Source of the DNA: an uncultured Syntrophales bacterium
GTDB taxonomy: Bacteria; Desulfobacterota; Syntrophia; Syntrophales; JAAYKM01
Assembly (NCBI GenBank): GCA_964541005.1
Contig: CAZIPU010000001.1
Location: forward strand, 4,493 to 36,492
Length of the DNA: 32,000 nt
Reading direction: 5' to 3'
Part shown: piece by piece, positions 1 through 32,000 of the stretch
How positions within the stretch are numbered: the stretch's first letter is position 1
How the letters are laid out: each line of letters opens with the position of its first letter
Program-made: the position numbers and the translations under genes
The notes under the pieces: generated by a model
Seen by the model: only the letters and a program-made list of their open reading frames with translations
What the model was told of the DNA's origin: nothing
The model's database searches: none

Positions 1-925
1 CGTCTTTCAGCATCCGCAGTAGGGGAGCGTCGGTATAACCGACCCGGACGGCGCAGTTGAAATGCATCCCGAGGGGATGCCGGGCCAGTTTCTCGCAGAG
101 TTCGACGATGCGCTTCCGATCCTGCGTGAACAGGTCGTCATAGATGTTGACGTGGCGAATCCCGAACCGCGTCCGTAAATGATGCAGGTGTTCATAGATA
201 TATTCGGCGGAGTTGTAGCGGAACCCCTTCTTGAAGACGGACCGGTCGCAATAGGAACACTGGTACATGCAGCCCCGTGAGGTGATCATCGTCGCCCCCG
301 GCGTGTTGACGTAGCTGAACAGGGGAAGGTGGTAGTGCCGCGGGAAACCCTTCAACCGGTCGTAGGCGGGAAAGGGAAGCGTGTCCAGGTCGGCGATATG
401 GGGACGGGGCAAATTGGCGACGGTCTGAGAGCCGTCGCGCCGTATCAGGCCGGCAATGGTTTCCGGCGGCATCCCCCCGGCCAGTTCCGACAGGGTGATT
501 TCCCCTTCTCCCGCACACAGGAAGTCGAACGCCGGGTACCGGTCCAGGAGCACCGCCCCCATGGCGGACACATGCACACCGCCGCAGACCGTCCGGATGC
601 CCGGATTGACGTCCTTTATTTTTTGGGCCATGTCCGCCGCATCGGGAAACGAGGAGGTCGTGGCCGAAAAACCGACGATCTGAGGCTTCAATTGAAGGAT
701 CGATTTGACCTGCTCGTCGAGATTGAAGGGAACGCCCGGGCCGAGTCCGTCGTAGACAAAAACGTCATGGCCCTGCTGCAGCAGGTAAGCGGCAATGGAG
801 AGGATGCCCTGGGGCACCATGCGGTTGGCGATATCCGTCACGTCCCGGGAACCGGGAAACCAGTTGAACCCCCGGGGTTGAACCAGGACGATACGCTTTC
901 TGTCGTTGGGTGAAACCTTTCCCAT
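1..925 (-). CDS. B12-binding-domain (class B) radical SAM enzyme; 3' end runs off the window
   Basis: Absent from the ORF track because it has no stop inside the window. My reverse-strand translation from ATG 925-923 reads MGKVSPNDRKRIVLVQPRGFNWFPG...QGHDVFVYD...IVGFSATTSSF, a cobalamin-binding-type N-domain. It continues ...ITSRGCMYQCSYCDRSVF (CxxxCxxC, about nt 271-250) and ...NCAVRVGYTDAPLLRMLKD, open down to nt 2. AGGA lies about 8 nt upstream of the ATG. Confidence 0.85.
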   Translation of the reverse strand, partial: MGKVSPNDRKRIVLVQPRGFNWFPGSRDVTDIANRMVPQGILSIAAYLLQQGHDVFVYDGLGPGVPFNLDEQVKSILQLKPQIVGFSATTSSFPDAADMAQKIKDVNPGIRTVCGGVHVSAMGAVLLDRYPAFDFLCAGEGEITLSELAGGMPPETIAGLIRRDGSQTVANLPRPHIADLDTLPFPAYDRLKGFPRHYHLPLFSYVNTPGATMITSRGCMYQCSYCDRSVFKKGFRYNSAEYIYEHLHHLRTRFGIRHVNIYDDLFTQDRKRIVELCEKLARHPLGMHFNCAVRVGYTDAPLLRMLKD

Positions 926-990
926 TCGTTCAATCCTGTGTGCCGGGATCTTTTTTCATCAGGTGTTGCCGGAACCCAAAAGCCGCGCAG

Positions 991-1019
991 AGTATAGAAA
1001 AAGGGCATTCCGGTGTCAA
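991..1019 (-). promoter_or_regulatory. Sigma70-like promoter for the radical SAM gene: TTGACA-N17-TATACT on the minus strand
   Basis: The minus strand reads TTGACA (1019-1014), a 17-nt spacer, then TATACT (996-991), about 65 nt upstream of ATG 925. The -35 sits inside the inverted repeat GGCATT-N8-AATGCC. Confidence 0.45.
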
Positions 1020-1158
1020 TGCCATTCTGGAATCGGGATTGAGGAAGACAGCGTGACGGATTCCCGTCAACAGGCGTGATGAAAAGCGGCGTTTTTCCGG
1101 AAATGATGCCTAATTCCAAGAAATCATCGGCACATCGGCGAGACGGCAACGCAGCAGA

Positions 1159-2466
1159 TCACAATTCCAGCCATTGCCTTACCTCGGCAGGCGTCGCCAA
1201 TTCCCGTCCGCAGGAGGCGGCATGCCTGGCAGCCATTCGGATCCAATCGGCATTACTGGCTTGGACCTGTTTGCCGGGATCAAGGTAAAGGCTGTCTTCA
1301 AGTCCGGTTCGAATGCCGCCCCCCATTTGTGCGGCGAGCAATTGTATTCTGGCATGAAAGCTGCCGATACCCGATGCGGCCCAGGTCGAAAACGGAGGTA
1401 ACTGGGAAACCAGGTAATTGAGGTGATTCGGCAAGGCATTCAAGGTCCCCAGAGATCCCAGAATCAGGTTGAAATAGCACGGCTGTCGGAGATAACCTTT
1501 CGTTATCAGATATTTTGCATAATCGACCATACCGGCTTCAAACACCTCCAATTCCGGTTTGATACCCCTGTCCATCATGCGAGCAGCCAGTTCCCGGATG
1601 ATCCGAGGCGGATTGATGCCGGCCTGCGTGTGGAAATTCATGGATCCCAGGGTCAGGGAAGCCATGTCGGGTTTCAATTCATCCGGCAGATCCAAGACGG
1701 CCGCCCTTTGCTCCAGATCCTGCCAGTCGCGCCCGCTGGTTGTAACACATAGAATGAGTTCGGAATCTTCGTTGCGGATACGGTGGATGATATCGGCGTA
1801 TACCGACGGATCCGGCGTCGGTTTTTCATCGAGATCCCGTGCGTGCAGGTGAATGATGGCGGCGCCGAGACGACCCGCTTCGATTGCTGCTGCGGCAATT
1901 TCAGCAGGCGTGGCGGGAAGATGTGAATTGTCTTTCTTTCTGGGTACCATACCCGTCAACGCGGCATTGATCAATAATTTATCCCGCATGGGACAAGGAA
2001 CCTCAATTCCCGTCAGATCTGCCTCCAGGGTCGTCCATTCCCGGATGTCTTCCCTGCCGAAGGGGGAAATTTTAGGAAGCTTTCCTATTTCCCTGTATCC
2101 GAAATGACGCTTGTACCAATGGATGCTTTCCGGTCTGTCCGCATTGGTGATCAGAGTTGTACACCCAAGGCTGCGCAGAATCTGCATACGCCGGGCCTGC
2201 AGTTGTCGTCCCAGCCCCGTCCGGGTGCAGTCGGGACGTACAGCCAGGAGAGTTGTTTTACCGGTCTCCGGTGAGAGGAACGTATAGCCGGCTGTGCCCA
2301 GCAAAAGGCCATCTTGTTCGGCAACGATGAAGCATTTGTCATCCAGGGGCCCCATTTCCGGCGAGGGAATGTGATGCATATTGTAGGGGCGCATCAGGTC
2401 GATGATGCCGGGAATATCCTCCGGACGGGCAAAACGTATTCTGCAACACTCATGGACTGCCTTCAT
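1159..2466 (-). CDS. Fusion protein: N-terminal GNAT acetyltransferase + C-terminal BKACE/DUF849 (3-keto-5-aminohexanoate cleavage enzyme family)
   Basis: Track ORF 1159..2529. N-terminal part: IRFARPEDIPGIIDLM...LLAVRPDCTRTGLGRQLQ, a GNAT acetyl-CoA loop (R/Q-x-x-G-x-G/A). C-terminal part: LINAALTGMVPRKKDNSHLPATPAEIAAAAIEAGRLGAAIIHLHARD...KPELEVFEAGM...GGGIRTGLEDSLY, the BKACE TIM-barrel signature. I prefer ATG 2466 (MKAVHE, AGAGG about 8 nt upstream) over the track's TTG 2529, which is itself part of a TTGACA hexamer. Confidence 0.8.
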   Translation of the reverse strand: MKAVHECCRIRFARPEDIPGIIDLMRPYNMHHIPSPEMGPLDDKCFIVAEQDGLLLGTAGYTFLSPETGKTTLLAVRPDCTRTGLGRQLQARRMQILRSLGCTTLITNADRPESIHWYKRHFGYREIGKLPKISPFGREDIREWTTLEADLTGIEVPCPMRDKLLINAALTGMVPRKKDNSHLPATPAEIAAAAIEAGRLGAAIIHLHARDLDEKPTPDPSVYADIIHRIRNEDSELILCVTTSGRDWQDLEQRAAVLDLPDELKPDMASLTLGSMNFHTQAGINPPRIIRELAARMMDRGIKPELEVFEAGMVDYAKYLITKGYLRQPCYFNLILGSLGTLNALPNHLNYLVSQLPPFSTWAASGIGSFHARIQLLAAQMGGGIRTGLEDSLYLDPGKQVQASNADWIRMAARHAASCGRELATPAEVRQWLEL

Positions 2467-2636
2467 GAATTTGCCTCTGCACCATGTAAAGTTGTGATTA
2501 TGGCTATTTTTTTTCAAAAAGTTTGTCAAGGAATTTCATTCCTCATTTGGTTGAATTGTCTTCAAGAGCGTAAGGGATGGGATTGTTTTCGCAGAGCAAG
2601 ACATCAACGGCCAGTTTAACCCCTCCACGTATCCCC

Positions 2637-2665
2637 TTGACAATTTTCCTGTTTTGCTGCAAATT
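2637..2665 (+). promoter_or_regulatory. Candidate sigma70-like promoter upstream of the KAS III/ACP pair (TTGACA-N17-CAAATT)
   Basis: TTGACA at 2637-2642, a 17-nt spacer, CAAATT at 2660-2665, about 70 nt upstream of the 2733 start, in the divergent intergenic region. Confidence 0.35.
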
Positions 2666-2732
2666 CCAACGGCTGCCCGGGAGGATCCATACAGGAAGGT
2701 TCCTATCCGGCTAAAAAGTCAGCGGCACCCTT

Positions 2733-3740
2733 ATGGAGGAAATCCGGCCCTTGATGAATGAACGCACAACGATCGTTTCGTCGACAGGAAGTTACCTGCC
2801 GGAAAAGCGGGTCGGCAACGACGATTTGACACAGTTTCCCCGGGAGGCGATCCCTCTGATCGCGGAGAAAACGGGGGTGCATTACCGGCGGGTGGCGTCC
2901 GACGACGAGTGCACGTCCGACCTGGCGATCCGTGCGGCAAAAAAGTGCCTCGAAAAAGGGGGCATCGATCCCATGCAGGTCGAGGGGATTATCCTGGCAA
3001 CCTCTTCCCCCGACCGCATGCAACCGGCAACGGCAACCCGGGTGCAGGATCTTCTCGGGGCCAGGCAGGCTTTCGCCCTGGACATCAATTCGGTCTGTTC
3101 CGGAAGCACCTTCGGCATCGCCCTGGCGGATGGCCTCATCCGGTCGGGCCAGGCCGACCGGATCCTGCTGATCGCATCGGAGGTTTATTCGAGAATTCTG
3201 AATCCGAAGGATTACACAACCTTCCCCTTTTTCGGAGACGGCGCGGGAGCGGTCCTGCTTCGTGCCGGTATCAGAGAGGAAGGAGGAATTCTCCGTTCCT
3301 GCCTGCGGAGCGACGGCGGCGGAAGCGAGATGATCTGTGTTCCCGCCGGAGGGACGCAACTGCCCTTCGGCCGGATGACCCATCCCCGATCGGCGTTCTT
3401 CCGCATGAGGGGTGCCGATGTGTTTTCCTTTGCCGTCGAGAAGGTCCCGGAGATCATCCGGCAACTTCTGGCAGAGGCCGGGGTTTCCATCTCCGCGATC
3501 CGCTGCTTTGTCTGCCACCAGGCCAACGCAAATATCATCTATAAGGTTGCTGAGATACTTGATGTCCCGGTCGAGCGGTTTTTCATGAACCTGTCCGATT
3601 ACGGGAACACGGCCGGGGCCTCCGTGCTGATTGCCCTGGACGAAGCTCTGACGGAAGGAATGATCCGGCAGGGCGACCTGGTGGTGACGGTTGCCTTCGG
3701 GGGGGGGCTTTCCTGGGGGGCAAACCTGATTCAAATATAA
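2733..3740 (+). CDS. 3-oxoacyl-ACP synthase III (KAS III, FabH-like)
   Basis: 335 aa. Cys-His-Asn triad contexts are present: NSVCSGSTFGIALA, VCHQANANII, YGNTAGASV. C-terminal GGGLSWGA. The start could also be the internal MNERTT. Confidence 0.9.
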   Translation: MEEIRPLMNERTTIVSSTGSYLPEKRVGNDDLTQFPREAIPLIAEKTGVHYRRVASDDECTSDLAIRAAKKCLEKGGIDPMQVEGIILATSSPDRMQPATATRVQDLLGARQAFALDINSVCSGSTFGIALADGLIRSGQADRILLIASEVYSRILNPKDYTTFPFFGDGAGAVLLRAGIREEGGILRSCLRSDGGGSEMICVPAGGTQLPFGRMTHPRSAFFRMRGADVFSFAVEKVPEIIRQLLAEAGVSISAIRCFVCHQANANIIYKVAEILDVPVERFFMNLSDYGNTAGASVLIALDEALTEGMIRQGDLVVTVAFGGGLSWGANLIQI

Positions 3741-3754
3741 AATGAGGACGAGAT

Positions 3755-4033
3755 ATGACGGACCTTTGGAATCAACTGAAAGCGGTTCTTCTGGAAGAAT
3801 TCCTGGAGATTGCCGACGGAACGGCGGTAACCGAAAAAACGAAACTGGCCGAAATTCCCAACTGGGACTCCATGGCGGCGGTGAACCTGCAAATTCTGAT
3901 CAACGAGATCTTCCAGGTCGAACTGCCCCTGGACCTCCTGCAGGATGAAGCCACCTTCGAGGAATTGATCGGATTCATCCGGGAGCCGGAAACCATTGCC
4001 GACGCCATGCGGCGCTTCCATGAAAGAAGTTGA
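3755..4033 (+). CDS. Acyl carrier protein (ACP-1)
   Basis: 92 aa, acidic, helical pattern. Phosphopantetheine-attachment-like motif IPNWDSMAAVNL (DS). Sits 14 nt downstream of the KAS III gene. Confidence 0.8.
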   Translation: MTDLWNQLKAVLLEEFLEIADGTAVTEKTKLAEIPNWDSMAAVNLQILINEIFQVELPLDLLQDEATFEELIGFIREPETIADAMRRFHERS

Positions 4034-4101
4034 AGGATTCGGGAGAAGTCATCCGGCTTGTCCATGCCCCGCCGGGTTTCAAGGTTTTCAACAGGAGGAA
4101 G

Positions 4102-4122
4102 GGGGAGGCTTTTGGCCTCCCC
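4102..4122 (+). terminator. GC-rich hairpin downstream of ACP-1 (terminator-like, no U-tract)
   Basis: GGGGAGGC-ttttg-GCCTCCCC, an 8-bp perfect stem about 70 nt after the ACP stop. It is followed by gcggttag rather than a T-run, so it is only a weak intrinsic-terminator candidate. Confidence 0.3.
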
Positions 4123-4631
4123 GCGGTTAGAGAGGAAGGTAGGTTGTTTAACCTGCCACTAAAAAATATTCTATCGGCTCAACATGCCCCTGTTTATTGC
4201 CGAATTATCATCTTCTTGCCCTTATCTAATGCATGTTGAATGCCAATTGCCATGAAACAACACAACATGATGATATAACTATATTTTAATCAAATAAACC
4301 TTTTTTGAAAAGATCAAAAAATGTCGACCGGTCGCGGCAGGAACAGACAATAATCCATTCATAACAATCTGTTACAAACCGAGGTCATTGAGGCGAGATT
4401 CGACAATTTTGTCGAAAAGCGCCTGTCCTTTTTGATTCTTTTTGGGGAAAGATTGAAAGCGCCACGGATTTCGCAAAACCCCGATGTTCTTCCCTTCCCG
4501 GAACCGGAAAATTGCGGAAAGCAGCCGGTCCCTGGCGGAGAATGGGAAAGAGAATCCTGTTATGGTTTCATAATATACGGGAATTACTTGATTTCTTCTT
4601 TCACGGAACGTGATTTTCGGCCTAAAGTATA

Positions 4632-4660
4632 TTGACATCCGCAGCGGCTTTTCCTATACT
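4632..4660 (+). promoter_or_regulatory. Near-consensus sigma70-like promoter (TTGACA-N17-TATACT) for the long operon starting at 4831
   Basis: TTGACA 4632-4637, a 17-nt spacer, TATACT 4655-4660. This implies a 5' leader of about 165 nt before ATG 4831. Confidence 0.5.
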
Positions 4661-4830
4661 GCCGCTCCCTGTCGGGGAAAGCCACCATCTTCATGTCCAG
4701 GCGCGTCGGGTGTGTGCCAGGCCAAGGCTGGAGGGAGAAAAACAGCCGGCCGGTATGGGGTATGGCTGCCCTTAACCCGAAAGGTCGTAATGCATCACAT
4801 AAAGCAGACGGGGGGAGATGAACAGTCGTC

Positions 4831-5550
4831 ATGGAATACAACCGAGCGGCCGTGGTGATTCCGGTCTACAATCATGAAGAAAAAGTGGCTGAGGTCATTA
4901 GGCAGGCGATGTGCCTCCTTCTGCCCATTTACGTGGTCGACGACGGATCCACCGACGGCACTTACGAACGGATCAAGGGCATCCCGGAAATCACCGTCCT
5001 GCGCCATGAGAAAAACCTGGGAAAGGGCGCTGCACTGATGACGGGATTCGCCGCGGCGGCTCCCACGGCGGAATGGGCCATCACCATCGATGCCGACGGC
5101 CAGCATAATCCGGAAGACAGTTGGAACCTGTTCCAAGCGGTTGAGAAGGGGACACGGCCCATCGTGATCGGCTGCCGGCAGGGTATGGATCATCGGCATG
5201 TTCCGTTTGCAAGCCGTTTCGGGCGGGGATTCTCCAATTTCTGGGTGCGGATGTCCGGCGGACCCGTTCTCACGGACAGCCAAAGCGGTTTCCGTCTCTA
5301 TCCCCTGCCCGAGATACTGTACATGCCCGTCGAGTCTCAGCGTTTTCAGTTCGAGGTGGAAATCCTGGCCCGGGCCGGATGGAAGGGCATGCCGGTTCTG
5401 GAGGCCCCGGTCGGCGTTACTTATGCGCCCAAGCAGGAAAGGGTCTCCCATTACCGGGGTTTTGTCGATTTCTTCCGAAATGCCGCCACTTTCAGCCGTC
5501 TGATCATTCTGAGACGGTTTATCCTGCCTTTCACCCGGTTCAGAAATTGA
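4831..5550 (+). CDS. Family 2 glycosyltransferase (GT-A fold)
   Basis: 239 aa. AVVIPVYNHEEKV, VVDDGSTDGT, ITIDADGQHNPED (DxD). No C-terminal TM domain. The stop overlaps the next start (TGATG). Confidence 0.9.
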   Translation: MEYNRAAVVIPVYNHEEKVAEVIRQAMCLLLPIYVVDDGSTDGTYERIKGIPEITVLRHEKNLGKGAALMTGFAAAAPTAEWAITIDADGQHNPEDSWNLFQAVEKGTRPIVIGCRQGMDHRHVPFASRFGRGFSNFWVRMSGGPVLTDSQSGFRLYPLPEILYMPVESQRFQFEVEILARAGWKGMPVLEAPVGVTYAPKQERVSHYRGFVDFFRNAATFSRLIILRRFILPFTRFRN

Positions 5551-8500
5551 TGAGAGCGCATCCGTATCTTTCCCGGTGGATTCTGGCCGGCGTCATCCTC
5601 ATGATCGTCGCGGGGCTTTTTGCCGCCGGTGTTCATCGCCTCAGATTCGACACCGATGTCCTCAATGCCCTTCCCCAGGATGACCCGGTTCTGGTCGACG
5701 GCCGCTATGTTTTTCTCCATCACCCCATTCAGGACCGCATCGTGGTCGATGTCGGCCAGGCCGGAGGGGATGTGGAACGGCTGGTCGGAGCAGCCGGACT
5801 GATCGAACGGCGCATGCGGGAAAGCGGCCTCTTCCGGAAAGTCGGTCTTGAATCCATGGGCCGCCTTTTCCCGGAACTTCTGCGCCACACGGTGGATCAT
5901 CTTCCCGCTCTTTTCGATTCGGACGAGTTGGAAAGGCTGATTGCGCCCTTGCTGGCTCCGGAAAGGGTCAGGCAGGCCCTTGAGGGCCACATTCAATCCT
6001 TCGGCAATCTGGAAGGAATCGGTCAGGCATCCCTCATCGCCGGCGACCCCCTGGGTTTCCGAAATCTTATCCTGGCCCGTCTGTCCAATCTCGCCCCCGC
6101 GAAAGGGGCAACGATCCATAAAGGTCGGCTCCTCTCTGCGGACAGGAAACATCTTCTCATCCTGGCCGAACCCGTCAGTTCCGGAATGGATACCCGTTTT
6201 GCCCTTAAAATCACGACCTTCATGGAAAAAATCGCCCGGGAAGTCAACGCCGTTTACGGTCCGGAAAGCGGTCTTGTCCTGACGCCCGTCGGAGCATACC
6301 GGGCCGCCCTCGACAACGAAACGAATGCCAAGAAAAACGTCCACCGGGCGGTGACTTTTTCCACCGTGGCCATTGCGTTGCTGCTGCTGGTCTGTTTTCC
6401 CCGGCCCCTGATCGGTCTGCTGGCCCTTCTGCCGGCCTTTGCGGGTACGATGACGGCATTTTTCGTCTATTCCCTTTTCCATGCCACCATTTCCCTCATG
6501 GCGGTCGGCTTCGGCGGGGCGATCATCTCCTTTACCGTCGATTACGGCCTGACCTATCTGCTTTTTCTCGACCGTCCTTATGAGACGCGGGGCATGGACG
6601 CCACGAAAGAAGTCTGGAACCTGGGCCTTCTGGCCATGATGACCACGGCCGTCAGTTTCGCCTTCCTGACCTTTTCAGGATTTCCCGCCCTGGTGGAAAT
6701 CGGCCAGTTTGCCGCCCTGGGGGTGCTGTTTACGTATATCTTCGTCCATCTCGTTTTCCCCCTGGTCTTTCCCGTGATACCGCCGGCAAAAAGGCCGCCT
6801 CTGCTCCCGCTTCAGGCTTTCGTCACCCGCCTGGCCTCTTCCGGATCAATGTGGAAAGTCTATGCGGCCGCCGCTCTGGGGCTGTTCATGCTCTTTTTCG
6901 CCCGCCCGGAGTTTCATATCAACCCGGCGGCGATGAATACCGTAACGCCGGAAACGATGCAGGCGGAACAGCTTGTCCGGAATGTCTGGGGCGATATTTT
7001 CAGCAAGGTCTACCTCCTGGTGGAGGGCGAAAATTCCCGGGATCTGCAGCGGAAATGCGATCGTCTGTCCGTGATGCTGGATCGGGAAGTGAAGGCACGG
7101 CGCCTGTCCCAGGTCTTTGTCCCTTCGATGATTTTCCCCGGGGAGGACCGGGCCCGGACAAATCTTGCCGCCTGGGAACAATTCTGGACCCCTCAGCGGC
7201 GGGACGAATTGAAAAGGACCATCGGGACGGCCGCAGCGCCCCTCGGGTTTTCAACCGCGGCCTTCGATCCATTCTGGAAAAGGCTCGGGGAAAAGCATCC
7301 TGCGGACATCGAGATGCCGGAGCGGTTCTCCGACCTGCTGGGTATCTCTACCAACCGGGATCGCTCCCGCCGGTTCTTCGTCGCCACCCTTACCCCCGGC
7401 CCCGCCTACAATGGAGAGGCTTTTTTCCGGAGTTTTTCCGGGATTGCGGGAACACGGGTGTTTGATCCCGATCTCTTCGGCAAAAGGCTCGGTTCGGTCC
7501 TCATGTCGGCCTTCATCCGCATGGCGGCGATTGTAGGGATTGTCTCCATTTTTGTCGCGTTCATTGTTTTTCTCGACTGGAAGCTGACCCTGATCGGCCT
7601 GCTGCCGACCCTGTTCGCCATGATCTGTACCCTGGGGACCCTGAATCTCATGGGAGAACCCCTGGGAATTCCCGTTGTCATGGTTTCCGTCGTCGTCATC
7701 GGGATGGGAACGGACTACGCCCTGTACATCGCCCGCTCCTTCCAGCGGTATTTCCGGGACGACCATCCCTCCATGGGCCTTGTCCGCACGTCCGTGTTCC
7801 TTTCCTTTGCCACGACTTCTCTCGGATTCGGCGTCCTGGCCCTGTCGGATAACGCCCTGCTGAAAAACGCGGGTCTCGGTCTCGCCCTGGGAATCGGTTA
7901 TTCCTTCCTGGGGGCCGTGATGATTGCACCGCCGCTTCTAAAACGGGTTTTCGTTCCCGTCACCTTACCCGAAGAGAAAGTAGTCCCGGGATCGGAAAGG
8001 CACTTTGCACGGGTTCTTGACCGTTACCGCCATATGGAGGCCTATCCCCGGCTTTTCGCACGTTTCAAAATCCTCATCGATCCCATGTTTCCTCGCCTGG
8101 CGGATTTCCTGCAGTCGCCGAAAACGATCATCGATATCGGAACGGGCTTCGGTATTCCCGCAACATGGCTGCTGGAATTGCACCCTCAAGCCAGGCTCTA
8201 CGGAATCGAACCGAACCGGAAGCGGGTTGAAGTGGCCTCCAGGGTGATCGGGACGCGCGGCGATGTGCAGGTGGGATGCGCCCCTGACATACCCGCAATC
8301 CCGGGACAGGCCGACACGGCGCTCCTGATCGATATGACTCATATGATTGCGGACGACGAATTGCGACTTACCCTGAAGCGGATCCGCGAGAAACTGACAT
8401 CCGACGGGACGGTCATCATCCGGGCAACGGTTCACAGGGAGCACACCTCCCCCTGGAAACGGCGGATCGAAGCAATGAAAAACAGGGCGATGAAATGCCT

Positions 8501-8642
8501 GTCCCGCTTTCGGACGGAAAAAGAGATCTGTGGCATGCTGTCGGTATCCGGTTTTGACGTGATTCAAACGGAGCCGAGCACCCCGGGTCATGAGGAGGTG
8601 TGGTTTGTCGCACGGGTCAGAGAAACAAATAAGGCGGGATAG
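5550..8642 (+). CDS. MMPL/RND-superfamily lipid exporter (APE ApeM-like) fused to a C-terminal class I SAM-dependent methyltransferase
   Basis: Track ORF 5379..8642. I place the start at ATG 5550 (MRAHPYLSRWILAGVILMIV...), in frame and overlapping the GT2 stop. There are two 5-6-helix hydrophobic bundles (about aa 330-480 and 700-860 of the track ORF) with large loops before each. The tail has IIDIGTGFGIPATWLL (motif I GxGxG), LYGIEPN and TALLIDMTH. Confidence 0.8.
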   Translation: MRAHPYLSRWILAGVILMIVAGLFAAGVHRLRFDTDVLNALPQDDPVLVDGRYVFLHHPIQDRIVVDVGQAGGDVERLVGAAGLIERRMRESGLFRKVGLESMGRLFPELLRHTVDHLPALFDSDELERLIAPLLAPERVRQALEGHIQSFGNLEGIGQASLIAGDPLGFRNLILARLSNLAPAKGATIHKGRLLSADRKHLLILAEPVSSGMDTRFALKITTFMEKIAREVNAVYGPESGLVLTPVGAYRAALDNETNAKKNVHRAVTFSTVAIALLLLVCFPRPLIGLLALLPAFAGTMTAFFVYSLFHATISLMAVGFGGAIISFTVDYGLTYLLFLDRPYETRGMDATKEVWNLGLLAMMTTAVSFAFLTFSGFPALVEIGQFAALGVLFTYIFVHLVFPLVFPVIPPAKRPPLLPLQAFVTRLASSGSMWKVYAAAALGLFMLFFARPEFHINPAAMNTVTPETMQAEQLVRNVWGDIFSKVYLLVEGENSRDLQRKCDRLSVMLDREVKARRLSQVFVPSMIFPGEDRARTNLAAWEQFWTPQRRDELKRTIGTAAAPLGFSTAAFDPFWKRLGEKHPADIEMPERFSDLLGISTNRDRSRRFFVATLTPGPAYNGEAFFRSFSGIAGTRVFDPDLFGKRLGSVLMSAFIRMAAIVGIVSIFVAFIVFLDWKLTLIGLLPTLFAMICTLGTLNLMGEPLGIPVVMVSVVVIGMGTDYALYIARSFQRYFRDDHPSMGLVRTSVFLSFATTSLGFGVLALSDNALLKNAGLGLALGIGYSFLGAVMIAPPLLKRVFVPVTLPEEKVVPGSERHFARVLDRYRHMEAYPRLFARFKILIDPMFPRLADFLQSPKTIIDIGTGFGIPATWLLELHPQARLYGIEPNRKRVEVASRVIGTRGDVQVGCAPDIPAIPGQADTALLIDMTHMIADDELRLTLKRIREKLTSDGTVIIRATVHREHTSPWKRRIEAMKNRAMKCLSRFRTEKEICGMLSVSGFDVIQTEPSTPGHEEVWFVARVRETNKAG

Positions 8643-8666
8643 CCGGAGGCATTACAGGGAGCGGGG

Positions 8667-9566
8667 TTGAAAGATCGCTTTTATCGAATTCTAACGGTTC
8701 TGTCGAAAGGAGCAGGCCTGTGGCTGTTTCGCCTCGTTGCCTGGGGGATTGCCTCGGGATATTTTTTCCTGTTCCCTTCCCGTGTTGCCGTCAGTGTCCG
8801 TTTTTACCGGGCCCTTTTCCCGTTCCGGAGCCGGGCCTATCACCTCTTCTGTGCCTGGAAGCAATTTCATCACTTCACCCATGTCTTTCTCGACCGCCTG
8901 CTCTGCGATGAAGACTATCCGCTGAAAATGGTCCAGGACGGTACGGCATATCTCGAACAGGCCATCGGGAACAAAGAAGGAGGGATTCTCCTGATGTCCC
9001 ATCTGGGCAACTGGGAACTGGCCGCCCGGAAGCTCCTGAAACTTTACGGCCGGGTCTGTCCTGACATGAAGCTGCTTCTGTACCTGGGACGGAAGCACAA
9101 GGAGCAGATCGAGGGGAGGCAGAAACAGGACCTGGCCGCTCAGGGAATAGAAATTATCGCCGTGGATCCCCACGGGGCGTCTCCCGTTGATCTGGTGGAG
9201 GGAATTCATTTCCTGAAAAAGGGGGGCCTCGTATCCATGACGGGGGACCGGAGGTGGTGGGAGGATCAGCGTTATGTCCCGGTAAGCTTTCTGGGCTGTG
9301 AAGCCCGTCTCCCCGAGGCGCCTTTTGTCTTATCCCTGCTCTCGGGCAAGCCGATTTATATCTTTTTCGCCCATCGCGTGGCCCGTCACACCCACCGTTT
9401 CCGCATTCTCCCCCCCCTGTACGTCCAGGCCGGAAACAGAAGCGAACGGCAGGACGCTGTCCGACGGGCGGCCCAGATATATGCGGATCACCTGGAAGAG
9501 ATGGTCCGGAAGGCACCCTTCGAGTGGTTCCATTTTGAACCTTTTATCGGCAGGAAGTGGTCATGA
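8667..9566 (+). CDS. LpxL/HtrB-family lysophospholipid/lipid A-type acyltransferase (APE ApeD-like)
   Basis: 299 aa with a TTG start. N-terminal TM segment, MSHLGNWELAARKL (HxxNWE catalytic motif), VSMTGDRRW. Confidence 0.8.
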   Translation: MKDRFYRILTVLSKGAGLWLFRLVAWGIASGYFFLFPSRVAVSVRFYRALFPFRSRAYHLFCAWKQFHHFTHVFLDRLLCDEDYPLKMVQDGTAYLEQAIGNKEGGILLMSHLGNWELAARKLLKLYGRVCPDMKLLLYLGRKHKEQIEGRQKQDLAAQGIEIIAVDPHGASPVDLVEGIHFLKKGGLVSMTGDRRWWEDQRYVPVSFLGCEARLPEAPFVLSLLSGKPIYIFFAHRVARHTHRFRILPPLYVQAGNRSERQDAVRRAAQIYADHLEEMVRKAPFEWFHFEPFIGRKWS

Positions 9567-9600
9567 GCTTCGCCCCGCTTCATGAAATCAAAGAACGGCC

Positions 9601-10005
9601 ATGAAACGACTCGCCAGGCGCATAGCGGCATCCCTGCTCCGCCGGGACGCCATCAGAAAAGCCGTTGCGGAAGGGGGCGATTTTCGTGTATATAGGAACC
9701 GGCCGACTCCCCAGGTAATGGCAGGTTTATTCCTTATTCTATGTAGTTACGTAATCGGATGGCCTGTCATCATCGTTTTGGGATGGATTGCCAATCAGGT
9801 CAAGGAACCCTTGTGGATCGTTGTCGGTGGCCCGCTGATGTACGGTTTGTCCAACCTGATGTTTAACATCGGCGCGTACATCGCCGGTCGCAAGTATGTG
9901 ACGGCCCTGATGAAATGGCTGATCAAGGTCACATTTGAAAAAATCCTCGGACCGGAGAATCTGCTCCCTCACGGTCACGAAGAACGGAATATTAATCGGT
10001 CCTGA
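9601..10005 (+). CDS. Small integral membrane protein, function unknown
   Basis: 134 aa. Two clear hydrophobic helices (VMAGLFLILCSYVIGWPVIIVLGWI; LWIVVGGPLMYGLSNLMFNIGAYIAG). Codon usage matches its neighbours. No motif recognised. Confidence 0.6.
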   Translation: MKRLARRIAASLLRRDAIRKAVAEGGDFRVYRNRPTPQVMAGLFLILCSYVIGWPVIIVLGWIANQVKEPLWIVVGGPLMYGLSNLMFNIGAYIAGRKYVTALMKWLIKVTFEKILGPENLLPHGHEERNINRS

Positions 10006-10076
10006 AAAGACACGCCTCGGACGCCAGGGGGTGAGACGGTCTTTCTTGGGCGTGCATATCAGGCAGAAGGAATGTC

Positions 10077-10343
10077 ATGGATGAATTAATAGAAGAACTG
10101 AAAATCAAAATCATCAATACCCTGAACCTTATCGATGTCAAACCTGAAGACATTGATATCCAGGCCCAGCTCGTCGGAGGTGACCTCGGCCTGGATTCCA
10201 TCGACGTTTTGGAACTGGTCATGATGCTTGAAGAGGACTACGGCGTGATCATCGATACCAAGGAACTGGGCATGGAGGTGTTCGCCTCCCTGGGGGCGCT
10301 GGCGGAACACGTCCATCATCACCGGTCGGAGAAAGGTGATTGA
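10077..10343 (+). CDS. Acyl carrier protein (ACP-2)
   Basis: 88 aa, LGLDSIDVLELVMMLEEDYG (DSxD/helix II). GAAGGA Shine-Dalgarno about 6 nt upstream. The stop overlaps the KS start. Confidence 0.9.
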   Translation: MDELIEELKIKIINTLNLIDVKPEDIDIQAQLVGGDLGLDSIDVLELVMMLEEDYGVIIDTKELGMEVFASLGALAEHVHHHRSEKGD

Positions 10344-12517
10344 GCGGCCCGCGTATTTTCATCACATCGATGGGGATTGTCAGCCCTTTCGGTGAAGGGA
10401 TCGGGAAAAATCTTTCGACCCTGAAAGACGCCGTCTCGGCCCTTGCCCCTCTCCGGCTGTTTTCCGCCTCCCATGACCCCTTGCCGGTCGGAGAAATCCC
10501 CTCAATCAGCGTTCCGGGAGACCTGCCCCGCACCCATGTCCTGGCCATGATGGCGGCCGAAGAGGCCATGAAAGGGATCAGCGGTCCGCCCGATGCCGTC
10601 ATCATCGGAACCACCACGGGAGGGATGACCGCAACCGAGGAATATCTCAAACAGGGGGAAAAGGAACCCTCTCTGTATCGTAATCATTCGGCAGGGTCGG
10701 TGACGGAGGCGATTGCCGCCCGCTTCGGTTGCCGGGGACCGGTGCTGACGGTTTCGACCGCCTGTTCATCGGGAACGGTGGCGGTCAAGATCGCTCTGGA
10801 ACTGCTCCGTTCGGGGAAGGCCCTGCGGGTTCTGGCCGGAGGGGCGGACGCCCTGTGCCGGCTCACCTACTACGGATTTCATTCCCTCCAACTCGTCGAT
10901 CCGGGAGGAGCGCATCCCTTTGATTCGGGAAGGAAAGGCATGTCCGTGGCGGAGGGGGCGGCCATGTTCCTCCTGACGGCAGCCGATACCCCGCCTGAGG
11001 GGGCCGTCGCGGAACTTCTCGGCGGCGCCCTGACCTGCGACGCCTATCACCCGGCAGCGCCTCATCCCTCCGGAGAAGGGGCAAGGAGAGCCATGGAAGA
11101 CGCCCTTGCCGATGCCGGCGTTGCCCGGGAGGAAATCGATTACATTCATCTGCACGGAACAGGGACCCCGGAAAACGATCTCGCCGAAGGGCGGGCTGTT
11201 AGCGCCCTCTTCGGCGGCCGGCCCATGCCTCCCCTGTCGTCCCTGAAGGGCGCCTGGGGACATTCCCTCGCCGCAGCAGGGGCGATGGGAACCGTCGTGT
11301 CCGCCCTGGCCGTTCACAAGGGTTTTATTCCTCCCAATGTGGGGATTCGCAGCCCCGATCCGGAAACCGCTCTGGCACCCGTAACCGCTTATCAGGCAGG
11401 CGATGTCAGGCAGGTCCTGGTCAATTCATTCGGTTTCGGCGGCAATAACGCCGTTCTGGTTCTGGGCCGGCCCGGCAATGGGAAACGGGCGATTCCGGTC
11501 CGGAAAAACGATGAATCCATCCCGTTTTTTGTCCACGGCCGGTCCTGCCTGACCGGGGCGGGCGATACGGACAGCACCCTCGACCTGTTAAGCAGGGGAA
11601 AAGAACTGAAGGGAATGGTCCCGTCCCCGGACCTGATGAAGCATCTCTCGGGCAAGGCCGTACGTCGTCTGAAACGCCTGTCACGGATGGTGCTTTCTCT
11701 CGGAGTCTCCGCCTGTGCGGGAAAACAAAAAGACGATTTGCCGAGGGCGATCTTTTTCGGTACCCGCTGGGGAGCGCTTTCCGAAACCCATGATTTCCTG
11801 GCCAAGCTCTTCGAGATGGATGAACGTTTTACCAGTCCCACCGATTTTATCGGATCGGTCCATAACGCACCGGCGGGACAGGCGGCGATCCACTTCCAGG
11901 CCCCGGGTCCGAATGTCACCATTGCCGGCGGCAACGGATCGTTCGAGCAGGCCCTCTTCTCCGCCGGTCTTGTGTGCCGCGAGGAATCGCTCCTTCTTGT
12001 CGGGGCCGATGAATACAACGAACATCTGTCTCCCCTGTTCGATCCGGAGGCGTCGTCGGAGGAAAGGCCCACGGACGGCGGCGGTGCGCTTTACCTGAAG
12101 CGGGAAAAAGGGGGGGCGACCAGCCGGGTGGCCCCGGTCTTTACGGGTTTTTCCGGCAGCGACGAATCGGTCATCAGGGAACTGATCATGAAACTGGGAG
12201 GGCGTGTCCGCATCCGGGAACGATTCGGCCTGATCCTGGCAGGCATGCCCGCGTCATTTCGAGACCAGGGAAGGCGCCAGGGGGATGCTTTTCTTGCCGA
12301 AACGGCTTATCCGCATCCCTTTATCGATTATCGACGGTTTGTCGGCGAATGCGCCTCGGCCTCCGCCGTGGCGACGGTTCTCGCGGTTCTTTTCGTCGAG
12401 CAGGGAACGGCGCCGGGAGGGATCTGTGGCGGCACACCGGCCGATCTCAACGGGCGGGGCATTCTCGTGCTCGGCTTCGGCCGTCACGTGACAGCCCTGG
12501 AGGTGATGCCATGCTGA
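10340..12517 (+). CDS. Fused ketosynthase + chain-length-factor-like domain (KS-CLF didomain)
   Basis: 725 aa with a TTG start overlapping the ACP-2 stop. N-half motifs: IFITSMGIVSPFG, TVSTACSSGT (Cys), HLHGTGTPEND (His), GAWGHSLAAAG (His), NSFGFGGNNAVLVL. The C-half (about 320 aa) is thiolase-like but has TIAGGNGSFEQAL where the active Cys should be, plus TSPTDFIGSVHNAPAGQ, resembling ApeC-type CLFs. Confidence 0.8.
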   Translation: MSGPRIFITSMGIVSPFGEGIGKNLSTLKDAVSALAPLRLFSASHDPLPVGEIPSISVPGDLPRTHVLAMMAAEEAMKGISGPPDAVIIGTTTGGMTATEEYLKQGEKEPSLYRNHSAGSVTEAIAARFGCRGPVLTVSTACSSGTVAVKIALELLRSGKALRVLAGGADALCRLTYYGFHSLQLVDPGGAHPFDSGRKGMSVAEGAAMFLLTAADTPPEGAVAELLGGALTCDAYHPAAPHPSGEGARRAMEDALADAGVAREEIDYIHLHGTGTPENDLAEGRAVSALFGGRPMPPLSSLKGAWGHSLAAAGAMGTVVSALAVHKGFIPPNVGIRSPDPETALAPVTAYQAGDVRQVLVNSFGFGGNNAVLVLGRPGNGKRAIPVRKNDESIPFFVHGRSCLTGAGDTDSTLDLLSRGKELKGMVPSPDLMKHLSGKAVRRLKRLSRMVLSLGVSACAGKQKDDLPRAIFFGTRWGALSETHDFLAKLFEMDERFTSPTDFIGSVHNAPAGQAAIHFQAPGPNVTIAGGNGSFEQALFSAGLVCREESLLLVGADEYNEHLSPLFDPEASSEERPTDGGGALYLKREKGGATSRVAPVFTGFSGSDESVIRELIMKLGGRVRIRERFGLILAGMPASFRDQGRRQGDAFLAETAYPHPFIDYRRFVGECASASAVATVLAVLFVEQGTAPGGICGGTPADLNGRGILVLGFGRHVTALEVMPC

Positions 12518-13992
12518 AGCAAATCCGCGAGCCCGGCAGGATACTGATTATCGGCTCCGGTGCCGGCGGCCTGACGGCGGGAATTATCCTGGCTAAACTG
12601 GGCTATCCTGTGACGATCGCGGAAAAAAACATCCAGGCGGGCGGGTTGATGCACAATTATCGCCGCCGGGGCTTCGATTGTCCCGTTGGGGTGCATTACC
12701 TGGGATCCCTGGATTCCGGTCAGCCCCTCCGGCGATTATGGGATTATCTGGGCGTAACGGAAAAGATTCCCCTGGAACGCATGGGAACGTCAGGCCCCAT
12801 CGATCGCTATGTCTTTGACGATTTTCATTTCGATTTACCCGAGGGGGTGCCGGCTTTTGAAGAAAACCTGATGCAGGCCTTCCCGGAAGAGCACAAGCAG
12901 ATTGCGTCGGTTATGGCAGAGCTTACGGAGGTCAGTGGCAGCTTTGCGCGCCTCGACATGCTTTTGTCTCCGGAAGGGGTACCCGTTTCCGTGGAGAGTT
13001 TTTCTCCCATGGGGGAACATCTTGACCGCCTGGGTTGTTCGGAACGTCTGAAAAGCGTCCTGGGTGTTCCTTCCATGCTTATCGGGCTGTCCCTTCAGGA
13101 ATGTCCCCTTTTTTACTATTACCTGACCCTCTCCTCTTACCTTCTGTCATCCTGGCGGCTGAGGGACAACAGTTCCCGCATGGCGGAGGCATTTGCCGGT
13201 CGGTTCCGTGCATTGGGAGGACAACTGGTACTTGGAGACGGCGTCAAACGCATTCTTGCCGAATCGGGCAGGATAAGGGGCGTGCGGCTTCAATCCGGCC
13301 GCGAGATCGATGCGGATACCATTATTGCCGCCGTTCATCCCCAGGCCGTCACGGCCATGCTGCCCGAAGGCGTGCTGCGGCCTGACCAGGCGGAACGGAT
13401 CGCTCGGCTCGAAAACACCAAGGGTCTGTTTGTCGTAACGCTGTCCGTTGCAGACAGTGTTAATGAAGCTCTTCCCTATAATATTTACCGGCTCCACCCC
13501 GAAGCGGATGGCTCCCTTGCAAAGGGATCGTTTCACCAGATACGAAAGGGCAATCAAGCCGGGACGAATCTCCTGACCATGATGGCCACCAGCAGCATCA
13601 AGGAATGGCAGCCTTGGGAACAGACCGTGTCGGGCCGGCGTGGGGGCGACTATAAATGCGAAAAGAGAAACAGAGCGGAGGCGTTCATCACCGAAGCGAC
13701 GGCACTTTTCGGCCCCCTGAAAGGAAAGGGAATCGTTGATATTTATACCCCCCTGACGATCCGGGATTGGGTCGGAAGCCCCGGCGGATCGGCCTACGGG
13801 ATCAGGCGTTCGTCGTCACAGCTGATGAGGACGGCTTTTCTGAACCGGCCGGCCGTCAAGGGGCTTTTTTTTGCGGGACAGAATATTCTCGCCCCCGGAA
13901 TCATGGGAACGACCCTGGGGTCATTCCAGGTCATCAAACGGATTATCGGCCAGGAACATTTCGGTCGAACAGTACTGGAGGGGCTGCGTTGA
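12511..13992 (+). CDS. FAD-dependent oxidoreductase of the phytoene desaturase (CrtI/CrtD-like) family
   Basis: Track ORF 12349..13992. I place the start at ATG 12511 (MLKQIREPGRILIIGSGAGGLTAGIILAKLGYPVTIAEKN, a GxGxxG dinucleotide fold ending in E). C-terminal GLFFAGQNILAPGIMGTTLGS is typical of this family. ATGCTGA overlaps the KS-CLF stop. Confidence 0.8.
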   Translation: MLKQIREPGRILIIGSGAGGLTAGIILAKLGYPVTIAEKNIQAGGLMHNYRRRGFDCPVGVHYLGSLDSGQPLRRLWDYLGVTEKIPLERMGTSGPIDRYVFDDFHFDLPEGVPAFEENLMQAFPEEHKQIASVMAELTEVSGSFARLDMLLSPEGVPVSVESFSPMGEHLDRLGCSERLKSVLGVPSMLIGLSLQECPLFYYYLTLSSYLLSSWRLRDNSSRMAEAFAGRFRALGGQLVLGDGVKRILAESGRIRGVRLQSGREIDADTIIAAVHPQAVTAMLPEGVLRPDQAERIARLENTKGLFVVTLSVADSVNEALPYNIYRLHPEADGSLAKGSFHQIRKGNQAGTNLLTMMATSSIKEWQPWEQTVSGRRGGDYKCEKRNRAEAFITEATALFGPLKGKGIVDIYTPLTIRDWVGSPGGSAYGIRRSSSQLMRTAFLNRPAVKGLFFAGQNILAPGIMGTTLGSFQVIKRIIGQEHFGRTVLEGLR

Positions 13993-15338
13993 TCATATTG
14001 CTGATTTCCACCAATACCATGACGGATCCCTATCCGACTTATCCCATCGGTCTGGACTATGTCGCCCATGCCATTCCCCCCCACCACAAAGTCGTGATGG
14101 TCGACCTGAACGACCCGGGAGAGAATAAAACACTCGCAGGGATCCTTACTGAAGAGCACCCCGACCTTATTGGCCTGTCGATCCGGAATATCGACAATAC
14201 GGAAGCCGTGAATGTGAAAAGCTTCTCCGAAGGCATGTGCGATCTGATACGCCTCATTCGACGCCATACCAGGGCAAAGATCGTTCTTGGGGGAAGCGGG
14301 TTCACAATCCTGCCCGGTGAATGGATGCGCCTTCTTGACGCGGATTATGGCGTCATCGGGGAAGGGGAACGCCTGCCCCTTTTGCTGGATGCCCTGGAAA
14401 GAAACGAGACGACTTCCGGTCTGCCGGGCATCATGACGAAAGAGGATCCCGTGATTTTCCCGGAACCCTGGACGGGCACATTCCATCGCGGGCCTTTTTT
14501 CTCCCGGGCCTATACGTCTTTTTACCTGAAAAAGGGGGGCATGCTCAACCTGCAGACCAAACGGGGTTGCCCCTTCAAATGTATCTATTGTACTTACCCT
14601 CATATCGAGGGGAAAACGTTCCGTTTTGTACCTCCCGATGAAGCGGCTGAAACAGCGCGGATGCTCCAGGACGCCGGCGCGCGCTACCTCTACATGACCG
14701 ATTCGACCTTCAACGGAAATTACGAGCATAGCCTGGCCGTTGCCGAAGCTTTCAAGAAAGCGGGCGTTTCCATCCCCTGGGGGGGCTTCTTCACCCCGAC
14801 CCGACCCCCTGCCGATTATTACCGTATCCTTGCGGAGGCGGGACTCCGGCATGTGGAATTCGGAACGGAGGCCCTGAATAATCCCATGCTGGCGGCATAC
14901 CGGAAACCGTTCAATCTCGAAGATGTCCGGATGGCCCATCGCTTTGCTCTGGAGGCGGGTCTTCATATCGCCCATTACCTCATGCTGGGCGGCCCCGGAG
15001 AAAGCGAGGCCACCCTTCAGGAAACACTTGAAAATTCTAATGATCTGGTGAAGGCTGTCTACTTCATGTTCAGCGGAATACGGATCTATCCGCACACGGA
15101 CCTGTACGACCTGGCCTTGCGGGAGGAACAGATCCAACCGGGCACGAATTTACTGAAGCCCACGTTTTACTGGTCCCCGGGCCTAAACCGACGGAGAGCC
15201 ATGACGCTGATCACGAATCATGCGGAGGGACGAAGCAACTGGCTTGTCGGCTCCGGGGCGGAAAAAACATCCAGGATTCTTTCACGGCTTTACGCCCGGG
15301 GTCACGTGGGCCCCCTTTGGGAGCACATGATCCGATGA
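13989..15338 (+). CDS. B12-binding-domain radical SAM enzyme (lipid-cluster type)
   Basis: Track ORF 13767..15338. I place the start at TTG 13989 (TTGA overlap with the desaturase stop), giving (M)IILLISTNTMTDPYPTYPIGLDYVAHAI. Further motifs: IVLGGSGFT and LNLQTKRGCPFKCIYCTYP (CxxxCxxC, about nt 14568-14591). Confidence 0.85.
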   Translation: MIILLISTNTMTDPYPTYPIGLDYVAHAIPPHHKVVMVDLNDPGENKTLAGILTEEHPDLIGLSIRNIDNTEAVNVKSFSEGMCDLIRLIRRHTRAKIVLGGSGFTILPGEWMRLLDADYGVIGEGERLPLLLDALERNETTSGLPGIMTKEDPVIFPEPWTGTFHRGPFFSRAYTSFYLKKGGMLNLQTKRGCPFKCIYCTYPHIEGKTFRFVPPDEAAETARMLQDAGARYLYMTDSTFNGNYEHSLAVAEAFKKAGVSIPWGGFFTPTRPPADYYRILAEAGLRHVEFGTEALNNPMLAAYRKPFNLEDVRMAHRFALEAGLHIAHYLMLGGPGESEATLQETLENSNDLVKAVYFMFSGIRIYPHTDLYDLALREEQIQPGTNLLKPTFYWSPGLNRRRAMTLITNHAEGRSNWLVGSGAEKTSRILSRLYARGHVGPLWEHMIR

Positions 15339-16159
15339 CCGGCCCGGAAACGGAAGGAGGGGGACTGTCCCCCGCCGGCATATCCGGTTTGATCGCCCTT
15401 TCCCTGGCATCGCTGCTGGCGGTCTTTCATCCGCCGTCGGCGGTCATCCCCCTGGCGTCTTACGTTCTGATCTGCCTGGGAGCACCGTTTTTCCCGACCG
15501 TCGGTTTCTTTCTGCCCGTTTACAGCCGGGGACGCACCGGAAGATCCGTGGTTGCGATTACTTTCGATGACGGACCGGATCCGGAAACCACCCCTTTACT
15601 TCTGGAACTTCTTTGCCGATACCATGTAAAGGCAACCTTCTTCGTTACGGGAACGAGGGTGAAAGCGCATGGCGATCTCATTTCGGCCATCCTCGGGGAA
15701 GGCCACGATATCGGGAATCATTCCTTCAGTCATGATGTTTTCCTGATGTTCCGGACGATGAAGCGTCTTGCCGGGGAGGTGGCGATGACCCAGAGAAGCC
15801 TGCGGGGTTTCGGGTTCGTTCCCCTGGCCTTCAGGCCCCCGGTGGGAATTACAAACCCGAAGCTCGGACCTGTTTTACGCCGGCAAGGTCTTTTCTGCGT
15901 CAATTTTTCCTGCCGGGCTTACGACGGCGGCAACCGGTTCGTCCGGGGGATGGCCGGCCGAATTCTGAAGAAAGTCAGGTCCGATGACATCATTGTATTG
16001 CATGATGTGCCACCGGGGAATGGGGTAACCGTACAGATCTGGCTTGAAGAAGTGGCATCCGTCCTTTCCGGGTTGGAAAAGAGGGGCCTGAGCGTTATTC
16101 CCCTGGCGGAACTCCTCGGGAGACCGATCATCGTCAGGGCAACGGGTGTTGGTCAATGA
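15335..16159 (+). CDS. Membrane-anchored polysaccharide deacetylase (NodB homology domain, CE4)
   Basis: ATG 15335 overlaps the radical SAM stop (ATGA). Two N-terminal TM helices, then VAITFDDGPDPETT (TFDDG) and GHDIGNHSFSHD (H-S-x-x-H). Confidence 0.85.
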   Translation: MTGPETEGGGLSPAGISGLIALSLASLLAVFHPPSAVIPLASYVLICLGAPFFPTVGFFLPVYSRGRTGRSVVAITFDDGPDPETTPLLLELLCRYHVKATFFVTGTRVKAHGDLISAILGEGHDIGNHSFSHDVFLMFRTMKRLAGEVAMTQRSLRGFGFVPLAFRPPVGITNPKLGPVLRRQGLFCVNFSCRAYDGGNRFVRGMAGRILKKVRSDDIIVLHDVPPGNGVTVQIWLEEVASVLSGLEKRGLSVIPLAELLGRPIIVRATGVGQ

Positions 16160-16229
16160 TCTTCGGAAGTTATAATGAGCAAAAAACTGTTGATACAGGG
16201 GGGGATCAATGGTATTTGGTTCCGGTTAA

Positions 16230-16670
16230 ATGGGCGCTCCTAAACAAGGATATTCTGCTTTGTGCGCCATGGATATGATGGAACAATGGCATCGCATATA
16301 TCATGAAACCGATCCGTCGGGTTCCGGAGTGATGATCAGGGCCTTGGCGCAAAGCGGATCCCCCTGGTTTTCCGGTCATTTCCCCGGAGAGCCGATTCTG
16401 CCGGGCATTGCCATCCTGTCCATGGTTAAGGAGGCCGTCCTGGCGGAGGAATCCCGCAAGGGAAGGCGTATTCGGATTCATGGAATCAACAGGGTTCGCT
16501 TCCGTCTGCCCGTCCGACCGGATGACCTGCTGACCCTGGCGTTTTCCATGTCCGGACAGGAAGGGAAGCCCGTTTATTCATTCAAGGTATCCCTGGACGG
16601 GAAAACGGTGTGCAACGGGATGATCGCCGCCGGGCTTCTGCCGGAGACGCTTCCGGCTTCCGATGGCTGA
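16230..16670 (+). CDS. FabZ/FabA-like hot-dog 3-hydroxyacyl-ACP dehydratase (APE ApeI/ApeP-like)
   Basis: 146 aa. WFSGHFPGEPILPGIAILSMVKEA is the FabZ catalytic His motif. The start is uncertain (ATG 16230 or ATG about 16270), and neither has a clear Shine-Dalgarno. Confidence 0.75.
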   Translation: MGAPKQGYSALCAMDMMEQWHRIYHETDPSGSGVMIRALAQSGSPWFSGHFPGEPILPGIAILSMVKEAVLAEESRKGRRIRIHGINRVRFRLPVRPDDLLTLAFSMSGQEGKPVYSFKVSLDGKTVCNGMIAAGLLPETLPASDG

Positions 16671-16755
16671 AAGGTGGAATAAAAGGACTTGAATGACCGG
16701 AAGGTCTTTTATAGATTCAAAGTGCAGTCATTTTAACGAGGAGGAATGGATACCC

Positions 16756-17016
16756 GTGAGTGCGGAAAACAAGGCCCTGATCATTCGCGTCGCCGAGATC
16801 GTCATTACCGAATTGAAGTTGCAGGACATTACGCCCGATACATTTGATCCCGATCTCGATCTTGTGGATGAACTGGGGGTGGACAGCATGGATCTGGCTA
16901 CGGTGGTCCTGGTTCTGCAGGACGAATATGGGATCACCATCGACGAGGACGACTATCCGAAATTGAGAAACATCCGCCTGATCGCAGAATATGTCGAACA
17001 GAAGCAGCGGGCGTAA
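16756..17016 (+). CDS. Acyl carrier protein (ACP-3)
   Basis: Track ORF 16693..17016. LVDELGVDSMDLATVVLVLQDEYG. I favour GTG 16756 (GAGGAGGA about 10 nt upstream), giving an 86-aa ACP. ATG 16693 is possible. Confidence 0.8.
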   Translation: MSAENKALIIRVAEIVITELKLQDITPDTFDPDLDLVDELGVDSMDLATVVLVLQDEYGITIDEDDYPKLRNIRLIAEYVEQKQRA

Positions 17017-18127
17017 TGATAAAACATTCGTGAGTACGACAGACGCCATAACCCTCCCAGGCGAGGAGAACGGGAAAAGAAAATGGAAGTTTTCAGAACT
17101 TCTGGCCGATCCGGAGGTGTCTTCACGATGGGAGAAGGTGCGTAAGTATTTCTTTCTCCGGGAATCGACGTATGACATGACGAATCGCTGCAACATTCGC
17201 TGCGACGGCTGTTATTACTATGAAGGGGAAAAACAGTTTGCCGTCGACAGCCGTGATCCCGAAGCGTGGCGCAAACTGATGCAGGACGAGAAATTCAGGG
17301 GGATCACCTATGTCGTTCTGGCCGGCGCGGAGCCTTCCCTGGTTCCGGAACTGCTTGAGGTCTGCTTCCGGGAAATGCCTCTGGGCAGCATCGCCACCAA
17401 CGGTTACGTCCGGATTCCCGAGAGCGTAGGTTACCGGATCCATATTTCCGTCTGGGGTAATGATGAAACGAGTGCCCGCGTCCGGGGTGCCAAAAACCTC
17501 CTGAAACGGCAGATCGAGAATTACGCCGGCGATTCCCGGGCCGTTTTTGTCTACACCTTCACCCGGGATAACATTGACGAAGTTTACGAGGTCATGGAAA
17601 CGATCGCTTCCCGGGATTGCCGGATGACCTTCAACATGTTTTCCTCCCCCGTAGGCTATACGGGAGGCCTTCGGCACGATACGGCATCGCTGCTCCGGGC
17701 CAGGCAAACGATGATGGATATCCTGACAAGGTACCCGGAGAACATCCTGTTTTCGCCTTATAACGTGGTGGCCCATACGGAGCCATATGGTCTCCATACC
17801 CTCTATGGGTGTTCTTACCCGAGGATGAACGGTTCCACCGATATCGGCCTGGGCCGATCCTTCCGCCAGTACCGGTCGGATCTTTCCTGGGATCGAAGCG
17901 TGGCCTGCTGCGTACCCGATACGGACTGCGAAGACTGCCGGCACTATGCTTCCGGCAGTGCCGTGGTGACGGCCCGCCTCTACCGCCATGTGACCGATCC
18001 GGAAACATTCCGTTCCTGGCTGGACTATGTGGATACCTATCTGGCCGTCTGGGTAATGGGTTACGATAAGGGAGAAAACCTCTGCCGTACATTGATCGAA
18101 CCGCCCGGGAAACCGGACTCAATTTGA
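16991..18127 (+). CDS. Radical SAM enzyme, no B12 domain, C-terminal Cys-rich motif (paralog A)
   Basis: 378 aa. STYDMTNRCNIRCDGCYYY (CxxxCxxC, about nt 17189-17212), VVLAGAEPSL, C-terminal VACCVPDTDCEDCRHY. The start could be ATG 16991 (overlapping ACP-3) or GTG 17030. Confidence 0.85.
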   Translation: MSNRSSGRNDKTFVSTTDAITLPGEENGKRKWKFSELLADPEVSSRWEKVRKYFFLRESTYDMTNRCNIRCDGCYYYEGEKQFAVDSRDPEAWRKLMQDEKFRGITYVVLAGAEPSLVPELLEVCFREMPLGSIATNGYVRIPESVGYRIHISVWGNDETSARVRGAKNLLKRQIENYAGDSRAVFVYTFTRDNIDEVYEVMETIASRDCRMTFNMFSSPVGYTGGLRHDTASLLRARQTMMDILTRYPENILFSPYNVVAHTEPYGLHTLYGCSYPRMNGSTDIGLGRSFRQYRSDLSWDRSVACCVPDTDCEDCRHYASGSAVVTARLYRHVTDPETFRSWLDYVDTYLAVWVMGYDKGENLCRTLIEPPGKPDSI

Positions 18128-18185
18128 AAAACAGGGTTGTCGTTTCCATTCTGGGGGACGACGGGGGGAAAACGAGAAAAATTAT

Positions 18186-19184
18186 ATGAAAACGGTCAGT
18201 TCCTTACTTGATGAAGCCTGGCATGAGCGCTACCGGAAAATCGCCAGCCTGAATATCCGCAGTTCCATCTACGATGTGACCAACCGCTGTAACCTGCGCT
18301 GCAAGGGGTGTTTCTTCTTTTCCTCCAATGAGCACGAAGCCGCTCAGGAGGAGATGGATATAAACAAGTGGTATGACTTTATCGGCCGGGAGAAGGCGCG
18401 GGGAGTCAACCTGGCCATCCTGATCGGCGGTGAACCGACCCTGTACCTGGACCGGGTTGAAGCCTTTTATCGGCAGCTTCCCACGTACTGCGCCACCAAC
18501 GGGCAGATCAAAATCCCCCGCGACCGCTTCCCTGACATGATGGTGGGCATCTCCCTGTGGGGGGACGAGGAAGACGAGAAAACCCTCCGGGGGAAAGACA
18601 CGTTCGCCGTTTCCCGGCGACATTACGAAGGTGACCCCCACACCTACTATCTTTACACGATCACGGCAAAACAGGTCGGACGCATCGAATCGGTCGTCCG
18701 TAAAATAGCCGATGCGGGTCTTAAGGTCCATTTCCAGCTTCTGACGAACGATGAACAGGTGGACGGATTCTCCTGGAGCGAGGACAAGCTGCGCGACATT
18801 CGAAGTGAAATGGATGAAATGCTTGACCGCTATCCCCGGACGGTTGTTTCCTGCCGGTATTATCACGAAATCATCACCACGGGGAAAATGATGGGACGGC
18901 CTTTCGGCTGGAACGAGTGCCCCTCCGTGACGGAACAACTGGATACGCGGAATCCGCAACCCAAAAGACTCATCCGGTTCATCCGCTGGGCTTCCGATCT
19001 GAAGACCATGCACCGGTGCTGCACCTCCGAAACCCGGGACTGTTCGACCTGCAAGGACGGGGCGGCCCACATGAGCTGGGTCATGGTCAACAAGAGGGAT
19101 CATCTGCGTTCGACCCAAGACATCCAGAACTGGATCGAAGTCTACGAAATGTTTGCCAAACTGTACCGTTTTATCCCCTGGTAG
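18186..19184 (+). CDS. Radical SAM enzyme, no B12 domain, C-terminal Cys-rich motif (paralog B)
   Basis: 332 aa. SIYDVTNRCNLRCKGCFFF (about nt 18288-18311), ILIGGEPTL, C-terminal HRCCTSETRDCSTCKDG. Alignable by eye with the preceding gene along its length. Confidence 0.85.
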   Translation: MKTVSSLLDEAWHERYRKIASLNIRSSIYDVTNRCNLRCKGCFFFSSNEHEAAQEEMDINKWYDFIGREKARGVNLAILIGGEPTLYLDRVEAFYRQLPTYCATNGQIKIPRDRFPDMMVGISLWGDEEDEKTLRGKDTFAVSRRHYEGDPHTYYLYTITAKQVGRIESVVRKIADAGLKVHFQLLTNDEQVDGFSWSEDKLRDIRSEMDEMLDRYPRTVVSCRYYHEIITTGKMMGRPFGWNECPSVTEQLDTRNPQPKRLIRFIRWASDLKTMHRCCTSETRDCSTCKDGAAHMSWVMVNKRDHLRSTQDIQNWIEVYEMFAKLYRFIPW

Positions 19185-19193
19185 CCTCCCCTC

Positions 19194-20468
19194 ATGAGCG
19201 CTGCGGCAAGGATGGGAACGGGGCGAAAAAGGCCTGTCATACTCGGCTACGATGCCGTATCTCCCCTGGGGTTGGATCTGGCAGAGCAGTGGGAACGTGC
19301 ATCGAGGGGCGAAAGCGGAATAGGCCCCCTGACCCGTTTTCCCCTCCGGGACGGATTCCCGGTGAGAATCGCCGGGGAGGTGAAGGAGATCGACACGGGA
19401 GCCTATCCCTTTTTAGCCGCCCGGGATATGGTGCAGTGGACGTCGCCTCTGTTTAAGTACGCCATGCTGGTGGTTAACCGGGCCCTGGCGAAAAGCGGGA
19501 TCGAGATTACCCCCGCCATATCGCCCCGGGTGGCCATTACCTTCAGTTCCGCCATCGGCGGCCTTGACGCGGTTTTGAAGGCGGACCGGCTTCTTGTTTC
19601 CGGAGGGAAACTGCCCCATCCCTTCACCAATCCGAATTCCTGCATCAACATGGTGGGGGGAAAGGTATCGATCATGACCGGGGCGACGGGACCGATTACG
19701 TCAACCATCACCGCCTGCGCCACGGGGAGCACTTCCATGATCATGGGGGGGCTTCTGATCGACCAGGGGATGGCCGATGTCGTCATTTGCGGCGCCGTGG
19801 ATTTCCCCCTCGTCGAGCCCATCGTGGGAGGATTCGCCACGATGAACGGGGCCTACCGGCCGAAAGAAGGCCAGCCGGAGGAAGCGCCGGAAAGGGCCAG
19901 CCGGCCCTTTTCGCAGAACAGGCGCGGGTTTGTGGTCTCCGAGGGAGCAGGGTGTGTCATCATTGCCGGACGTGATTTCGCCGCGTCCCATGGTTTACAG
20001 TTTGACCTGGAAATGGCAGGATGGGCCATGACCTCCGACGCCCATCATTTTGTGGCGCCGAATCTCCAGACGGTTAGGCGCTGCATCTCCGAAAGTCTTG
20101 CCGACGCGGGTCTTCAGGTGTCGGAGATCAATGCGATCAACGCCCACGGCACGTCGACCAAAATCGGCGACAAAATCGAATGGGAGGCCCTGCGTGATGT
20201 TTTTGGCAGCCGCATTCCTCCCGTATCGGCCAACAAGTCCCAGACGGGGCATGCCATGGGGGCTTCTTCCGCCATTGAGTTAATTCTGGCCATGGAAGGA
20301 ATGAAGCGGGAGAGAGTTCTGCCGACGATCAATTACCGGCCGGACCCGGAGATACCCCTCGACTGCGTTCCCGAAGGGGCGCGGAAGCTGGAGCAGGAAT
20401 ACGTTCTGAAAAACGCGTTCGGATTTGGCGGCTGCAACGCCTGCCTGGTGTTGCGCAGGACCGGTTGA
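19194..20468 (+). CDS. Beta-ketoacyl-ACP synthase, KAS I/II type (KS-2)
   Basis: 424 aa. ITACATGSTSMIMG (Cys), INAHGTSTKIGD (His), NKSQTGHAMGASSAIE (Lys/His), NAFGFGGCNACLVL. Confidence 0.9.
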   Translation: MSAAARMGTGRKRPVILGYDAVSPLGLDLAEQWERASRGESGIGPLTRFPLRDGFPVRIAGEVKEIDTGAYPFLAARDMVQWTSPLFKYAMLVVNRALAKSGIEITPAISPRVAITFSSAIGGLDAVLKADRLLVSGGKLPHPFTNPNSCINMVGGKVSIMTGATGPITSTITACATGSTSMIMGGLLIDQGMADVVICGAVDFPLVEPIVGGFATMNGAYRPKEGQPEEAPERASRPFSQNRRGFVVSEGAGCVIIAGRDFAASHGLQFDLEMAGWAMTSDAHHFVAPNLQTVRRCISESLADAGLQVSEINAINAHGTSTKIGDKIEWEALRDVFGSRIPPVSANKSQTGHAMGASSAIELILAMEGMKRERVLPTINYRPDPEIPLDCVPEGARKLEQEYVLKNAFGFGGCNACLVLRRTG

Positions 20469-20502
20469 CCCATCATCGGAAAAGGGATCATACAATCGAA
20501 CT

Positions 20503-21768
20503 ATGAAGGCACCCAAGAACAGACGGGTTTTCGTTATCGGCTACGGCGCGGCCACGCCCCTGGGAAGGACTTTTTCCACGACCTGGGAGCGTGCGGTGAA
20601 AGCGGAGGCCGGTTTCCGCACGGTTACCCGCTGCCATGTCAAAACCCTGAGCCACGTCGTGGGTGAAATACCGGATTGGGATCCGCTGCACCTGGGCCTG
20701 GCCGATGAAAAGGAAGTCTATAACTGGAATGCGGCCTTTGTCATTCTGACGATGGCGGTCTGCCGGGAAGCGCTGGAACATGCGGGATTGATCATGGACA
20801 ACGGCGTCGCCCCGAAAACCGCCTGCCTGATCGGCTCCGCCATCAACGGCACCGACGCCTTCCGGTGCGCCGTGGAAAACCTGCGGGACAAGGGGCCCCT
20901 CAAGGTCAGTCCCTACCTGCTCCCCAACATCTGCGCCAATCTGCCTGCCGGTAAAGCCGGCATGGAACTGGGATTCACGGGACCTGTTTTTTCACCCCAG
21001 GGGGCGTGCGCATCCGCGAACTACGCCCTGGCCCTGGGCGCCCGGATGATCCGCGACGGCGACTGCGACTTTGCCCTTGCCGGGGGAGTCGATATGCCGA
21101 TCATTCCGGAGATCATTCACGGTTTCGCCAATATGAACGCGACCATCAAGATCCACCCCTACGACCGGGCCCATGACGATCCTTCACAGGCCTCCCGGCC
21201 CTTCAGCGTGGACCGGAAGGGCTTTGTCGTGGCCGAGGGAGCAGGGATTCTGGTACTGGCCGCCGAAGAGACATTGAAAACCCACGGGCTGCGACCCAGA
21301 GCCGAGGTCATGGGGATCGGCTGGAGTTCCGACGCACACCATTTCACACGGCCGAACAAGGTTACGGTCATCCGCGCCATCAGGAACGCGATCGATGACG
21401 CGGGTCTTTCCGTAGAAGATATCGGTTACATCAATGCCCACGGAACTTCCACCATGGCCGGTGACAGCACGGAGATCGATTGTCTGCAAACCGTTTTCGG
21501 TGACCGCCTGGAAAAGATCCCGATTTCATCGAACAAGTCTCAGATCGGCCATTCCCTGGGTGCCGCCGCGGCGGTTGAAAACGCCCTGACCATTGAGGGC
21601 ATGCAAAGGGGAATCATCCTGCCGACGGTCAATTACCTGGCTGACCCCGCTTTCAACGGTCTGGATTTTGTTCCGAACGAAGCCCGCCGGCAACATCATG
21701 AAATCGCCCTGTCGAATGCCTTCGGCTTCGGCGGAACCAACTGCTGCGTCGTTTTCCGGGGAGTCTAG
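20503..21768 (+). CDS. Beta-ketoacyl-ACP synthase, KAS I/II type (KS-3)
   Basis: Track ORF 20425..21768. I place the start at ATG 20503 (MKAPKNRRVFVIGYGAATPLG). PQGACASANYALALG (Cys), INAHGTSTMAGD (His), NKSQIGHSLGAAAAVE (His), NAFGFGGTNCCVVF. Confidence 0.9.
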   Translation: MKAPKNRRVFVIGYGAATPLGRTFSTTWERAVKAEAGFRTVTRCHVKTLSHVVGEIPDWDPLHLGLADEKEVYNWNAAFVILTMAVCREALEHAGLIMDNGVAPKTACLIGSAINGTDAFRCAVENLRDKGPLKVSPYLLPNICANLPAGKAGMELGFTGPVFSPQGACASANYALALGARMIRDGDCDFALAGGVDMPIIPEIIHGFANMNATIKIHPYDRAHDDPSQASRPFSVDRKGFVVAEGAGILVLAAEETLKTHGLRPRAEVMGIGWSSDAHHFTRPNKVTVIRAIRNAIDDAGLSVEDIGYINAHGTSTMAGDSTEIDCLQTVFGDRLEKIPISSNKSQIGHSLGAAAAVENALTIEGMQRGIILPTVNYLADPAFNGLDFVPNEARRQHHEIALSNAFGFGGTNCCVVFRGV

Positions 21769-22248
21769 ATGAAACCGAAACCGTTCAGGCCTGAGCTGCT
21801 CTACAAGAATTCCTGTTATGTCCGGGATCTTGAAACGGGATTTGTCTGGCACCGCTGTTCCCAGCGGACCCTGTACGCGGATACGGACCGCTCCGCCGTG
21901 GTCTACCACGCCAACTACCTGCGTTATTTCGAGTTCGGCCGGGCCTCTCTCATGCGGGACGCGGCCTATCCCTACCGGGAAATCGAGGAAAGCGGCTATG
22001 TCTATCCCATTATCGAACTGGGAATCACCTTCTGCGAGCCCCTGCGGTATGATGACCCCATGTTTGTCCACACCCGCCCGGCGGAGATCGAGCGGGTGAA
22101 ACTTCGATTTGACTACACGATCACCCATGCGGAATCGGGAGCGATTGTCTGTAAGGGATTCACAAGGCACTGCGCCTTAAATGCCCAGGGAAGACCCGTG
22201 GCAATCGATCCGAAAACGGTACACCTATGGAAAACATTTCCGGAGTAG
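21769..22248 (+). CDS. 4HBT/YbgC-type hot-dog acyl thioesterase (APE ApeK-like)
   Basis: 159 aa. YADTDRSAVVYHANYLRYFEFGR is the 4HBT catalytic Asp region. The ATG abuts the TAG of KS-3. Confidence 0.85.
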   Translation: MKPKPFRPELLYKNSCYVRDLETGFVWHRCSQRTLYADTDRSAVVYHANYLRYFEFGRASLMRDAAYPYREIEESGYVYPIIELGITFCEPLRYDDPMFVHTRPAEIERVKLRFDYTITHAESGAIVCKGFTRHCALNAQGRPVAIDPKTVHLWKTFPE

Positions 22249-22415
22249 ATTGGAAACAAGAATGCAAAAGGCGGAAGCAGGAAGGTGAAGGGGATGAGGC
22301 AGGTGAGAGAAGGGAAAGGATGTCGGCTGAAAGTTTCGAGACTTGATTGTCCGGCAAAAGACGCTTTAATTTGTGCTGTCAAAAGGAAAGAGCATTCGGG
22401 GGGATTGGAACCGAC

Positions 22416-22682
22416 ATGACACGTGAGGAAATCATTGATCACATCCTTCAGATCTTCCGGAAGGAATTCGAGATCGAAAACCCGGGGCTGGATGACAATC
22501 TTCGGGAAGAATACGAATTTGACAGTATCGATGCCGTGGAGTTGCTCCTCCAGATCGAAAAGATGCTGGGTTCCGAACTGACCCAGGAGGAAAAAAAGCA
22601 GGCCATGGAGATTCGGACCATCAACCAGGTCTGTGACTATATCGAGGGCCTCGCTCGTGCGAGGCAGGGTGTTTCAAGGTAA
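22416..22682 (+). CDS. Acyl carrier protein (ACP-4)
   Basis: Track ORF 22347..22682. I place the start at ATG 22416 (MTREEIIDHILQIF...), GGGGGA about 10 nt upstream. EYEFDSIDAVELLLQIEKMLG. Confidence 0.85.
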   Translation: MTREEIIDHILQIFRKEFEIENPGLDDNLREEYEFDSIDAVELLLQIEKMLGSELTQEEKKQAMEIRTINQVCDYIEGLARARQGVSR

Positions 22683-22757
22683 ATTGACGGCGGGATCCCC
22701 CCCTGCTCCACTTCGGGGAGGAATACGATCCCGCCGGTTCTGAATAGCGGACGTTCC

Positions 22758-23999
22758 ATGGAAAGAAGAGTTGTCATTACGGCGTGCTCCGCCATCACCC
22801 CCATCGGGCGGACCAAGGCGGAGATGCTCCACTGCCTGGCAAACGGCATCTCGGGAGTCAGACCCCTGAAAGAGGACGGCCTGTTGTCTTCTTTCATTCA
22901 TTCGAAGGTTTTCGGCACCGTCGATTATCCGATAACCTACGACTTCAGGCGTTCGTTCCGGAAGACGATGGGACCCGTGGCCTACTATGCCTGCCAGGTG
23001 GCGAAGGAAACCCTCGAAAGCTCGGGGCTCGATCAGAACTTTATCACCTCCGGCCGCCTGGGCGTCGCCTTCGGATCGACCCACGGCAGCCCCACGGTGC
23101 AGCGGGAAATATACAAGACCTTTTTCGGCGGCACCCAGAGTGACGTGAGGTCCATCGGCGCCGTCGATTACCTGAAATCCATGGTCCACACCACGGCGGT
23201 CAACATCACGAAGATGTTCGGCATCACGGGACGGGTCATTTCATCTTCCACGGCCTGCACGACGAGCAGCCAGTCCATCGGTTTCGGCTACGAGATGATC
23301 AAGTACGGCATGCAGGACGCCATGCTCTGCGGCGGTGCCGACGAATACGATACGACGACCGTCGCCGTTTTCGATAACCTCCTTGCCTGTTCGACGGCCT
23401 TCAACGACACGCCGGAGCGGACCCCCCGCCCGTTCGATGTGCAGCGGGACGGCCTGGTGGTGGGCGAAGGCGCCGGGGCGGTGCTCCTGGAAGAATACGA
23501 GCATGCCCGGAGAAGGGGCGCCGGGATCATGGGGGAGATCATCGGTTTTTCCTGCAACAACAACGGCGGCGACCTGATTCTGCCCAATCTTCATGGCATC
23601 ACCGAAACGATCCGGATCGGCCTGCGGGATGCGGGCATATCCGCCGGCGATGTCGATTTCATCAGCGCCCACGCCACGGGGACTAAAATGGGAGACGTCA
23701 TTGAGGCCCAGGCGATCCACAATGTTTACGGCGATCGTCCGCCCGTTATCGGTTTGAAGAGTTACATGGGCCACACCATGGGATCCTGCGGGGCCATCGA
23801 AACGATTATCCTGCTCCACCTGATGCGGGAAGGCTTTATCGTGCCGACCCTCAACTTAACGGAAGTCGACGAACGTTGCGCCATGATCCGTCACAGCCGC
23901 GAGGTGAAGGATTATCCGGTCCGGATCGCTGCGGTCCAGAATTTCGCCTTTGGCGGTGTGAACACGAACTTGTTCATTAGAAAAATAACCCAAGAGTGA
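22758..23999 (+). CDS. Beta-ketoacyl-ACP synthase, KAS I/II type (KS-4)
   Basis: 413 aa. RRVVITACSAITPIG, SSSTACTTSSQSIG (Cys), ISAHATGTKMGD (His), LKSYMGHTMGSCGAIE (His), NFAFGGVNTNLFI. Confidence 0.9.
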   Translation: MERRVVITACSAITPIGRTKAEMLHCLANGISGVRPLKEDGLLSSFIHSKVFGTVDYPITYDFRRSFRKTMGPVAYYACQVAKETLESSGLDQNFITSGRLGVAFGSTHGSPTVQREIYKTFFGGTQSDVRSIGAVDYLKSMVHTTAVNITKMFGITGRVISSSTACTTSSQSIGFGYEMIKYGMQDAMLCGGADEYDTTTVAVFDNLLACSTAFNDTPERTPRPFDVQRDGLVVGEGAGAVLLEEYEHARRRGAGIMGEIIGFSCNNNGGDLILPNLHGITETIRIGLRDAGISAGDVDFISAHATGTKMGDVIEAQAIHNVYGDRPPVIGLKSYMGHTMGSCGAIETIILLHLMREGFIVPTLNLTEVDERCAMIRHSREVKDYPVRIAAVQNFAFGGVNTNLFIRKITQE

Positions 24000-24017
24000 C
24001 TGATTCGGTGGCGCAAA

Positions 24018-24779
24018 ATGGTGAAAATCATGAATACCTTTATGGATTTTACCATTACGACAATCCTGTGGACATACTATATCGCCGGTTTTATCCTCGT
24101 CTTTTCCCCTTTTTATTTGTTCTCTTTTTTTCGCCGGGATAAAAAGGAAGCCGGCTTCCAGAAATTAAATCACATCTTCTTTAATAGTTTCTTCTCCCTT
24201 CTTCGAATCCTCGTTCCCAGGGTGACCTGGCGGGTGTCCGACGAGGTCCGCGCCATCCGATCCTCCGTCATCATTGCAAATCATCTTTCCTTTCTCGACC
24301 CGATCCTGTTCGTTTCCCTGTTTCCCCGGCAGAAGACCGTTGTCAAGAAAGATTATTTCCGCGTCCCCGTTTTCGGTTGGATCCTCAAAACATCCGGCTA
24401 TATTCCTGCCTTCACGGGAGATTCCGGAGCGGAGATTCTCCTTGAACAGGTAGAAAGAATGAAAGCCTACCTGGCGGAAGGGGGAAATCTGTTCATGTTC
24501 CCCGAGGGAACCCGCAGCCGCGACGGAAGGATCGGCTCCTTCGACCGGGGTGCCTTCCGCATCGCAAAGTTCTGCGATGTCCCCATCCGCGTCCTCGTGA
24601 TCCGCAATACCGGCCGGCTTTATCCCCCGGGGCGCATCCTCTTCAATACCTGCGAGCGTTTCACCATTTCCGTTGAAGCGGGGGGAACCCTGATGCCCGA
24701 TTACAAGGAGGAGACGATCTCGCTTTCCGCCGTCATGGCGGAGGCGCGAAAGCTGATGGAAGAGAGGACCAACCCGTGA
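24018..24779 (+). CDS. 1-acyl-sn-glycerol-3-phosphate acyltransferase family (PlsC-like LPLAT)
   Basis: 253 aa. N-terminal TM helix, IIANHLSFLDPILF (HX4D), FMFPEGTRSRDGRI (block III). Confidence 0.85.
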   Translation: MVKIMNTFMDFTITTILWTYYIAGFILVFSPFYLFSFFRRDKKEAGFQKLNHIFFNSFFSLLRILVPRVTWRVSDEVRAIRSSVIIANHLSFLDPILFVSLFPRQKTVVKKDYFRVPVFGWILKTSGYIPAFTGDSGAEILLEQVERMKAYLAEGGNLFMFPEGTRSRDGRIGSFDRGAFRIAKFCDVPIRVLVIRNTGRLYPPGRILFNTCERFTISVEAGGTLMPDYKEETISLSAVMAEARKLMEERTNP

Positions 24780-26308
24780 TACAGACGCCTCCCCGTTTGG
24801 AACAGGAAATGGACGGCGCATGGATTCGTTATCCCCGGACCCTTTCCGTCTCGGCCTACCTCTGGGACCACCATTTCATGGGCAAAACGATTTTCCCCGC
24901 CGTCGAAATTCTCCAGGGCCTCGCCGCCAGCGTGCTGGATCACAGACCGGGAACAAAGGTAACGTCCTTACGGGGAGCTTCCTTCGACCGGTTTCTGGAA
25001 CTCGCTGAAAACGATCGTGAACATACCGTATTCCACGATCTGAAAGCGGACGGAAAAGGCCTGGTGTCCGCACGGCTGGTAACCGTTTCTCCGTCCGGGA
25101 AAGCAGGCATCCTGCGGGAAAAGGTCCATGCCGCGGTCGATTTTACGGCACCGGTGAAGGACGACGCGGAATTTCCCATGGATCTGGCGGCGTCAGTGGA
25201 AGGAATCGGTTACCGGATCCCTGCGGAGCAACTCTACCGGAAACTCATTCCTTTCGGCCCCGCCTACCGGAACCTTCAAGGTGATGTGATCCTGACGGAA
25301 AACGGCGGGGTGGCACAGGTCCGGGCTGCGGAATACCCGGCTCCCACGGTGCCCCTGGGTTCGACCTTTCCCTTCGACGGAATCATGCATATCGCCTGTG
25401 CCTGGAGTCAACGTTTTCACGGAATTGTCGCTTTTCCCGTCGGCTTCGACGAAAGGATCGTTCCGATCCCGACCATTACGGGAGAAACCTATTTCTGCCG
25501 GGTTTTGCCCGTTTCCGTCATGAAAGAAGAACTGACTTTCGACATGGCGATTTACGATCCGGAAGGAAGGATAAGGGAATTCATCCGGGGCTTGAAGATG
25601 AAGGACGTTTCGGGAGGACGCGTCAGGCCGCCCGGATGGGTCCGGTTCGACGGCACCGATTCCCTGGCCACGATCCGGAAGCACTGCGAGGCGCTCTGTG
25701 TCATCGAGGAGACGGCCCTCGCCGGTTTTGCCGCCGATGCCCTGACGGCCGGAGAGAGGGCCCGTTTCGACCGGATGGGGGTTCGCAGGAGGAAAAGCTA
25801 CCTGATGGGACGCCTGGTCCTTAAAACCCTGGCGCGAAAACTGGCGGGACGGGACCGGCAAACCCCGTCATCGGCGATCCACACCATGATGGAGGACGGC
25901 ATCAGGCCGTTCTGCCCCGATTTGGCCGGCCGGGGTCCTGTTTTTTGTTCCCTTTCCCACGACCGGCGCTTCGCCGTGGCCGCCGGGGGGGCGGAACCGA
26001 TGGGGATCGATGTGGAAGTCCTCTCCGGACGGGCCCTGAAGGCGAGGCACCTCTACATGGGAGAAGCGGAGTCAAACCTGGCCGACCGGTCTTCCCTGGG
26101 CGTCCTGGCCGCAGCGTTGCGGGTCTGGTCCATCAAGGAAGGGGTGACGAAGGTCCTCAATATGCCCATCGGAGAAGCCTGGAAAAGGGTCAGGGTCCTG
26201 GATATCGGGTTTCACGAGAGCCGCCTGACCGTGGACGTCGAACGTTTTACGGCATTCCACGATACGGTGGACGATCATGTATTTACCCTGGTGAAGAGGG
26301 AATCATGA
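24776..26308 (+). CDS. Fusion: PKS-type double-hot-dog dehydratase + Sfp-type 4'-phosphopantetheinyl transferase
   Basis: 510 aa, GTG start in a GTGA overlap with the PlsC-like stop. N-part: LWDHHFMGKTIFPAVEIL (HxxxGxxxxP) and FPFDGIMHIACAW (DxxxH/Q). C-part: RKSYLMGRLVLK, PMGIDVEVL, VWSIKEGVTKVL (W/F-S-x-K-E), the PPTase motifs. Confidence 0.75.
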   Translation: MIQTPPRLEQEMDGAWIRYPRTLSVSAYLWDHHFMGKTIFPAVEILQGLAASVLDHRPGTKVTSLRGASFDRFLELAENDREHTVFHDLKADGKGLVSARLVTVSPSGKAGILREKVHAAVDFTAPVKDDAEFPMDLAASVEGIGYRIPAEQLYRKLIPFGPAYRNLQGDVILTENGGVAQVRAAEYPAPTVPLGSTFPFDGIMHIACAWSQRFHGIVAFPVGFDERIVPIPTITGETYFCRVLPVSVMKEELTFDMAIYDPEGRIREFIRGLKMKDVSGGRVRPPGWVRFDGTDSLATIRKHCEALCVIEETALAGFAADALTAGERARFDRMGVRRRKSYLMGRLVLKTLARKLAGRDRQTPSSAIHTMMEDGIRPFCPDLAGRGPVFCSLSHDRRFAVAAGGAEPMGIDVEVLSGRALKARHLYMGEAESNLADRSSLGVLAAALRVWSIKEGVTKVLNMPIGEAWKRVRVLDIGFHESRLTVDVERFTAFHDTVDDHVFTLVKRES

Positions 26309-26342
26309 CATCCGGAGTGAAACAGGAAAAGGGAAGGCAGGG

Positions 26343-26924
26343 ATGATCCCCTTTGTCGTCACCATGGCCGGGGCCTACCTGGCGGGCTCCGTAAACTTTG
26401 CCATTATACTGTTCGCCTCCCTGGGGAAAGAGGACCCCAGGTCCCGCTTCAGCGGTAACGCCGGAGTGACCAACGTCCGGCGCCAGGCGGGGCTCGCCTG
26501 GGCTGTCCTGGTCCTTTTGCTCGATTTGATCCGGGCGCTGGGCGTTTCCTTTATCGCCCTCTATTTCCTGCCGAAAGAGATGGTGCCCTGGGTGGGCCTG
26601 GCCCTGGTGCTCGGCAACCGCTTTCCCTGCTTCCACGGTTTCCGGGGGGGGAAGGGAGTGGCCGCGTATCTCGGTTTTACCATCCCCGTCGCCCCTTATG
26701 CGGCAGTCCTGTCCGCCCTTGTCTGGGTGGGCATTTACGGAATCGCCCGCAGGCCCTTTATTGCCTCCTTCGGTATGGTCGCCGTCCTTGCAGCAGGCAC
26801 GGCCACTGTTTTCGGATATGATGCAACGGCAGCAACGGGCACCGTGGCGACGGCGCTTTTGATTTATTTCAACCACCGGGAGAACATGAAGGAACTTTTT
26901 GGGAAAAAATCAGGAAGGACCTGA
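26343..26924 (+). CDS. plsY: PlsY-family acyl-phosphate:glycerol-3-phosphate acyltransferase (divergent copy)
   Basis: 193 aa polytopic membrane protein. FSGNAGVTNVRR (compare canonical GSGNxGATN), LGNRFPCFHGFRGGKGVAAYLG (compare GHxFPxF..GGKGVAT), C-terminal YFNHRENMKELF. Confidence 0.8.
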   Translation: MIPFVVTMAGAYLAGSVNFAIILFASLGKEDPRSRFSGNAGVTNVRRQAGLAWAVLVLLLDLIRALGVSFIALYFLPKEMVPWVGLALVLGNRFPCFHGFRGGKGVAAYLGFTIPVAPYAAVLSALVWVGIYGIARRPFIASFGMVAVLAAGTATVFGYDATAATGTVATALLIYFNHRENMKELFGKKSGRT

Positions 26925-27069
26925 ATATTTCCCGGGAATGAACCCGTTAGCGACAAACACGGACTTTGTGTCAAATCAAAACGGTTATGCTTTACACAAA
27001 CTCTCCCGTCTTAATCATCTCTTGAATCCGATCTGCACACAGGACTCATTTCACCTGCCAATTTTCTTT

Positions 27070-27098
27070 TTGACATGCAGGACGGCCCTTGCTATATC
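27070..27098 (+). promoter_or_regulatory. Candidate internal sigma70-like promoter (TTGACA-N17-TATATC) upstream of the DarA/DarB-like genes
   Basis: TTGACA 27070-27075, a 17-nt spacer, TATATC 27093-27098, in a visibly AT-richer 250-bp gap after the PlsY-like gene. Confidence 0.4.
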
Positions 27099-27177
27099 CT
27101 TCGCGCTTGAAGACAGTGCAACGGTCGAAAACGATTCTCATCTGCAGAAAATTTAAGGGAAGGATAGATCATCACCT

Positions 27178-28056
27178 TTGGAAAAGAATATCCTGGTCAT
27201 CTATTACAGCCAGACGGGACAACTGAAGCAGATTGTGGATTCTCTGCTTTCGCCCCTTGCCGCCAATTCCATGTTTTCCATCGATTACCTGGAAATCCGG
27301 CCGGCGGTGGCCTACCCTTTTCCCTGGATCCGGAACGCTTTTCTGGATGTTTTTCCCGAATCCGTTCTGGAAGCGCCGATCGGCTTGAAGCCGGTCGAGG
27401 CTAAATATCGCGGCGCGTACGATTTGATCATCCTGGCCTTTCAGCCCTGGTACCTGTCGCCGTCTCTGCCCATATCGGCATTTCTGAAAAGTCCGGAAGC
27501 GGCCGGGATTCTGAAAGGACAACGGATCGTAACCGTCATCGGGGCGCGAAACATGTGGATTAAGTCCCTTGAATGCGTCAAGGAAAGGATAGAATTCCTC
27601 GGGGGAACCCTCGCCGGCAACATCGCCTTGACGGACCGGGCACTTAATCTGGTCAGCGTCGTAACGATTGTTTACTGGATGTTCCGGGGAAAGAAGGACC
27701 GCTGCCTGGGTGTCTTTCCGAAACCGGGGGTATCCGATGCGGATATCCATGCCGCCGCCCGCTTCGGGAAGGTTTTAGAAAAAGCCCTGATCAATGACCG
27801 GACGGATCGGGTCGGGGAAGAATTGGCCAAGCTCGGCGCGGCGGAGATAAATGATTCGTTGGCGAGACTGGAGAATCGTGCTAAGAGGATCTTTAAAATG
27901 TGGGCGAATTTGATCACAAAGCATTCTAAGATCAGGCGGTTATTGCTGAATCTTTTTTTTATCGAGCTGATTTTGGGCCTTGTCATCTTGTCCCCCTTAT
28001 ATTCTCTTTTCGGTATCATACTAAAACCTTTCAGGATAAAAACGGCACGGGCATAG
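27178..28056 (+). CDS. darA: DarA-like protein (flavodoxin-like N-domain; dialkylresorcinol pathway partner of DarB)
   Basis: 292 aa, TTG start. N-terminus (M)EKNILVIYYSQTGQLKQIVDSL is flavodoxin-fold-like and matches what I recall of DarA N-termini. C-terminal hydrophobic helix LLLNLFFIELILGLVILSPLY. The stop abuts the DarB-like ATG (TAGATG). The assignment rests on memory of the family plus synteny. Confidence 0.55.
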   Translation: MEKNILVIYYSQTGQLKQIVDSLLSPLAANSMFSIDYLEIRPAVAYPFPWIRNAFLDVFPESVLEAPIGLKPVEAKYRGAYDLIILAFQPWYLSPSLPISAFLKSPEAAGILKGQRIVTVIGARNMWIKSLECVKERIEFLGGTLAGNIALTDRALNLVSVVTIVYWMFRGKKDRCLGVFPKPGVSDADIHAAARFGKVLEKALINDRTDRVGEELAKLGAAEINDSLARLENRAKRIFKMWANLITKHSKIRRLLLNLFFIELILGLVILSPLYSLFGIILKPFRIKTARA

Positions 28057-29199
28057 ATGGAGAATCAGGTCTATATTACGAAATTAGCGAAGTTCTTACC
28101 GAACGAACCGGTTTCCAATGAGGGGATGGAGGACATCCTGGGCAGGATAAACGGCCGGCCATCCAAAATCCGAACCCTCGTTTTGAAAAGCAACGGCATC
28201 CGAACCCGTTACTACGCCATCGATGACCGGGGGCGTTTCACCCACACCAATGCGGAACTGACGGCCAATGCCATCCGTTCCCTGATGGATTCGTCTCTGA
28301 AGATCTCAGATGTGGAACTTCTGTGCTGCGGCACCTCCATTCCCGACCAGATTCTACCCTCCCATGCAGCCATGGTTCAGGGCTGCCTCGGTGCACCGCC
28401 GTTCGAAATCGTTTCCACGGCCGGCGCCTGCTGTTGCGGGATTCATGCCCTCAAGTACGGCATGCTTTCGATCATGGGCGGCAATTCTTCCAACGCGGTC
28501 TGCGCCGCATCCGAACTGGTTTCGCCGTTGCTGATGTCCCGCCATTACGAGAATGAACTGGCCGGCCTCCAGCGGTTGAAACGGCGGCCCATCATCGCAT
28601 TTGAAAAGGATTTCCTGCGGTGGATGCTCTCCGATGGCGCCGGCGCCGTCCTGCTGGAGAATAAACCGAACCGCCGGGATGGCCTGTCTTTAAGGATCGA
28701 TTCGATCGATACCTGTTCCTTCGCCGGAGAAGTCGCCGCCTGCATGTACGCCGGAAGCAGCCGGAACGGAGGAGGGGAACTGGTCAGCTGGAAAAATCAT
28801 TCCCCCGAGGAATGGCTGGAGAATTCCACCTTTGCCATCAAGCAGGATGTCAAGCTGCTGGATAAACACATCGTCAAGCTCGGCACGAGGAAGCTGGCCG
28901 AAACCCTGAAAAAACGGGGCGTCAGTTCCGGAGACATCTCTTTCCTGCTGCCCCATATTTCATCCGAGCATTTCCGCAAACCCCTGGACCGCGAAATGAA
29001 TGAACAGGGGATTCCGATTCCCCAGGAGCGGTGGTTCACCAATCTTGCCACGGTGGGCAACATCGGCAGCGCCTCGATCTACCTGATGATGGAGGAACTG
29101 TTCCACTCCGGCAAACTCGACCGGGACATGAAGATTCTGGCCCTCGTGCCGGAAAGTTCCCGGTTCAGTTACGCCTTCATGCTGATGACGGTCTGCTGA
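28057..29199 (+). CDS. darB: KAS III-like condensing enzyme of the DarB type (head-to-head condensing ketosynthase)
   Basis: 380 aa. VYITKLAKFLPNEPVSNEGMEDILGRINGRPS is a DarB-like N-terminus as I recall it. Cys-His-Asn contexts: TAGACCCGIHALKYG, LPHISSEHF, VGNIGSASIYL. It differs clearly from the FabH-like gene at 2733. Confidence 0.65.
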   Translation: MENQVYITKLAKFLPNEPVSNEGMEDILGRINGRPSKIRTLVLKSNGIRTRYYAIDDRGRFTHTNAELTANAIRSLMDSSLKISDVELLCCGTSIPDQILPSHAAMVQGCLGAPPFEIVSTAGACCCGIHALKYGMLSIMGGNSSNAVCAASELVSPLLMSRHYENELAGLQRLKRRPIIAFEKDFLRWMLSDGAGAVLLENKPNRRDGLSLRIDSIDTCSFAGEVAACMYAGSSRNGGGELVSWKNHSPEEWLENSTFAIKQDVKLLDKHIVKLGTRKLAETLKKRGVSSGDISFLLPHISSEHFRKPLDREMNEQGIPIPQERWFTNLATVGNIGSASIYLMMEELFHSGKLDRDMKILALVPESSRFSYAFMLMTVC

Positions 29200-29200
29200 G

Positions 29201-29629
29201 ATGAAACGGGAACAGGTACCCCAGGACGACGACCGCCTCATGGAGGGGCGCACCCGCGACCTCTGCTATGCCGTTGACGAAAACGGCGAGTATGTCCAGG
29301 TGTTGAGCACGGGGTGGGAGCCCAAGAATGCCGCTCTCATGCAGGCATGGGAAGAGATCGGCGAGCAGGCGAAGGCAATTTATTCCCAGGTGCAGGCCGG
29401 ACAAGTCAGTCCGATCGCCTTTTTTATGGCCCAGTGCATGTTCGATATCAAGCTCCTGTCGGATTACACGGGTTTGCCGAAAAGAAAGGTCAAGGCGCAT
29501 CTGGAACCCGAGCAGTTCAGGCGACTCGACGCAGAGACCCTGAAAAGCTATGCCGAGGCGTTCAACATCACGGTCGAAGACCTGGTGAACTGCACCAATA
29601 CGGCCGATCCTTTTTCCGAGGAGAAATAA
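29201..29629 (+). CDS. Hypothetical protein (possible C-terminal helix-turn-helix)
   Basis: 142 aa, starting 1 nt after the DarB-like stop. Codon usage is like its neighbours. The segment IKLLSDYTGLPKRKVKAHLEPEQF looks HTH-like, but no motif is recognised with confidence. Confidence 0.5.
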   Translation: MKREQVPQDDDRLMEGRTRDLCYAVDENGEYVQVLSTGWEPKNAALMQAWEEIGEQAKAIYSQVQAGQVSPIAFFMAQCMFDIKLLSDYTGLPKRKVKAHLEPEQFRRLDAETLKSYAEAFNITVEDLVNCTNTADPFSEEK

Positions 29630-29648
29630 CCCTTCCCGATGGTAATCC

Positions 29649-30650
29649 ATGATCGTTGATTTCAAACACAGGCAGGCCGCACACTGTGAAAACGGGGTAA
29701 CGTCGAATATATTCAGGTATTACGGTGTCGATCTATCCGAGGCCATGGCATTCGGAATCGGCTCGGGCCTCTTTTTCATTTACATGCCCTTTCTCAAGTA
29801 CAACGGGATTCCCGTCAGCTCGTTTCGACCCCTGCCCGGCATGATTTTCAAGCGGGCCACGCGCCTCCTCGGCATCAGGATTTACCGGAAGGCGTTCCGG
29901 GACAAGACGGCGTCCATGAAGGCTCTCGACGAGGCCCTCGACCGCCACATCCCGGTGGGGCTTCAGGTCGGCGTTTTTCACCTGGCCTACTTTCCCCGGC
30001 CCTACCGTTTCCATTTCAACGCCCACAATCTTGTGGTTCTGGGCAGGGAAAACGGCCGTTACGTTATCAGCGATCCCGTCATGGAAAGCCTGGAGTCTTT
30101 GAGCTATGACGAGTTGTTGCGGGTCCGCTGGGCCCGGGGCCTTTTCCAGCCGAAGGGGAAAATGTACTACCCTGTGAAGATCCCCGGGAAGATCGATCTG
30201 GCATCCGCCATTGTCAAGGGCATCCGGAAGAATTGCCGGGAAATGCTGAGCATTCCCATCCCATTTCTGGGTGTCCGGGGAATCCGCTACCTGGCCCGGG
30301 ACATCCGGCGGTGGCCGGCGAAACTGGGCGATAAAAAGGCCGCCCTGCACCTGGGGCAGTTCATCCGGATGCAGGAGGAAATCGGGACCGGCGGCGCCGG
30401 ATTCCGGTTCATTTATGCCGCCTTCCTCCAGGAGGCATCGAAAATATTGAACAAACCCCGGCTCCAGGAGCTGTCGGAGAACATGACCGACTGCGGCGAC
30501 CGATGGCGGGAATTTGCCGTCATGGCGGCCCGGATCATCAAGAACCGCAGCGGCGAGGGAGAGTCCTACGAGGCCATGTCCGCCATTCTTCTGGAAATCG
30601 CGGACCGGGAACAGGCCATCTTTAAGGAATTAAGGAAAGCCGTTACATGA
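29649..30650 (+). CDS. BtrH-N/DUF4872-like protein (putative ACP-dependent acyl/aminoacyl transferase or cysteine hydrolase fold)
   Basis: 333 aa. FKHRQAAHCENGVTSNIFRYYGVDLSEAMAFGIGSGLFFIY matches the BtrH N-terminal domain pattern (conserved HCE...G...SE.M.FG.GSG) as I recall it. Confidence 0.6.
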   Translation: MIVDFKHRQAAHCENGVTSNIFRYYGVDLSEAMAFGIGSGLFFIYMPFLKYNGIPVSSFRPLPGMIFKRATRLLGIRIYRKAFRDKTASMKALDEALDRHIPVGLQVGVFHLAYFPRPYRFHFNAHNLVVLGRENGRYVISDPVMESLESLSYDELLRVRWARGLFQPKGKMYYPVKIPGKIDLASAIVKGIRKNCREMLSIPIPFLGVRGIRYLARDIRRWPAKLGDKKAALHLGQFIRMQEEIGTGGAGFRFIYAAFLQEASKILNKPRLQELSENMTDCGDRWREFAVMAARIIKNRSGEGESYEAMSAILLEIADREQAIFKELRKAVT

Positions 30651-31399
30651 CAACACCGCCCGTCATAGAGGTTTCCGGACTGAGGAAGGTTTATAAAGGG
30701 TCGGCCAAGCCCGCCGTCGATGACCTCTCTTTCGCCGTTTCCGAAGGGGATATTTTCGGGCTTCTGGGTCCGAACGGTGCGGGAAAGTCAACGACCCTCA
30801 TGACGCTTTGCGGGCTCTTAGGCATCGATGGGGGACGTATCCGGGTTTTCGGCCTCGACGCCCGTCTGAAAGGGTCTGAAATCCGCAGCCGCGTCGGCGT
30901 GGCCACCCAGGAAATCGCCCTGTTCCCTTCCCTGACGGCCCGCGAGAACCTCCTCTATTTCGGCCGGATGTACGGGCTCGAAGGATCGGAAATCCGGGAG
31001 CGGATGCAGAATCTCCTGGCGGGGTTCGGCCTGTCGGACAATGCGGACAGGCGGGTTGCTCATTTTTCGGGCGGGATGAAAAGGCGCCTCAACCTCATCG
31101 CGGCCCTGCTCAACCGGCCGCGGCTGCTCTTTCTCGATGAACCGACGTCGGGGGTGGACGTGCAGTCCCGCAACATGATTTTAGCCTACATGCGCCGGAT
31201 GAAAACAAAGGGGGTAACGATTGTCTATTCATCCCATCTCCTGGAAGAGGCGGAGAAAATCTGCGACCGGTTCGCCATTATCGACGAAGGCCGGCTGGTG
31301 GCTGCAGGAACCCTGGAAGAGATGCTCGGACAAAACGGGGGCTGTGATAACCTGGAACAGTTGTTTCTCCACCTGACCGGCAGAGGAATCCGCGATTGA
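30647..31399 (+). CDS. ABC transporter ATP-binding protein (ABC-2/DrrA-like)
   Basis: 250 aa. Walker A GPNGAGKSTT, signature FSGGMKRRL, Walker B LLFLDEPTSGVD, H-loop SSHLLEE. ATGA overlaps the previous stop. Confidence 0.95.
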   Translation: MTTPPVIEVSGLRKVYKGSAKPAVDDLSFAVSEGDIFGLLGPNGAGKSTTLMTLCGLLGIDGGRIRVFGLDARLKGSEIRSRVGVATQEIALFPSLTARENLLYFGRMYGLEGSEIRERMQNLLAGFGLSDNADRRVAHFSGGMKRRLNLIAALLNRPRLLFLDEPTSGVDVQSRNMILAYMRRMKTKGVTIVYSSHLLEEAEKICDRFAIIDEGRLVAAGTLEEMLGQNGGCDNLEQLFLHLTGRGIRD

Positions 31400-32000
31400 A
31401 GATTCTGGCAACCATGAAAAAAGAACTCCTGCTGCTCATCCGCGATCCGGGCGGCATGGCACTTCTGTTTCTCATGCCCCTGGCCCTGGTGGTCGTGATG
31501 GCCCTTGTCCAGGACAACACCTTCCGTGAGTTCCAGGAGACGAGGCTGGACGTTCTTTTCCTCGATCAGGACAGGGGCGAGCTGGGTTCAAGTATTGAGG
31601 AGGCCCTCCAGTCCGGGGGCAACATCCGCCTCATCACAAAAGAGGCCGGGAAGGACCTCACGGTGGATCAGGCCGGAAGCCTGGTGCGAAAAGGCCGCTA
31701 CAAGGCGGCGGTGATCATTCCGGCCGGGGCCGGGGAAGCCCTGCGGAAGAAAACGAAACAAACCGCGCAGGCGTTTCTGGCCTCCTATGGTTTCGCCGAC
31801 GGCGAGCAGGATGGGAAGGAGTCGCCAAGAGTGGAATTACAGATCCTCTTCGATCCCGTCATCAAGGCCAACTACCGCCAGAGCCTGGCGGGAGGGCTGG
31901 AGAGAATCCTGACAGGTCTCCAGGCGGACTGGTTCATGGCGGAAATACAGTCGCGGTTCGGCGGGATAACCAAGTTGGAAGGAAAGAAAATCGACCTGGG
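31396..32000 (+). CDS. ABC-2-type transporter permease, N-terminal part (runs off the window)
   Basis: Not in the track because it has no stop. My translation from TTG 31396 (TTGA overlap), or from ATG 31414, reads (M)KILATMKKELLLLIRDPGGMALLFLMPLALVVVMALV... It has one TM helix followed by a long soluble loop, as in YhhJ/ABC-2 permeases, and is open to nt 31998. Confidence 0.75.
   Translation, partial: MKILATMKKELLLLIRDPGGMALLFLMPLALVVVMALVQDNTFREFQETRLDVLFLDQDRGELGSSIEEALQSGGNIRLITKEAGKDLTVDQAGSLVRKGRYKAAVIIPAGAGEALRKKTKQTAQAFLASYGFADGEQDGKESPRVELQILFDPVIKANYRQSLAGGLERILTGLQADWFMAEIQSRFGGITKLEGKKIDL

Follow-up and report, generated by a model that had tools for sequence, protein, structure and literature searches.

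A radical-SAM lipid gene array in a Syntrophales bacterium, probably for a membrane lipid akin to flexirubin pigments and "ladderane-type" clusters

The window, a 32,000-nucleotide stretch of DNA from an uncultured Syntrophales bacterium, carries from position 2733 to 32000 an unbroken array of co-directional plus-strand genes for a type II FAS/PKS-like lipid pathway, as judged from the ORF listing and from Pfam and NCBIfam scans. A sequence-only reading of the same DNA had counted 26 consecutive genes; the shared direction stands, but a recount from the same three sources, running from 2733 to the window end, gives 29. Its tallies of six condensing-enzyme genes, four ACPs and three radical SAM enzymes (rSAMs) are borne out, as are the functions it assigned, with the amendment that three of the listed functions reside in gene fusions. 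The six condensing-enzyme genes comprise seven KS-fold domains, one of them a CLF, and the Cys-His-His triad is kept in all KS active sites and absent from the CLF half. On contig L083, whose sequence matches the window at 99.1% identity, the cluster can be seen to extend about 3.3 kb beyond the window end, with four more genes, for a total of about 32-32.5 kb; the remainder of an ABC-2 permease is followed there by an ACP, a KS and a CLF, and then by convergent hypothetical genes. The 85-aa ORF at 26899-27156 is unlikely to be a gene: it matches no family and is not called in L083.

The array opens with a FabH (KAS III) at 2733-3740, the likely chain starter, which passes NF006829 (325.8 bits, cutoff 249), matches Pfam ACP_syn_III and ACP_syn_III_C, and is kept at the same place in locus L001. 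It is followed by ACP0 (3755-4033), a small ACP-like protein with a weak PP-binding match (20.3 bits, slightly below cutoff) and a DSM serine motif at residue 38; a 91-92 aa homologue lies upstream of GT2 in L001 and L002. GT2 itself (4831-5550) is a family 2 glycosyltransferase resembling ApeJ and kuste3335 (Pfam Glycos_transf_2, 1.8e-22). The adjoining 1030-aa protein (5550-8642) fuses an RND/MMPL-like membrane exporter to a C-terminal SAM methyltransferase (Methyltransf_23/25/11, residues 904-1063 of the long ORF); L001 and L002 have the same fusion, at 1031 and 1035 aa. Its exporter assignment is weak, coming from faint HAE3/HpnN/MMPL matches (Pfam MMPL, E = 0.013), and a hydropathy scan gives about 10-12 hydrophobic segments. 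Next come an ApeD-like acyltransferase of the LpxL/LPLAT type (8667-9566; Pfam Lip_A_acyltrans, 42 bits, cutoff 22.3) and a functionally unassigned 134-aa membrane protein (9601-10005) with one hydrophobic segment (residues 38-65, hydropathy scan) and no family match in the Pfam and NCBIfam scans; its homologue occurs in 23 of 39 genome loci and sits before the core ACP in Smithella-type clusters.

Three further genes lead into the radical SAM region. ACP1 (10077-10343), of the PRK09184/kuste3340 type (66.8 bits; PP-binding, 42 bits), is present in 37 of the 39 genome loci. The 725-aa KS-CLF fusion (10340-12517; Pfam ketoacyl-synt, Ketoacyl-synt_C, Ketoacyl-synt_2) has halves that resemble the KS/CLF heterodimers amxFabF, Iga11/12 and ApeO/C: the top PDB match of its triad-bearing KS half is amxFabF2 (9s5h_B, 198.6 bits), followed by Iga11, and those of its CLF half are ApeC (6qsp_B) and amxFabFmut (9s5h_C). 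A CrtI/CrtD-like FAD oxidoreductase, a "phytoene dehydrogenase" homologue (12511-13992), matches Pfam Amino_oxidase and NAD_binding_8 and falls below the crtI_fam cutoff.

The first of the rSAMs (13989-15338), a cobalamin-binding enzyme of the kuste3342 type with its CxxxCxxC motif at residues 194-201, had been read as "ladderane-type", and it belongs to TIGR04072 (391.5 bits, cutoff 360), an NCBI family named for ladderane-type lipid clusters. Its start codon is fixed by an identical 449-aa protein (P0001), and after TIGR04072 the named families it scores best against are for the most part methyltransferases acting on C or P (TsrM, PhpK, HpnR and the MCR glutamine C-methyltransferase). The other two, rSAM1 (16991-18127) and rSAM2 (18186-19184), are paralogues with 25% identity over their full length. 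In rSAM1, CxxxCxxC lies at residue 67 and is joined by a C-terminal CCx5CxxC, and median identity across the genome loci is 75%. No protein of the cluster is better conserved than rSAM2, at 74-93% identity across Syntrophales, Smithella, Desulfobacterales and Spirochaetota and at 74-92% in the genome loci; its best 120 homologues, Smithella and Spirochaetes among them, are 79-93% identical and nearly all 332 aa long, and among representative sequences one is full-length at 76% identity and the remainder are at 37% or less. Its structure model, of moderate confidence (pLDDT 70.8), is similar only to SPASM/twitch rSAMs, and weakly so (TM about 0.4).

Interleaved with the rSAM genes and downstream of them are genes for chain building and glycerolipid assembly. 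A NodB-type polysaccharide deacetylase (15335-16159; Polysacc_deac_1, 88.9 bits), present in 29 of the 39 loci, has a hydrophobic N-terminus (residues 10-63), and a FabZ/ApeI-like hotdog dehydratase (16230-16670) is recognised by Pfam FabA (40 bits), by the ApeI-like model (31.5 bits, cutoff 28.5) and by PDB matches to FabZ and 6qsr_A. ACP2 (16693-17016; PP-binding, 40.9 bits; DSM motif) may truly start further downstream; its homologue in L001, L002 and L090 is 86-89 aa long. KSa (19194-20468) and KSb (20503-21768) are FabF-like proteins scoring below the fabF cutoff of 494 bits (340 and 375 bits, respectively), and are followed by a 4HBT/YbgC-type thioesterase (21769-22248; TIGR00051, 78.9 bits, cutoff 68.7; Pfam 4HBT_2), ACP3 (22416-22682; PP-binding, 39.5 bits; DSI motif) and KSc (22758-23999), of the PRK09116 type (NF006587, 393.9 bits, below the cutoff of 470). 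Beyond a PlsC-type 1-acylglycerol-3-phosphate acyltransferase (24018-24779; Pfam Acyltransferase, 75 bits; TIGR00530, 68.7 bits, below cutoff) lies a fusion of a PKS-type dehydratase with an Sfp-type phosphopantetheinyl transferase (24776-26308). Its matches to PKS_DH_N, 4PPT_N and ACPS are weak, and the HxxxGxxxxP motif reads HHFMGKTIFP near the N-terminus; the fusion occurs in 26 of the 39 loci, and PS-DH is among the domains called in the L089 homologue. A divergent PlsY-like glycerol-3-phosphate acyltransferase (26343-26924; G3P_acyltransf, 120 bits; TIGR00023, 87 bits, below the cutoff of 137) is the last core gene in Smithella and Spirochaetota loci.

The 3' part of the window is a Dar cassette with an ABC exporter. 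The DarA/DarB pair is confirmed: DarB (28057-29199) passes the StlD/DarB ketosynthase subfamily model (NF005293, 544.6 bits, cutoff 450) and scores 543.2 bits against the resorcinol_DarB cutoff of 550, and DarA (27178-28056), a dialkylresorcinol aromatase/condensing protein with no Pfam or NCBIfam match, aligns along its whole length, at 41% identity, with the protein that lies upstream of DarB in a DarAB pair from Bacteroidetes (locus L091). A DarG-family protein follows (29201-29629; DarG_fam, 147.6 bits, cutoff 70; flexirubin_DarG, 155 bits, cutoff 170), then DarH, a BtrH-related acyl-ACP-dependent acyltransferase (29649-30650; DarH_acyl, 470 bits, cutoff 300; Pfam BtrH_N, DUF4872), an ABC transporter ATPase (30647-31399; ABC_tran, 115 bits) and an ABC-2 permease (31396-32000; ABC2_membrane_3) that is cut by the window end and is 427 aa long in L083.

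Comparison with other genomes separates a stable core from lineage-specific additions. The core (ACP, B12-rSAM, variably NodB, FabZ/ApeI-like dehydratase, ACP, rSAM1, rSAM2, KSa, KSb, thioesterase, PKS-DH/PPTase and PlsY-like, in that order) is kept as a single collinear block in Syntrophales, Smithella, Desulfobacterales, Desulfatiglandales and Spirochaetota. All 39 species-level genome loci that were compared show this collinearity, and 35 of them have rSAM1, rSAM2 and KSa. Relatives whose B12-rSAM is 85% and 74% identical have the same gene order, and the adjacency of core and dar genes is retained, insertions notwithstanding, in relatives at 74% and 61% and in metagenome loci L094-L101. 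Together, the order retained at 85%, 74% and 61% and the collinearity of the core argue that the array did not arise by chance. Co-conservation of the sub-blocks is partial: the core is stable across phyla, whereas DarA/DarB, KS-CLF/CrtI and the APE-like GT2/RND-methyltransferase/LpxL group are lineage-specific, though adjacent in relatives at 61-85% identity. True DarG/DarH family members (one that was tested scored 469 bits, cutoff 300) adjoin the core in varied order, even where DarA/DarB are absent, and their recurrence there in a cassette with ABC-2, ACP and KS genes indicates functional coupling.

Similar comparisons can be drawn with known clusters. Full-text literature searches turned up neither a characterised pathway carrying these genes together nor a characterised product, in keeping with the earlier statement that no such pathway joining all the modules is known; however, flexirubin/arcuflavin clusters are already described as uniting APE-type genes and DarAB with genes for glycosyl transfer, polysaccharide deacetylation, acyl transfer and export (PMC3992019; PMC3949708). 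The dar order of the window is that of Azoarcus (darA-B-D-E-F-I-C-J-K). Making a glycerolipid, which the earlier reading set apart through PlsC and PlsY, is already part of what APE clusters do: their complete product is a glycerophospholipid, an acylated GalNAc-phosphate-diacylglycerol, published alongside proposed roles for ApeD, ApeJ and ApeM (bioRxiv 10.1101/2020.12.19.423268). The supposed ladderane set corresponds to Kuenenia kuste3335-3352, with the B12-rSAM 40% identical to the kuste3342 N-terminus, GT2 41% to the kuste3335 N-terminal fragment, ACP1 42% to kuste3340 and the CrtI-like flavoenzyme 28% to the kuste3336 fragment. That cluster is common to Kuenenia and non-anammox Deltaproteobacteria, and its synteny with Desulfotalea has been reported (Rattray et al. 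2009). The set does not correspond to the anammox-exclusive Cluster I: neither kuste3608 and kuste2803, to which the B12-rSAM gives no hit, nor amxACP is matched.

In the best reading of these genes, an acyl chain tailored by radical SAM enzymes would become part of a glycerolipid, an ester of a dialkylresorcinol, or both, before export. The PPTase domain would activate the dedicated ACPs and FabH would prime the chain. Elongation on those ACPs would fall to the active ketosynthases, namely the KS-CLF fusion, the KSa/KSb pair, KSc and, beyond the window, the KS with its CLF. Because no KR is encoded in the cluster, ketoreduction would draw on housekeeping FabG; the two dehydratases could then give enoyl or polyene intermediates. 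The chain would be modified without oxygen. Assignments for all three rSAMs are guesses from sequence: C-methylation is the most likely role of the cobalamin enzyme, given that the named families closest to it are class B methylases, and the rSAM1/rSAM2 pair, with the CrtI-like flavoenzyme, might desaturate the chain, cyclise it or perform C-C chemistry on it, alternatives among which sequence cannot choose. The PlsY-like and PlsC-like enzymes would place the chain or chains on glycerol-3-phosphate. If aryl-polyene lipids are a guide, the head group would be an acylated amino-sugar phosphate made by GT2, the NodB deacetylase and the LpxL-type acyltransferase. DarA/DarB, in this Syntrophales lineage, would make a 2,5-dialkylresorcinol from fatty-acyl intermediates of the downstream ACP, KS and CLF; DarH would pass an ACP-bound acyl chain to an acceptor, for which the resorcinol is the likeliest candidate given the flexirubin precedent. 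Delivery of the products to the outer envelope would be the task of the RND/MMPL-methyltransferase fusion and the ABC-2 transporter.

The cluster encodes no KR/SDR, ER, AT/FabD, PlsX or aryl-starter enzyme, and the lack of KR, ER, AT/FabD and PlsX means that several of these steps would need housekeeping enzymes. The usual substrate of PlsY is an acyl-phosphate, for which the cluster holds no source; the partners of APE export, a LolA-like gene and DUF3261, are likewise absent from it. It could also be that the core and the Dar, APE-like and KS-CLF modules make separate products, as in Smithella the core occurs without these modules. More than one transcription unit is allowed by the 797-nt gap before GT2, which has its own promoter, and by the 253-nt gap before DarA. 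Apart from these and a 167-nt gap before ACP3, the intergenic gaps are mostly 75 nt or less, or start/stop overlaps, and this operon-like packing, with one strong promoter before GT2 (sigma-70-like TTGACA-17-TATACT, 4632-4660, plus strand, 11/12 consensus positions, unchanged in the window, L001 and L002), favours a composite operon.

That the genes form a composite operon, with a conserved and as yet uncharacterised core at its centre, for making an envelope lipid with a tailored chain is a proposition that we hold to be evenly balanced. Since a widespread yet uncharacterised radical-SAM fatty-acid-tailoring core is joined here to dialkylresorcinol and outer-membrane-lipid genes, the product is probably a membrane lipid not yet described, akin both to the flexirubin pigments and to the still unsolved "ladderane-type" clusters.

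The array of plus-strand genes that begins at position 2733 runs unbroken to the end of the window (G+C ~57%), as judged from the ORF listing and from Pfam and NCBIfam scans. It opens with a FabH (2733-3740) and a weak acyl carrier protein (ACP0, 3755-4033) and, after a gap of 797 nt, continues with a GT2 gene (4831-5550), a 1030-aa protein in which an RND/MMPL-like membrane protein is fused to a SAM methyltransferase (RND-MT, 5550-8642), an LpxL-type acyltransferase (8667-9566) and a 134-aa membrane protein (9601-10005). These are followed by ACP1 (10077-10343), a 725-aa fusion of a ketosynthase with a chain length factor (KS-CLF, 10340-12517), a CrtI-like flavoenzyme (12511-13992), a cobalamin-binding radical SAM enzyme (B12-rSAM, 13989-15338), a NodB deacetylase (15335-16159), a FabZ/ApeI-like dehydratase (16230-16670), ACP2 (16693-17016), two further radical SAM enzymes (rSAM1, 16991-18127; rSAM2, 18186-19184), two FabF-like ketosynthases (KSa, 19194-20468; KSb, 20503-21768) and a 4HBT thioesterase (21769-22248). 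Downstream lie ACP3 (22416-22682), a third ketosynthase (KSc, 22758-23999), PlsC (24018-24779), a PKS-dehydratase/Sfp-PPTase fusion (DH-PPTase, 24776-26308), a divergent PlsY-like protein (26343-26924), DarA, DarB, DarG and DarH (together 27178-30650) and, from DarH to the window end, an ABC ATPase and an incomplete ABC-2 permease. Many neighbouring genes overlap by 1-26 nt or sit less than 75 nt apart. The Cys-His-His triad is intact in every ketosynthase and absent from the CLF half of KS-CLF, and the Pfam and NCBIfam scans of the cluster revealed no ketoreductase, enoyl reductase, aryl-starter enzyme or LolA-like gene. A sequence-only reading of this DNA had described a lipid cluster of ~29 kb here, an observation that the gene scans, the continuation of the array on a second contig and the conserved gene order both confirm and extend; its assignment of functions also stands, but its count does not (there are 29 genes rather than 26), and three of the functions that it listed are fusions.

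The second contig (L083), which is 99.1% identical to window positions 23306-32000, carries the rest of the ABC-2 permease (427 aa) and then an ACP, an active KS and a CLF-like protein, and places the downstream limit of the array at the convergent hydrogenase-maturation genes hypE and hypF (window-equivalent position ~35261). The upstream border is a divergently oriented gene (1159-2529, minus strand) for a 456-aa protein that joins an N-terminal GNAT acetyltransferase domain to a BKACE (beta-keto acid cleavage enzyme) domain (279 bits), an unusual fusion that is probably unrelated to the cluster. Farther upstream, a 194-aa ORF at 329-913 (plus strand) has no Pfam or NCBIfam match, as is also true of family searches with the ORFs at 4030-4239 and 4354-4635 in the 797-nt gap. 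An 85-aa ORF at 26899-27156 was rejected as a gene, having no family match and no ACP-like serine context and not being called in L083. Likewise, a B12-rSAM start at ATG 14019 was discarded for the TTG at 13989, which is the start of an identical 449-aa protein (P0001). Identical copies of B12-rSAM and DarB occur in public metagenome assemblies, and their nearest named relatives come from Syntrophales and Syntrophaceae MAGs.

The gap before GT2 contains a near-consensus promoter (TTGACA-17-TATACT, 4632-4660) that is invariant in the window and two relatives, and so FabH-ACP0 and the remaining genes may form separate transcription units. Between ACP0 and GT2 there is also a ~540-nt segment (4035-4575) that is missing from the relative whose B12-rSAM is 85% identical (L001) and present in the one at 74% (L002), the only locus among the 91 compared in which its pattern was found. 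Within it, ~150 nt are almost identical between the window and L002, and thus better conserved than the flanking protein genes; this stretch, in which the GC hairpin GGGGGAGGCTTTTGGCCTCCCC and the run ATCGGCTCAACATGCCCCTGTTTATTGCCGAATTAT lie, folds more stably than shuffled sequences (z = -2.76) and has no Rfam match. The segment could represent a small ncRNA, an element for termination or attenuation, or the insertion of a miniature mobile element. An Rfam scan of the whole window at gathering thresholds returned no RNA family, and hence no cobalamin or SAM riboswitch.

Gene order in both L001 and L002 is exactly that of the window from FabH and ACP0 through DH-PPTase. More widely, a B12-rSAM scan over one genome per species yielded at least 563 relatives, the best 80 of which were examined further, and modules were counted in the 39 loci that retain the full 10 kb on both sides of this anchor, a span within which a module missing from a locus need not be missing from the genome. 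A core of ACP, B12-rSAM, in some cases NodB, dehydratase, ACP, rSAM1, rSAM2, KSa, KSb, thioesterase, DH-PPTase and PlsY-like genes is collinear in all 39. ACP1 occurs in 37 of these loci and the dehydratase in 36, followed by ACP2, rSAM1, rSAM2 and KSa (35 each), KSb and the thioesterase (32 each), and DH-PPTase and PlsY (26 and 14, both counts being limited by the locus edge). KS-CLF is present in 19, CrtI in 8 and ACP3/KSc/PlsC in 9-13, while GT2, RND-MT and LpxL appear in only 1-5. Carriers of the core are found among Syntrophales, Smithella, Desulfobacterales, Desulfatiglandales, Spirochaetota and Leptospirales MAGs, with Smithella-type loci containing a 13-gene minimal core and no other related genes.

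The dar genes show a narrower distribution. A complete dar cassette follows PlsY in a locus at 74% identity (L087, with a 6-kb insertion between) and in Syntrophus sp. SKADARSKE-3 (L089, 61%), there beyond toxin-antitoxin and PhzF insertions, and also in the metagenome loci L094, L095 and L099-L101 (PlsY at least 68% identical). In five further database pairs, DarB and B12-rSAM homologues lie on contigs of equal length, and for three of these pairs a shared contig is deduced from that length only. Genes of the dar and ABC-2 types were surveyed in 23 metagenome loci that extend 6 kb or more past PlsY on its downstream side: DarA/DarB are present in three; five have DarG/DarH-like genes (28-53% identity) in varying order and orientation without DarA/DarB, some with ABC/ABC-2/ACP/KS genes; one has ABC/ABC-2/ACP/KS genes alone; and 14 have none of these. 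The five (L115, L123, L125, L138 and L151) lack DarA/DarB within 10 kb and hold their DarG/DarH-like genes beside the radical SAM core; ABC or ABC-2 genes accompany these in L115, L123 and L151, joined by an ACP and a KS in the first and last of the three. The locus with ABC/ABC-2/ACP/KS genes alone is L117. The L125 pair passes the curated models (DarH at 469 bits against a cutoff of 300, plus the DarG family model). The ‘Dar’ names may therefore be too narrow, and the BtrH-like acyltransferase probably serves acceptors besides dialkylresorcinols.

Co-conservation, the check that the sequence-only reading had proposed for its cluster, thus indicates that the adjacency is not fortuitous, with order kept in relatives and the core collinear throughout. 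It does not hold equally for all the sub-blocks: the core is conserved and the DarGH/ABC-2/ACP/KS cassette is recurrently linked to it, but DarAB, KS-CLF/CrtI, ACP3/KSc/PlsC and GT2/RND-MT/LpxL are lineage-specific additions, and the cluster is accordingly modular.

Several smaller variations were seen among the relatives. The KS-CLF and RND-methyltransferase fusions are full-length in L001 and L002 as well, and DH-PPTase has a homologue of 510 aa in L001, L002 and L087 and of 506 aa in L089. In the L089 cluster (GCA_030920355.1; spans given as 2265-3833 and 5411-8271), a HipBA toxin-antitoxin pair and two fragments resembling PhzF break the array, and an extra 522-aa B12-binding radical SAM enzyme lies between PlsC and DH-PPTase. 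This enzyme is only 24% identical to the window B12-rSAM; its assignment to the type of Kuenenia kuste3608 was rejected, as comparison shows no specific likeness. Second B12-rSAMs similar to this one are present in L115, L125, L138 and L151. In L002, an inserted 122-aa gene (18417-18785) whose product has the Pfam ‘23S_rRNA_IVP’ domain separates the thioesterase from ACP3, another sign that small insertions are tolerated without loss of order.

The core combines two dedicated ACPs, B12-rSAM, rSAM1/rSAM2, two active FabF-like ketosynthases, two dehydratases, a thioesterase, a PPTase and a PlsY-like protein, and the chances are about even that the whole cluster constitutes a single pathway for a tailored-chain envelope lipid organized around this core. 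In such a pathway, the PPTase domain would activate the dedicated ACPs, FabH would prime the chain, and KS-CLF, KSa/KSb, KSc and the downstream KS and CLF would elongate it. Keto reduction could be supplied by the housekeeping FabG, and the two dehydratases, acting without an enoyl reductase, would leave unsaturation. B12-rSAM would most likely C-methylate the chain, and rSAM1/rSAM2 and the CrtI-like enzyme could add further oxygen-independent modifications. The PlsY-like protein and PlsC would then place the chain or chains on glycerol-3-phosphate, GT2, NodB and the LpxL-type enzyme would build an acylated amino-sugar head group, and DarA/DarB would form a dialkylresorcinol onto which DarH could move an ACP-bound chain, with export of the products by the RND-MT fusion and the ABC-2 transporter. 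A more specific proposal is made tentatively, with the odds somewhat against it: the core might carry out oxygen-independent acyl-chain remodelling (methylation, desaturation or formation of a ring or C-C bond) the product being a membrane glycerolipid of a new class, shared by many anaerobes in the Desulfobacterota and Spirochaetota, and in this Syntrophales lineage the same chain might also be esterified to the dialkylresorcinol, giving a non-aryl, radical-SAM-tailored analogue of flexirubin.

The modular distribution of these genes could instead reflect independent pathways lying side by side and leading to separate products, namely a membrane-lipid core, an APE-like export/anchor set and a dialkylresorcinol cassette. 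Smithella-type loci with nothing but the 13-gene core fit such an arrangement, as do a Bacteroidetes MAG with a stand-alone DarA-DarB pair, the absence of KS-CLF and of GT2/RND/LpxL upstream of the core in Syntrophus sp. SKADARSKE-3, the low frequency of DarAB downstream of PlsY (3/23), the internal gaps of 797 and 253 nt and the promoter before GT2. However, the genes are all co-directional and tightly packed, and the adjacency of core and dar genes outlasts toxin-antitoxin and other insertions at 74% and 61% identity. Next to the core, DarG/DarH, ABC-2, ACP and KS genes are met repeatedly and in varied arrangements, DarH requires an acyl-ACP donor and the cluster offers five or six dedicated ACPs, and known flexirubin clusters join the same kinds of module for one product (PMC3992019). 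Separate pathways are considered rather unlikely.

All three radical SAM enzymes contain the CxxxCxxC motif. B12-rSAM, with Pfam B12-binding and Radical_SAM domains and the motif CPFKCIYC at residues 194-201, scores 391.5 bits against TIGR04072 (‘rSAM_ladder_B12’, lipid biosynthesis B12-binding/radical SAM protein), above the equivalog cutoff of 360. rSAM1 and rSAM2 are paralogues (25% identity) with a common C-terminal CCx5-6CxxC motif, and no protein of the cluster is more highly conserved than rSAM2. The 120 closest homologues in the database are 79-93% identical to it, almost all at a length of 332 aa, and Smithella and Spirochaetes proteins are among them. Only 562 matches (E <= 1e-3) were found among 1.84 billion cluster representatives at 50% identity, one of them full-length at 76% and the next at no more than 37%, so that all the orthologues fall into one full-length cluster at 50% identity. 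The rSAM2 family is thus small and sharply delimited, and is without a characterised member. Between Desulfobacterota (Syntrophales, Smithella) and Spirochaetota, rSAM2 is ~80% identical, unusually strong conservation for a cluster enzyme (loci L003-L082, proteins P0248-P0380), which suggests strong constraint, recent horizontal spread of the core, or both. The AlphaFold model of rSAM2 (pLDDT 70.8, residues 240-297 disordered) retrieves in Foldseek only generic SPASM/twitch radical SAM enzymes (TigE, CteB, BlsE, PqqE) at TM ~0.4, and so no reaction can be read from the fold, nor can one be read from the sequence.

Similar comparisons can be made with the candidate ladderane genes of Kuenenia, for which N-terminal fragments (~128 aa) of 34 genes, tabulated in the supplement of Javidpour et al. 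2016, were compared with the window proteins. Among these fragments, B12-rSAM matches kuste3342 (40% over 126 aa), GT2 kuste3335 (41%), ACP1 kuste3340 (42%), the CrtI-like enzyme kuste3336 (28%) and rSAM2 kuste3343 (34% over 70 aa), and a 44-aa stretch of NodB matches kuste3351; the fragments (~128 aa) of kuste3608, kuste2803 and amxACP (kuste3603) match no window protein at E <= 1e-3. On sequence comparison, then, the window core is distantly homologous to the cluster kuste3335-3352, which is not exclusive to ladderane producers. The two clusters share a GT, a CrtI-like protein, a FabZ-like dehydratase, an ACP, a deacetylase, several FabF paralogues, a membrane transporter followed by a methyltransferase, and a B12-rSAM adjoining a second radical SAM gene. 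The Kuenenia membrane protein and methylase (kuste3337 and kuste3338) are adjacent, separate genes, and homology to the RND-methyltransferase fusion was not demonstrable from the available fragments. In contrast to these likenesses, identity is only 28-42% over the N-terminal fragments compared, the Kuenenia cluster has FabG and a phenylacetyl-CoA-ligase-like gene where the window cluster has neither ketoreductase nor ligase, and the Kuenenia gene list consulted names no PlsY, DH-PPTase or dar genes.

Kuenenia clusters including kuste3335-3352 are syntenic with clusters in Desulfotalea, Geobacter and Pelobacter (Rattray 2009; PMC2649909), and what the same authors proposed for these syntenic clusters would, if carried over to the core, have it form polyunsaturated fatty acids or hydrocarbons without oxygen, with the CrtI-like and radical SAM enzymes as anaerobic desaturases. 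Desulfotalea psychrophila, which has this type of cluster, produces hydrocarbons (C31:8 and C31:9) but no ladderanes (PMC2649909), and a CrtI-like enzyme and two dehydratases without an enoyl reductase would suit unsaturated chains. Against this, the reviewer comments observe that the link between cluster and hydrocarbon in Desulfotalea was never put to the test, CrtI occurs in only 8 of the 39 core loci, and the PlsY, DarH and NodB genes are left unexplained. Moreover, C31:9 hydrocarbons in other bacteria stem from Pfa/Ole pathways, which also counts against a role for the core in making them. Such a route appears unlikely.

Another set of parallels is with aryl polyene (ape) clusters, the core genes of which are apeO, apeR (KS), apeE, apeF (ACP), apeC (CLF), apeI, apeP (DH), apeQ (KR) and apeM (transporter) (Grammbitter et al.). 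The ape-type KS, CLF, ACPs and ApeI-like dehydratase are all present in the window, with a Ketoacyl-synt_2 CLF and a dehydratase at 31.5 bits against a Pfam cutoff of 28.5; the PRK09184-, PRK09185- and PRK09116-type matches, like all APE-type family scores, fall under the NCBIfam cutoffs. Also shared are the KS/CLF pair (the CLF half has ApeC as its best PDB match), ACPs of the PRK09184 type, a 4HBT thioesterase, an LPLAT-type acyltransferase, GT2, a methyltransferase and a putative RND-type exporter, the last of these being a protein with multiple hydrophobic segments and weak HAE3/HpnN/MMPL matches (78.8 bits against 351.9; Pfam MMPL E = 0.013). In the window, however, KS is fused to CLF and the exporter to the methyltransferase, and ApeQ (KR), ApeH (ligase), ApeL/ApeN (LolA/LolB-like) and ApeG were not found. 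No SDR/KR domain occurs in the 29 window genes or the four genes downstream, and no domain for aryl starter activation (the ApeH AMP-ligase, or TAL/XanB2 plus a ligase) occurs in the window, which has FabH instead. The full ape product is an APE-acylated GalNAc-phosphate-diacylglycerol, for which it has been proposed that ApeD (LPLAT) puts the polyene acyl chain on a lysophospholipid, ApeJ (GT) adds the sugar and ApeM (RND) exports (bioRxiv 10.1101/2020.12.19.423268). Because that product is itself diacylglycerol-based, the glycerolipid assembly genes of the window fit the same logic. To judge from its family scores, the PlsY-like protein is a divergent paralogue and not the housekeeping PlsY, as it falls below the TIGR00023 equivalog cutoff (87.2 against 137.2 bits) with a clear Pfam G3P_acyltransf match (120 bits). 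Highly reducing type II PKSs (ishigamide Iga11/Iga12; cispentacin AmcF/AmcG) are likewise related, in that the KS half matches Iga11 at 182 bits and the AmcF model, and their CLF partners lack the catalytic triad, as in the window. These systems, unlike the window, have KS and CLF as separate proteins and no radical SAM, PlsY/PlsC or dar genes.

The dar genes themselves follow a published arrangement. DarB exceeds the StlD/DarB subfamily cutoff (544.6 bits against 450) and is just under that of the stricter resorcinol_DarB ‘exception’ model (543.2 against 550), DarG scores 147.6 bits against 70 (DarG_fam) and DarH 470 against 300 (DarH_acyl). DarA, directly upstream of DarB, has no Pfam, NCBIfam or PDB sequence match, and its identification comes solely from comparison with the protein upstream of a Bacteroidetes DarB (41% identity over 294 aa, E = 4e-83). 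With the downstream ACP, KS and CLF, these genes complete the same order as in the arcuflavin cluster of Azoarcus sp. BH72 (darA, darB, hypothetical, BtrH-like, ABC ATPase, permease, ACP, KS, darK; PMC3949708), where DarG corresponds to the conserved hypothetical and DarH to the BtrH-like protein. In the products of this cluster and of the flexirubin clusters of Chitinophaga pinensis and Flavobacterium johnsoniae, an aryl-polyene acid is esterified to a 2,5-dialkylresorcinol, and the flexirubin clusters also resemble the window in their several KS genes, hotdog dehydratase, polysaccharide deacetylase, acyltransferase, GT and exporter (PMC3992019). Consequently, the joining of APE and dialkylresorcinol genes with a GT, deacetylase, acyltransferase and exporter is an architecture already known from published clusters.

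On this basis the cluster might be thought an ordinary flexirubin/arcuflavin-type pigment cluster in which the radical SAM enzymes perform minor tailoring, given the Azoarcus-like dar order (PMC3949708), the family matches of DarB, DarG and DarH, and a KS/CLF, ApeI-like dehydratase, thioesterase, GT2, deacetylase, LpxL-type acyltransferase and RND-like exporter like those of flexirubin clusters. Yet the window has no tyrosine ammonia-lyase (TAL), chorismate-utilising XanB2 or CoA/AMP-ligase, with FabH instead, and no cluster KR or LolA. Conversely, the three radical SAM enzymes, the CrtI-like protein, a FabH in place of an aryl starter enzyme, PlsC, the PlsY-like protein and DH-PPTase go beyond both APE and flexirubin/arcuflavin systems. 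The most conserved genes are the three radical SAM genes, KSa/KSb and PlsY, and a term search of the full text of the C. pinensis flexirubin paper found no match for radical SAM, phytoene or desaturase (PMC3992019). Finally, the role reported for such pigments is protection against reactive oxygen species, and the hosts of flexirubins, like that of arcuflavin, are Bacteroidota or Betaproteobacteria, whereas the window derives from a Syntrophales lineage that is taken to be strictly anaerobic. A pigment cluster of this kind is very unlikely.

The remaining comparison is with Cluster I of Kuenenia (kuste3603-3608), which is now held to be exclusive to ladderane producers. Cluster I (amxACP, amxFabZ, amxFabF2/amxFabFmut, PDH, B12-rSAM) has the same kind of local order as the window (ACP, KS and CLF, CrtI-like, B12-rSAM, DH), but its B12-rSAM is of another type and the clusters are not orthologous. 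The KS half of KS-CLF has amxFabF2 as its best PDB match (9s5h_B, 198.6 bits; identity checked by means of the kuste3605 fragment), with Iga11 nearly equal; for the CLF half, the matches to ApeC and amxFabFmut are weak and of similar strength. A KS paired with a dead CLF-like protein, a feature of Cluster I, is present in the window as a fusion; since such pairs are common to APE and ishigamide systems, the pair is not diagnostic, and the single link of the window to Cluster I is generic. The window dehydratase was also considered as amxFabZ-like and rejected, its match to amxFabZ being weaker than those to ordinary FabZ and ApeI. The label ‘ladderane-type’ given in the sequence-only reading consequently does not denote the anammox set, as the Kuenenia matches identify a widely shared cluster family. 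That ladderane (concatenated cyclobutane) lipids are made outside anammox bacteria by these genes is extremely improbable, for although B12-rSAM passes TIGR04072, the KS half finds amxFabF2 first and antiSMASH tags such clusters ‘ladderane’ in many non-anammox phyla, the matches go to kuste3335-3352 (28-42%, N-terminal fragments) and none to kuste3608, kuste2803 or amxACP, Desulfotalea has a syntenic cluster and no ladderanes, and the role of any such gene in ladderane synthesis is itself unproven.

Overall, the interpretation given in the sequence-only reading is borne out in part. The cluster is a genuine, coherent and uncharacterised one whose parts are of known kinds, belonging to flexirubin/APE-type lipid clusters, dar cassettes and a non-exclusive ‘ladderane-like’ family, and what is new is the particular combination, together with the chemistry of the conserved radical SAM core. 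Literature searches retrieved no paper that ties Syntrophales or Smithella to such lipids and none that gives the cluster family a product, and searches on TIGR04072, on DarG/DarH and on Syntrophus or Smithella with aryl polyene, flexirubin or resorcinol returned nothing relevant. ‘Ladderane-like’ clusters outside anammox bacteria have been in question since 2009, and as of 2026 no enzyme of theirs has been tied to a product. The window and the gathered loci separate a stable core of ~13 genes from lineage-specific add-ons, and show that a BtrH-type acyl-ACP transferase and an ABC-2 exporter are physically linked to the core, as is, in the window, a complete dialkylresorcinol cassette. From this arrangement an acyl-resorcinol ester and a special glycerolipid are predicted, and a minimal gene set for heterologous expression is defined. 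Given its distant homology to kuste3335-3352, solving the core in a non-anammox anaerobe, which may be more amenable to cultivation or expression, would show the role of that half of the ‘ladderane candidate’ pool. A 2026 review lists radical SAM enzymes as proposed to act on ketoacyl (non-isoprenoid) lipids only for ladderanes and for the jawsamycin enzyme Jaw5; if the rSAM1/rSAM2 pair does perform new fatty-acyl chemistry, it would be an addition to a very short list. Sediments and digesters could conceivably contain such lipids as overlooked biomarkers of their syntrophic and sulfate-reducing anaerobes.

Follow-up and report, generated by a model that had tools for sequence, protein, structure and literature searches.

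The question raised by this locus is what a FAD-dependent oxidoreductase and a B12-binding radical SAM protein (B12-rSAM), encoded by adjacent genes with overlapping reading frames, may be doing in the middle of a lipid biosynthesis cluster. The genes lie in a stretch of 32,000 nucleotides from an uncultured Syntrophales bacterium, the whole of which is called here the window. The first-pass annotation had proposed that a CrtI-like desaturase and the radical SAM enzyme act as a pair. Our analysis indicates that the feature holds up and is already on record, as part of a widespread "ladderane-like" lipid cluster type first described in 2009, and that the constant element is the B12-rSAM and not the pair.

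We read the gene junctions directly from the sequence (all genes mentioned are on the forward strand). The KS-CLF gene (10340..12517) and the flavoenzyme gene (12511..13992) share the 7 nt ATGCTGA, with the TGA of the former at 12515-12517, the ATG of the latter at 12511 and a Shine-Dalgarno sequence, GGAGGTGA, ahead of this ATG at 12499-12506. The flavoenzyme TGA (13990-13992) overlaps the TTG start of the B12-rSAM gene at 13989 (TTGA), preceded by GGAGGGG at 13977-13983, and the B12-rSAM TGA (15336-15338) overlaps the ATG of a deacetylase gene at 15335 (ATGA). These three overlaps are exactly where they had been reported, and a further 4-nt overlap between ACP1 and KS-CLF makes a coupled run of five genes, not four: ACP1, KS-CLF, FAD enzyme, B12-rSAM and deacetylase. 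The start calls of the B12-rSAM and the flavoenzyme are independently supported, because matching products have been called in metagenomes (P0001, 449 aa, 100% identical; P0391, 493 aa, 99% identical). Such overlaps are frequent here, at 8 of the operon's 27 junctions. They show co-transcription and make translational coupling probable, which is less than the stoichiometric co-expression that had been deduced from them. In related loci the same arrangement is found. At all nine with a flavoenzyme upstream the junction with the B12-rSAM is NTGA, the start codon varying between TTG (four), GTG (three) and ATG (two), and in 27 of the 37 with KS-CLF directly upstream the B12-rSAM start overlaps the KS-CLF stop. 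The B12-rSAM gene is co-transcribed and start-overlapping with the gene that precedes it, usually KS-CLF and, in this Syntrophales lineage, an inserted FAD enzyme.

The surrounding genes are those of a carrier-bound lipid pathway. ACP1 (10077..10343) is a dedicated acyl carrier protein, a PRK09184-type phosphopantetheine-binding protein by NCBIfam (66.8 bits). The 725 aa KS-CLF is, as claimed, a true fusion (Pfam ketoacyl-synt, Ketoacyl-synt_C and Ketoacyl-synt_2), with a predicted active ketosynthase half and a chain-length-factor-like half. In a comparison with the whole PDB, the first half matched best the anammox amxFabF2 (9s5h_B, 198.6 bits) and then Iga11, and the second ApeC (6qsp_B), amxFabFmut (9s5h_C) and Iga12. 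After the B12-rSAM comes a membrane-anchored NodB/CE4-type polysaccharide deacetylase (15335..16159, 274 aa; Pfam Polysacc_deac_1, 89 bits), whose translation begins with a hydrophobic stretch and contains the motifs TFDDGP and HSFSH, and whose NCBIfam scores are below both cutoffs (NodB 89 bits, PdaB 92.6 bits). It is followed by a FabZ/ApeI-like hot-dog dehydratase (16230..16670; Pfam FabA 40.1 bits and ApeI-like 31.5 bits; PDB matches FabZ, 44 bits, and ApeI 6qsr, 37 bits), a second dedicated acyl carrier protein, ACP2 (16693..17016; NCBIfam ACP models), and two more radical SAM genes, rSAM2 (16991..18127) and rSAM3 (18186..19184), both with the Pfam Radical_SAM domain and with no family above 35 bits in the NCBIfam profile scan. 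KSa, KSb and a 4HBT thioesterase (19194..22248) form the conserved 3' end of the core; the two ketosynthases score below the cutoffs of FabF-type models and the thioesterase above that of a YbgC/FadM-family model (78.9 against 68.7). On the other side of ACP1, at 4831..10005, NCBIfam and Pfam identify genes for assembly and export, in an order that recurs in another locus (L003): a GT2 glycosyltransferase, an RND/MMPL-like exporter carrying a methyltransferase fused at its C-terminus, an acyltransferase of the LpxL type and a small membrane protein.

The B12-rSAM itself (13989..15338, 449 aa, TTG start) has the domains expected from the first-pass annotation, B12-binding (PF02310, residues 14-128) followed by Radical_SAM (PF04055, residues 191-348), with a CxxxCxxC motif (C194, C198, C201) that is invariant among the homologs aligned. 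The HMM family named in the first-pass annotation exists: it is TIGR04072, rSAM_ladder_B12, the 'lipid biosynthesis B12-binding/radical SAM protein'. The protein scores 392.3 bits against the curated NCBIfam cutoff of 360, over model positions 2-443 of 443, and ten out of ten diverse relatives (30-56% identity) also pass. Judged by its sequence, it is a genuine cobalamin/radical-SAM enzyme of the TIGR04072 family. The next-best models are BzaD (128 bits; relatives reach 239, still under the cutoff of 450) and TsrM (106 bits), and the scores for other radical SAM families are far below their cutoffs (BchE 35.3 against 481, HpnR 54.4 against 650, HpnJ 72.2 against 578); by these scores it is not a member of the BchE or porphyrin/cofactor families. 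A literature search found no biochemically characterised member of TIGR04072 and no paper naming the family. Some members are natural fusions to a SPASM radical SAM domain (P0250), an LpxL-type acyltransferase (P0246) or a 4HBT thioesterase (P0269).

The AF2 model of the protein (pLDDT 89.2) has TsrM as its best PDB match (6wte/6wtf, TM 0.87-0.88), with AprD4, MgmA, OxsB, CysS and TokK after it. The same fold also hosts AprD4 (a dehydratase), OxsB (ring-contracting) and BchE (a cyclase); Tes and Jaw5, two of the class B examples of the first-pass annotation, belong to other radical SAM classes and are not known to be cobalamin enzymes. The methylases TsrM, BzaD, PhpK, MgmA, CysS and TokK share the CxxxCxxC motif with the window protein, and TsrM shares also the fold. 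In an alignment of about 20% identity the family-invariant R66 falls on TsrM Arg69 and T240 on TsrM Glu273, residues that in TsrM sit below the cobalt and block SAM ligation, respectively (PMC8992657). With threonine in place of the glutamate that makes TsrM non-radical, a SAM-ligated, radical-competent cluster is possible, and both residues would be compatible with radical methylation. The context in the window points to an acyl-ACP as substrate and not to an amino acid or antibiotic.

For the flavoenzyme (12511..13992, 493 aa; Pfam Amino_oxidase 58.7 bits, NAD_binding_8 47.8 bits), which we term PDH-like, the name CrtI-like desaturase stands for the fold and the FAD motif, and fails for the family. 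It is CrtI-like only at the level of the CrtI/amine-oxidase fold. The FAD-binding residues had been a point of doubt and are intact, with GxGxGG, E38 and GG at the N-terminus and GQ...G...GT at the C-terminus; G15, G17, G19, G20, E38, G44, G45, G456, Q457, G463 and G466 are invariant across the family. The AF2 model (pLDDT 88.9) retrieved with Foldseek the carotenoid desaturase 4rep as best PDB match (TM 0.74, 17% identity), CrtI 4dgk at E = 7e-20 and also the P. acnes fatty-acid isomerase 2b9w. CrtI and CrtD phytoene desaturases have this same fold and the same N- and C-terminal FAD motifs; however, the carotenoid desaturases of solved structure are 14-17% identical to it, the scores are far below the cutoffs (crtI_fam, TIGR02734, 63.0 against 238.1 bits; CrtD 91.2 against 549.7) and there are no carotenoid genes nearby.

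We have compared the neighbourhoods of 80 species-level GTDB loci. A flavoenzyme within 6 kb of the B12-rSAM gene was found in only seven; the other 73 were without it, and the B12-rSAM is usually coupled directly to KS-CLF. The desaturase and radical SAM pair is in consequence not a conserved unit, and the flavoenzyme is a lineage-specific accessory gene. All 13 of its sampled homologs adjoin a TIGR04072 gene. The rest of the neighbourhood is much more stable. The order ACP1-[KS-CLF]-B12-[PDA]-DH-ACP2-rSAM2-rSAM3-KSa-KSb-TE holds over about 80 loci, with ACP1 (in most of the 80) and KS-CLF upstream and the dehydratase, ACP, two radical SAM genes, two ketosynthases and thioesterase downstream. 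A deacetylase follows the B12-rSAM in many of them, and the lipid biosynthesis setting of ACP, ketosynthases and dehydratase is kept throughout L003-L086. The most conserved partners are rSAM2 (62-83% identical across loci) and rSAM3 (mostly 72-92%); ACP2 is 50-92% identical. Many Desulfobacterota and Spirochaetota carry the cluster, with at least 560 loci counted.

There is prior description of this cluster type. Rattray 2009 found it in Kuenenia stuttgartiensis (kuste3335-3352) and in Desulfotalea (DP1853/1855) (PMC2649909). The neighbours shared with the window are the ACP, KS, hot-dog dehydratase, extra radical SAM genes, GT2, deacetylase, PDH-like gene and exporter, and the domain order of the B12-rSAM is the same. 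Comparing only the N-terminal ~128 aa of each kuste protein, identities to the window proteins were 40% for the B12-rSAM (kuste3342), 34% for rSAM3 (kuste3343), 28% for the PDH (kuste3336), 42% for ACP1 (kuste3340), 41% for GT2 (kuste3335) and 48% for the deacetylase (kuste3351). The differences are of arrangement: in Kuenenia the PDH gene kuste3336 is six genes away from kuste3342, whereas in this Syntrophales lineage a PDH-like gene stands between KS-CLF and the B12-rSAM with overlaps on both sides, and KS and CLF, like exporter and methyltransferase, are fused in the window. By these comparisons the window cluster corresponds to the kuste3335-3352/Desulfotalea cluster and not to anammox Cluster I (kuste3603-3608), described in the literature as exclusive to anammox bacteria. 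Cluster I contains the same kinds of protein, arranged almost alike (amxACP, amxFabZ, amxFabF2, amxFabFmut, PDH, B12-rSAM), including the best match of the KS half. We rejected orthology for its last two genes: the radical SAM protein kuste3608 is 23% identical to that of the window and, at 87.9 bits, is not a member of TIGR04072, and the PDH kuste3607 is 20% identical to the flavoenzyme. The window dehydratase also matches amxFabZ less well than ordinary FabZ.

Aryl-polyene clusters share with the window an ApeI-like dehydratase, ApeO/ApeC-like KS/CLF (PRK09185, Ketoacyl-synt_2), a PRK09184-type ACP, a PRK09116-type KS, an LpxL-type acyltransferase, GT2, an MMPL-like exporter and a 4HBT thioesterase. 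No ammonia lyase or aryl-AMP ligase domain appeared in any window ORF scanned, and we discarded an aryl-polyene cluster; the place of aryl-starter genes is taken by a deacetylase, a PDH-like gene and the three radical SAM genes. The family is best described as "ladderane-type" or aryl-polyene-like and is common to Desulfobacterota, some Spirochaetota and anammox bacteria (kuste3335-3352, DP1853/1855). For the non-anammox clusters no product is known (PMC9902471).

On balance we lean, if only somewhat, to the view that the block supplies the tailoring steps at the core of a specialised lipid pathway, type-II and ACP-dependent, with radical tailoring, an optional flavoenzyme and export. The chain built by KS-CLF and ACP1 would be an enoyl or polyenoyl thioester of short or medium length. 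The scans with NCBIfam and Pfam models found no ketoreductase and no enoyl reductase or FabI in the window, and the nature of the chain is therefore a guess. The B12-rSAM would then functionalise a C-H bond of the ACP1-bound chain by radical chemistry, most likely through cobalamin-mediated C-methylation, because its nearest characterised relatives (the six enzymes named above) are all methylases; the assignment is drawn from distant relatives, at about 20% identity. The methyl branching proposed in the first-pass annotation is in this sense plausible, and for its other two suggestions, cyclisation and tail-to-tail coupling, we have found no specific support. The PDH-like flavoenzyme would be a dedicated but optional redox partner, acting on a C=C bond by desaturation, isomerisation or saturation just before or after the B12-rSAM step. 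Deacetylase, GT2, acyltransferases and RND exporter might join the modified chain to an anchor, either a lipid or a deacetylated amino-sugar, and then carry out its export, as far as can be gathered from weak family matches below curated cutoffs.

The direction of the flavoenzyme reaction is where another reading deserves most attention. Its sequence establishes neither a desaturase nor a reductive role, and there is a minor but appreciable chance that it is a saturase or isomerase that replaces the absent enoyl reductase and, in the enoyl or polyenoyl intermediate modified by the B12-rSAM, reduces a double bond or moves it. The CrtI superfamily includes both activities, several homologs are labelled all-trans-retinol 13,14-reductase (retinol saturase) by JGI, the carotenoid isomerase model gives 51 bits, 2b9w is among the fold matches, and in E. 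coli neither of the Kuenenia relatives, kuste3336 or kuste3607, could complement crtI (PMC4790861). Against it, the best HMM and fold matches (CrtD and 4rep) are desaturases, even if the HMM scores are far under the cutoffs. A ladderane-style route, in which a polyunsaturated chain comes from the flavoenzyme and is closed by the B12-rSAM, through new C-C bonds, into cyclobutane, cyclopropane or other rings, is in our opinion improbable. The TIGR04072 model does carry 'ladder' in its short name, kuste3342 sits in a candidate ladderane cluster of K. stuttgartiensis, class B enzymes such as BchE and OxsB exemplify ring chemistry, and a PDH plus radical SAM cyclisation has been proposed (PMC2649909, PMC13459092). 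However, ladderanes are described as strictly limited to anammox bacteria (PMC9902471) and the cluster is widespread outside them, Desulfotalea psychrophila has a syntenic cluster without having ladderanes (PMC2649909), most loci do without the flavoenzyme, the Cluster I radical SAM protein is of a different family, and the similarity to BchE is very low.

Intermolecular coupling, tail-to-tail or other, giving membrane-spanning or dimeric lipids as Tes or MSS do, we regard as very unlikely. Three radical SAM genes in one lipid cluster, and 28.8 bits of rSAM3 on the Tes model, could be taken in its favour, but that match covers only the cluster-binding core and stays far under the cutoff of 450, no Tes match at all is given by the B12-rSAM, and dedicated ACPs, KS-CLF and thioesterase point to carrier-bound chains rather than assembled membrane lipids. 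It is hardly credible that the B12-rSAM serves cofactor or porphyrin metabolism, like BzaD or BchE, and is in a lipid operon by chance: BzaD is its second-best model, but all scores on it stay under the cutoff, and about 80 loci keep the lipid context, in which reading frames overlap and lipid enzymes are found in natural fusions.

The most likely role of the B12-rSAM is thus a radical modification, probably a methylation, of a chain carried on ACP. A bolder version that we consider unlikely would make the PDH-like enzyme and TIGR04072 an obligate module for oxygen-independent, desaturation-coupled radical C-C formation on such a chain, giving a methyl branch in mid-chain, a cyclopropane or a ring. 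Its product would be an envelope lipid of a class not yet described, made by many anaerobic Desulfobacterota and Spirochaetota and linked to anammox chemistry. The basis for such a module is seen from the side of the flavoenzyme, in the adjacency of all its sampled homologs (13 of 13) to a TIGR04072 gene, most of them with a 4-nt overlap.

We have read the coupled genes directly from the window. The KS-CLF gene (10340..12517), a PDH-like flavoenzyme gene (12511..13992), the gene for the B12-binding radical SAM protein or B12-rSAM (13989..15338) and a deacetylase gene (15335..16159) follow each other on the plus strand. KS-CLF shares ATGCTGA with the start of the flavoenzyme, the flavoenzyme shares TTGA with the start of B12-rSAM, and this last one shares ATGA with the deacetylase; coordinates and junction sequences were as the first-pass annotation had described them. 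Purine-rich ribosome-binding sequences are located 5–8 nt upstream of the flavoenzyme and B12-rSAM starts. The TTG start of B12-rSAM is credible, because homology searches found a 100% identical 449-aa product (P0001) among independent metagenome gene calls, many homologs also have 449 aa, and the aligned position holds a start codon in every related locus. The three overlaps are real and conserved. The whole window is a single long plus-strand lipid-gene array in which 8 of the 27 junctions overlap, and a 4-nt overlap is found also between the carrier protein gene ACP1 and KS-CLF. Therefore, the overlaps mark a tight operon, and nothing peculiar to those three sites. A promoter and terminator scan of positions 9500–17100 gave counts equal to those of shuffled controls, with no signal above them.

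The 449-aa protein, with B12-binding and Radical_SAM Pfam domains, matched end to end the NCBIfam model TIGR04072, "lipid biosynthesis B12-binding/radical SAM protein", with 392.3 bits (cutoff 360), and several of its homologs already bear this name. The curated family named in the first-pass annotation thus exists and includes this protein. The opposite possibility raised in the same annotation, a member of the BchE or cofactor-enzyme families, is not supported by the scores: BzaD (128 bits), the TsrM-type Trp methylase (106), AprD4 (77), HpnJ (72), HpnR (54) and BchE (35) were all far below their cutoffs. For the predicted structure (pLDDT 89.2) the best superposition was with TsrM (TM 0.88), followed by AprD4, MgmA, OxsB, CysS and TokK. 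In TsrM, Arg69 sits below the cobalt and Glu273 keeps SAM off the unique iron, making the enzyme non-radical (PMC8992657). In the sequence alignment Arg69 pairs with R66, invariant in the family, and Glu273 is replaced by T240 (V or T across the family). The simplest reading of the alignment is that B12-rSAM would combine TsrM-like cobalamin binding with a normal SAM-ligated cluster. Three relatives outside the window carry the TIGR04072 domain in fusions, with an N-terminal SPASM radical SAM in P0250 (its N-terminus 47% identical to the Kuenenia stuttgartiensis protein kuste3343), an N-terminal LpxL-type acyltransferase in P0246 and a C-terminal 4HBT thioesterase in P0269. All of these fusion partners match partners encoded in the window. 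Our literature search found nothing on the TIGR04072 family name, nor on a cobalamin radical SAM enzyme working with a KS-CLF.

The gene upstream of the flavoenzyme had been called a KS-CLF, and it is a genuine fusion of 725 aa. The best match of its KS half in the whole PDB was the anammox amxFabF2 (9s5h_B, 198.6 bits), an entry that we recognised by its 97% identity to Brocadia-type proteins, and the ishigamide KS Iga11 came next. The CLF half matched ApeC, amxFabFmut and Iga12. In anammox bacteria amxFabF2 and amxFabFmut are separate proteins, recently shown to make a heterodimer, whereas here a single polypeptide carries both KS and CLF. Downstream, also on the plus strand, are found two small radical SAM genes with a Cys-rich C-terminus, rSAM2 (16991–18127) and rSAM3 (18186–19184). 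Neither matched any NCBIfam family above 35 bits, and the N-terminal part of kuste3343 was 34% identical to rSAM3. Besides ACP1 and ACP2, there are two carrier-protein-like ORFs, one at 22347–22682 with a clear PP-binding domain (39.5 bits) and another at 3755–4033 just under the Pfam cutoff (20.3 against 20.8 bits), so that up to four ACPs may be encoded in the window. After the PlsC gene comes a 510-aa ORF (24776–26308) whose N-terminus is weakly PS-DH-like and whose C-terminus is a PPTase (ACPS). In relatives, a second and longer B12-binding radical SAM gene (500–522 aa) appears directly 3' of a PlsC-type acyltransferase (L004 20891–end; L086 16637–18139).

The 493-aa flavoenzyme belongs to the Pfam families Amino_oxidase and NAD_binding_8. 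Its AF2 model (pLDDT 88.9) was closest to the carotenoid desaturase 4rep (TM 0.74, 17% identity), and after it to an uncharacterised Methanosarcina oxidoreductase (3ka7), CrtI and amine oxidases. The FAD motifs, whose loss would have argued against a desaturase-like enzyme, are intact and do not vary across 35 homologs. However, the scores on crtI_fam (63 bits, cutoff 238) and CrtD (91, cutoff 550) stayed far below the cutoffs. It is a CrtI-fold protein outside the CrtI family, and the "CrtI-like" description holds for the fold but not for the family.

Two clusters of K. stuttgartiensis could be the counterpart of this array. Candidate ladderane clusters of this organism, with striking synteny to Desulfotalea psychrophila, Geobacter and Pelobacter, were described by Rattray 2009 (PMC2649909). 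Recent structural work has focused on Cluster I (kuste3603–3608), said to be exclusive to anammox (PMC10139942; bioRxiv 10.64898/2026.05.19.726425). Two anammox genomes (L001 and L002), reached via the PDB amxFabF2 sequence, supplied Cluster I for comparison. Its gene types and order are like those of the window, but its proteins are not orthologous to those encoded here: the Cluster I rSAM was 23% identical to that of the window and reached 87.9 bits on TIGR04072, below the cutoff, and the PDH was 20% identical to the flavoenzyme. With these values we rejected the block as a Syntrophales version of Cluster I. We then compared the first ~128 codons of every candidate kuste gene (Javidpour 2016 supplementary gene table, PMC4790861). 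Over this N-terminal stretch the window rSAM was 40% identical to kuste3342 (E = 5e-26), and counterparts were found for kuste3336 (PDH), kuste3340 (ACP), kuste3335 (GT2), kuste3351 (deacetylase) and kuste3343 (rSAM). A representative 59% identical to the kuste3342 N-terminus passed the TIGR04072 cutoff. Over the same stretch kuste2803 and kuste3608 form a separate paralog pair that did not match the window rSAM, and kuste2803 was therefore discarded as a TIGR04072 seed. Since kuste3342 and five of its neighbors match and the Cluster I proteins do not, the window holds the Syntrophales version of the kuste3335–3352 / DP1853–1855 cluster (DP, D. psychrophila genes). Such clusters have been labelled "ladderane" by genome mining in many non-anammox phyla (PMC9902471).

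There is also a likeness to aryl-polyene clusters, with PRK09184-type ACPs, PRK09185- and PRK09116-type ketosynthases, an ApeI-like dehydratase, GT2, LpxL-type and PlsC-type acyltransferases, a 4HBT thioesterase and an MMPL-like exporter. Unlike in them, no aryl-starter genes were found among the ORFs scanned in the window, and there is a NodB-type deacetylase. The RND/MMPL-like exporter (5547–8642) is fused to a C-terminal SAM-methyltransferase domain (residues ~900–1065 of the 1087-aa ORF, listed from 5379), whereas in K. stuttgartiensis the two parts seem to be divided between the genes kuste3337 (membrane protein) and kuste3338 (methylase). As for Cluster I, the anammox-specific FabZ (L001 9536–9991) scored 98.6 bits (cutoff 140) on the model of AmcE, a cyclising decarboxylase of cispentacin biosynthesis, which may be relevant to ideas on ring formation.

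The closest homologs of B12-rSAM and the flavoenzyme come from uncultured Syntrophales/Syntrophaceae MAGs, and the best long relative, an ENA metagenome contig (L003), has 82–94% protein identity with identical gene order and overlaps. A scan of GTDB species genomes gave at least 560 loci, of which we mapped the best 80 (49–71% identity), a sample that leaves anammox and other distant members outside. These 80 belong to Syntrophales/Smithella, Desulfobacterales, Desulfobulbales, Desulfatiglandales, Syntrophobacteraceae and five Spirochaetota MAGs. Mapping the window proteins on them gave the conserved core ACP1-[KS-CLF]-B12-rSAM-[deacetylase]-DH-ACP2-rSAM2-rSAM3-KSa-KSb-thioesterase (DH, dehydratase; KSa and KSb, ketosynthases). 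Among these loci the most conserved members across orders were rSAM2 (62–83% identity) and rSAM3 (mostly 72–92%). The Spirochaetota MAGs (L021, L036, L048, L074 and L085, the last one alone with a PDH-like gene) have the same cluster with rSAMs 50–54% identical, suggesting transfer between phyla.

The flavoenzyme is not part of this core. A PDH-like gene was absent within 6 kb in 73 of the 80 best loci; it preceded the rSAM, after KS-CLF or ACP1, in only four (plus L003 and another retrieved locus, L004) and followed it in three. Of the 37 loci that have KS-CLF as the immediate upstream neighbor of the rSAM, 27 show a 4-nt overlap between the KS-CLF stop and the rSAM start. With the PDH-like gene so rare and this junction so often overlapping, the flavoenzyme gene seems to have been inserted into a KS-CLF/rSAM junction that already existed. 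Seen from the flavoenzyme the picture is different, as all 13 homologs with visible context adjoin a TIGR04072 gene, and the NTGA overlap is kept in the nine upstream cases despite start-codon variation. In two distant cases (51–54% identity), a Spirochaetota MAG and a JGI contig, it is the first gene of the operon. A rough NJ tree without support values, used solely to separate both arrangements, placed the rSAMs with upstream PDH in one group and those with downstream PDH in another. The pairing of desaturase and rSAM that had been proposed therefore stands from the flavoenzyme side but not as a general feature of the rSAM loci: the flavoenzyme is a dedicated yet optional partner of the TIGR04072 rSAM.

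We hold the family and context assignment of the block with high confidence. B12-rSAM is physically and translationally linked to KS-CLF and ACP1, which would start and extend a dedicated chain. That B12-rSAM acts on an ACP-bound acyl chain is fairly probable. It would modify the chain while carrier-bound, with cobalamin-dependent radical methylation as the most probable reaction; as a methylase, it is a tentative assignment. In the lineage of the window the flavoenzyme would act on this intermediate too, altering its degree of saturation. Then rSAM2, rSAM3, KSa/KSb and the dehydratase would carry the chain on, bound to ACP2, and the thioesterase, acyltransferases, GT2, deacetylase and exporter would attach it to an anchor and export it.

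There is no new kind of system in the window, since TIGR04072 membership is automatic in NCBI annotation and the cluster type has been published since 2009. Four points appear to be absent from the literature searched: that the curated "ladder" rSAM family (rSAM_ladder_B12) maps to kuste3342 and not to Cluster I, whose kuste3608 is the enzyme currently under structural study; that the PDH-like gene is optional yet rSAM-adjacent in 13 of 13 sampled homologs; the KS and CLF fusion in the window cluster; and the Rosetta-stone fusions of TIGR04072. The biochemistry of "ladderane-type" lipid clusters is a question dating from 2009. To our knowledge, no radical SAM or PDH enzyme of these clusters has an assigned reaction. 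The comparison sharpens the problem, with rSAM_ladder_B12 as kuste3342, an ACP, KS-CLF and two conserved rSAMs as constant partners, an optional PDH welded to the rSAM, and fusions to acyltransferase, thioesterase and SPASM rSAM. We know of no genetic system for anammox bacteria. The TIGR04072 family is frequent among Desulfobacterota, a group with some culturable members, and the function of the family is thus testable outside anammox bacteria.

Two other genes were observed at the ends of the array. Just upstream of it, on the minus strand (1159–2529), a GNAT acetyltransferase is fused to a BKACE (beta-keto acid cleavage enzyme) domain. At the far end (29649–31399), a BtrH_N/DUF4872 protein gene overlaps by 4 nt the start of an ABC-transporter ATPase.

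What the first reader, a model, noticed from the sequence alone, without database searches (positions are those of the whole stretch)
16991..19184. Tandem paralogous radical SAM enzymes with a shared C-terminal CC-x5/6-C-x2-C motif, directly after an ACP
Seen: the two adjacent genes share YD(M/V)TNRCN(I/L)RC(D/K)GC(Y/F)(Y/F), (A/G)(A/G)EP(S/T)L and ATNG. Near the C-terminus they carry CCVPDTDCEDC and CCTSETRDCSTC respectively. Neither has a B12 domain, and both follow ACP-3 and a FabZ-like DH. Inference: the extra cysteines could ligate an auxiliary Fe-S cluster (twitch/SPASM-like), typical of radical SAM enzymes that form C-C, C-S or C-O cross-links. A duplicated pair suggests a heterodimer or two successive modifications on an ACP-tethered chain. 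I cannot assign them to a named subfamily from memory.
Basis: partly seen in the sequence, partly recalled or inferred. Interest (0 to 1): 0.65.

Follow-up and report, generated by a model that had tools for sequence, protein, structure and literature searches.

The report
Paired carrier-protein-linked radical SAM enzymes
Two neighbouring, related iron-sulfur "radical" enzymes of an unnamed family always occur together, right after a carrier protein, in a pigment/lipid gene cluster found in hundreds of oxygen-avoiding bacteria; their reaction is unknown, and they are not the enzymes proposed for anammox ladderane lipids.

Summary
Window 16991-18127 (A, 378 aa) and 18186-19184 (B, 332 aa) are full-length paralogs (25% identity, E 3e-33). 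Both have CX3CX2C and a C-terminal CC-x5/6-C-x2-C motif. Neither has a B12 domain. Both follow a FabZ/ApeI-like dehydratase and an ACP.

- **Cysteine conservation:** the C-terminal cysteines are intact in 80/80 A and 65/65 B orthologs. A core of one upstream Cys plus C-x5-8-C-x2-C holds in relatives down to 25% identity.
- **Pairing:** B follows A in 68/68 genomes, and the ACP precedes A in 76/77. ACP–A–B–KS–KS–thioesterase is the best-conserved block of the cluster. At least 579 species genomes carry an A relative, mainly Syntrophales/Smithella and Spirochaetota.
- **Distant relatives:** these sit beside ACPs, or are fused to a PKS docking domain plus thioesterase.
- **Fold:** closest to SPASM/twitch enzymes (SkfB TM 0.56), but there is no SPASM Pfam hit and only five C-terminal cysteines.
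- **Not the Kuenenia pair:** Kuste3342 is a B12 enzyme matching the window's B12 radical SAM. Kuste3343 is a canonical SPASM enzyme.
- **Context:** an aryl-polyene/flexirubin-like cluster with dialkylresorcinol genes.

Most likely the two are obligate-partner, auxiliary-cluster radical SAM enzymes that oxidise an ACP-tethered chain. The chemistry is unproven.

The parts
16991..18127 (+). Radical SAM enzyme A (378 aa from ATG 16991; possibly 365 aa from GTG 17030)
   Evidence: ORF. PF04055 36.5 bits. About 2000 homologs, the top 120 at 70-95% identity. AF2 model pLDDT 80, pTM 0.83.
17189..17212 (+). A: CX3CX2C (C67, C71, C74), the site of the SAM-cleaving [4Fe-4S] cluster
   Evidence: Invariant in A1, A3 and in 80/80 genome orthologs.
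17810..17938 (+). A: C-terminal cysteine set C274 ... C306, C307, C313, C316 (CCVPDTDCEDC); putative auxiliary Fe-S site
   Evidence: Motif CCVPDT[DN]CxxC is present in 80/80 orthologs. An upstream Cys lies within about 15-40 residues in all 68 family members. This loop has low AF2 confidence, as expected without the metal.
18186..19184 (+). Radical SAM enzyme B (332 aa), paralog of A
   Evidence: BLASTP to A E 3e-33. Homologs are 79-93% identical and nearly all exactly 332 aa. AF2 pLDDT 94.3, pTM 0.91.
18288..18311 (+). B: CX3CX2C (C35, C39, C42)
   Evidence: Invariant. Present in 65/65 orthologs.
18918..19052 (+). B: C-terminal cysteine set C245 (WxECP) ... C278, C279, C286, C289 (CCTSETRDCSTC)
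   Evidence: CCTS[AE]TR[DN]CxxC in 65/65 orthologs and WxECP in 64/65. C279, C286 and C289 are invariant in the 68-sequence alignment.
16693..17016 (+). ACP-3, the carrier protein encoded directly before A; the presumed substrate carrier
   Evidence: PF00550. An ortholog directly precedes A in 76/77 loci. Median identity 69%.
16230..16670 (+). FabZ/ApeI-like dehydratase
   Evidence: PF07977 and PF22818 ApeI-like at 31.5 bits, cutoff 28.5. Conserved in position.
19194..20468 (+). FabF-like ketosynthase KS1 (Cys-His-His present)
   Evidence: Pfam and NCBIfam. Follows B in the loci. Median identity 72%.
20503..21768 (+). FabF-like ketosynthase KS2 (ORF opens at 20425; probable start ATG 20503)
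   Evidence: median identity 71%.
21769..22248 (+). YbgC/4HBT-type thioesterase that closes the conserved six-gene block
   Evidence: TIGR00051 78.9 bits, cutoff 68.7. Median identity 73%.
13995..15338 (+). B12-binding radical SAM enzyme of the same cluster (TIGR04072); the counterpart of Kuenenia Kuste3342
   Evidence: TIGR04072 391.5 bits, cutoff 360. 35% identity over 403 aa to Kuste3342, E 9e-81.
12349..13992 (+). Phytoene-desaturase-like FAD oxidoreductase (cluster context)
   Evidence: PF01593 and the CrtI/CrtD families, below their cutoffs.
15317..16159 (+). Polysaccharide-deacetylase-like protein (cluster context)
   Evidence: PF01522. Conserved in position.
28057..30650 (+). Dialkylresorcinol genes darB, darG, darH (context; about 9 kb downstream)
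   Evidence: NF005293 544.6 bits (cutoff 450), NF053536 147.6 (cutoff 70), NF053550 470.1 (cutoff 300).

Best explanation
A and B are two catalytically competent radical SAM enzymes of an unnamed family that is associated with carrier proteins.

Shown or directly read from sequence:
- Each binds the SAM-cleaving [4Fe-4S] cluster through CX3CX2C.
- Each keeps the GxEP and xTNG core motifs.
- Each carries a strictly conserved C-terminal set of five cysteines.
- The two genes never occur apart in the sampled genomes.
- They sit between a dedicated ACP and two FabF-like ketosynthases plus a thioesterase, and this six-gene block is the most conserved part of the cluster.

Inferred:
- The C-terminal cysteines hold one auxiliary Fe-S cluster, in a reduced, twitch-like version of the SPASM arrangement.
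- The substrate is an acyl or polyene chain attached to ACP-3 while it is being elongated by KS1/KS2.
- Each enzyme uses a 5'-deoxyadenosyl radical to remove a hydrogen atom from that chain. The auxiliary cluster then takes up the electron, giving a net oxygen-independent two-electron oxidation.
- My preferred reading is that the paralogs act as an obligate pair, either as a heterodimer or in consecutive steps. Each would perform one H-abstraction, so that together they close a C-C bond (a ring or branch) in the tethered chain. Anaerobic desaturation is the close second.
- The thioesterase then releases the product, which enters an aryl-polyene/flexirubin-like lipid or pigment through the PlsC/PlsY and LpxL-like acyltransferases.
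For: - **Paralogy and motifs:**
- **Both look active:** C67/C71/C74, G112, E114, N137 and G138 are invariant across 30 A and 26 B sequences. In the wide family C35/C39/C42, G81, E83, N105, G106 and R135 are invariant.
- **Cysteine set:**
- **Obligate pairing:** B follows A in 68/68 loci and the ACP precedes A in 76/77. A divergent cluster, L090, keeps KS-KS-A'-B'-ACP-KS with B' only 36% identical to B.
- **Conservation of the block:** median identities are A 75, B 78, KS1 72, KS2 71, TE 73 and ACP 69. By contrast B12-rSAM is 55, the deacetylase 51 and FabZ 43.
- **Carrier-protein theme in distant relatives:** P0249 and P0344 lie next to an ACP. P0366 lies next to an AMP-ligase and a SnoaL-PCP. 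P0354 is a TubC-docking + thioesterase + rSAM fusion directly behind a PKS module.
- **Fold:** nearest to auxiliary-cluster enzymes SkfB, anSME, CteB, SuiB and ChlB.
- **Motif spacing:** the C-x5-C-x2-C-R spacing aligns onto the SPASM core of the Kuste3343 family in a full-length profile comparison.
- **Two abstractions per bond:** a C(sp3)-C(sp3) bond needs two H-abstractions, as stated for Tes in PMC13459092.
- **Downstream acyltransferases:** PlsC and PlsY are conserved downstream.
Against: - There is no biochemical data of any kind.
- Fe-S binding by the C-terminal cysteines is inferred from conservation only. I could not read model coordinates to check the geometry.
- The C-terminal region alone has no significant similarity to SPASM, and Pfam SPASM is negative.
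- No A-B fusion protein appears among the 150 best representatives, so a heterodimer has no Rosetta-stone support.
- Two distant relatives (P0279, P0280) showed no carrier protein in the stretch available.
- The cluster already has a phytoene-desaturase-like enzyme and a B12 radical SAM enzyme, which could account for desaturation and methylation. That leaves the role of A and B undefined rather than pointed to.
- The product of the cluster is unknown in every organism.
Confidence: 0.55

Rival explanations
1. A and B are oxygen-independent desaturases. Each removes two hydrogens from the ACP-bound chain (as the dehydrogenases BtrN and anSME do on other substrates). This would build or extend a conjugated polyene in organisms that cannot use O2-dependent desaturases.
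For: Auxiliary-cluster radical SAM enzymes often perform two-electron dehydrogenations (established knowledge of BtrN, anSME and SpeY; SpeY and anSME are among the fold hits). The cluster type is polyene-making. The hosts are strict anaerobes.
Against: The cluster has its own dehydratases and, in relatives, a ketoreductase. These make polyenes in the normal aryl-polyene way. It also has a phytoene-desaturase-like enzyme. Nothing explains why two paralogs would be needed.
Confidence: 0.2
2. The C-terminal cysteines bind zinc or serve a purely structural role. A and B would then be single-cluster radical SAM enzymes.
For: Four cysteines lie within 11 residues, which resembles a zinc-knuckle spacing. 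There is no SPASM Pfam hit. The C-terminal profile comparison is insignificant. The second Cys of the CC pair is replaced in about a third of distant relatives.
Against: The nearest folds all carry auxiliary Fe-S clusters. The C-x5-C-x2-C-R spacing matches the SPASM core in Kuste3343. A further conserved upstream Cys completes a four-ligand set in all 68 family members.
Confidence: 0.15
3. A and B modify a protein or peptide rather than the acyl chain. Targets could be a residue of the ACP or a ketosynthase, or a small precursor peptide, as in RiPP maturases.
For: The closest solved structures and the best sequence match (SkfB, E 1.7e-10) are peptide maturases. Some sources label homologs 'organic radical activating enzyme'.
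Against: There is no RRE/PqqD domain, no precursor-like small ORF in the 58-nt A-B spacer, and no glycyl-radical enzyme nearby. The similarity to SkfB covers only the radical SAM core. The thioesterase/docking fusion P0354 argues for a thiotemplated small-molecule substrate.
Confidence: 0.07
4. A and B insert sulfur into the tethered chain, using the auxiliary cluster as the sulfur donor as LipA and BioB do.
For: LipA works on a protein-tethered acyl chain with a sacrificial auxiliary cluster (established knowledge). Biotin synthase appears among the weaker fold hits.
Against: There is no sequence similarity to the LipA/BioB/MiaB auxiliary sites. There are no cluster-repair or sulfur-transfer genes in the window.
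Confidence: 0.05
5. The pair makes ladderane (cyclobutane) rings as proposed for anammox bacteria.
For: The neighbouring B12 radical SAM enzyme passes TIGR04072 ('rSAM_ladder_B12') and is 35% identical to Kuste3342. Clusters annotated as ladderane by antiSMASH are also reported in non-anammox phyla (PMC9902471).
Against: The four radical SAM proteins of the Kuenenia candidate clusters whose sequences I compared are either B12-type (Kuste2803, 3342, 3608) or SPASM-type (Kuste3343). A and B match Kuste3343 only around CX3CX2C. Ladderanes are reported only from anammox bacteria (PMC9902471). ACP-3, FabZ, KS1 and KS2 are no closer to the anammox structures than to ordinary FAS proteins.
Confidence: 0.03

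Closest known systems
Twitch/SPASM auxiliary-cluster radical SAM enzymes (SkfB 6efn, anSME 4k36/4k37, CteB 5wgg, SuiB 5v1q, ChlB 9gm3)
   Same: Same partial TIM-barrel core. SkfB is the best sequence match (E 1.7e-10) and the best fold match (TM 0.56). A cysteine-rich region follows the core, and its C-x5-C-x2-C-R spacing aligns with the SPASM core.
   Different: No PF13186 hit. There are five rather than seven or eight C-terminal cysteines. The C-terminal region alone is not significantly similar. TM is only about 0.5. The known members act on peptides or small molecules, whereas A and B are tied to an ACP and to ketosynthases.
Kuenenia stuttgartiensis Kuste3342/Kuste3343 (adjacent radical SAM genes of the proposed ladderane/PUFA cluster; Rattray 2009 PMC2649909, Javidpour 2016 PMC4790861)
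   Same: Also two adjacent radical SAM genes next to FabZ, ACP and FabF genes, in a cluster that also holds a phytoene-desaturase-like gene, a polysaccharide-deacetylase-like gene, a glycosyltransferase and methyltransferases.
   Different: The Kuenenia pair is not paralogous. Kuste3342 is B12-binding and corresponds to the window's separate B12 radical SAM gene (35% identity, E 9e-81). Kuste3343 is a canonical SPASM enzyme. No Kuste3343-like gene occurs in the window or in 80 related loci.
Jaw5/C10P (HemN-like radical SAM cyclopropanases in jawsamycin and CC-1065 biosynthesis)
   Same: Radical SAM enzymes that modify a ketoacyl chain in a ketoacyl (polyketide) pathway. [quoted passage not shown]
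   Different: They belong to a different radical SAM subfamily (HemN-like, two SAM molecules, no auxiliary cluster; established knowledge). No sequence relation was detected.
Tes / GDGT-MAS (7tol), the lipid tail-to-tail C-C coupling radical SAM enzyme
   Same: A lipid-modifying radical SAM enzyme with extra Fe-S clusters. It gives a weak sequence hit (E 8.5e-4 to 2e-3) and a fold hit. It poses the same problem of needing two H-abstractions per C-C bond.
   Different: Tes has about 500 aa and different C-terminal domains. NF045702 scores are 22.5 and 28.8 against a cutoff of 450. It acts on membrane isoprenoid lipids, not ACP-bound chains.
Paralogous radical SAM pairs that act together (CofG/CofH of F0 synthase; BzaA/BzaB) - from my own knowledge, not tested here
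   Same: Two related radical SAM enzymes encoded side by side (or fused), both needed for one transformation.
   Different: The substrates and subfamilies are unrelated. This is a functional analogy only.
Aryl-polyene / flexirubin-dialkylresorcinol clusters (Schoener 2014, PMC3992019)
   Same: The surrounding genes match: several ACPs and ketosynthases including a KS-CLF-like fusion, an ApeI-like dehydratase, a thioesterase, an LpxL-like acyltransferase, a GT2, a polysaccharide deacetylase, an exporter-like protein, and DarB/DarG/DarH.
   Different: The flexirubin cluster genes named in the passages I read include no radical SAM enzyme. No tyrosine ammonia-lyase or aryl-CoA ligase was found in the window.

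Membership tests
Radical SAM superfamily (PF04055) | CX3CX2C motif for the SAM-binding [4Fe-4S] cluster and a Pfam score above the gathering threshold | tested here: met
   A scores 36.5 and B 33.6 bits against a cutoff of 29.5. The motif is invariant in all orthologs.
Radical SAM superfamily (PF04055) | Core SAM-binding motifs (GGE-like GxEP; ribose motif region) | tested here: met
   G112/E114/P115 and N137/G138 (A numbering) are invariant across the A and B sets. G81, E83, N105 and G106 (B numbering) are invariant in the 68-sequence family alignment. Assigning these to SAM binding rests on established knowledge.
SPASM-domain radical SAM enzymes (PF13186) | A match to the SPASM domain model | tested here: not met
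   No PF13186 hit for A or B at E<=10. The control Kuste3343 scores 35.1 bits against a cutoff of 21.5 in the same call. None of the 240 listed A/B homologs has PF13186 precomputed, except that three A homologs carry no precomputed Pfam entry at all.
SPASM-domain radical SAM enzymes (PF13186) | Seven-cysteine pattern CX9-15GX4C ... CX2CX5CX3C ... C that binds two auxiliary clusters | tested here: not met
   Only five C-terminal cysteines are present (A: 274, 306, 307, 313, 316; B: 245, 278, 279, 286, 289). Only the C-x5-C-x2-C part aligns with the SPASM core.
Twitch radical SAM enzymes (truncated SPASM, one auxiliary cluster) | A short C-terminal extension with four ligands for a single auxiliary Fe-S cluster, arranged around a beta-hairpin, and structural similarity to BtrN/SkfB/MoaA-type enzymes | tested here: inconclusive
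   A conserved four-Cys core is present in 68/68 family members. Short strands are predicted between the upstream Cys and the CC motif in the high-confidence B model. The best fold hit is SkfB at TM 0.56.
Twitch radical SAM enzymes (truncated SPASM, one auxiliary cluster) | Actual binding of a second Fe-S cluster | not testable with these tools
   This needs Fe/S quantitation and spectroscopy on the purified protein.
Class B (cobalamin-dependent) radical SAM enzymes | N-terminal B12-binding domain (PF02310) | tested here: not met
   There is no PF02310 hit in A or B. The separate gene at 13995-15338 has it.
Anaerobic sulfatase maturase (TIGR03942) and PqqE (TIGR02109) | A score above the curated equivalog cutoff | tested here: not met
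   B scores 22.3 against 349.45 for TIGR03942 and 18.9 against 381.35 for TIGR02109. A has no listed hit to either.
Tetraether lipid synthase Tes (NF045702) | A score above the curated cutoff | tested here: not met
   A scores 22.5 and B 28.8 against a cutoff of 450.
Anammox candidate ladderane radical SAM enzymes (Kuste2803, 3342, 3343, 3608) | Full-length sequence similarity to one of the four Kuenenia proteins | tested here: not met
   Sequences were taken from PMC4790861 S6 Table. Kuste3343 matches B over 70 aa only (E 1.4e-6) and A over 100 aa (E 3e-3). The three B12 proteins give no significant match to A or B.
TIGR04072-type 'lipid biosynthesis B12/radical SAM' gene cluster (context) | Presence of a TIGR04072 member in the same operon-like array | tested here: met
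   Window 13767-15338 scores 391.5 bits against a cutoff of 360. A B12-rSAM homolog of the window's B12 gene lies upstream of A in 60 of the 80 loci.
Aryl-polyene / flexirubin-type cluster (context) | ApeI/ApeP-type dehydratases, a KS-CLF pair, an LpxL-like acyltransferase, a glycosyltransferase, an exporter/LolA, a thioesterase; for flexirubin, the dialkylresorcinol genes | tested here: met
   PF22818 scores 31.5 against 28.5. The KS-CLF-like fusion, LpxL-like acyltransferase and GT2 were found. DarB, DarG and DarH are above their cutoffs. ApeP-like, LolA and KR genes occur in the Spirochaetes relative L095.
Aryl-polyene / flexirubin-type cluster (context) | An aryl starter pathway (tyrosine ammonia-lyase or 4-hydroxybenzoate-forming enzyme plus an aryl-AMP/CoA ligase) | tested here: not met
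   No such domain was found among the window's proteins. The window may not cover the whole cluster.

The most novel reading that the evidence does not exclude
A and B form a two-active-site radical SAM heterodimer that docks the dedicated ACP and abstracts two hydrogen atoms from the tethered chain, one per subunit. This would forge a carbon-carbon bond without oxygen. The result would be a carbocyclic or otherwise cross-linked acyl/polyene chain, and a new class of membrane lipid or pigment in strict anaerobes such as Smithella and Syntrophus. It would be the first radical SAM pair shown to work inside a type II FAS/PKS elongation cycle.
Probability: 0.15. Interest if true: 0.85.

Novelty: new variant of a known kind. 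Interest (0 to 1): 0.6.

Why it matters
Radical SAM chemistry on fatty-acid-type chains is almost unexplored. A 2026 review lists only Jaw5 and the still-hypothetical ladderane enzymes (PMC13459092).

This study defines a compact six-gene block: ACP, two paralogous radical SAM enzymes, two ketosynthases and a thioesterase. It is very strongly conserved (70-90% identity across phyla), occurs in at least 579 species genomes, and carries only generic names such as 'radical SAM protein' in every source listing I saw.

The work also shows that clusters loosely called 'ladderane-like' outside anammox bacteria hold different radical SAM enzymes from the anammox clusters. That matters for interpreting genome-mining surveys.

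If the pair proves to make C-C bonds or double bonds on ACP-bound chains without oxygen, it would add a new reaction type to lipid and polyketide biosynthesis. It would also point to an unknown lipid or pigment in key syntrophs of methanogenic ecosystems.

Tried and rejected
1. **Kuenenia/Desulfotalea pair.** I first took A/B to be the Kuste3342/Kuste3343 (DP1853/DP1855) pair noted by Rattray 2009. The protein sequences in Javidpour 2016 S6 Table refuted this.
2. **Anammox 'Cluster I' orthology.** PDB searches with ACP-3, FabZ, KS1 and KS2 returned ordinary FAS proteins first. amxFabZ entries scored only E 2e-4 or weaker.
3. **Membership of named families.** SPASM, anSME, PqqE, Tes and B12-class membership were all negative.
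4. **C-terminal homology to SPASM.** The full-length profile comparison gives 97.7% probability but is carried by the core. The C-terminal part alone is insignificant.
5. **A-B fusion proteins.** None were found among the 150 best representatives.
6. **Genome scan.** It was meant to retrieve cultured organisms (Desulfotalea, Geobacter, Kuenenia).
7. **Model coordinates.** These are not exposed, so Cys-Cys distances in the AF2 models could not be measured.
8. **Linkage of dialkylresorcinol genes.** Two long relatives showed none within 10 kb downstream of B. The linkage may be specific to this genome.
9. **Literature.** Searches for a lipid or pigment product in Syntrophus, Smithella or Desulfotalea beyond Rattray 2009 found nothing.

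Full report
**1. The observation**

BLASTP of A against B gives 25% identity over 326 aligned positions, E 3e-33. They are therefore genuine full-length paralogs.

Pfam reports only the N-terminal half of PF04055 in each protein (36.5 and 33.6 bits, cutoff 29.5). No B12-binding or SPASM domain appears even at E<=10. NCBIfam has nothing near a cutoff. The best scores are 27.7 bits for A and 35 bits for B, and they cover only the CX3CX2C region.

Upstream are a FabZ/ApeI-like dehydratase (16230-16670) and an ACP (16693-17016). This is the third of four ACP genes in the window.

The start of A is uncertain. ATG 16991 overlaps the ACP gene by 26 nt. GTG 17030 would give the 365 aa seen in the 95%-identical homolog P0002 and would remove the overlap. 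In a related genome the gene starts 28 nt after the ACP stop.

**2. Conservation of the cysteines**

Each protein has about 2000 detectable homologs. The best 120 are 70-95% identical for A and 79-93% for B, and B homologs are almost always exactly 332 aa. None carries anything more specific than generic radical-SAM labels such as 'radical SAM protein' or 'MoaA/NifB/PqqE/SkfB family radical SAM enzyme'.

- In an alignment of 30 A and 26 B sequences, C67/C71/C74 and C306/C307/C313/C316 (A numbering) are invariant.
- In 80 genome loci the CC-x5-C-x2-C motif is intact in 80/80 A orthologs.
- CC-x6-C-x2-C is intact in 65/65 full-length B orthologs, and the upstream WxECP cysteine in 64/65.

An exhaustive search of 1.84 billion cluster representatives found only 528 relatives at E<=1e-3. 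In the full-length relatives (20-42% identical), the first, third and fourth cysteines of the motif are kept in 91-96%. The second Cys of the CC pair is kept in 67%. In a 68-sequence alignment C279, C286 and C289 (B numbering) are invariant. Every member has a further cysteine about 15-40 residues upstream.

**3. Fold and relation to SPASM/twitch**

The AF2 model of A has pLDDT 80 and pTM 0.83, with low confidence in the cysteine loop. The model of B, built on the wider alignment, has pLDDT 94.3 and pTM 0.91. Foldseek against the PDB puts auxiliary-cluster enzymes first. These are SuiB, SkfB and anSME for A, and SkfB (TM 0.56), anSME, CteB, ChlB and SuiB for B, followed by viperin, AbmM, GDGT-MAS, EpeE and SpeY.

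By sequence, SkfB is the best PDB match (E 1.7e-10 with the family profile). That alignment covers only the core, profile positions 42-194.

As a positive control and comparator I used Kuenenia Kuste3343, a canonical SPASM protein (PF13186 35.1 bits), and its family. The full-length profile-profile comparison gives 97.7% probability, E 2.4e-12, over 261 columns. It runs into the cysteine motif and places c-x5-C-x2-C-R of the A/B family on C315-x5-C321-x2-C324-R of Kuste3343. With only the C-terminal parts, 17 columns align at E 0.055 and 1% probability.

My reading is that the region is plausibly a reduced SPASM, that is, twitch-like. The evidence is spacing, conservation and overall fold neighbourhood. 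It is not independent homology.

**4. Genomic context and pairing**

A scan of one genome per GTDB species found at least 579 genomes with an A relative. The best 80 loci (69-85% identity) come from Syntrophales, Smithella, Syntrophus, Desulfobacterales, Spirochaetota, Leptospirales and one Planctomycetota MAG.

- Mapping the window's proteins onto these loci shows the order B12-rSAM, deacetylase, FabZ-like, ACP, A, B, KS1, KS2, thioesterase wherever the contig is long enough.
- B directly follows A in 68/68 loci with room. The ACP directly precedes A in 76/77.
- Median identities are A 75, B 78, thioesterase 73, KS1 72, KS2 71 and ACP 69. By contrast B12-rSAM is 55, the deacetylase 51 and the FabZ-like protein 43.

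The six genes ACP-A-B-KS1-KS2-TE are thus the most constrained block. A divergent cluster, L090, has KS-KS-A'-B'-ACP-KS-MaoC-FabH. A' carries CCVPDTDCADC and B' is only 36% identical to B. The pairing is therefore old and maintained.

**5. Carrier-protein theme in distant relatives**

- P0249 (42% to A) lies immediately before an 86-aa ACP in a marine glycan/sulfotransferase cluster.
- P0344 lies immediately before a 90-aa ACP.
- P0366 sits with two diiron proteins, an AMP-ligase and a SnoaL-PCP fusion.
- P0419 lies about 4.5 kb from PKS/NRPS genes.
- P0354 is a single 724-aa protein made of a TubC-type docking domain, a PF00975 thioesterase and a radical SAM domain of this family. It lies directly behind a 1754-aa PKS module.
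- Two others (P0279, P0280) showed no carrier protein in the stretch available.

This is the main basis for proposing an ACP-tethered substrate.

**6. What the cluster is, and what it is not**

The neighbouring B12 radical SAM gene passes TIGR04072 ('rSAM_ladder_B12', 391.5 bits against 360). Rattray 2009 noted two adjacent radical SAM genes (Kuste3342/3343, with DP1853/DP1855 in Desulfotalea) in a similar gene set. I therefore first assumed A/B were that pair.

The protein sequences in Javidpour 2016 (S6 Table) show otherwise:

- Kuste3342 is a B12 enzyme, 35% identical over 403 aa to the window's B12 gene (E 9e-81).
- Kuste3343 is a SPASM enzyme that matches B only over 70 aa around CX3CX2C (E 1.4e-6).
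- Kuste3608 and Kuste2803 are also B12-type.
- No Kuste3343-like gene exists in the window or in the 80 loci.
- ACP-3, FabZ, KS1 and KS2 are no closer to the anammox structures than to ordinary FAS proteins.

The A/B pair is therefore not among the anammox candidates compared here. Ladderane biosynthesis itself is still unsolved.

The remaining genes instead match aryl-polyene/flexirubin clusters:

- an ApeI-like dehydratase, a KS-CLF-like fusion, an LpxL-like acyltransferase, a GT2, an HAE3/MMPL-like segment, a polysaccharide deacetylase and a thioesterase;
- downstream, DarB (544.6 bits against 450), DarG (147.6 against 70) and DarH (470.1 against 300);
- the flexirubin cluster of Chitinophaga pinensis lists the same accessory functions;
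- a Spirochaetes relative adds ApeP-like, KR and LolA genes;
- PlsC and PlsY are conserved downstream, which points to a glycerolipid-anchored product.

No aryl-starter enzymes were seen in the window. Dialkylresorcinol genes were absent within 10 kb downstream of B in two long relatives.

**7. Mechanism**

*Shown:* there are two paralogs with intact radical SAM motifs and a conserved extra cysteine set. They strictly co-occur and are embedded between an ACP and two ketosynthases.

*Inferred:*
- one auxiliary Fe-S cluster per protein;
- the substrate is the chain on ACP-3 during elongation;
- each enzyme abstracts a hydrogen with a 5'-deoxyadenosyl radical, and the auxiliary cluster accepts the electron. 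This gives a net two-electron oxidation without oxygen.

A C(sp3)-C(sp3) bond needs two abstractions (stated for Tes), and the two paralogs are inseparable. I therefore favour a cooperative C-C bond formation (a ring or branch). Anaerobic desaturation comes next.

Less likely alternatives are a structural zinc site, protein or peptide modification, sulfur insertion, and ladderane formation. They are set out with tests in the rival list. No step of the chemistry has experimental support.

**8. Novelty and verdict**

The proteins belong to the radical SAM superfamily and resemble the SPASM/twitch group. They fit no curated family, carry a distinctive reduced cysteine motif, come as an obligate paralogous pair, and are tied to carrier proteins. 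I found no paper that discusses them. The ladderane literature concerns different enzymes.

I rate this a new variant of a known kind, with interest 0.6. It offers a well-defined, widespread and testable module in an area (radical SAM chemistry on ketoacyl chains) with very few examples. It currently has no known product or reaction.

Noticed in passing
window 28057-30650 (+): DarB (StlD/DarB ketosynthase), a DarG-family protein and the DarH acyltransferase all score above NCBIfam cutoffs. These are dialkylresorcinol/flexirubin genes. They sit in a strict anaerobe's cluster next to an ABC transporter gene (30647-31399). The 292-aa ORF before darB (27178-28056) has no family hit and might be a DarA-like aromatase.
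   Followed up: partly
window 3755-4033, 10077-10343, 16693-17016, 22347-22682 (+): One co-directional array holds four separate ACP genes together with six KS-type and two FabH-type condensing enzymes. The first ACP (3755-4033) has no NCBIfam hit.
   Followed up: partly
window 53-820 (-): This is the N-terminal part of a second B12-binding radical SAM-like gene (25% identity to Kuste3342, E 7e-14), cut by the left edge of the window. Related genomes also carry a second B12 radical SAM gene between PlsC and the PPTase fusion (L094 16469-18022).
   Followed up: no
window 13995-15338 (+): The cluster's B12 radical SAM enzyme is the counterpart of Kuenenia Kuste3342 (35% identity). It is not the counterpart of Kuste3608 or Kuste2803 (22-23%). 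The literature usually names Kuste3608 as 'the' B12 radical SAM enzyme of the ladderane cluster.
   Followed up: partly
L085 9191-11365: A 724-aa fusion protein combines a TubC-type docking domain, a PF00975 thioesterase and a radical SAM domain of the A/B family (CCVGDSRRDCLTC). It lies directly after a 1754-aa PKS module, so it looks like a chain-terminating radical SAM enzyme on an assembly line.
   Followed up: partly
L081 10001-11255: A single A-like radical SAM gene (42% identity to A) is followed by an 86-aa ACP. It lies inside a marine cluster of glycosyltransferases and sulfotransferases, so the same enzyme family is used in a quite different pathway.
   Followed up: no
window 10340-12517 and 24776-26308 (+): There are two fusion proteins. 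One is a 725-aa KS plus chain-length-factor-like protein (PF00109/PF02801 + PF13723). The other is a 510-aa protein with a weak PKS-dehydratase-like N-terminus and a C-terminal phosphopantetheinyl transferase. Both are conserved in related loci.
   Followed up: no
window 5379-8642 (+): This 1087-aa ORF has a sub-threshold HAE3/MMPL-type transporter segment (residues about 705-856) and a C-terminal class I methyltransferase domain. Its listed start overlaps the GT2 gene (4831-5550), so the true start is probably further downstream.
   Followed up: no
window 1159-2529 (-): A GNAT acetyltransferase is fused to a beta-keto acid cleavage enzyme (BKACE) domain. It lies on the opposite strand at the edge of the cluster.
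   Followed up: no
L095 12601-16149: In a Spirochaetes relative, an AAT-family gene and a cadherin-like/PETase-like gene are inserted between KS1 and KS2. This splits the otherwise invariant block.
   Followed up: no

Follow-up and report, generated by a model that had tools for sequence, protein, structure and literature searches.

The window analysed here, a 32,000-nt stretch of DNA from an uncultured Syntrophales bacterium, contained a 510-codon open reading frame (24776-26308, forward strand, open throughout) in which a PKS-type double-hotdog dehydratase (DH) was followed on the same chain by an Sfp-type phosphopantetheinyl transferase (PPTase). The 510-aa product was probably bifunctional, a two-domain enzyme standing alone within a lipid or polyene synthase of the dissociated (type II-like) kind. 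Its DH and PPTase halves would both be active, and it would prime the ACPs of its cluster and probably the housekeeping ACP as well. As a free protein, DH-PPTase was widespread in anaerobic bacteria and unstudied, and it represented a real and modestly novel variant. The new observation was that the fused PPTase and the AcpS-type synthase tended to replace each other in the genomes of Syntrophales, while the order of the two domains was already known from the enediyne polyketide synthases (PKSE).

The two domains and their conservation

The gene and the parts of the protein that carried its assignment were as follows.

24776..26308, +: DH-PPTase gene, with a GTG start in a GTGA overlap with the PlsC stop codon; extent supported by full-length homologs
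24809..25645, +: N-terminal PKS-type double-hotdog dehydratase domain, residues about 12-290, from the family profile against PDB and Foldseek
24869..24898, +: HxxxGxxxxP motif, HHFMGKTIFP, H32-P41, with the predicted catalytic His32, invariant in the family alignment
25235..25261, +: Y154...PFGPAY, counterpart of the GYxYGPxF motif of PKS DHs; Y154, F160 and G161 invariant
25376..25390, +: DxxxH motif, DGIMH, D201-H205, with the predicted catalytic Asp201, from family alignments
25601..25690, +: conserved interdomain linker, residues about 276-305; M275, P286 and W288 invariant
25691..26305, +: C-terminal Sfp-type PPTase domain, residues about 306-510, with 4PPT_N and ACPS subdomains
26003..26017, +: GIDVE, residues 410-414, predicted Mg2+-binding Asp/Glu equivalent to Sfp D107/E109, from the alignment to Sfp
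26126..26152, +: WSIKEGVTK, residues 451-459, equivalent to Sfp W147...E151...K155, from the alignment to Sfp

The preliminary description of this DNA had recognized the same pair of domains from four motifs, and all four (HHFMGKTIFP at 32-41, DGIMH at 201-205, GIDVE at 410-414 and WSIKEGVTK at 451-459) were where it had placed them. The boundary of the DH domain coincided with the C-terminal end of stand-alone orthologs of 290 aa.

Family-level evidence was decisive for the identity of the domains, since the Pfam scores of the single sequence were weak. Namely, all Pfam matches of the 510-aa protein were below the gathering scores (PS-DH with 16.3 bits, the cut-off being 27; PKS_DH_N with E 0.0095; 4PPT_N, residues 328-403, with E 0.013; ACPS, residues 409-485, with 24 bits), and the NCBIfam scan of the same sequence also produced sub-threshold matches only. 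When Pfam was run over 38 family members, ACPS was found in 38/38, PS-DH in 28/38 (best match E 1.6e-14), PKS_DH_N in 20/38 and 4PPT_N in 18/38, and the PPTase half of family members matched the EntD, AcpT and HetI models. The pair of 4PPT_N and ACPS subdomains agreed with the pseudo-dimer of about 200-230 aa that characterises Sfp-type (group II) PPTases. Searching PDB with the family profile retrieved the PKS DH crystal structures 5hqw, 5hst, CurF and CurK at E 1e-10 to 1e-7, as well as Sfp at E 5e-8, aligned over Sfp residues 9-161. An AlphaFold model of the protein had a pLDDT of 92.6 and a pTM of 0.90, the latter indicating a defined arrangement of both predicted domains. Foldseek matched this model to the DH domains of MlnB, CurF/J/K, MAS-like and PpsC proteins, with E-values from 1e-14 to 1e-11 and target-normalised TM scores of 0.65-0.77; its best 50 matches were DH domains, none of them falling to the PPTase half. 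Thus, the family profile, Pfam and the AlphaFold model bore out the original assignment to a PKS-type double-hotdog DH and an Sfp-type PPTase.

The family was large, with 135 homologs matched at 37-99% identity, 387 clusters (at 50% identity) with E<=1e-30 in the profile search and 351 species genomes containing DH-PPTase; a database annotation of the stand-alone family already existed in generic form. Both active sites were intact. On the DH side of the family alignment, H32, G36, P41, Y154, D201 and H205 were invariant or nearly so. Among 222 relatives (170 fused and 52 DH-only), Y154 and D201 were each kept in all 222 and His32 in 220 (168/170 fused and 52/52 DH-only), and position 205 was His, or Gln in 5 sequences. 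On the PPTase side, S392, H395, G410, D412, W451, K454, E455 and K459 were invariant and E414 was conserved at >=90%; these residues corresponded to GxDxE, (W/F)xxKE(S/A)xxK and the His of the SH(S/D) motif, through which Sfp-type PPTases bind Mg2+ and CoA.

Operon context and proposed reactions

Synteny was counted over 80 related loci, where the gene belonged to a conserved module of a FabZ-like DH, an ACP, two radical SAM proteins, two KS, a 4HBT thioesterase, DH-PPTase and PlsY, with the recurrent order ...rSAM-rSAM-KS-KS-TE-[DH-PPT]-PlsY. The corresponding genes of the window were the following.

16230..16670, +: FabA/ApeI-like single-hotdog DH (the FabZ-like DH of the module), syntenic in relatives
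16693..17016, +: ACP-3, syntenic in relatives
16991..19184, +: radical SAM pair, in 52/80 loci, where contig ends kept the count low
19194..21768, +: FabF-like KS pair, in 69-71 of 80 loci
21769..22248, +: 4HBT/YbgC-type hot-dog thioesterase, upstream partner, in 68/80 loci
22347..24779, +: block of ACP-4, KS-4 and PlsC-like acyltransferase, located between the thioesterase and DH-PPTase only in Syntrophales relatives
26343..26924, +: PlsY-like glycerol-3-phosphate acyltransferase, frequent downstream partner, in 37/80 loci

In most loci the thioesterase gene abutted the DH-PPTase gene, usually ending at its start, and in one relative (locus L093) PlsY overlapped the stop codon of the fusion. 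The window further encoded a B12-radical SAM protein of TIGR04072 (391 bits against a cut-off of 360), a CrtI-like oxidoreductase, multiple FabF paralogs and extra ACPs, the operon of DH-PPTase having four ACPs (ACP-1 to ACP-4). Since many relatives carried a stand-alone 290-aa DH in the identical operon slot, the DH was the constant part and the PPTase a variable addition.

The N-terminal domain would most likely act while the KS pair encoded nearby extends the chain, dehydrating 3-hydroxyacyl-ACP to 2-enoyl-ACP. No KR, ER or MAT was encoded within the window, and because a KR was missing from it we assumed that keto-reduction would be provided by the housekeeping FabG and that the DH substrate would come from FAS II. 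DH-PPTase would act together with the FabA/ApeI-like DH, and also with the 4HBT thioesterase and the two radical SAM proteins. The C-terminal domain would transfer phosphopantetheine from CoA onto the apo-ACPs of the cluster. The product may be an acyl chain, either unsaturated or of polyene type, possibly incorporated into a glycerolipid through PlsC and PlsY.

Several other readings of the gene had to be weighed against this scheme. The preliminary description had envisaged that orthologs might be two separate genes joined here by a sequencing error, and an assembly or sequencing artefact could be suspected since DH-only orthologs of 290 aa were indeed common among relatives, a few stand-alone PPTase homologs existed and the two halves lay in different frames in G121, a low-quality MAG. 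However, the neighbouring KS genes of G121 were split by frameshifts as well, the linker had invariant residues, and the fusion was kept full-length in more than 170 independent sequences from many assemblies, including long-read contigs. The latter excluded an error at the junction, and we gave the artefact practically no credence; the DH-only orthologs reflected loss or gain of a domain, not a fault in this sequence. It was also very improbable that the DH half was a non-catalytic docking or scaffold domain that brings ACPs to the PPTase, as suggested earlier as an alternative. Inactive PKS domains with scaffold roles are known, but the catalytic His32, Asp201 and Tyr154 were conserved at 99-100% in fused and stand-alone proteins alike, and a 290-aa form without a PPTase, in the same operon slot of many genomes, would make no sense for a module that docks ACPs to the PPTase. 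On these two grounds the docking domain was rejected. Somewhat less remote, although still improbable, was the use of the His/Asp dyad for a different but related reaction that PKS DH-fold domains are known to carry out, for instance enoyl isomerisation or a shift of the double bond, or else cyclisation or release of the product. The Foldseek neighbours included the isomerising DH1 of GphF (6mbh) and the dehydratase-cyclase DH of ambruticin (5o15/5o16), and plain dehydration could be left to the FabA/ApeI-like DH of the module. On the other hand, the canonical DH motifs were all intact, the top matches in structure and sequence were ordinary dehydrating DHs, and in PUFA synthases, too, a PKS-type DH is found together with FabA-type DHs, with dehydration carried out by both kinds (PMC9667614). 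Simple dehydration by the N-terminal half was retained as the more probable reaction.

Distribution of the fusion and of AcpS across genomes

The fused PPTase and AcpS were largely complementary across genomes. Among Syntrophales, an AcpS-type gene was present in 38/38 genomes with the DH-only form versus 5/22 with the fused form; these genomes were mutually related and mostly MAGs, so that the statistic of the association overstates their independence. A protein-level search found no AcpS in five fused genomes of 92-100% completeness or in the source genome (G000), only 88% complete, with 5/5 controls being positive. Most Syntrophales genomes, that of the source included, had a second PPTase with a length of about 230-250 aa, one such protein being of 249 aa (locus L001, 1414-2163), and the number of PPTase genes stayed at about two per genome, namely AcpS and the second PPTase with the DH-only form and the fusion and the second PPTase with the fused form.

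In view of the complementarity, a PPTase dedicated to the four cluster ACPs, as proposed in the preliminary description, was probably too narrow a role. The fusion may replace AcpS, which goes beyond mere service to the cluster. Where a lineage has no AcpS, as is the case for the source genome as assembled, it would probably prime the housekeeping fatty-acid ACP too. A bolder version, which we put forward tentatively and consider doubtful, is that the DH-fused PPTase displaced AcpS as the essential holo-ACP synthase in many Syntrophales and related anaerobes. All ACP priming, housekeeping included, would then be tied to the dehydratase of a dissociated PUFA-/polyene-like 'ladderane-type' pathway, and the fusion might persist by making the operon indispensable or by channelling fresh ACP.

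The main competing explanation was that both halves are catalytic and the PPTase serves strictly the cluster ACPs, with the second PPTase (about 240 aa) priming the housekeeping ACP and the complementarity being a phylogenetic coincidence. This was a possible, if rather unlikely, account with several observations on its side. The fusion sits in an operon with four ACPs, five fused genomes retained AcpS, and the second PPTase was found in G000, G005, G024, G125 and G131. Moreover, a genome of the same genus (G027, 98% complete) had neither the fusion nor AcpS and possessed the second PPTase alone. Nevertheless, the swapping of AcpS and fusion at a nearly constant total of PPTase genes argued against a strictly dedicated enzyme, as did the recurrence of the complementarity in at least eight families. 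The same was true of a 99% complete genome (G100) where neither AcpS nor the second PPTase was found and the fusion was the only detectable PPTase. If the complementarity is real, an essential enzyme would have been displaced non-orthologously, its place being taken by a domain that a fusion brought into an accessory lipid operon.

Relation to known systems

The Sfp-type PPTase PcpS of Pseudomonas aeruginosa is a single-domain protein and an example of an Sfp-type enzyme acting as the sole or housekeeping PPTase. The fusion resembled it as an Sfp-type enzyme standing in for AcpS, with primary as well as secondary carrier proteins as its suggested targets according to the complementarity. In contrast to PcpS, the PPTase was fused here to a predicted dehydratase in a lipid operon, and its putative housekeeping role followed from gene distribution only.

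Enediyne PKSE, which are iterative type I PKS, include SgcE and DynE8, and SgcE10 is a hot-dog thioesterase of such a system. Another member, CalE8, contains KS, AT, KR, DH and PPTase domains and is accompanied by the hot-dog thioesterase CalE7 (PMC3107222). The preliminary description knew of no described covalent DH-PPTase arrangement, but this order occurs at the C-terminus of enediyne PKSE such as CalE8. Both systems have a DH directly followed by an Sfp-type PPTase on one chain, a 4HBT-type hot-dog thioesterase encoded nearby (PMC3107222; here in 68/80 loci) and a PPTase acting on its own pathway's ACP, as predicted here. Unlike in PKSE, the protein was a free chain of 510 aa without KS-AT-ACP-KR, and KS, ACP and DH were encoded by discrete genes. 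This likeness was one of domain order and thioesterase neighbour. A tblastn search against plasmids for relatedness to PKSE gave no match, no PKSE DH or PPTase structure was among the PDB matches (family profile and Foldseek best 50), and the best 150 matches listed in the profile search were the DH-PPTase family itself. A literature search for the DH-PPTase architecture, including KS-AT-ACP-KR-DH-PPTase, found nothing relevant.

'Ladderane-like' FAS II clusters have been described in anammox bacteria and Desulfotalea psychrophila (Rattray et al. 2009; PMC2649909), and a 'novel anaerobic PUFA pathway' was proposed for related clusters (PMC2649909). They share with the present locus the TIGR04072 protein (rSAM_ladder_B12), a CrtI-like oxidoreductase, multiple FabF paralogs and extra ACPs (PMC2649909). 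The difference was DH-PPTase itself, as the papers on these clusters that were searched (PMC2649909, PMC10139942, 10.64898/2026.05.19.726425) mention neither a cluster-encoded PPTase nor a PKS-type DH. The protein adds a dehydratase of PKS type to the parts named in the published descriptions that were searched. The ladderane-like clusters were described in 2009, and heterologous work on them hinges on knowing how their several unusual ACPs are primed, for which DH-PPTase is the obvious candidate.

The PKS-type DH at the C-terminus of PfaA in bacterial PUFA synthase forms 2-trans-enoyl-ACP and works next to FabA-like DHs (PMC9667614). The FabA-like DH, KS pair, hot-dog thioesterase and Sfp-type PPTase (cf. 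PfaE) of the window echoed the Pfa parts list (PMC9667614). In contrast to PUFA synthase, all parts were discrete proteins here, a PfaD-type ER and a MAT were absent from the window, and there were radical SAM, CrtI-like and B12-rSAM genes that Pfa clusters do not have. The 510-aa protein itself did not match the PfaA model in the NCBIfam scan, and the DH half of 5/38 family members aligned to positions about 2300-2564 of this model (TIGR02813) with weak scores of 24-36 bits (best E 8.4e-10). The family seems to correspond, in dissociated form, to the DH-PPTase end of the enediyne- and PUFA-type synthases, which bears on the way in which those megasynthases were assembled.

The fused gene and its two halves

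The preliminary description had read one gene of the window as a PKS-type double-hot-dog dehydratase (DH) fused to an Sfp-type phosphopantetheinyl transferase (PPTase).

24776-26308, + strand: DH-PPTase gene, open for 510 codons

Its GTG start lay in a GTGA overlap with the stop of the preceding PlsC-like gene, and a PlsY-like gene began 35 nt past its own stop. The four motifs quoted earlier were found in the product, namely HHFMGKTIFP at residues 32-41, DGIMH at 201-205, GIDVE at 410-414 and WSIKEGVTK at 451-459. When this protein was scanned alone, all Pfam matches were sub-threshold (ACPS with 24 bits vs a cut-off of 25, PKS_DH_N with E 0.0095, 4PPT_N with E 0.013), and NCBIfam gave one weak match, to EntD. 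A homology search recovered 135 proteins from Syntrophales, Desulfobacterales and Spirochaetota MAGs, nearly all of 495-530 aa and aligned end to end at 37-99% identity. We aligned 38 sequences that were 36-84% identical to the window's protein. The columns that were invariant or at least 90% conserved included D31, H32, G36 and P41 (HxxxGxxxxP), Y154, F160 and G161 (the GYxYGPxF counterpart), D201 and H205 (DxxxH), and A219, F220 and P221 in the DH half, and S392, H395, G410, D412, E414, W451, K454, E455 and K459 in the PPTase half. Both active sites were thus under purifying selection, and both halves look catalytic.

Scanned one by one, all 38 members matched ACPS, 28 matched PS-DH, 20 PKS_DH_N and 18 4PPT_N, and the PPTase half also matched the EntD (36/38 members), AcpT and HetI models. 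Over its positions ~10-272, the family profile matched the full-length PKS DH crystal structures 5hqw, 5hst, CurF, CurK and PksJ (E 4e-10 to 2e-7); it also matched Sfp (residues 9-161, E 5e-8). An AlphaFold2 model built with the alignment had a pLDDT of 92.6 and a pTM of 0.90. In Foldseek the N-terminal half fell among PKS double-hot-dog dehydratases, with MlnB DH (E 1e-14, target-normalised TM 0.76-0.77) ranked before CurF/J/K, MAS-like PKS and PpsC. Since the family profile, the per-member Pfam matches, Foldseek and the EntD, AcpT and HetI models supported it, the domain assignment was correct.

A sequencing error at the junction between the halves had been named earlier as a possible objection. 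This was not borne out, because in addition to the 135 end-to-end homologs a relative was encoded in 351 genomes of a one-genome-per-species scan, and gene calls made independently on a contig of 5.98 Mb gave a PS-DH+ACPS protein of 497 aa, with start and stop each overlapping a neighbour by 4 nt. When 1.8 billion representatives were searched exhaustively with the profile, 387 clusters (50% identity level) were recovered at E<=1e-30. The fusion was real and conserved, neither an artefact nor rare. In one 70%-complete MAG (L092, G121:C15:1-17000), the two halves of the fusion were each in pieces, as were the deacetylase and both KS genes, a pattern that looked like assembly frameshift errors rather than true gene fission.

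The operon and its conserved module

The window's genes form a large operon of the lipid or polyketide-like kind. It started with a FabH-like KAS III, ACP-1 and a GT2 glycosyltransferase, followed by a 1087-aa protein carrying a methyltransferase at its C-terminus, an LpxL-like acyltransferase, ACP-2, a KS-CLF-like fusion, a CrtI-like oxidoreductase, a B12-radical SAM protein that cleared the NCBIfam TIGR04072 'rSAM_ladder_B12' cut-off, and a polysaccharide deacetylase. Next came a FabA/ApeI-like DH, ACP-3, a pair of radical SAM genes, a pair of FabF-like KS genes, a 4HBT thioesterase, ACP-4, KS-4, PlsC, DH-PPTase and PlsY, and the order ended with one unknown, one KAS III-like and one BtrH-like protein and an ABC exporter. 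Counted over the whole cluster (1-32000), there were five KS-family genes along with four ACPs and two dehydratases. Genes for a ketoreductase, an enoyl reductase or a malonyl transferase were not found within 1-32000, so that those steps would have to come from housekeeping FAS II.

5379-8642, + strand: 1087-aa ORF, Pfam match to a C-terminal methyltransferase only

A 1074-aa homolog of this ORF (L093:435-3659, in a related genome) had precomputed MMPL and methyltransferase matches, which points to a fusion of an MMPL-type lipid exporter with a SAM methyltransferase. A gene of this type was near the module in 19/80 related loci.

We searched these 80 loci with the window's proteins by tblastn. 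Of these, 68 had the thioesterase and 69-71 the KS pair, and PlsY lay downstream in 37. The radical SAM pair was counted in 52, a figure held down by contig ends. Because of this recurrence, the fusion belonged to the core of a conserved module consisting of a FabZ-like DH, ACP, two radical SAM proteins, two KS, thioesterase and DH-PPTase, often with PlsY. In Desulfobacterales and Spirochaetota the fusion started exactly at the thioesterase end, and in Syntrophales the ACP-4/KS-4/PlsC block sat between them. Several Syntrophales relatives had a distant B12-radical-SAM-like gene directly in front of DH or DH-PPTase (L083:7735-8940, L091:7903-8940; also L010, L011, L021 and L023). Its identity to the TIGR04072 protein of the window was 21-24%, and the window had none immediately upstream of DH-PPTase.

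A constant dehydratase and a variable PPTase

The family profile matched 64 of 151 genomes of the same order. About 22 encoded the full fusion, about 38 matched at profile positions 2-288 only (E 1e-76 to 1e-124, frames ending at ~290 aa), and three had the PPTase half only. Among the matches listed in the exhaustive search, there was likewise a large set of stand-alone 280-300-aa proteins covering positions 2-286 end to end. In six DH-only genomes the stand-alone DH occupied the same slot, as KS-KS-TE-DH-PlsY or PlsC-(B12-rSAM-like)-DH-PlsY, and the catalytic residues were equally conserved in both forms.

Table. Catalytic residues in fused and DH-only forms
Residue: fused; DH-only
H32: 168/170; 52/52
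D201: 170/170; 52/52
Y154: 170/170; 52/52
H205: all His except one Gln; all His except four Gln

These same-slot orthologs and their conserved residues strongly argued against the earlier alternative that the DH half serves the PPTase only as a docking domain. In a FastTree phylogeny of the DH domains (170 fused and 52 DH-only sequences gathered for this analysis), the two forms interleaved with ~22 state changes under midpoint rooting, the rooting being uncertain, and therefore the PPTase domain was repeatedly lost or gained. In this family the DH is constant and the PPTase variable. Homologs of the PPTase half alone (33-34% identity) were present outside the module in three genomes (L088, L089 and L090 in G018, G083 and G042), two of them within ~6 kb of another small lipid set (polysaccharide deacetylase, PlsY, FabZ-like DH).

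The window's own genome (88% complete) had two PF01648 matches only, one in the fusion and the other in a PPTase-like protein of 249 aa (L001:1414-2163, on contig C62) whose gene overlapped that of a PlsC-like acyltransferase and whose match was confined to residues 30-90. No gene of the AcpS type (~130 aa), the usual carrier-protein activator, was found in it. Across the 151 genomes we counted as AcpS-type every PF01648 match that spanned at least 85 model positions, all of which fell inside the range of matches listed.

Table. Genomes with an AcpS-type gene
DH-only: 38/38
Fused: 5/22
PPTase half only: 1/3
Neither form: 78/87

The fused and DH-only groups differed with p = 7e-11 (Fisher's exact test, which overstates independence since the genomes are related), and the fused genomes without AcpS were spread over at least eight families. 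At the protein level, the AcpS of a relative (L095:365-760) recovered AcpS in 5/5 control genomes (1e-36 to 1e-45) and none in five fused genomes (92-100% complete) or in the window's genome. The second PPTase (~240 aa; the 249-aa protein in the window's genome) occurred in fused and DH-only groups alike, with homologs in most genomes of the order regardless of AcpS or fusion. The usual inventory was thus AcpS plus second PPTase in DH-only genomes and fusion plus second PPTase in fused ones; in G100 (99% complete, 20 contigs) the fusion was the sole detectable PPTase. These patterns are suggestive of the fused Sfp-type domain standing in for AcpS, a role that some bacteria give to single-domain Sfp-type enzymes (e.g., P. 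aeruginosa PcpS). However, five fused genomes retained AcpS. A member of the window's genus (G027, 98% complete) had one weak PF01648 match and neither a DH-PPTase profile match nor an AcpS-type match; either the locus was unassembled or the second PPTase is enough alone.

Proposed function and known systems

The same DH-to-PPTase order with a hot-dog thioesterase partner is known from enediyne iterative PKSs (PKSE), where CalE8 (KS, AT, ACP, KR, DH, PPTase) works with CalE7 (PMC3107222); in a related Rhodococcus system, PPTase and TE are on a separate second protein (PMC11563203). The likeness rests on this order and the adjacent 4HBT thioesterase. In contrast, DH-PPTase consists of the two domains alone, within a type II-like operon, and is therefore not a PKSE. 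The architecture, for which the preliminary description had no precedent, was already known as a domain order; no description of the stand-alone didomain was found in the literature searched, and database labels were generic only. The cluster itself belongs to the 'ladderane-like' FAS II type of Rattray et al. 2009, reported from anammox bacteria and Desulfotalea psychrophila and proposed to encode a novel anaerobic route to PUFA or polyunsaturated hydrocarbons (PMC2649909). A cluster PPTase or PKS-type DH is mentioned neither there nor in the later structural papers. DH-PPTase is a variant of a known arrangement rather than a new principle, and the finding would gain in interest if AcpS displacement were confirmed or the module's product identified.

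In the best-supported reading, DH-PPTase would be a bifunctional enzyme, whose substrates, activities and product are all inferred. Its DH domain, via a His32/Asp201 dyad, would dehydrate 3-hydroxyacyl-ACP made by the KS pair and housekeeping FabG, acting beside the FabA/ApeI-like DH. The PPTase domain would prime the pathway ACPs, and probably AcpP too where AcpS is missing. The pairing of the two dehydratases resembles the division of labour in PUFA synthases, where the PKS-like DH gives 2-trans-enoyl-ACP and FabA-like DHs give cis double bonds (PMC9667614). The window's own protein gave no match to the PfaA model. In 5/38 members, the DH half aligned weakly to ~2300-2564 of its 2582 positions (best E 8.4e-10), which is the C-terminal PKS-type DH, and this is consistent with a PUFA-synthase-like division of labour.

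Follow-up and report, generated by a model that had tools for sequence, protein, structure and literature searches.

In PlsY of Aquifex aeolicus (aaPlsY; PDB 5xj5-5xj9), the acyl-phosphate head group is held by the side chains of His92 and Thr41 and by the backbone of loop 104-107, while glycerol-3-phosphate is clamped by Ser35, Arg45, Lys104 and Asn180, together with Ser142 and His177. The H92N mutant of this enzyme has 6.9% of its activity left, and use of a thioester is known for no member of the PlsY family (PMC5700162). In Firmicutes, it is established that acyl-phosphate made by the Fak system feeds PlsY (PMC9136124). A third point of comparison is the group of 'ladderane-type' extended FAS II clusters, known since 2009 from Kuenenia stuttgartiensis and Desulfotalea psychrophila and described in a paper that makes no mention of an acyltransferase, PlsY or PlsC (Rattray et al., 2009, PMC2649909).

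The window analysed here (the whole stretch of DNA, 32,000 nucleotides, from an uncultured Syntrophales bacterium) resembles the ladderane-type clusters in carrying the B12/radical SAM marker TIGR04072 along with CrtI-like, multiple FabF-like, ACP and radical SAM genes. Compared with the clusters of Rattray et al. (2009), it adds Dar (flexirubin-type), PlsC-like and PlsY-like genes (Table 1). On balance, we somewhat favour the reading that the product of the PlsY-like gene is a glycerol-3-phosphate acyltransferase from a distinct clade, dedicated to the cluster and fed with acyl-phosphate by way of a thioesterase and a kinase.

Gene organisation of the locus

Table 1. Features of the window, with positions counted from its first nucleotide.
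Feature	Position	Strand	Profile match or size
B12-binding radical SAM protein, ladderane-type marker	13767-15338		TIGR04072 391.5 bits (cut-off 360)
ACP opening the module ACP-rSAM-rSAM-KS-KS-TE-DH-PlsY	16693..17016	+	PF00550 40.9 bits
Two paralogous radical SAM genes (conserved module)	16991-18127, 18186-19184	+	PF04055
Two FabF-like ketosynthase genes	19194-20468, 20425-21768	+	PF00109, PF02801
YbgC/FadM-type hot-dog thioesterase	21769..22248	+	PF13279 52 bits; TIGR00051 78.9 bits (cut-off 68.7)
ACP and third ketosynthase	22347-22682, 22758-23999	+	PF00550; PF00109, PF02801
PlsC-like lysophospholipid acyltransferase (LPLAT)	24018..24779	+	PF01553 75.2 bits, 253 aa
PKS-type double-hot-dog dehydratase fused to PPTase	24776..26308	+	ACPS 24 bits, PKS_DH_N 16 bits
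PlsY-family acyltransferase, Asn92/His98 clade	26343..26924	+	PF02660 120.3 bits, 193 aa
DarA-like and DarB genes	27178..29199	+	DarB NF005293 544.6 bits
DarG-family protein	29201-29629	+	NF053536 147.6 bits (cut-off 70)
BtrH-related acyltransferase DarH	29649-30650	+	NF053550 470 bits (cut-off 300)

Across 80 species-level loci the dominant gene order is ACP-rSAM-rSAM-KS-KS-thioesterase-DH-PlsY, with the PlsY-like gene co-directional and last in most of them. Upstream of this gene there is an ACP in the same order in 29 related loci, radical SAM genes on the same strand in about 40, FabF-like ketosynthase genes in 64-66, a thioesterase in 62 (median distance 1.4 kb, same strand in 61) and a DH in 61. 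In most relatives this DH is a stand-alone gene immediately 5' of the PlsY-like gene. The carriers of the 80 loci include no cultured organisms.

The DH-PPTase protein of the window has H32 within HxxxGxxxxP and D201 within DxxxH, while its ACPS match is weak; the GTG start of its gene (24776) overlaps the stop codon of the PlsC-like gene (GTGA). The idea that this upstream DH might be a hidden acyl-phosphate-forming enzyme was dropped because its His and Asp motifs are those of a normal PKS dehydratase.

The ACP at 22347-22682, the third ketosynthase and the PlsC-like gene make up an accessory sub-module, and the order ACP-KS-PlsC is found again in a subset of related loci. Among the genes of the cluster, that for the PlsY-like protein belongs to the core, whereas the PlsC-like gene, seen in about 19 of 70 loci, is accessory and variable. 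Downstream, the DarA-like and DarB genes are separated from the PlsY-like gene by a 250-bp gap and adjoin it in only 5-8 of the 80 loci, and they are an insertion after it, outside the conserved PlsY module. In some relatives the DarG-family and DarH genes lie directly 3' of the PlsY-like gene, in the order PlsY-h142-BtrH (locus L010 and others).

The two acyltransferases

An earlier note on this DNA had described a PlsC-family gene, with HX4D and FPEGTR motifs, and a PlsY-family gene flanking the DH-PPTase gene, and motifs and profile matches bear this out for both. The PlsC-like protein has HX4D (NHLSFLD, residues 88-94), FPEGTR (FPEGTRS, residues 161-167) and an N-terminal hydrophobic segment in common with PlsC (T. 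maritima 5kym; PF01553), and aligns over its full length with 5kym (E 8e-15). Matches to it were found by tblastn in 19 related loci, and conservation of H89, D94 and FPEG/A-T/H-R extends to the 18 PlsC-like ORFs called there. It differs from PlsC in scoring below the TIGR00530 cut-off (68.7 against 102.95), in the position of its gene behind an ACP and a ketosynthase of its own, and in its restriction to a minority of related clusters. The genome holds at least four PF01553 genes, the PlsC-like one included.

The PlsY-like protein clears the PF02660 cut-off of 24.1 with ease (Table 1) but reaches only 87.2 on the equivalog model TIGR00023, for which the cut-off is 137.2; by profile, it is placed within the PlsY family, yet not as an equivalog. 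Its AF2 model (pLDDT 82.9, pTM 0.78) has a seven-helix fold like that of aaPlsY, with which the protein shares 34% identity, and a Foldseek search with the model returned, below E 0.001, only the PlsY structures 5xj5-5xj8 (TM 0.80-0.82). In the alignment with 5xj5 (E 1.2e-24), FSGNAGVTN (residues 36-44) stands opposite GSGNVGATN and LGNRFP (residues 90-95) opposite LGHMYP; both motifs are thus present as quoted earlier and differ from the Aquifex enzyme.

The glycerol-3-phosphate pocket is shared with aaPlsY. S37, R47, K104, N181, S142 and H178 correspond to the glycerol-3-phosphate-contacting Ser35, Arg45, Lys104, Asn180, Ser142 and His177, and all six are invariant or nearly so among 120 close homologs. 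Asn37, Thr41 and the phosphate-hole loop GGKGVA are likewise retained, while aaPlsY R183 and E189 are unconserved. The main difference lies at position 92, where the His that binds the phosphate of acyl-phosphate, present in 97.8% of the family, is an Asn; in addition, Phe, Arg, Cys and His occupy aaPlsY positions 34, 93, 96 and 98. By alignment-based counts over the 120 homologs, F36, R93 and C96 are each present in 118 and N92 and H98 in all 120; the substitutions are not sporadic drift. Of the changes that the earlier note placed at conserved or substrate-binding positions, His92 to Asn is the only one on a residue of assigned function, because His92 binds the phosphate of acyl-phosphate; aaPlsY Gly34, where the protein has Phe, is outside the residues tested (PMC5700162). 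The loop at residues 94-100 of the AF2 model is unreliable (pLDDT below 50), so that the model gives no dependable position for Cys96 and His98 with respect to the phosphate hole.

A quick tree with SH-aLRT supports places the protein in a well-separated PlsY clade with the signature F36, N92, R93, C96 and H98. Within this sub-clade F36, R93 and C96 are invariant, and they are missing from the sister clades. The sister Asn92/His98 clades keep Gly36 and have ordinary, housekeeping-like neighbourhoods, and His98 accompanies Asn92 in 59 of 64 cluster representatives, compared with His92 in 17 of 74. In one sister clade, a PlsY gene is overlapped by a gene for a Dak2+FakA_M+DegV protein, and the two are translationally coupled. 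Asn92 on its own was rejected as the mark of a new donor, since the same Asn92/His98 pair marks the sister clades with Gly36 in ordinary neighbourhoods, one of them coupled to a FakA-DegV gene. Literature searches on PlsY and ladderanes, PlsY-like proteins and PlsY paralogs gave no description of the clade.

A cluster-tied enzyme

In this assembly (88% complete) the PlsY-like gene is the single PF02660 gene, and every glycerol-3-phosphate-binding residue of its product is intact, as might be expected of the organism's sole housekeeping PlsY that happens to be placed beside the cluster. We regard this explanation as extremely unlikely. The assembly contains a full-length PlsB-like ORF (852 aa, NF003441 460 bits), and PlsB-like genes occur in 54 of the 61 genomes sampled from the order; only 22 of the 61 have a PF02660 gene, leaving 39 with no PlsY-family gene. 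PlsX (PF02504) is absent from the window, as stated earlier, and also from this assembly and from all 61 genomes. The protein lies under the TIGR00023 equivalog cut-off, and one genus of the phylum sample has three genomes in which this clade occurs beside a canonical PlsY and PlsX. A housekeeping PlsY was accordingly rejected on the PlsB, PlsX and PlsY surveys.

Presence of the PlsY-like gene instead follows the cluster, with TIGR04072 above cut-off in 19 of 21 clade carriers, where the two are frequently on one contig at a distance of 10-13 kb. These observations support a cluster-tied protein distinct from the housekeeping enzyme, and we propose that this organism makes its bulk phospholipids by means of a PlsB-type enzyme. 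Whereas PlsY is otherwise a stand-alone housekeeping gene, here it is a member of a specialised lipid cluster operon, and it belongs to genomes with PlsB and without PlsX. The earlier note had left the choice between the only plsY, oddly placed, and a specialised paralog. Of this, the specialised, cluster-tied part survives and the housekeeping neighbour does not, given that PlsB is present and PlsY tracks the cluster; the search for further copies yielded no second PF02660 gene and no PlsX, though other PlsC-family genes do exist.

Source of the acyl-phosphate

In the order sample, a Dak2+FakA_M+DegV fusion of about 570-690 aa is encoded by 18 of 21 carriers of the PlsY-like gene as against 2 of 40 non-carriers. 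In the phylum sample all 7 carriers encode it, compared with 6 of 193 other genomes, and 4 of the 7 have the fusion and the PlsY-like gene on one contig, 10-20 kb apart. Carriers labelled outside Syntrophales have DegV in 5 of 5 cases and PlsX in 0 of 5, and the kinase is present in all four same-genus genomes. The FakA-DegV fusion is therefore likely to be an alternative source of acyl-phosphate in place of PlsX. In only 5 of 80 loci, however, do the kinase and PlsY-like genes lie within 10 kb of each other, so that the link between kinase and PlsY is mostly one of co-occurrence among related, non-independent genomes. In this assembly (88% complete), no DegV or Dak2 match was found and no tblastn match with the same-genus protein; the kinase step is missing, and the route is thus incomplete in the assembly as it stands.

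The proposed logic is that of FakA/FakB-PlsY in Firmicutes (S. aureus, S. suis; PMC9136124): a DegV/FakB domain would bind the free fatty acid, the Dak2 kinase would phosphorylate it, and PlsY would use the resulting acyl-phosphate. It departs from the Firmicutes system in that the carriers' kinase and binder form one polypeptide, with DegV replacing FakA_C, that the substrate proposed here is made by the cell's own cluster and freed by a dedicated thioesterase, and that no gene for the kinase turned up in this assembly.

Proposed route and alternatives

From the observed gene content, operon position, residue conservation, fold and genome-level co-occurrence we infer the catalytic steps, donor, acceptor and product as follows. 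The module of type II FAS/PKS and radical SAM enzymes would assemble an unusual acyl chain on an ACP of its own, and the YbgC-type thioesterase, two genes upstream in the conserved operon, would free the acid. A single-chain kinase, whose gene lies elsewhere in the genomes of carriers and which joins the N-terminal and middle domains of FakA to a DegV/FakB fatty-acid-binding domain, would then convert the acid to acyl-phosphate. From this the PlsY-like enzyme would move the acyl group onto glycerol-3-phosphate at its 1-OH. In loci that have it, the PlsC-like LPLAT may then acylate sn-2, probably from the adjacent ACP, and the product would be a precursor, of the phosphatidic acid type, for a special membrane lipid. 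The retained Thr41 and phosphate-hole loop, the coupled sister kinase, the carrier kinases and the upstream thioesterase all point to acyl-phosphate made from a released acid as the donor. This route assumes that an Asn92 enzyme would use acyl-phosphate efficiently, even though aaPlsY H92N retains so little activity. The glycerolipid product suggested in the earlier note fits, because all glycerol-3-phosphate-binding residues are kept. Its idea of acyl transfer directly from an ACP found no support, with the loop and Thr41 kept, the kinase in nearly all carriers and the thioesterase upstream.

Such direct transfer, from a cluster ACP or another thioester and with Cys96 and His98 compensating for the lost His92, would agree with the failure to find PlsX in this assembly or the order sample, with the lack of a kinase in this assembly, with the replacement of the acyl-phosphate-binding His92 and with the fixation of C96 and H98 in the clade. 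His98 is nevertheless common in canonical His92 enzymes too, the sister Asn92 clades lack Cys96, there is strong co-occurrence of the kinase fusion and the PlsY-like gene, the thioesterase is conserved two genes upstream in 62 loci, and no thioester-using member of the family is known (PMC5700162); we consider direct transfer improbable. Its stronger form would make this clade the first acyl-phosphate-independent PlsY-type enzyme, passing the radical-SAM-modified acyl chain from the thioester on the cluster's ACP through a Cys96-His98 acyl-enzyme to glycerol-3-phosphate and leaving the kinase to salvage only, and to this we give slightly less credence still.

A different division of labour, in which the kinase and the PlsY-like enzyme carry out general, Firmicutes-like salvage of free or exogenous fatty acids without selectivity for the cluster product, seems unlikely to us, albeit worth serious attention. 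The kinase gene is usually outside the cluster, the sister Asn92/His98 enzymes have housekeeping-like neighbourhoods, and the acceptor and phosphate-hole residues of the PlsY-like protein are ordinary, all of which would suit salvage. General salvage does not sit well with a PlsY-like gene that is operon-final and co-directional in most loci and tracks the cluster marker in nearly all carriers, nor with the sub-clade's own invariant F36, R93 and C96. An acceptor other than glycerol-3-phosphate, e.g., a dialkylresorcinol or a phosphorylated polyol from neighbouring genes, is suggested by the DarA/B/G/H genes immediately downstream in the window and by the unconserved R183 and E189. We think it very improbable in view of the conservation of the six acceptor-contacting residues; moreover, Dar genes are beside the PlsY-like gene in a minority of loci, and DarH itself is the likely resorcinol acyltransferase.

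Implications

Under the favoured reading, a cluster-dedicated acyltransferase supplied with acyl-phosphate, the operon-closing PlsY-type enzyme and its co-travelling kinase predict where the cluster product goes, namely to sn-1 of a glycerophospholipid via the free acid and acyl-phosphate. This prediction makes the question of the cluster product a targeted problem of lipidomics and enzymology. The natural clade with His92 changed to Asn offers a test bed for the proposed substrate-assisted mechanism of PlsY. If true, the acyl-phosphate route would extend from the bulk lipids of PlsX/PlsY to a specialised lipid in PlsB-type anaerobes.

Gene cluster and its relatives

The window (G000:C1:4493-36492) comes from a metagenome-assembled genome (G000) of 2.28 Mb with a completeness of 88.3% and contamination of 6.9%; the label on same-genus genomes and on the nearest named relatives is uncultured Syntrophales. 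A long lipid cluster runs on a single strand from ~2.7 kb to the window end. The motifs that the earlier note had quoted for a PlsC-like and a PlsY-like protein were indeed found in the window proteins. The stop codon of the PlsC-like gene overlaps the start of the gene for the dehydratase (DH)-PPTase (GTGA), and a GGGAAGG ribosome-binding site lies ahead of the PlsY-like ATG.

Features of the lipid cluster, in cluster order
Feature	Position	Strand	Remarks
First block			GT2; MMPL protein with methyltransferase domain; LpxL-like
Second block			ACP; ketosynthase (KS)-CLF; CrtI-like
Third block			B12 radical SAM (TIGR04072, 391.5 bits, cut-off 360), then NodB
Fourth block			FabA-like; ACP; two radical SAM; two ketosynthases
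Fifth block			YbgC-type thioesterase; ACP; third ketosynthase
PlsC-like gene	24018-24779	cluster strand	follows third ketosynthase
DH-PPTase	24776-26308	cluster strand	between PlsC-like and PlsY-like genes; fused, 510 aa
PlsY-like gene	26343-26924	cluster strand	after DH-PPTase
DarA, DarB, DarG, DarH, then ABC transporter			beyond a 250-bp gap 3' of the PlsY-like gene
DarG and DarH of the row above: 142-aa protein and BtrH_N/DUF4872 protein	29201-30650		DarG_fam (147.6 bits, cut-off 70) and DarH_acyl (470 bits, cut-off 300), NCBIfam

The cluster belongs to the 'ladderane-type' extended FAS II family (Rattray et al. 2009), whose description leaves acyltransferases unmentioned, whereas the window cluster has both a PlsC-like and a PlsY-like gene. 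The chemistry of these clusters is still counted as unsolved in a 2026 review.

Among 80 species-level loci from public genomes, every one a MAG, the prevailing order was ACP-radical SAM-radical SAM-KS-KS-thioesterase-DH-PlsY, with PlsY final and variable genes beyond it. One of these loci, L054, and G057:C6, from a genome of the window's genus, are one contig. The thioesterase was present in 62 loci and the DH in 61, and the PlsC-like gene in only about 19, within an ACP-KS-PlsC sub-module where its catalytic motifs are kept. Most related loci have a stand-alone ~284-aa DH directly upstream of the PlsY-like gene; the fused DH-PPTase of the window also occurs in another genome, G020 (locus L118), at 53% identity. 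Some loci without DarA/DarB carry DarG and DarH directly after the PlsY-like gene; in the window, DarA and DarB separate the PlsY-like gene from DarG and DarH. The DarG_fam and DarH_acyl matches beside DarA and DarB thus make up a flexirubin-type dialkylresorcinol set.

Donor and acceptor residues

In Aquifex aeolicus PlsY (aaPlsY, 5xj5), glycerol-3-phosphate is clamped at its phosphate by Ser35, Arg45, Lys104 and Asn180 and touched at its 2-OH by Ser142 and His177, Asn37 stabilises the oxyanion, and the acyl-phosphate head group is held by backbone 104-107 and the Thr41 and His92 side chains (PMC5700162). The window protein aligned to it with an E-value of 1.2e-24, ungapped around the motifs, and retains all glycerol-3-phosphate residues, Asn37, Thr41 and the GGKGVA loop; His92 is replaced by Asn. 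Across 7,288 sequences His92 is 97.8% conserved and Asn occurs in 0.5%, and the H92N mutant of aaPlsY keeps 6.9% of its activity with an unaltered glycerol-3-phosphate Km (PMC5700162). Of the substitutions that the earlier note had singled out, His to Asn therefore does fall on the acyl-phosphate residue His92, whereas the Gly to Phe change before SGN corresponds to aaPlsY Gly34, a position without an assigned role and outside the residues tested in PMC5700162. An AF2 model (pLDDT 82.9, unreliable at segment 94-100) had structure matches to PlsY only (TM 0.80-0.82).

Phe36, Asn92, Arg93, Cys96 and His98 were near-invariant in 120 close homologs, and the alignments indicate that the substitutions are a clade feature and not drift. 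A quick tree, made from matches of a search over 1.84 billion representative proteins, split an Asn92 group (46 of 52 rows) from a canonical His92 group (68 of 69 rows) with an SH-aLRT of 99. Arg93 sets apart the window protein's sub-clade (37 rows, support 99), in which position 36 is mostly Phe, Tyr or His and position 96 often Cys. His98 accompanies Asn92 in 59 of 64 sequences, compared with 17 of 74 for His92, and may substitute for the role of His92. Sister Asn92/His98 sub-clades keep Gly36 and have ordinary neighbourhoods; the 3' end of one such gene (L114:10001-12474; GCA_030595125.1, JAUVDV010000014.1) overlaps with a Dak2+FakA_M+DegV gene for 604 aa. Because of these sisters, Asn92 alone is no argument against acyl-phosphate as the donor. 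The L114 pair forms a two-gene PlsY/single-chain kinase unit with no lipid cluster around it.

One clade member, L024:1501-2019 (G045:C26), has Arg in place of Gly38 (FSRNAG) and Ser in place of Pro95 (GNRFSCFH). Its genome lacked both the kinase fusion and any TIGR04072 match, and this member may be a decaying copy.

Housekeeping or specialised role

The earlier note had proposed searching the genome for a second plsY, plsX or plsC. At least three further PF01553 genes were present in G000, but the PlsY-like gene was the only PF02660 match and PlsX was not found in this 88.3% complete assembly. A full-length PlsB-like ORF was identified (852 aa; NF003441, 460 bits). The order was sampled with 61 genomes, namely G000 and 60 others with a completeness of 90% or more: PlsX (PF02504) was found in none, PlsB-like (TIGR03703) in 54 and the PlsY family (PF02660) in 22, 21 of which have the Asn92 clade type (carriers). 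TIGR04072 scored above cut-off in 19 of the 21 carriers, often 10-13 kb off on the same contig. Canonical His92 matches occurred in a single genome of this sample, G055 (G055:C100:584-2016 and G055:C105:3518-4081). One adjoins a DegV that stands alone, on a contig of 3.5 kb, and the second has an in-frame TGA; these may reflect contamination or recent transfer.

Among 200 genomes sampled across the phylum, the clade gene coexists with canonical PlsY and PlsX in three, all from one genus. The PlsY-like enzyme is thus accessory and cluster-bound, not the bulk glycerol-3-phosphate acyltransferase. Together with the PlsB-like ORF, this supports the specialised paralog that the earlier note had offered as one option.

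Association with a single-chain fatty-acid kinase

A kinase with Dak2, FakA_M and DegV domains in one open frame of about 570-690 aa was present in 18 of 21 carriers versus 2 of 40 non-carriers in the order, and in 7 of 7 versus 6 of 193 in the phylum sample. Four families of the order sample are mixed, containing carriers with both genes and genomes with neither. All four same-genus genomes encode the kinase, one protein scoring 56 bits for Dak2, 40 for FakA-like_M and 148 for DegV. DegV was also found in all five carriers labelled outside Syntrophales, a set made up of carriers only, and lay within ~575-aa frames in three; PlsX was found in none of the five. In the Desulfobacterales-labelled carrier G065, DegV sits in 852-927-aa frames with extra domains (G065:C142:2903-3781, G065:C466:2384-3256) rather than in the usual ~575-aa fusion.

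In four of the seven phylum-sample carriers the kinase and PlsY-like genes share a contig, 10-20 kb apart; the kinase was within 10 kb in just 5 of the 80 loci (3.8 kb past PlsY in one). Two genomes of one genus in the order sample, G024 and G058, have TIGR04072 above cut-off without a PlsY-family gene or DegV/kinase, so the kinase follows PlsY and not the marker, and the radical SAM cluster can occur without the pair.

Proposed route and alternatives

Transfer of Fak-made acyl-phosphate to PlsY is established and reconstituted in Firmicutes (PMC9136124). From the genes observed, we lean slightly towards a route in which the thioesterase would free the finished, possibly radical-SAM-modified, acid from ACP, the kinase would take it up and phosphorylate it, and the PlsY-like enzyme would move the acyl group onto glycerol-3-phosphate; where encoded, the PlsC-like enzyme would load sn-2 from the adjacent ACP. 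This proposal leans on co-occurrence among related genomes. It is also weakened by the absence of the kinase gene from the G000 assembly, where no DegV or Dak2 domain was found and tblastn with the same-genus kinase gave no match, and by the poor activity of H92N in aaPlsY.

The strongest competitor is a salvage route that is not selective. Acyl transfer directly from acyl-ACP, which the earlier note had suggested, ranks next and is disfavoured, since the phosphate hole is retained, a thioesterase is encoded upstream and the kinase co-occurs with the PlsY-like gene. Less weight still is given to a housekeeping role and to an acceptor other than glycerol-3-phosphate.

No description of the window protein's PlsY clade, or of its tie to a fused kinase, was found in the literature. 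We regard the window protein as a member of the PlsY family whose donor site is altered and whose role is probably a dedicated one.

Follow-up and report, generated by a model that had tools for sequence, protein, structure and literature searches.

Flexirubin-type aryl-polyene/dialkylresorcinol esters were long held to be markers of Bacteroidota and were later found in a few Betaproteobacteria. [quoted passage not shown] The arcuflavin cluster of Azoarcus sp. BH72 carries its dar genes in the order darA-B-D-E-F-I-C-J-K, and the pathway is split over separate loci (PMC3949708). A partnership of a ketosynthase and an aromatase is also found in StlD/StlC of Photorhabdus, DarABC of Pseudomonas and EcDarAB of Eikenella, systems of two to three genes that yield a free stilbene or dialkylresorcinols. 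Free dialkylresorcinols are known as end products in these three genera (PMC6836626; PMC13748660). Another relevant group is that of the "ladderane-like" FAS II clusters of Kuenenia stuttgartiensis and Desulfotalea psychrophila, in which neither DarAB nor an MIO lyase appears in the accessible part of the description (Rattray, 2009; PMC2649909). The product of the ladderane-like clusters is still unknown (PMC13459092).

The DNA analysed here is a stretch of 32,000 nucleotides (the window) of the 44.5-kb contig C1, which belongs to a metagenome-assembled genome (MAG) of an uncultured Syntrophales bacterium. It probably holds one part of a split flexirubin/arcuflavin-like aryl-polyene/dialkylresorcinol pathway, embedded in a catalogued ladderane-like radical-SAM lipid cluster. 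The cluster is most likely of an ordinary flexirubin-like type, with a DarAB pair and a dar cassette that are already known, in an unusual, oxygen-avoiding bacterium. That uncultured, strictly anaerobic syntrophs possess a complete dar cassette and starter genes to match widens the known range of these genes.

The preliminary description placed a dialkylresorcinol module on two genes, one for a 292-aa protein and one for a KAS III-like enzyme. ORFs of 292 and 380 amino acids are found at these places (Table 1), and the TAGATG through which the flavodoxin-like gene was said to abut the KAS III-like gene is read at 28054-28059 (ggcaTAGATGgag). The 292-aa ORF has a TTG start, and its N-terminus aligns with those of homologues of 286-292 aa. 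The two genes are not a two-gene module; they open a conserved dar operon of nine genes, namely darA, darB, the DarG-family gene, DarH, the ABC ATPase, the ABC-2 permease, ACP, KS and the CLF-like KS. This order is the same in ten Syntrophales and two Cytophaga loci, some of which end at contig edges. The DarG-family protein scores 147.6 bits with NF053536 (cut-off 70), and DarH scores 470.1 bits with NF053550 (cut-off 300) and contains the Pfam domains BtrH_N and DUF4872. A profile search also gave a match of PF13723 to a 420-aa protein of the cassette.

Table 1. Positions of the dar operon and of the elements associated with it (window coordinates unless stated otherwise).
Feature	Position	Strand	Basis or remark
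Second copy of the promoter motif, ahead of the GT2 gene with which the main + strand operon begins	4632..4660	+	
AT-richer intergenic gap, 253 bp, from the PlsY-like gene to darA	26925..27177	.	ORF ends, GC
Sigma-70-like promoter element TTGACA-N17-TATATC, upstream of darA	27070..27098	+	Sequence, conservation
darA, DarA family, putative FMN-dependent aromatase; flavodoxin-like N-terminal domain and C-terminal long helices	27178..28056	+	
darB, StlD/DarB-family KAS III with Cys125-His300-Asn335	28057..29199	+	
DarG-family small protein (darD of Azoarcus sp. BH72)	29201..29629	+	NF053536; gene-order position as in PMC3949708
DarH, BtrH-related acyltransferase (darE of Azoarcus), candidate esterifying enzyme	29649..30650	+	
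ABC transporter ATPase of the dar cassette	30647..31399	+	PF00005, 115 bits; kept in all relatives
ABC-2 permease	31396..32000, continuing beyond the window to contig position 37171	+	PF12698/PF01061
ACP, KS (PRK09185 type) and CLF-like KS, 3' of the permease, outside the window	L005 1114-3754		

The 292-aa protein had been proposed to be DarA. It has no match at E<=0.001 in Pfam and NCBIfam, libraries from which a dedicated DarA model may be absent, and raising the limit to E 10 gives noise only (flavodoxin 10.9 bits, Pex2 15 bits). A sequence search of the PDB gave nothing useful. Since these profile and PDB sequence searches are uninformative, the identity as DarA is drawn from the names of homologues and the predicted fold, both of which agree with the proposal. 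Of its 4378 homologues, some bear the NCBI name "dialkylresorcinol condensing enzyme DarA"; those so named share 61% identity in Syntrophaceae and 45% in Flavobacterium (E 2e-77). In the AF2 model (pLDDT 89.1, pTM 0.87), the N-terminal ~170 residues match the folds of FMN flavoprotein, flavodoxin and WrbA in Foldseek, in which 3edo is matched with a TMt of 0.75 (E 2e-6).

The darB product scores 544.6 bits with the StlD/DarB-family model NF005293 (cut-off 450) and 82.5 bits with the best FabH model. With NF053539, an exception-level, DarB-specific model, it scores 543.2 bits, 7 short of the cut-off of 550. It is matched to Photorhabdus StlD (PDB 5gk0; E 4.9e-115), a member of the same KAS III family with the same catalytic triad, and Cys125, His300 and Asn335 align with the StlD motifs GAC, LPH and GN(T)GSAS. 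The proposal of a DarB-type KAS III with an intact Cys-His-Asn, rather than an ordinary FabH, is thus upheld. DarB is 52-57% identical to Bacteroidota proteins, and DarA is 45% identical. Judged from these sequences, positions 27178-29199 encode a true DarA/DarB pair, predicted to make a dialkylresorcinol lipid head.

An AT-richer gap of about 250 bp had been seen before darA, and its GC content is indeed 0.44-0.45 against 0.55-0.67 in the flanks. An Rfam search of the window gave no RNA family. Within the gap, TTGACA at 27070-27075 is separated by N17 from TATATC at 27093-27098. A simple promoter scanner does not list this element because the last base of its -10 hexamer is not T; it is retained here because it is conserved across relatives. 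Seven of nine Syntrophales relatives keep TTGACAT-N16-TATA ahead of darA, in flanks that are otherwise unalignable, and this supports the separate promoter that had been suggested for the dar genes. The pattern is matched twice in the window, where 0.00 matches are expected, and TTGACA-N17-TATA occurs 39 times genome-wide against 2.7 expected from composition.

The dar cassette has the same genes in the same order as that of Azoarcus sp. BH72, and the Azoarcus pathway is likewise split. The polyene part is also alike, with a MipA-type outer-membrane protein, a polysaccharide deacetylase, a methyltransferase, an exporter, LolA and an AMP-ligase. On the other hand, Azoarcus primes with 3-hydroxybenzoate via a XanB2-type chorismatase, whereas the candidate starter enzyme here is an MIO ammonia-lyase, as in flexirubin. 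The Azoarcus cassette, unlike the present one, has a toxin-antitoxin insert, and Azoarcus lacks the radical-SAM/CrtI-like block. Azoarcus is an aerobe/microaerobe, whereas the host here belongs to a strictly anaerobic lineage, the Syntrophales. With the flexirubin clusters of Bacteroidota, the pathway shares the starter logic of an ammonia-lyase and an AMP-ligase, an FlxB-like ketoreductase and a LolA2-like protein, and the cassettes of two Cytophaga loci (L016 and L017) are syntenic with the Syntrophales one. The flexirubin-specific NCBIfam equivalogs are all missed, however: FlxA (NF053541) with 297 bits for a cut-off of 700 (for the lyase of contig L045), FlxB with 299.8 for 340 and LolA2_flexi with 107.5 for 125 (the latter two for proteins of the congener G063), and flexirubin_DarG (NF053545) with 155.2 for 170. 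Compared with the Bacteroidota clusters, the present one has additional radical-SAM, CrtI-like and paired FabF genes, and its host is one of the Syntrophales. The Stl and minimal Dar systems differ further, in that nine genes including an acyltransferase and a transporter lie here inside a polyene cluster.

Because it has its own promoter and transporter, the dar operon could work alone. It would then make free dialkylresorcinols or cyclohexanediones, serving as a signal, an antioxidant or a membrane lipid and exported via its own ABC-2 system, beside a polyene and radical-SAM cluster to whose products they are not covalently linked. The conservation of the promoter, the possession of ACP, KS and CLF by the cassette itself, and the precedents in Pseudomonas, Photorhabdus and Eikenella are in keeping with this arrangement, as is the gene just upstream of the cassette, which differs among relatives (PlsY-like, LpxL-like or other). 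This alternative is nevertheless unlikely. In Azoarcus, ester pigments are made with the same nine-gene cassette, BtrH-like acyltransferase included, and the cassette is also present in Cytophaga, a member of the phylum known for flexirubins. It always adjoins cluster genes wherever the extent of the contig permits a view. Besides, 13 of the 14 DarA-positive Syntrophales genomes have the lyase, the 14th being this MAG, and 13 of the 14 have the TIGR04072 radical-SAM enzyme.

In the split flexirubin-like pathway, which we prefer, the aryl-starter genes would lie at a second locus. None was found in the window or in the whole of C1 when PF00221, PF04345 and AMP-binding genes were searched for, and the 9 AMP-binding genes of the genome all lie off C1. 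The claim of a cluster without aryl-starter genes therefore stands for the window and for C1. It does not hold for the MAG, in which two small contigs, C133 and C223, carry starter-type genes, namely an AMP-ligase, an ApeP-like dehydratase, an FlxB-like ketoreductase and a LolA-like gene. On C223, the first 34 codons of a B12-radical-SAM gene stand at the contig end, which falls about 1.2 kb short of the position of the lyase gene. Logan contigs matching C223 at 99.6% identity along its full 3364 bases (and C133 at 98.7-99.0%) run on from there into genes for an MIO ammonia-lyase of 517 aa, a thioesterase and a FakA/DegV fusion. Each of the seven further genomes sampled from the genus has the MIO ammonia-lyase. 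In two of them it lies on a cluster contig: G063 has it 14.7 kb upstream of the GT2 gene, and in G027 it follows the last dar gene at a distance of about 3.5 kb. In this MAG, contamination is 6.9%, C133 and C223 are assigned by binning and by their synteny with congeners, and their locus is unplaced relative to C1 and not joined to the cluster in this strain. When the proteins of the two genes at the 5' end of C1 were looked up for exact matches, no further contig turned up. Starter genes just outside the window had been named as what would make this a conventional flexirubin-type cluster; in essence they exist, although not literally there, as the locus is a second and unplaced one.

The contigs L044 and L045 come from the metagenomes ERR14947313 and ERR14947317. 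The putative lyase on L045, a near-identical contig, is of the MIO type and carries an ASG motif, and it is below every curated cut-off, including that of hutH (434 bits for 539). Histidine catabolism was considered as its role and rejected because no urocanase gene (hutU) was found in five genomes of the genus. For the AMP-ligase, the top-scoring substrate-specific NCBIfam model is 4-coumarate-CoA ligase (4_coum_CoA_lig, 98.6 bits for the L045 protein against a cut-off of 334.7).

From the missing starter genes, the preliminary description had suggested a polyene starting from a non-aryl unit. A cluster truly without an aryl starter would prime the polyene or acyl part with such a unit, for instance through a FabH-like KAS III and an ACP, and esterify it to the dialkylresorcinol. 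At the head of the cluster there is in fact a FabH scoring above the TIGR00747 cut-off (298.5 > 292.1), with a weak ACP-like ORF behind it (the two at 2733-4033), and C1 is devoid of the three kinds of starter gene. However, the FabH orthologue of G063 is located elsewhere, and starter-type genes occur at the second locus, split off by the assembly, with the lyase following on the near-identical contigs and present throughout the sampled congeners. The non-aryl start is undercut by these genes and is quite improbable. When a gene is missing from a window of a MAG, small contigs and congeners need checking before new chemistry is proposed.

The dar pair had also been described as embedded in an APE-like cluster, and the gene content agrees. 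The window has KS/CLF, ACPs, dehydratases, a thioesterase, LpxL/PlsC-type acyltransferases, GT2 and an MMPL exporter, and the second locus has an ApeP-like dehydratase, LolA and an AMP-binding gene; the APE set, including ApeI/ApeP-type dehydratases, LolA and an adenylating starter enzyme, is complete only if both loci are counted.

By homology to described enzymes, the split pathway would operate as follows. ACP, KS and the CLF-like KS of the cassette would supply medium-chain acyl thioesters, and DarB would join a beta-ketoacyl and a 2-enoyl thioester head-to-head, by Michael addition and Claisen condensation, into a carboxy-cyclohexanedione, which the flavodoxin-fold DarA would aromatise with decarboxylation to a 2,5-dialkylresorcinol (PMC6836626; PMC13748660). 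For an aryl-primed polyene acid, the second locus would give the MIO ammonia-lyase, AMP-ligase, ketoreductase, dehydratase and LolA, and the window KS/CLF, ACPs, the thioesterase, acyltransferases and the MMPL exporter. DarH is the best candidate, by analogy with BtrH, for moving the ACP-bound acid onto a resorcinol hydroxyl, and the ester link is proposed on this ground. ABC-2, MMPL and LolA would then carry the lipid to the envelope.

Directly upstream of the dar genes, a block at 12349-21768 encodes a CrtI-like flavoenzyme, a TIGR04072 B12-radical-SAM enzyme (13767-15338; 391.5 bits, cut-off 360), a FabZ-like dehydratase, an ACP, two radical-SAM enzymes and two FabF paralogues. Its neighbourhood qualifies as ladderane-like, and the block resembles the clusters of K. 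stuttgartiensis and D. psychrophila (Rattray, 2009; PMC2649909). That the resorcinol or cyclohexanedione, or its alkyl chains, are the substrate of the B12-radical-SAM, paired radical-SAM and CrtI-like enzymes, giving a new modified resorcinol lipid instead of a flexirubin-type ester, is very improbable: darAB lies 14-19 kb from TIGR04072 in the four genomes that have both on one contig, and the two co-occur as stated above, but TIGR04072 is far commoner than DarA among the 151 Syntrophales genomes (63 against 14), so that the block works without dialkylresorcinols in most genomes, and it tracks the lyase much more closely, being present in 49 of the 54 lyase-positive genomes.

For the flexirubin-like pathway of Syntrophales, it may tentatively be suggested that it is merged with the ladderane-like block, the radical enzymes of which would tailor the polyene or resorcinol chains. 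If so, oxygen-independent tailoring by radical enzymes would yield a new class of envelope lipid. Because TIGR04072 and the lyase co-occur so often and are adjacent in two genomes, the non-anammox ladderane-like clusters as a whole might then be read as aryl-primed pigment pathways. The unexplained ladderane-like clusters of Desulfobacterota gain a handle in this way, as those of Syntrophales accompany a putative aromatic ammonia-lyase and, in four genera, a resorcinol operon.

The co-occurrence counts given here are based on DarA, not on DarB, for which 29 Syntrophales genomes are positive. The complete genomes G070 and G134 were considered as a case of unlinked dar and radical-SAM clusters and were dropped, both having DarA-less paralogues. 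In 15 of the 29 genomes, including G070, G134, G080, G015 and G111, the DarB matches are such DarA-less paralogues, with 49% identity where measured (G070 and G080).

The darA and darB reading frames abut at a TAG-ATG junction (28054-28059). The 380-aa darB product scored 544.6 bits against the NCBIfam model NF005293, "StlD/DarB family beta-ketosynthase" (cut-off 450), whereas the best FabH model gave only 82.5 bits; with the DarB-specific model NF053539 the protein reached 543.2 bits, slightly below the cut-off of 550. Its closest solved structure is that of Photorhabdus StlD (5gk0, E 4.9e-115), with the GAC, LPH and GN(x)GSAS motifs of which Cys125, His300 and Asn335 align. The 292-aa darA product matched no PDB sequence. 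It has 4378 homologues, part of which carry the NCBI name "dialkylresorcinol condensing enzyme DarA"; proteins so named are 61% identical to it in Syntrophaceae and 45% in Flavobacterium (E 2e-77). In an AlphaFold2 model (pLDDT 89.1, built from 34 homologues), residues ~1-170 align structurally with FMN-binding flavodoxin/WrbA-type proteins (3edo, TMt 0.75), and the C-terminus forms long helices. Reading frames, junction, predicted fold and StlD match confirm the preliminary description of a flavodoxin-like protein abutting a DarB-like KAS III with an intact Cys-His-Asn triad. Its assignment of the former to DarA is borne out by the named homologues and the fold, but not by a profile, no Pfam or NCBIfam model having matched.

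The dar module comprises nine genes, not two (Table). The terminal CLF-like KS gene (darK) is followed by the unrelated hypF/hypB. Azoarcus sp. BH72, an arcuflavin producer, has the same order, darA-darB-darD-darE-darF-darI-darC-darJ-darK (PMC3949708). This order is also kept in ten Syntrophales loci (protein identity 50-76%) and in two Cytophaga/Cytophagaceae loci (27-54%), some of the loci being cut by contig ends. The module is a further member of the already known dar cassette.

Table. Positions of the dar cassette, its upstream region and DarB paralogues of other Syntrophales genomes (G070, G080)
Feature	Position	Strand	Remarks
Gap before darA, 253 bp	26925-27177		GC 0.44-0.45 vs 0.55-0.67 on either side
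Putative promoter element TTGACA-N17-TATATC	TTGACA 27070-27075; TATATC 27093-27098		read from sequence
darA, 292 aa	27178-28056	+	TTG start
darB, 380 aa	28057-29199	+	KAS III, StlD/DarB family
DarG-family protein	29201-29629	+	NF053536, 147.6 > 70
DarH, BtrH-related acyltransferase	29649-30650	+	NF053550, 470.1 > 300
ABC ATPase	30647-31399	+	
ABC-2 permease	after ABC ATPase, running beyond window end		
ACP, PRK09185-type KS, 420-aa CLF-like KS	remainder of contig, beyond window		
DarB paralogue, DarA-less genome	G070:C1:3374038-3375168 (L028)		
DarB paralogue, DarA-less genome	G080:C7:84853-85986 (L020)		

The window covers positions 4493-36492 of a 44.5-kb contig (C1) in a MAG of 2.28 Mb (260 contigs, 88% complete, 6.9% contamination). 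Aryl-starter genes are truly absent from the window, as from this whole contig: the assembly yielded neither a MIO lyase (PF00221) nor a chorismate lyase (PF04345) gene, and its nine AMP-binding genes all lie on other contigs. A PF00221 gene is present, however, in the five other genomes of the genus that were searched first, and in each of the seven congeners within the order-level sample. In one congener (G063) the lyase shares a contig with the cluster, 14.7 kb upstream of the GT2 gene, in a sub-cluster encoding an AMP-ligase (463 aa), a FabZ-like dehydratase (DH), an FlxB-like ketoreductase (KR), a LolA2-like protein, a 238-aa protein, a B12-radical-SAM-like protein (426 aa), the lyase (517 aa) and a thioesterase; in another (G027), lyase and thioesterase lie ~3.5 kb past darK. 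With the G063 proteins as queries, the sub-cluster was found in the window's own MAG on two small contigs. C133 begins within the AMP-ligase gene, and C223 carries the other end of the ligase, DH, KR (82% identity to G063), LolA (72%), the 238-aa protein (53%) and, at its very edge, only the 34 N-terminal residues of the radical-SAM protein. An exact-protein match of the C223 reductase led to two public Logan contigs, L044 and L045, which bridge C223 and C133; at the DNA level they match the 3364-base C223 over its full length with 99.6% identity, and C133 with 98.7-99.0%. Beyond C223 they contain the remainder of the radical-SAM gene, a 517-aa Lyase_aromatic protein, a 4HBT thioesterase, a FakA/DegV fusion and an OmpA/TPR protein. 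Since these near-identical contigs run on past the end of C223 into the lyase gene, an assembly break ~1.2 kb short of that gene is the best explanation for its absence from the MAG. The lack of an aryl starter, the key novelty of the preliminary description, is an artefact that stems from the limits of the window and of the assembly. Exact-protein look-ups did not place this second locus relative to C1 in this strain. The break, within a gene, conceals ~5 kb including the lyase; the ends of C133 and C223 overlap by ~55 bases when aligned to L044, yet are unjoined in the MAG. The FakA/DegV fusion (L045:10452-12158, 568 aa) joins a Dak2/FakA-like kinase domain to a DegV fatty-acid-binding domain directly after the lyase and thioesterase genes.

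The lyase bears the ASG motif of MIO enzymes and falls below all curated cut-offs (hutH 434 < 539, FlxA 297 < 700, PAL 296 < 519). Five genomes of the genus were searched for a urocanase gene and none was found, so the lyase is unlikely to serve histidine catabolism; the genes adjoining the lyase are polyene-pathway genes. We infer the following chemistry for the pathway as a whole. From homology to characterized systems (PMC6836626, PMC13748660), DarB would condense a beta-ketoacyl thioester with a 2-enoyl thioester to a carboxy-cyclohexanedione, which DarA would decarboxylate and aromatise to a 2,5-dialkylresorcinol; the acyl chains are probably made or selected by the ACP, KS and CLF of the cassette. 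An activated aryl-acrylic acid would come from the second-locus lyase and AMP-ligase and be extended to a polyene acid by the KS/CLF enzymes of the window, the second-locus KR and ApeI/ApeP-like dehydratases. For transfer of the ACP-bound polyene acid onto the resorcinol, the best candidate is DarH, a BtrH-like protein, and the ester would be exported via ABC-2, MMPL and LolA proteins. Among the closest known pathways, that of arcuflavin shares the cassette, split loci, MipA and a deacetylase, and that of flexirubin shares the proposed lyase and ligase starter, although all specific equivalog cut-offs of the latter are missed by the genes here. The host belongs to a strict-anaerobe lineage, in which no earlier report of such a pathway was found; no paper in the library searched names both "Syntrophus" and "flexirubin".

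The AT-richer gap and both hexamers upstream of darA were found as previously described. A simple promoter scan did not list the element, because the scanner accepts only T at the final position of the -10 hexamer. Comparison among relatives gave firmer evidence. When ~230 bases 5' of darA were aligned from nine Syntrophales genomes with differing upstream neighbours (PlsY-like, LpxL-like, other), the sole conserved block was TTGACAT-N16-TATA(T/G), in 7/9 genomes. The pattern TTGACAT-N16-TATA occurs exactly twice in the window (0.00 expected from shuffles), 5' of darA and, at 4632-4660 (+), 5' of the GT2 gene that opens a long + strand operon; genome-wide, TTGACA-N17-TATA has 39 copies against 2.7 expected from base composition. 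These motifs make it very probable that the dar genes are served by a separate promoter of the ordinary sigma-70 type. C1 bears three of the 39 copies, the third, at about window position 991-1019 (-), facing a divergent B12-radical-SAM gene.

A sample of 151 Syntrophales genomes contained canonical DarA in 14 (4 genera, including 8/8 of the window's genus) and StlD/DarB-family matches in 29, 15 of them without a DarA match; DarA absence was confirmed one by one in five (G070, G134, G080, G015 and G111). The two aligned DarA-less paralogues (G070, G080) share 49% identity with DarB of the window; there the rest of the cassette is missing, and weak AMP-binding and B12-radical-SAM-like genes adjoin. 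TIGR04072, the B12-radical-SAM family marking "ladderane-like" clusters, scores above cut-off in 63 genomes and the lyase occurs in 54, of which 49 also have TIGR04072; the two genes are directly adjacent in two (G145:C13:104606-107532, G136:C114:1000-3926). This co-occurrence and adjacency suggests that TIGR04072 clusters in Syntrophales may be aryl-primed. Of the DarA-positive genomes, 13/14 have TIGR04072 and 13/14 the lyase, the exception for the latter being this MAG; as relatives are not independent, such counts describe rather than test an association. DarA/DarB and TIGR04072 lie 14-19 kb apart where they share a contig (this MAG, G078, G149, G088). Being four times commoner than darA, the ladderane-like block is independent of resorcinols.

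In the window this block sits upstream of the gap amid + strand APE-type genes for GT2, an MMPL exporter-methyltransferase fusion, LpxL-like acyltransferase, ACP, KS-CLF fusion, YbgC-type thioesterase, ACP, PRK09116-type KS, PlsC-like acyltransferase, a 510-aa protein (weak PPTase match) and a PlsY-like protein. It encodes a CrtI-like flavoenzyme, the TIGR04072 enzyme (391.5 > 360), polysaccharide deacetylase, FabZ/ApeI-like dehydratase, ACP, two radical-SAM enzymes and two FabF paralogues. The description of such a block in Kuenenia and Desulfotalea dates from 2009 (PMC2649909), its product is still unknown (PMC13459092), and surveys list "ladderane" clusters in Desulfobacterota with no product given (PMC9902471). 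The cluster also contains a FabH gene (2733-3740; TIGR00747, 298.5 > 292.1), the G063 orthologue of which (C31:419-1402, L037; 77% identity) lies ~13 kb past darK and not 5' of GT2; cluster borders have therefore been rearranged within the genus. Just 5' of the window, a gene for a MipA (MltA-interacting) outer-membrane protein (L004:3094-3933, -) adjoins the divergent B12-radical-SAM gene, and arcC of the Azoarcus arcuflavin cluster is of the same type.
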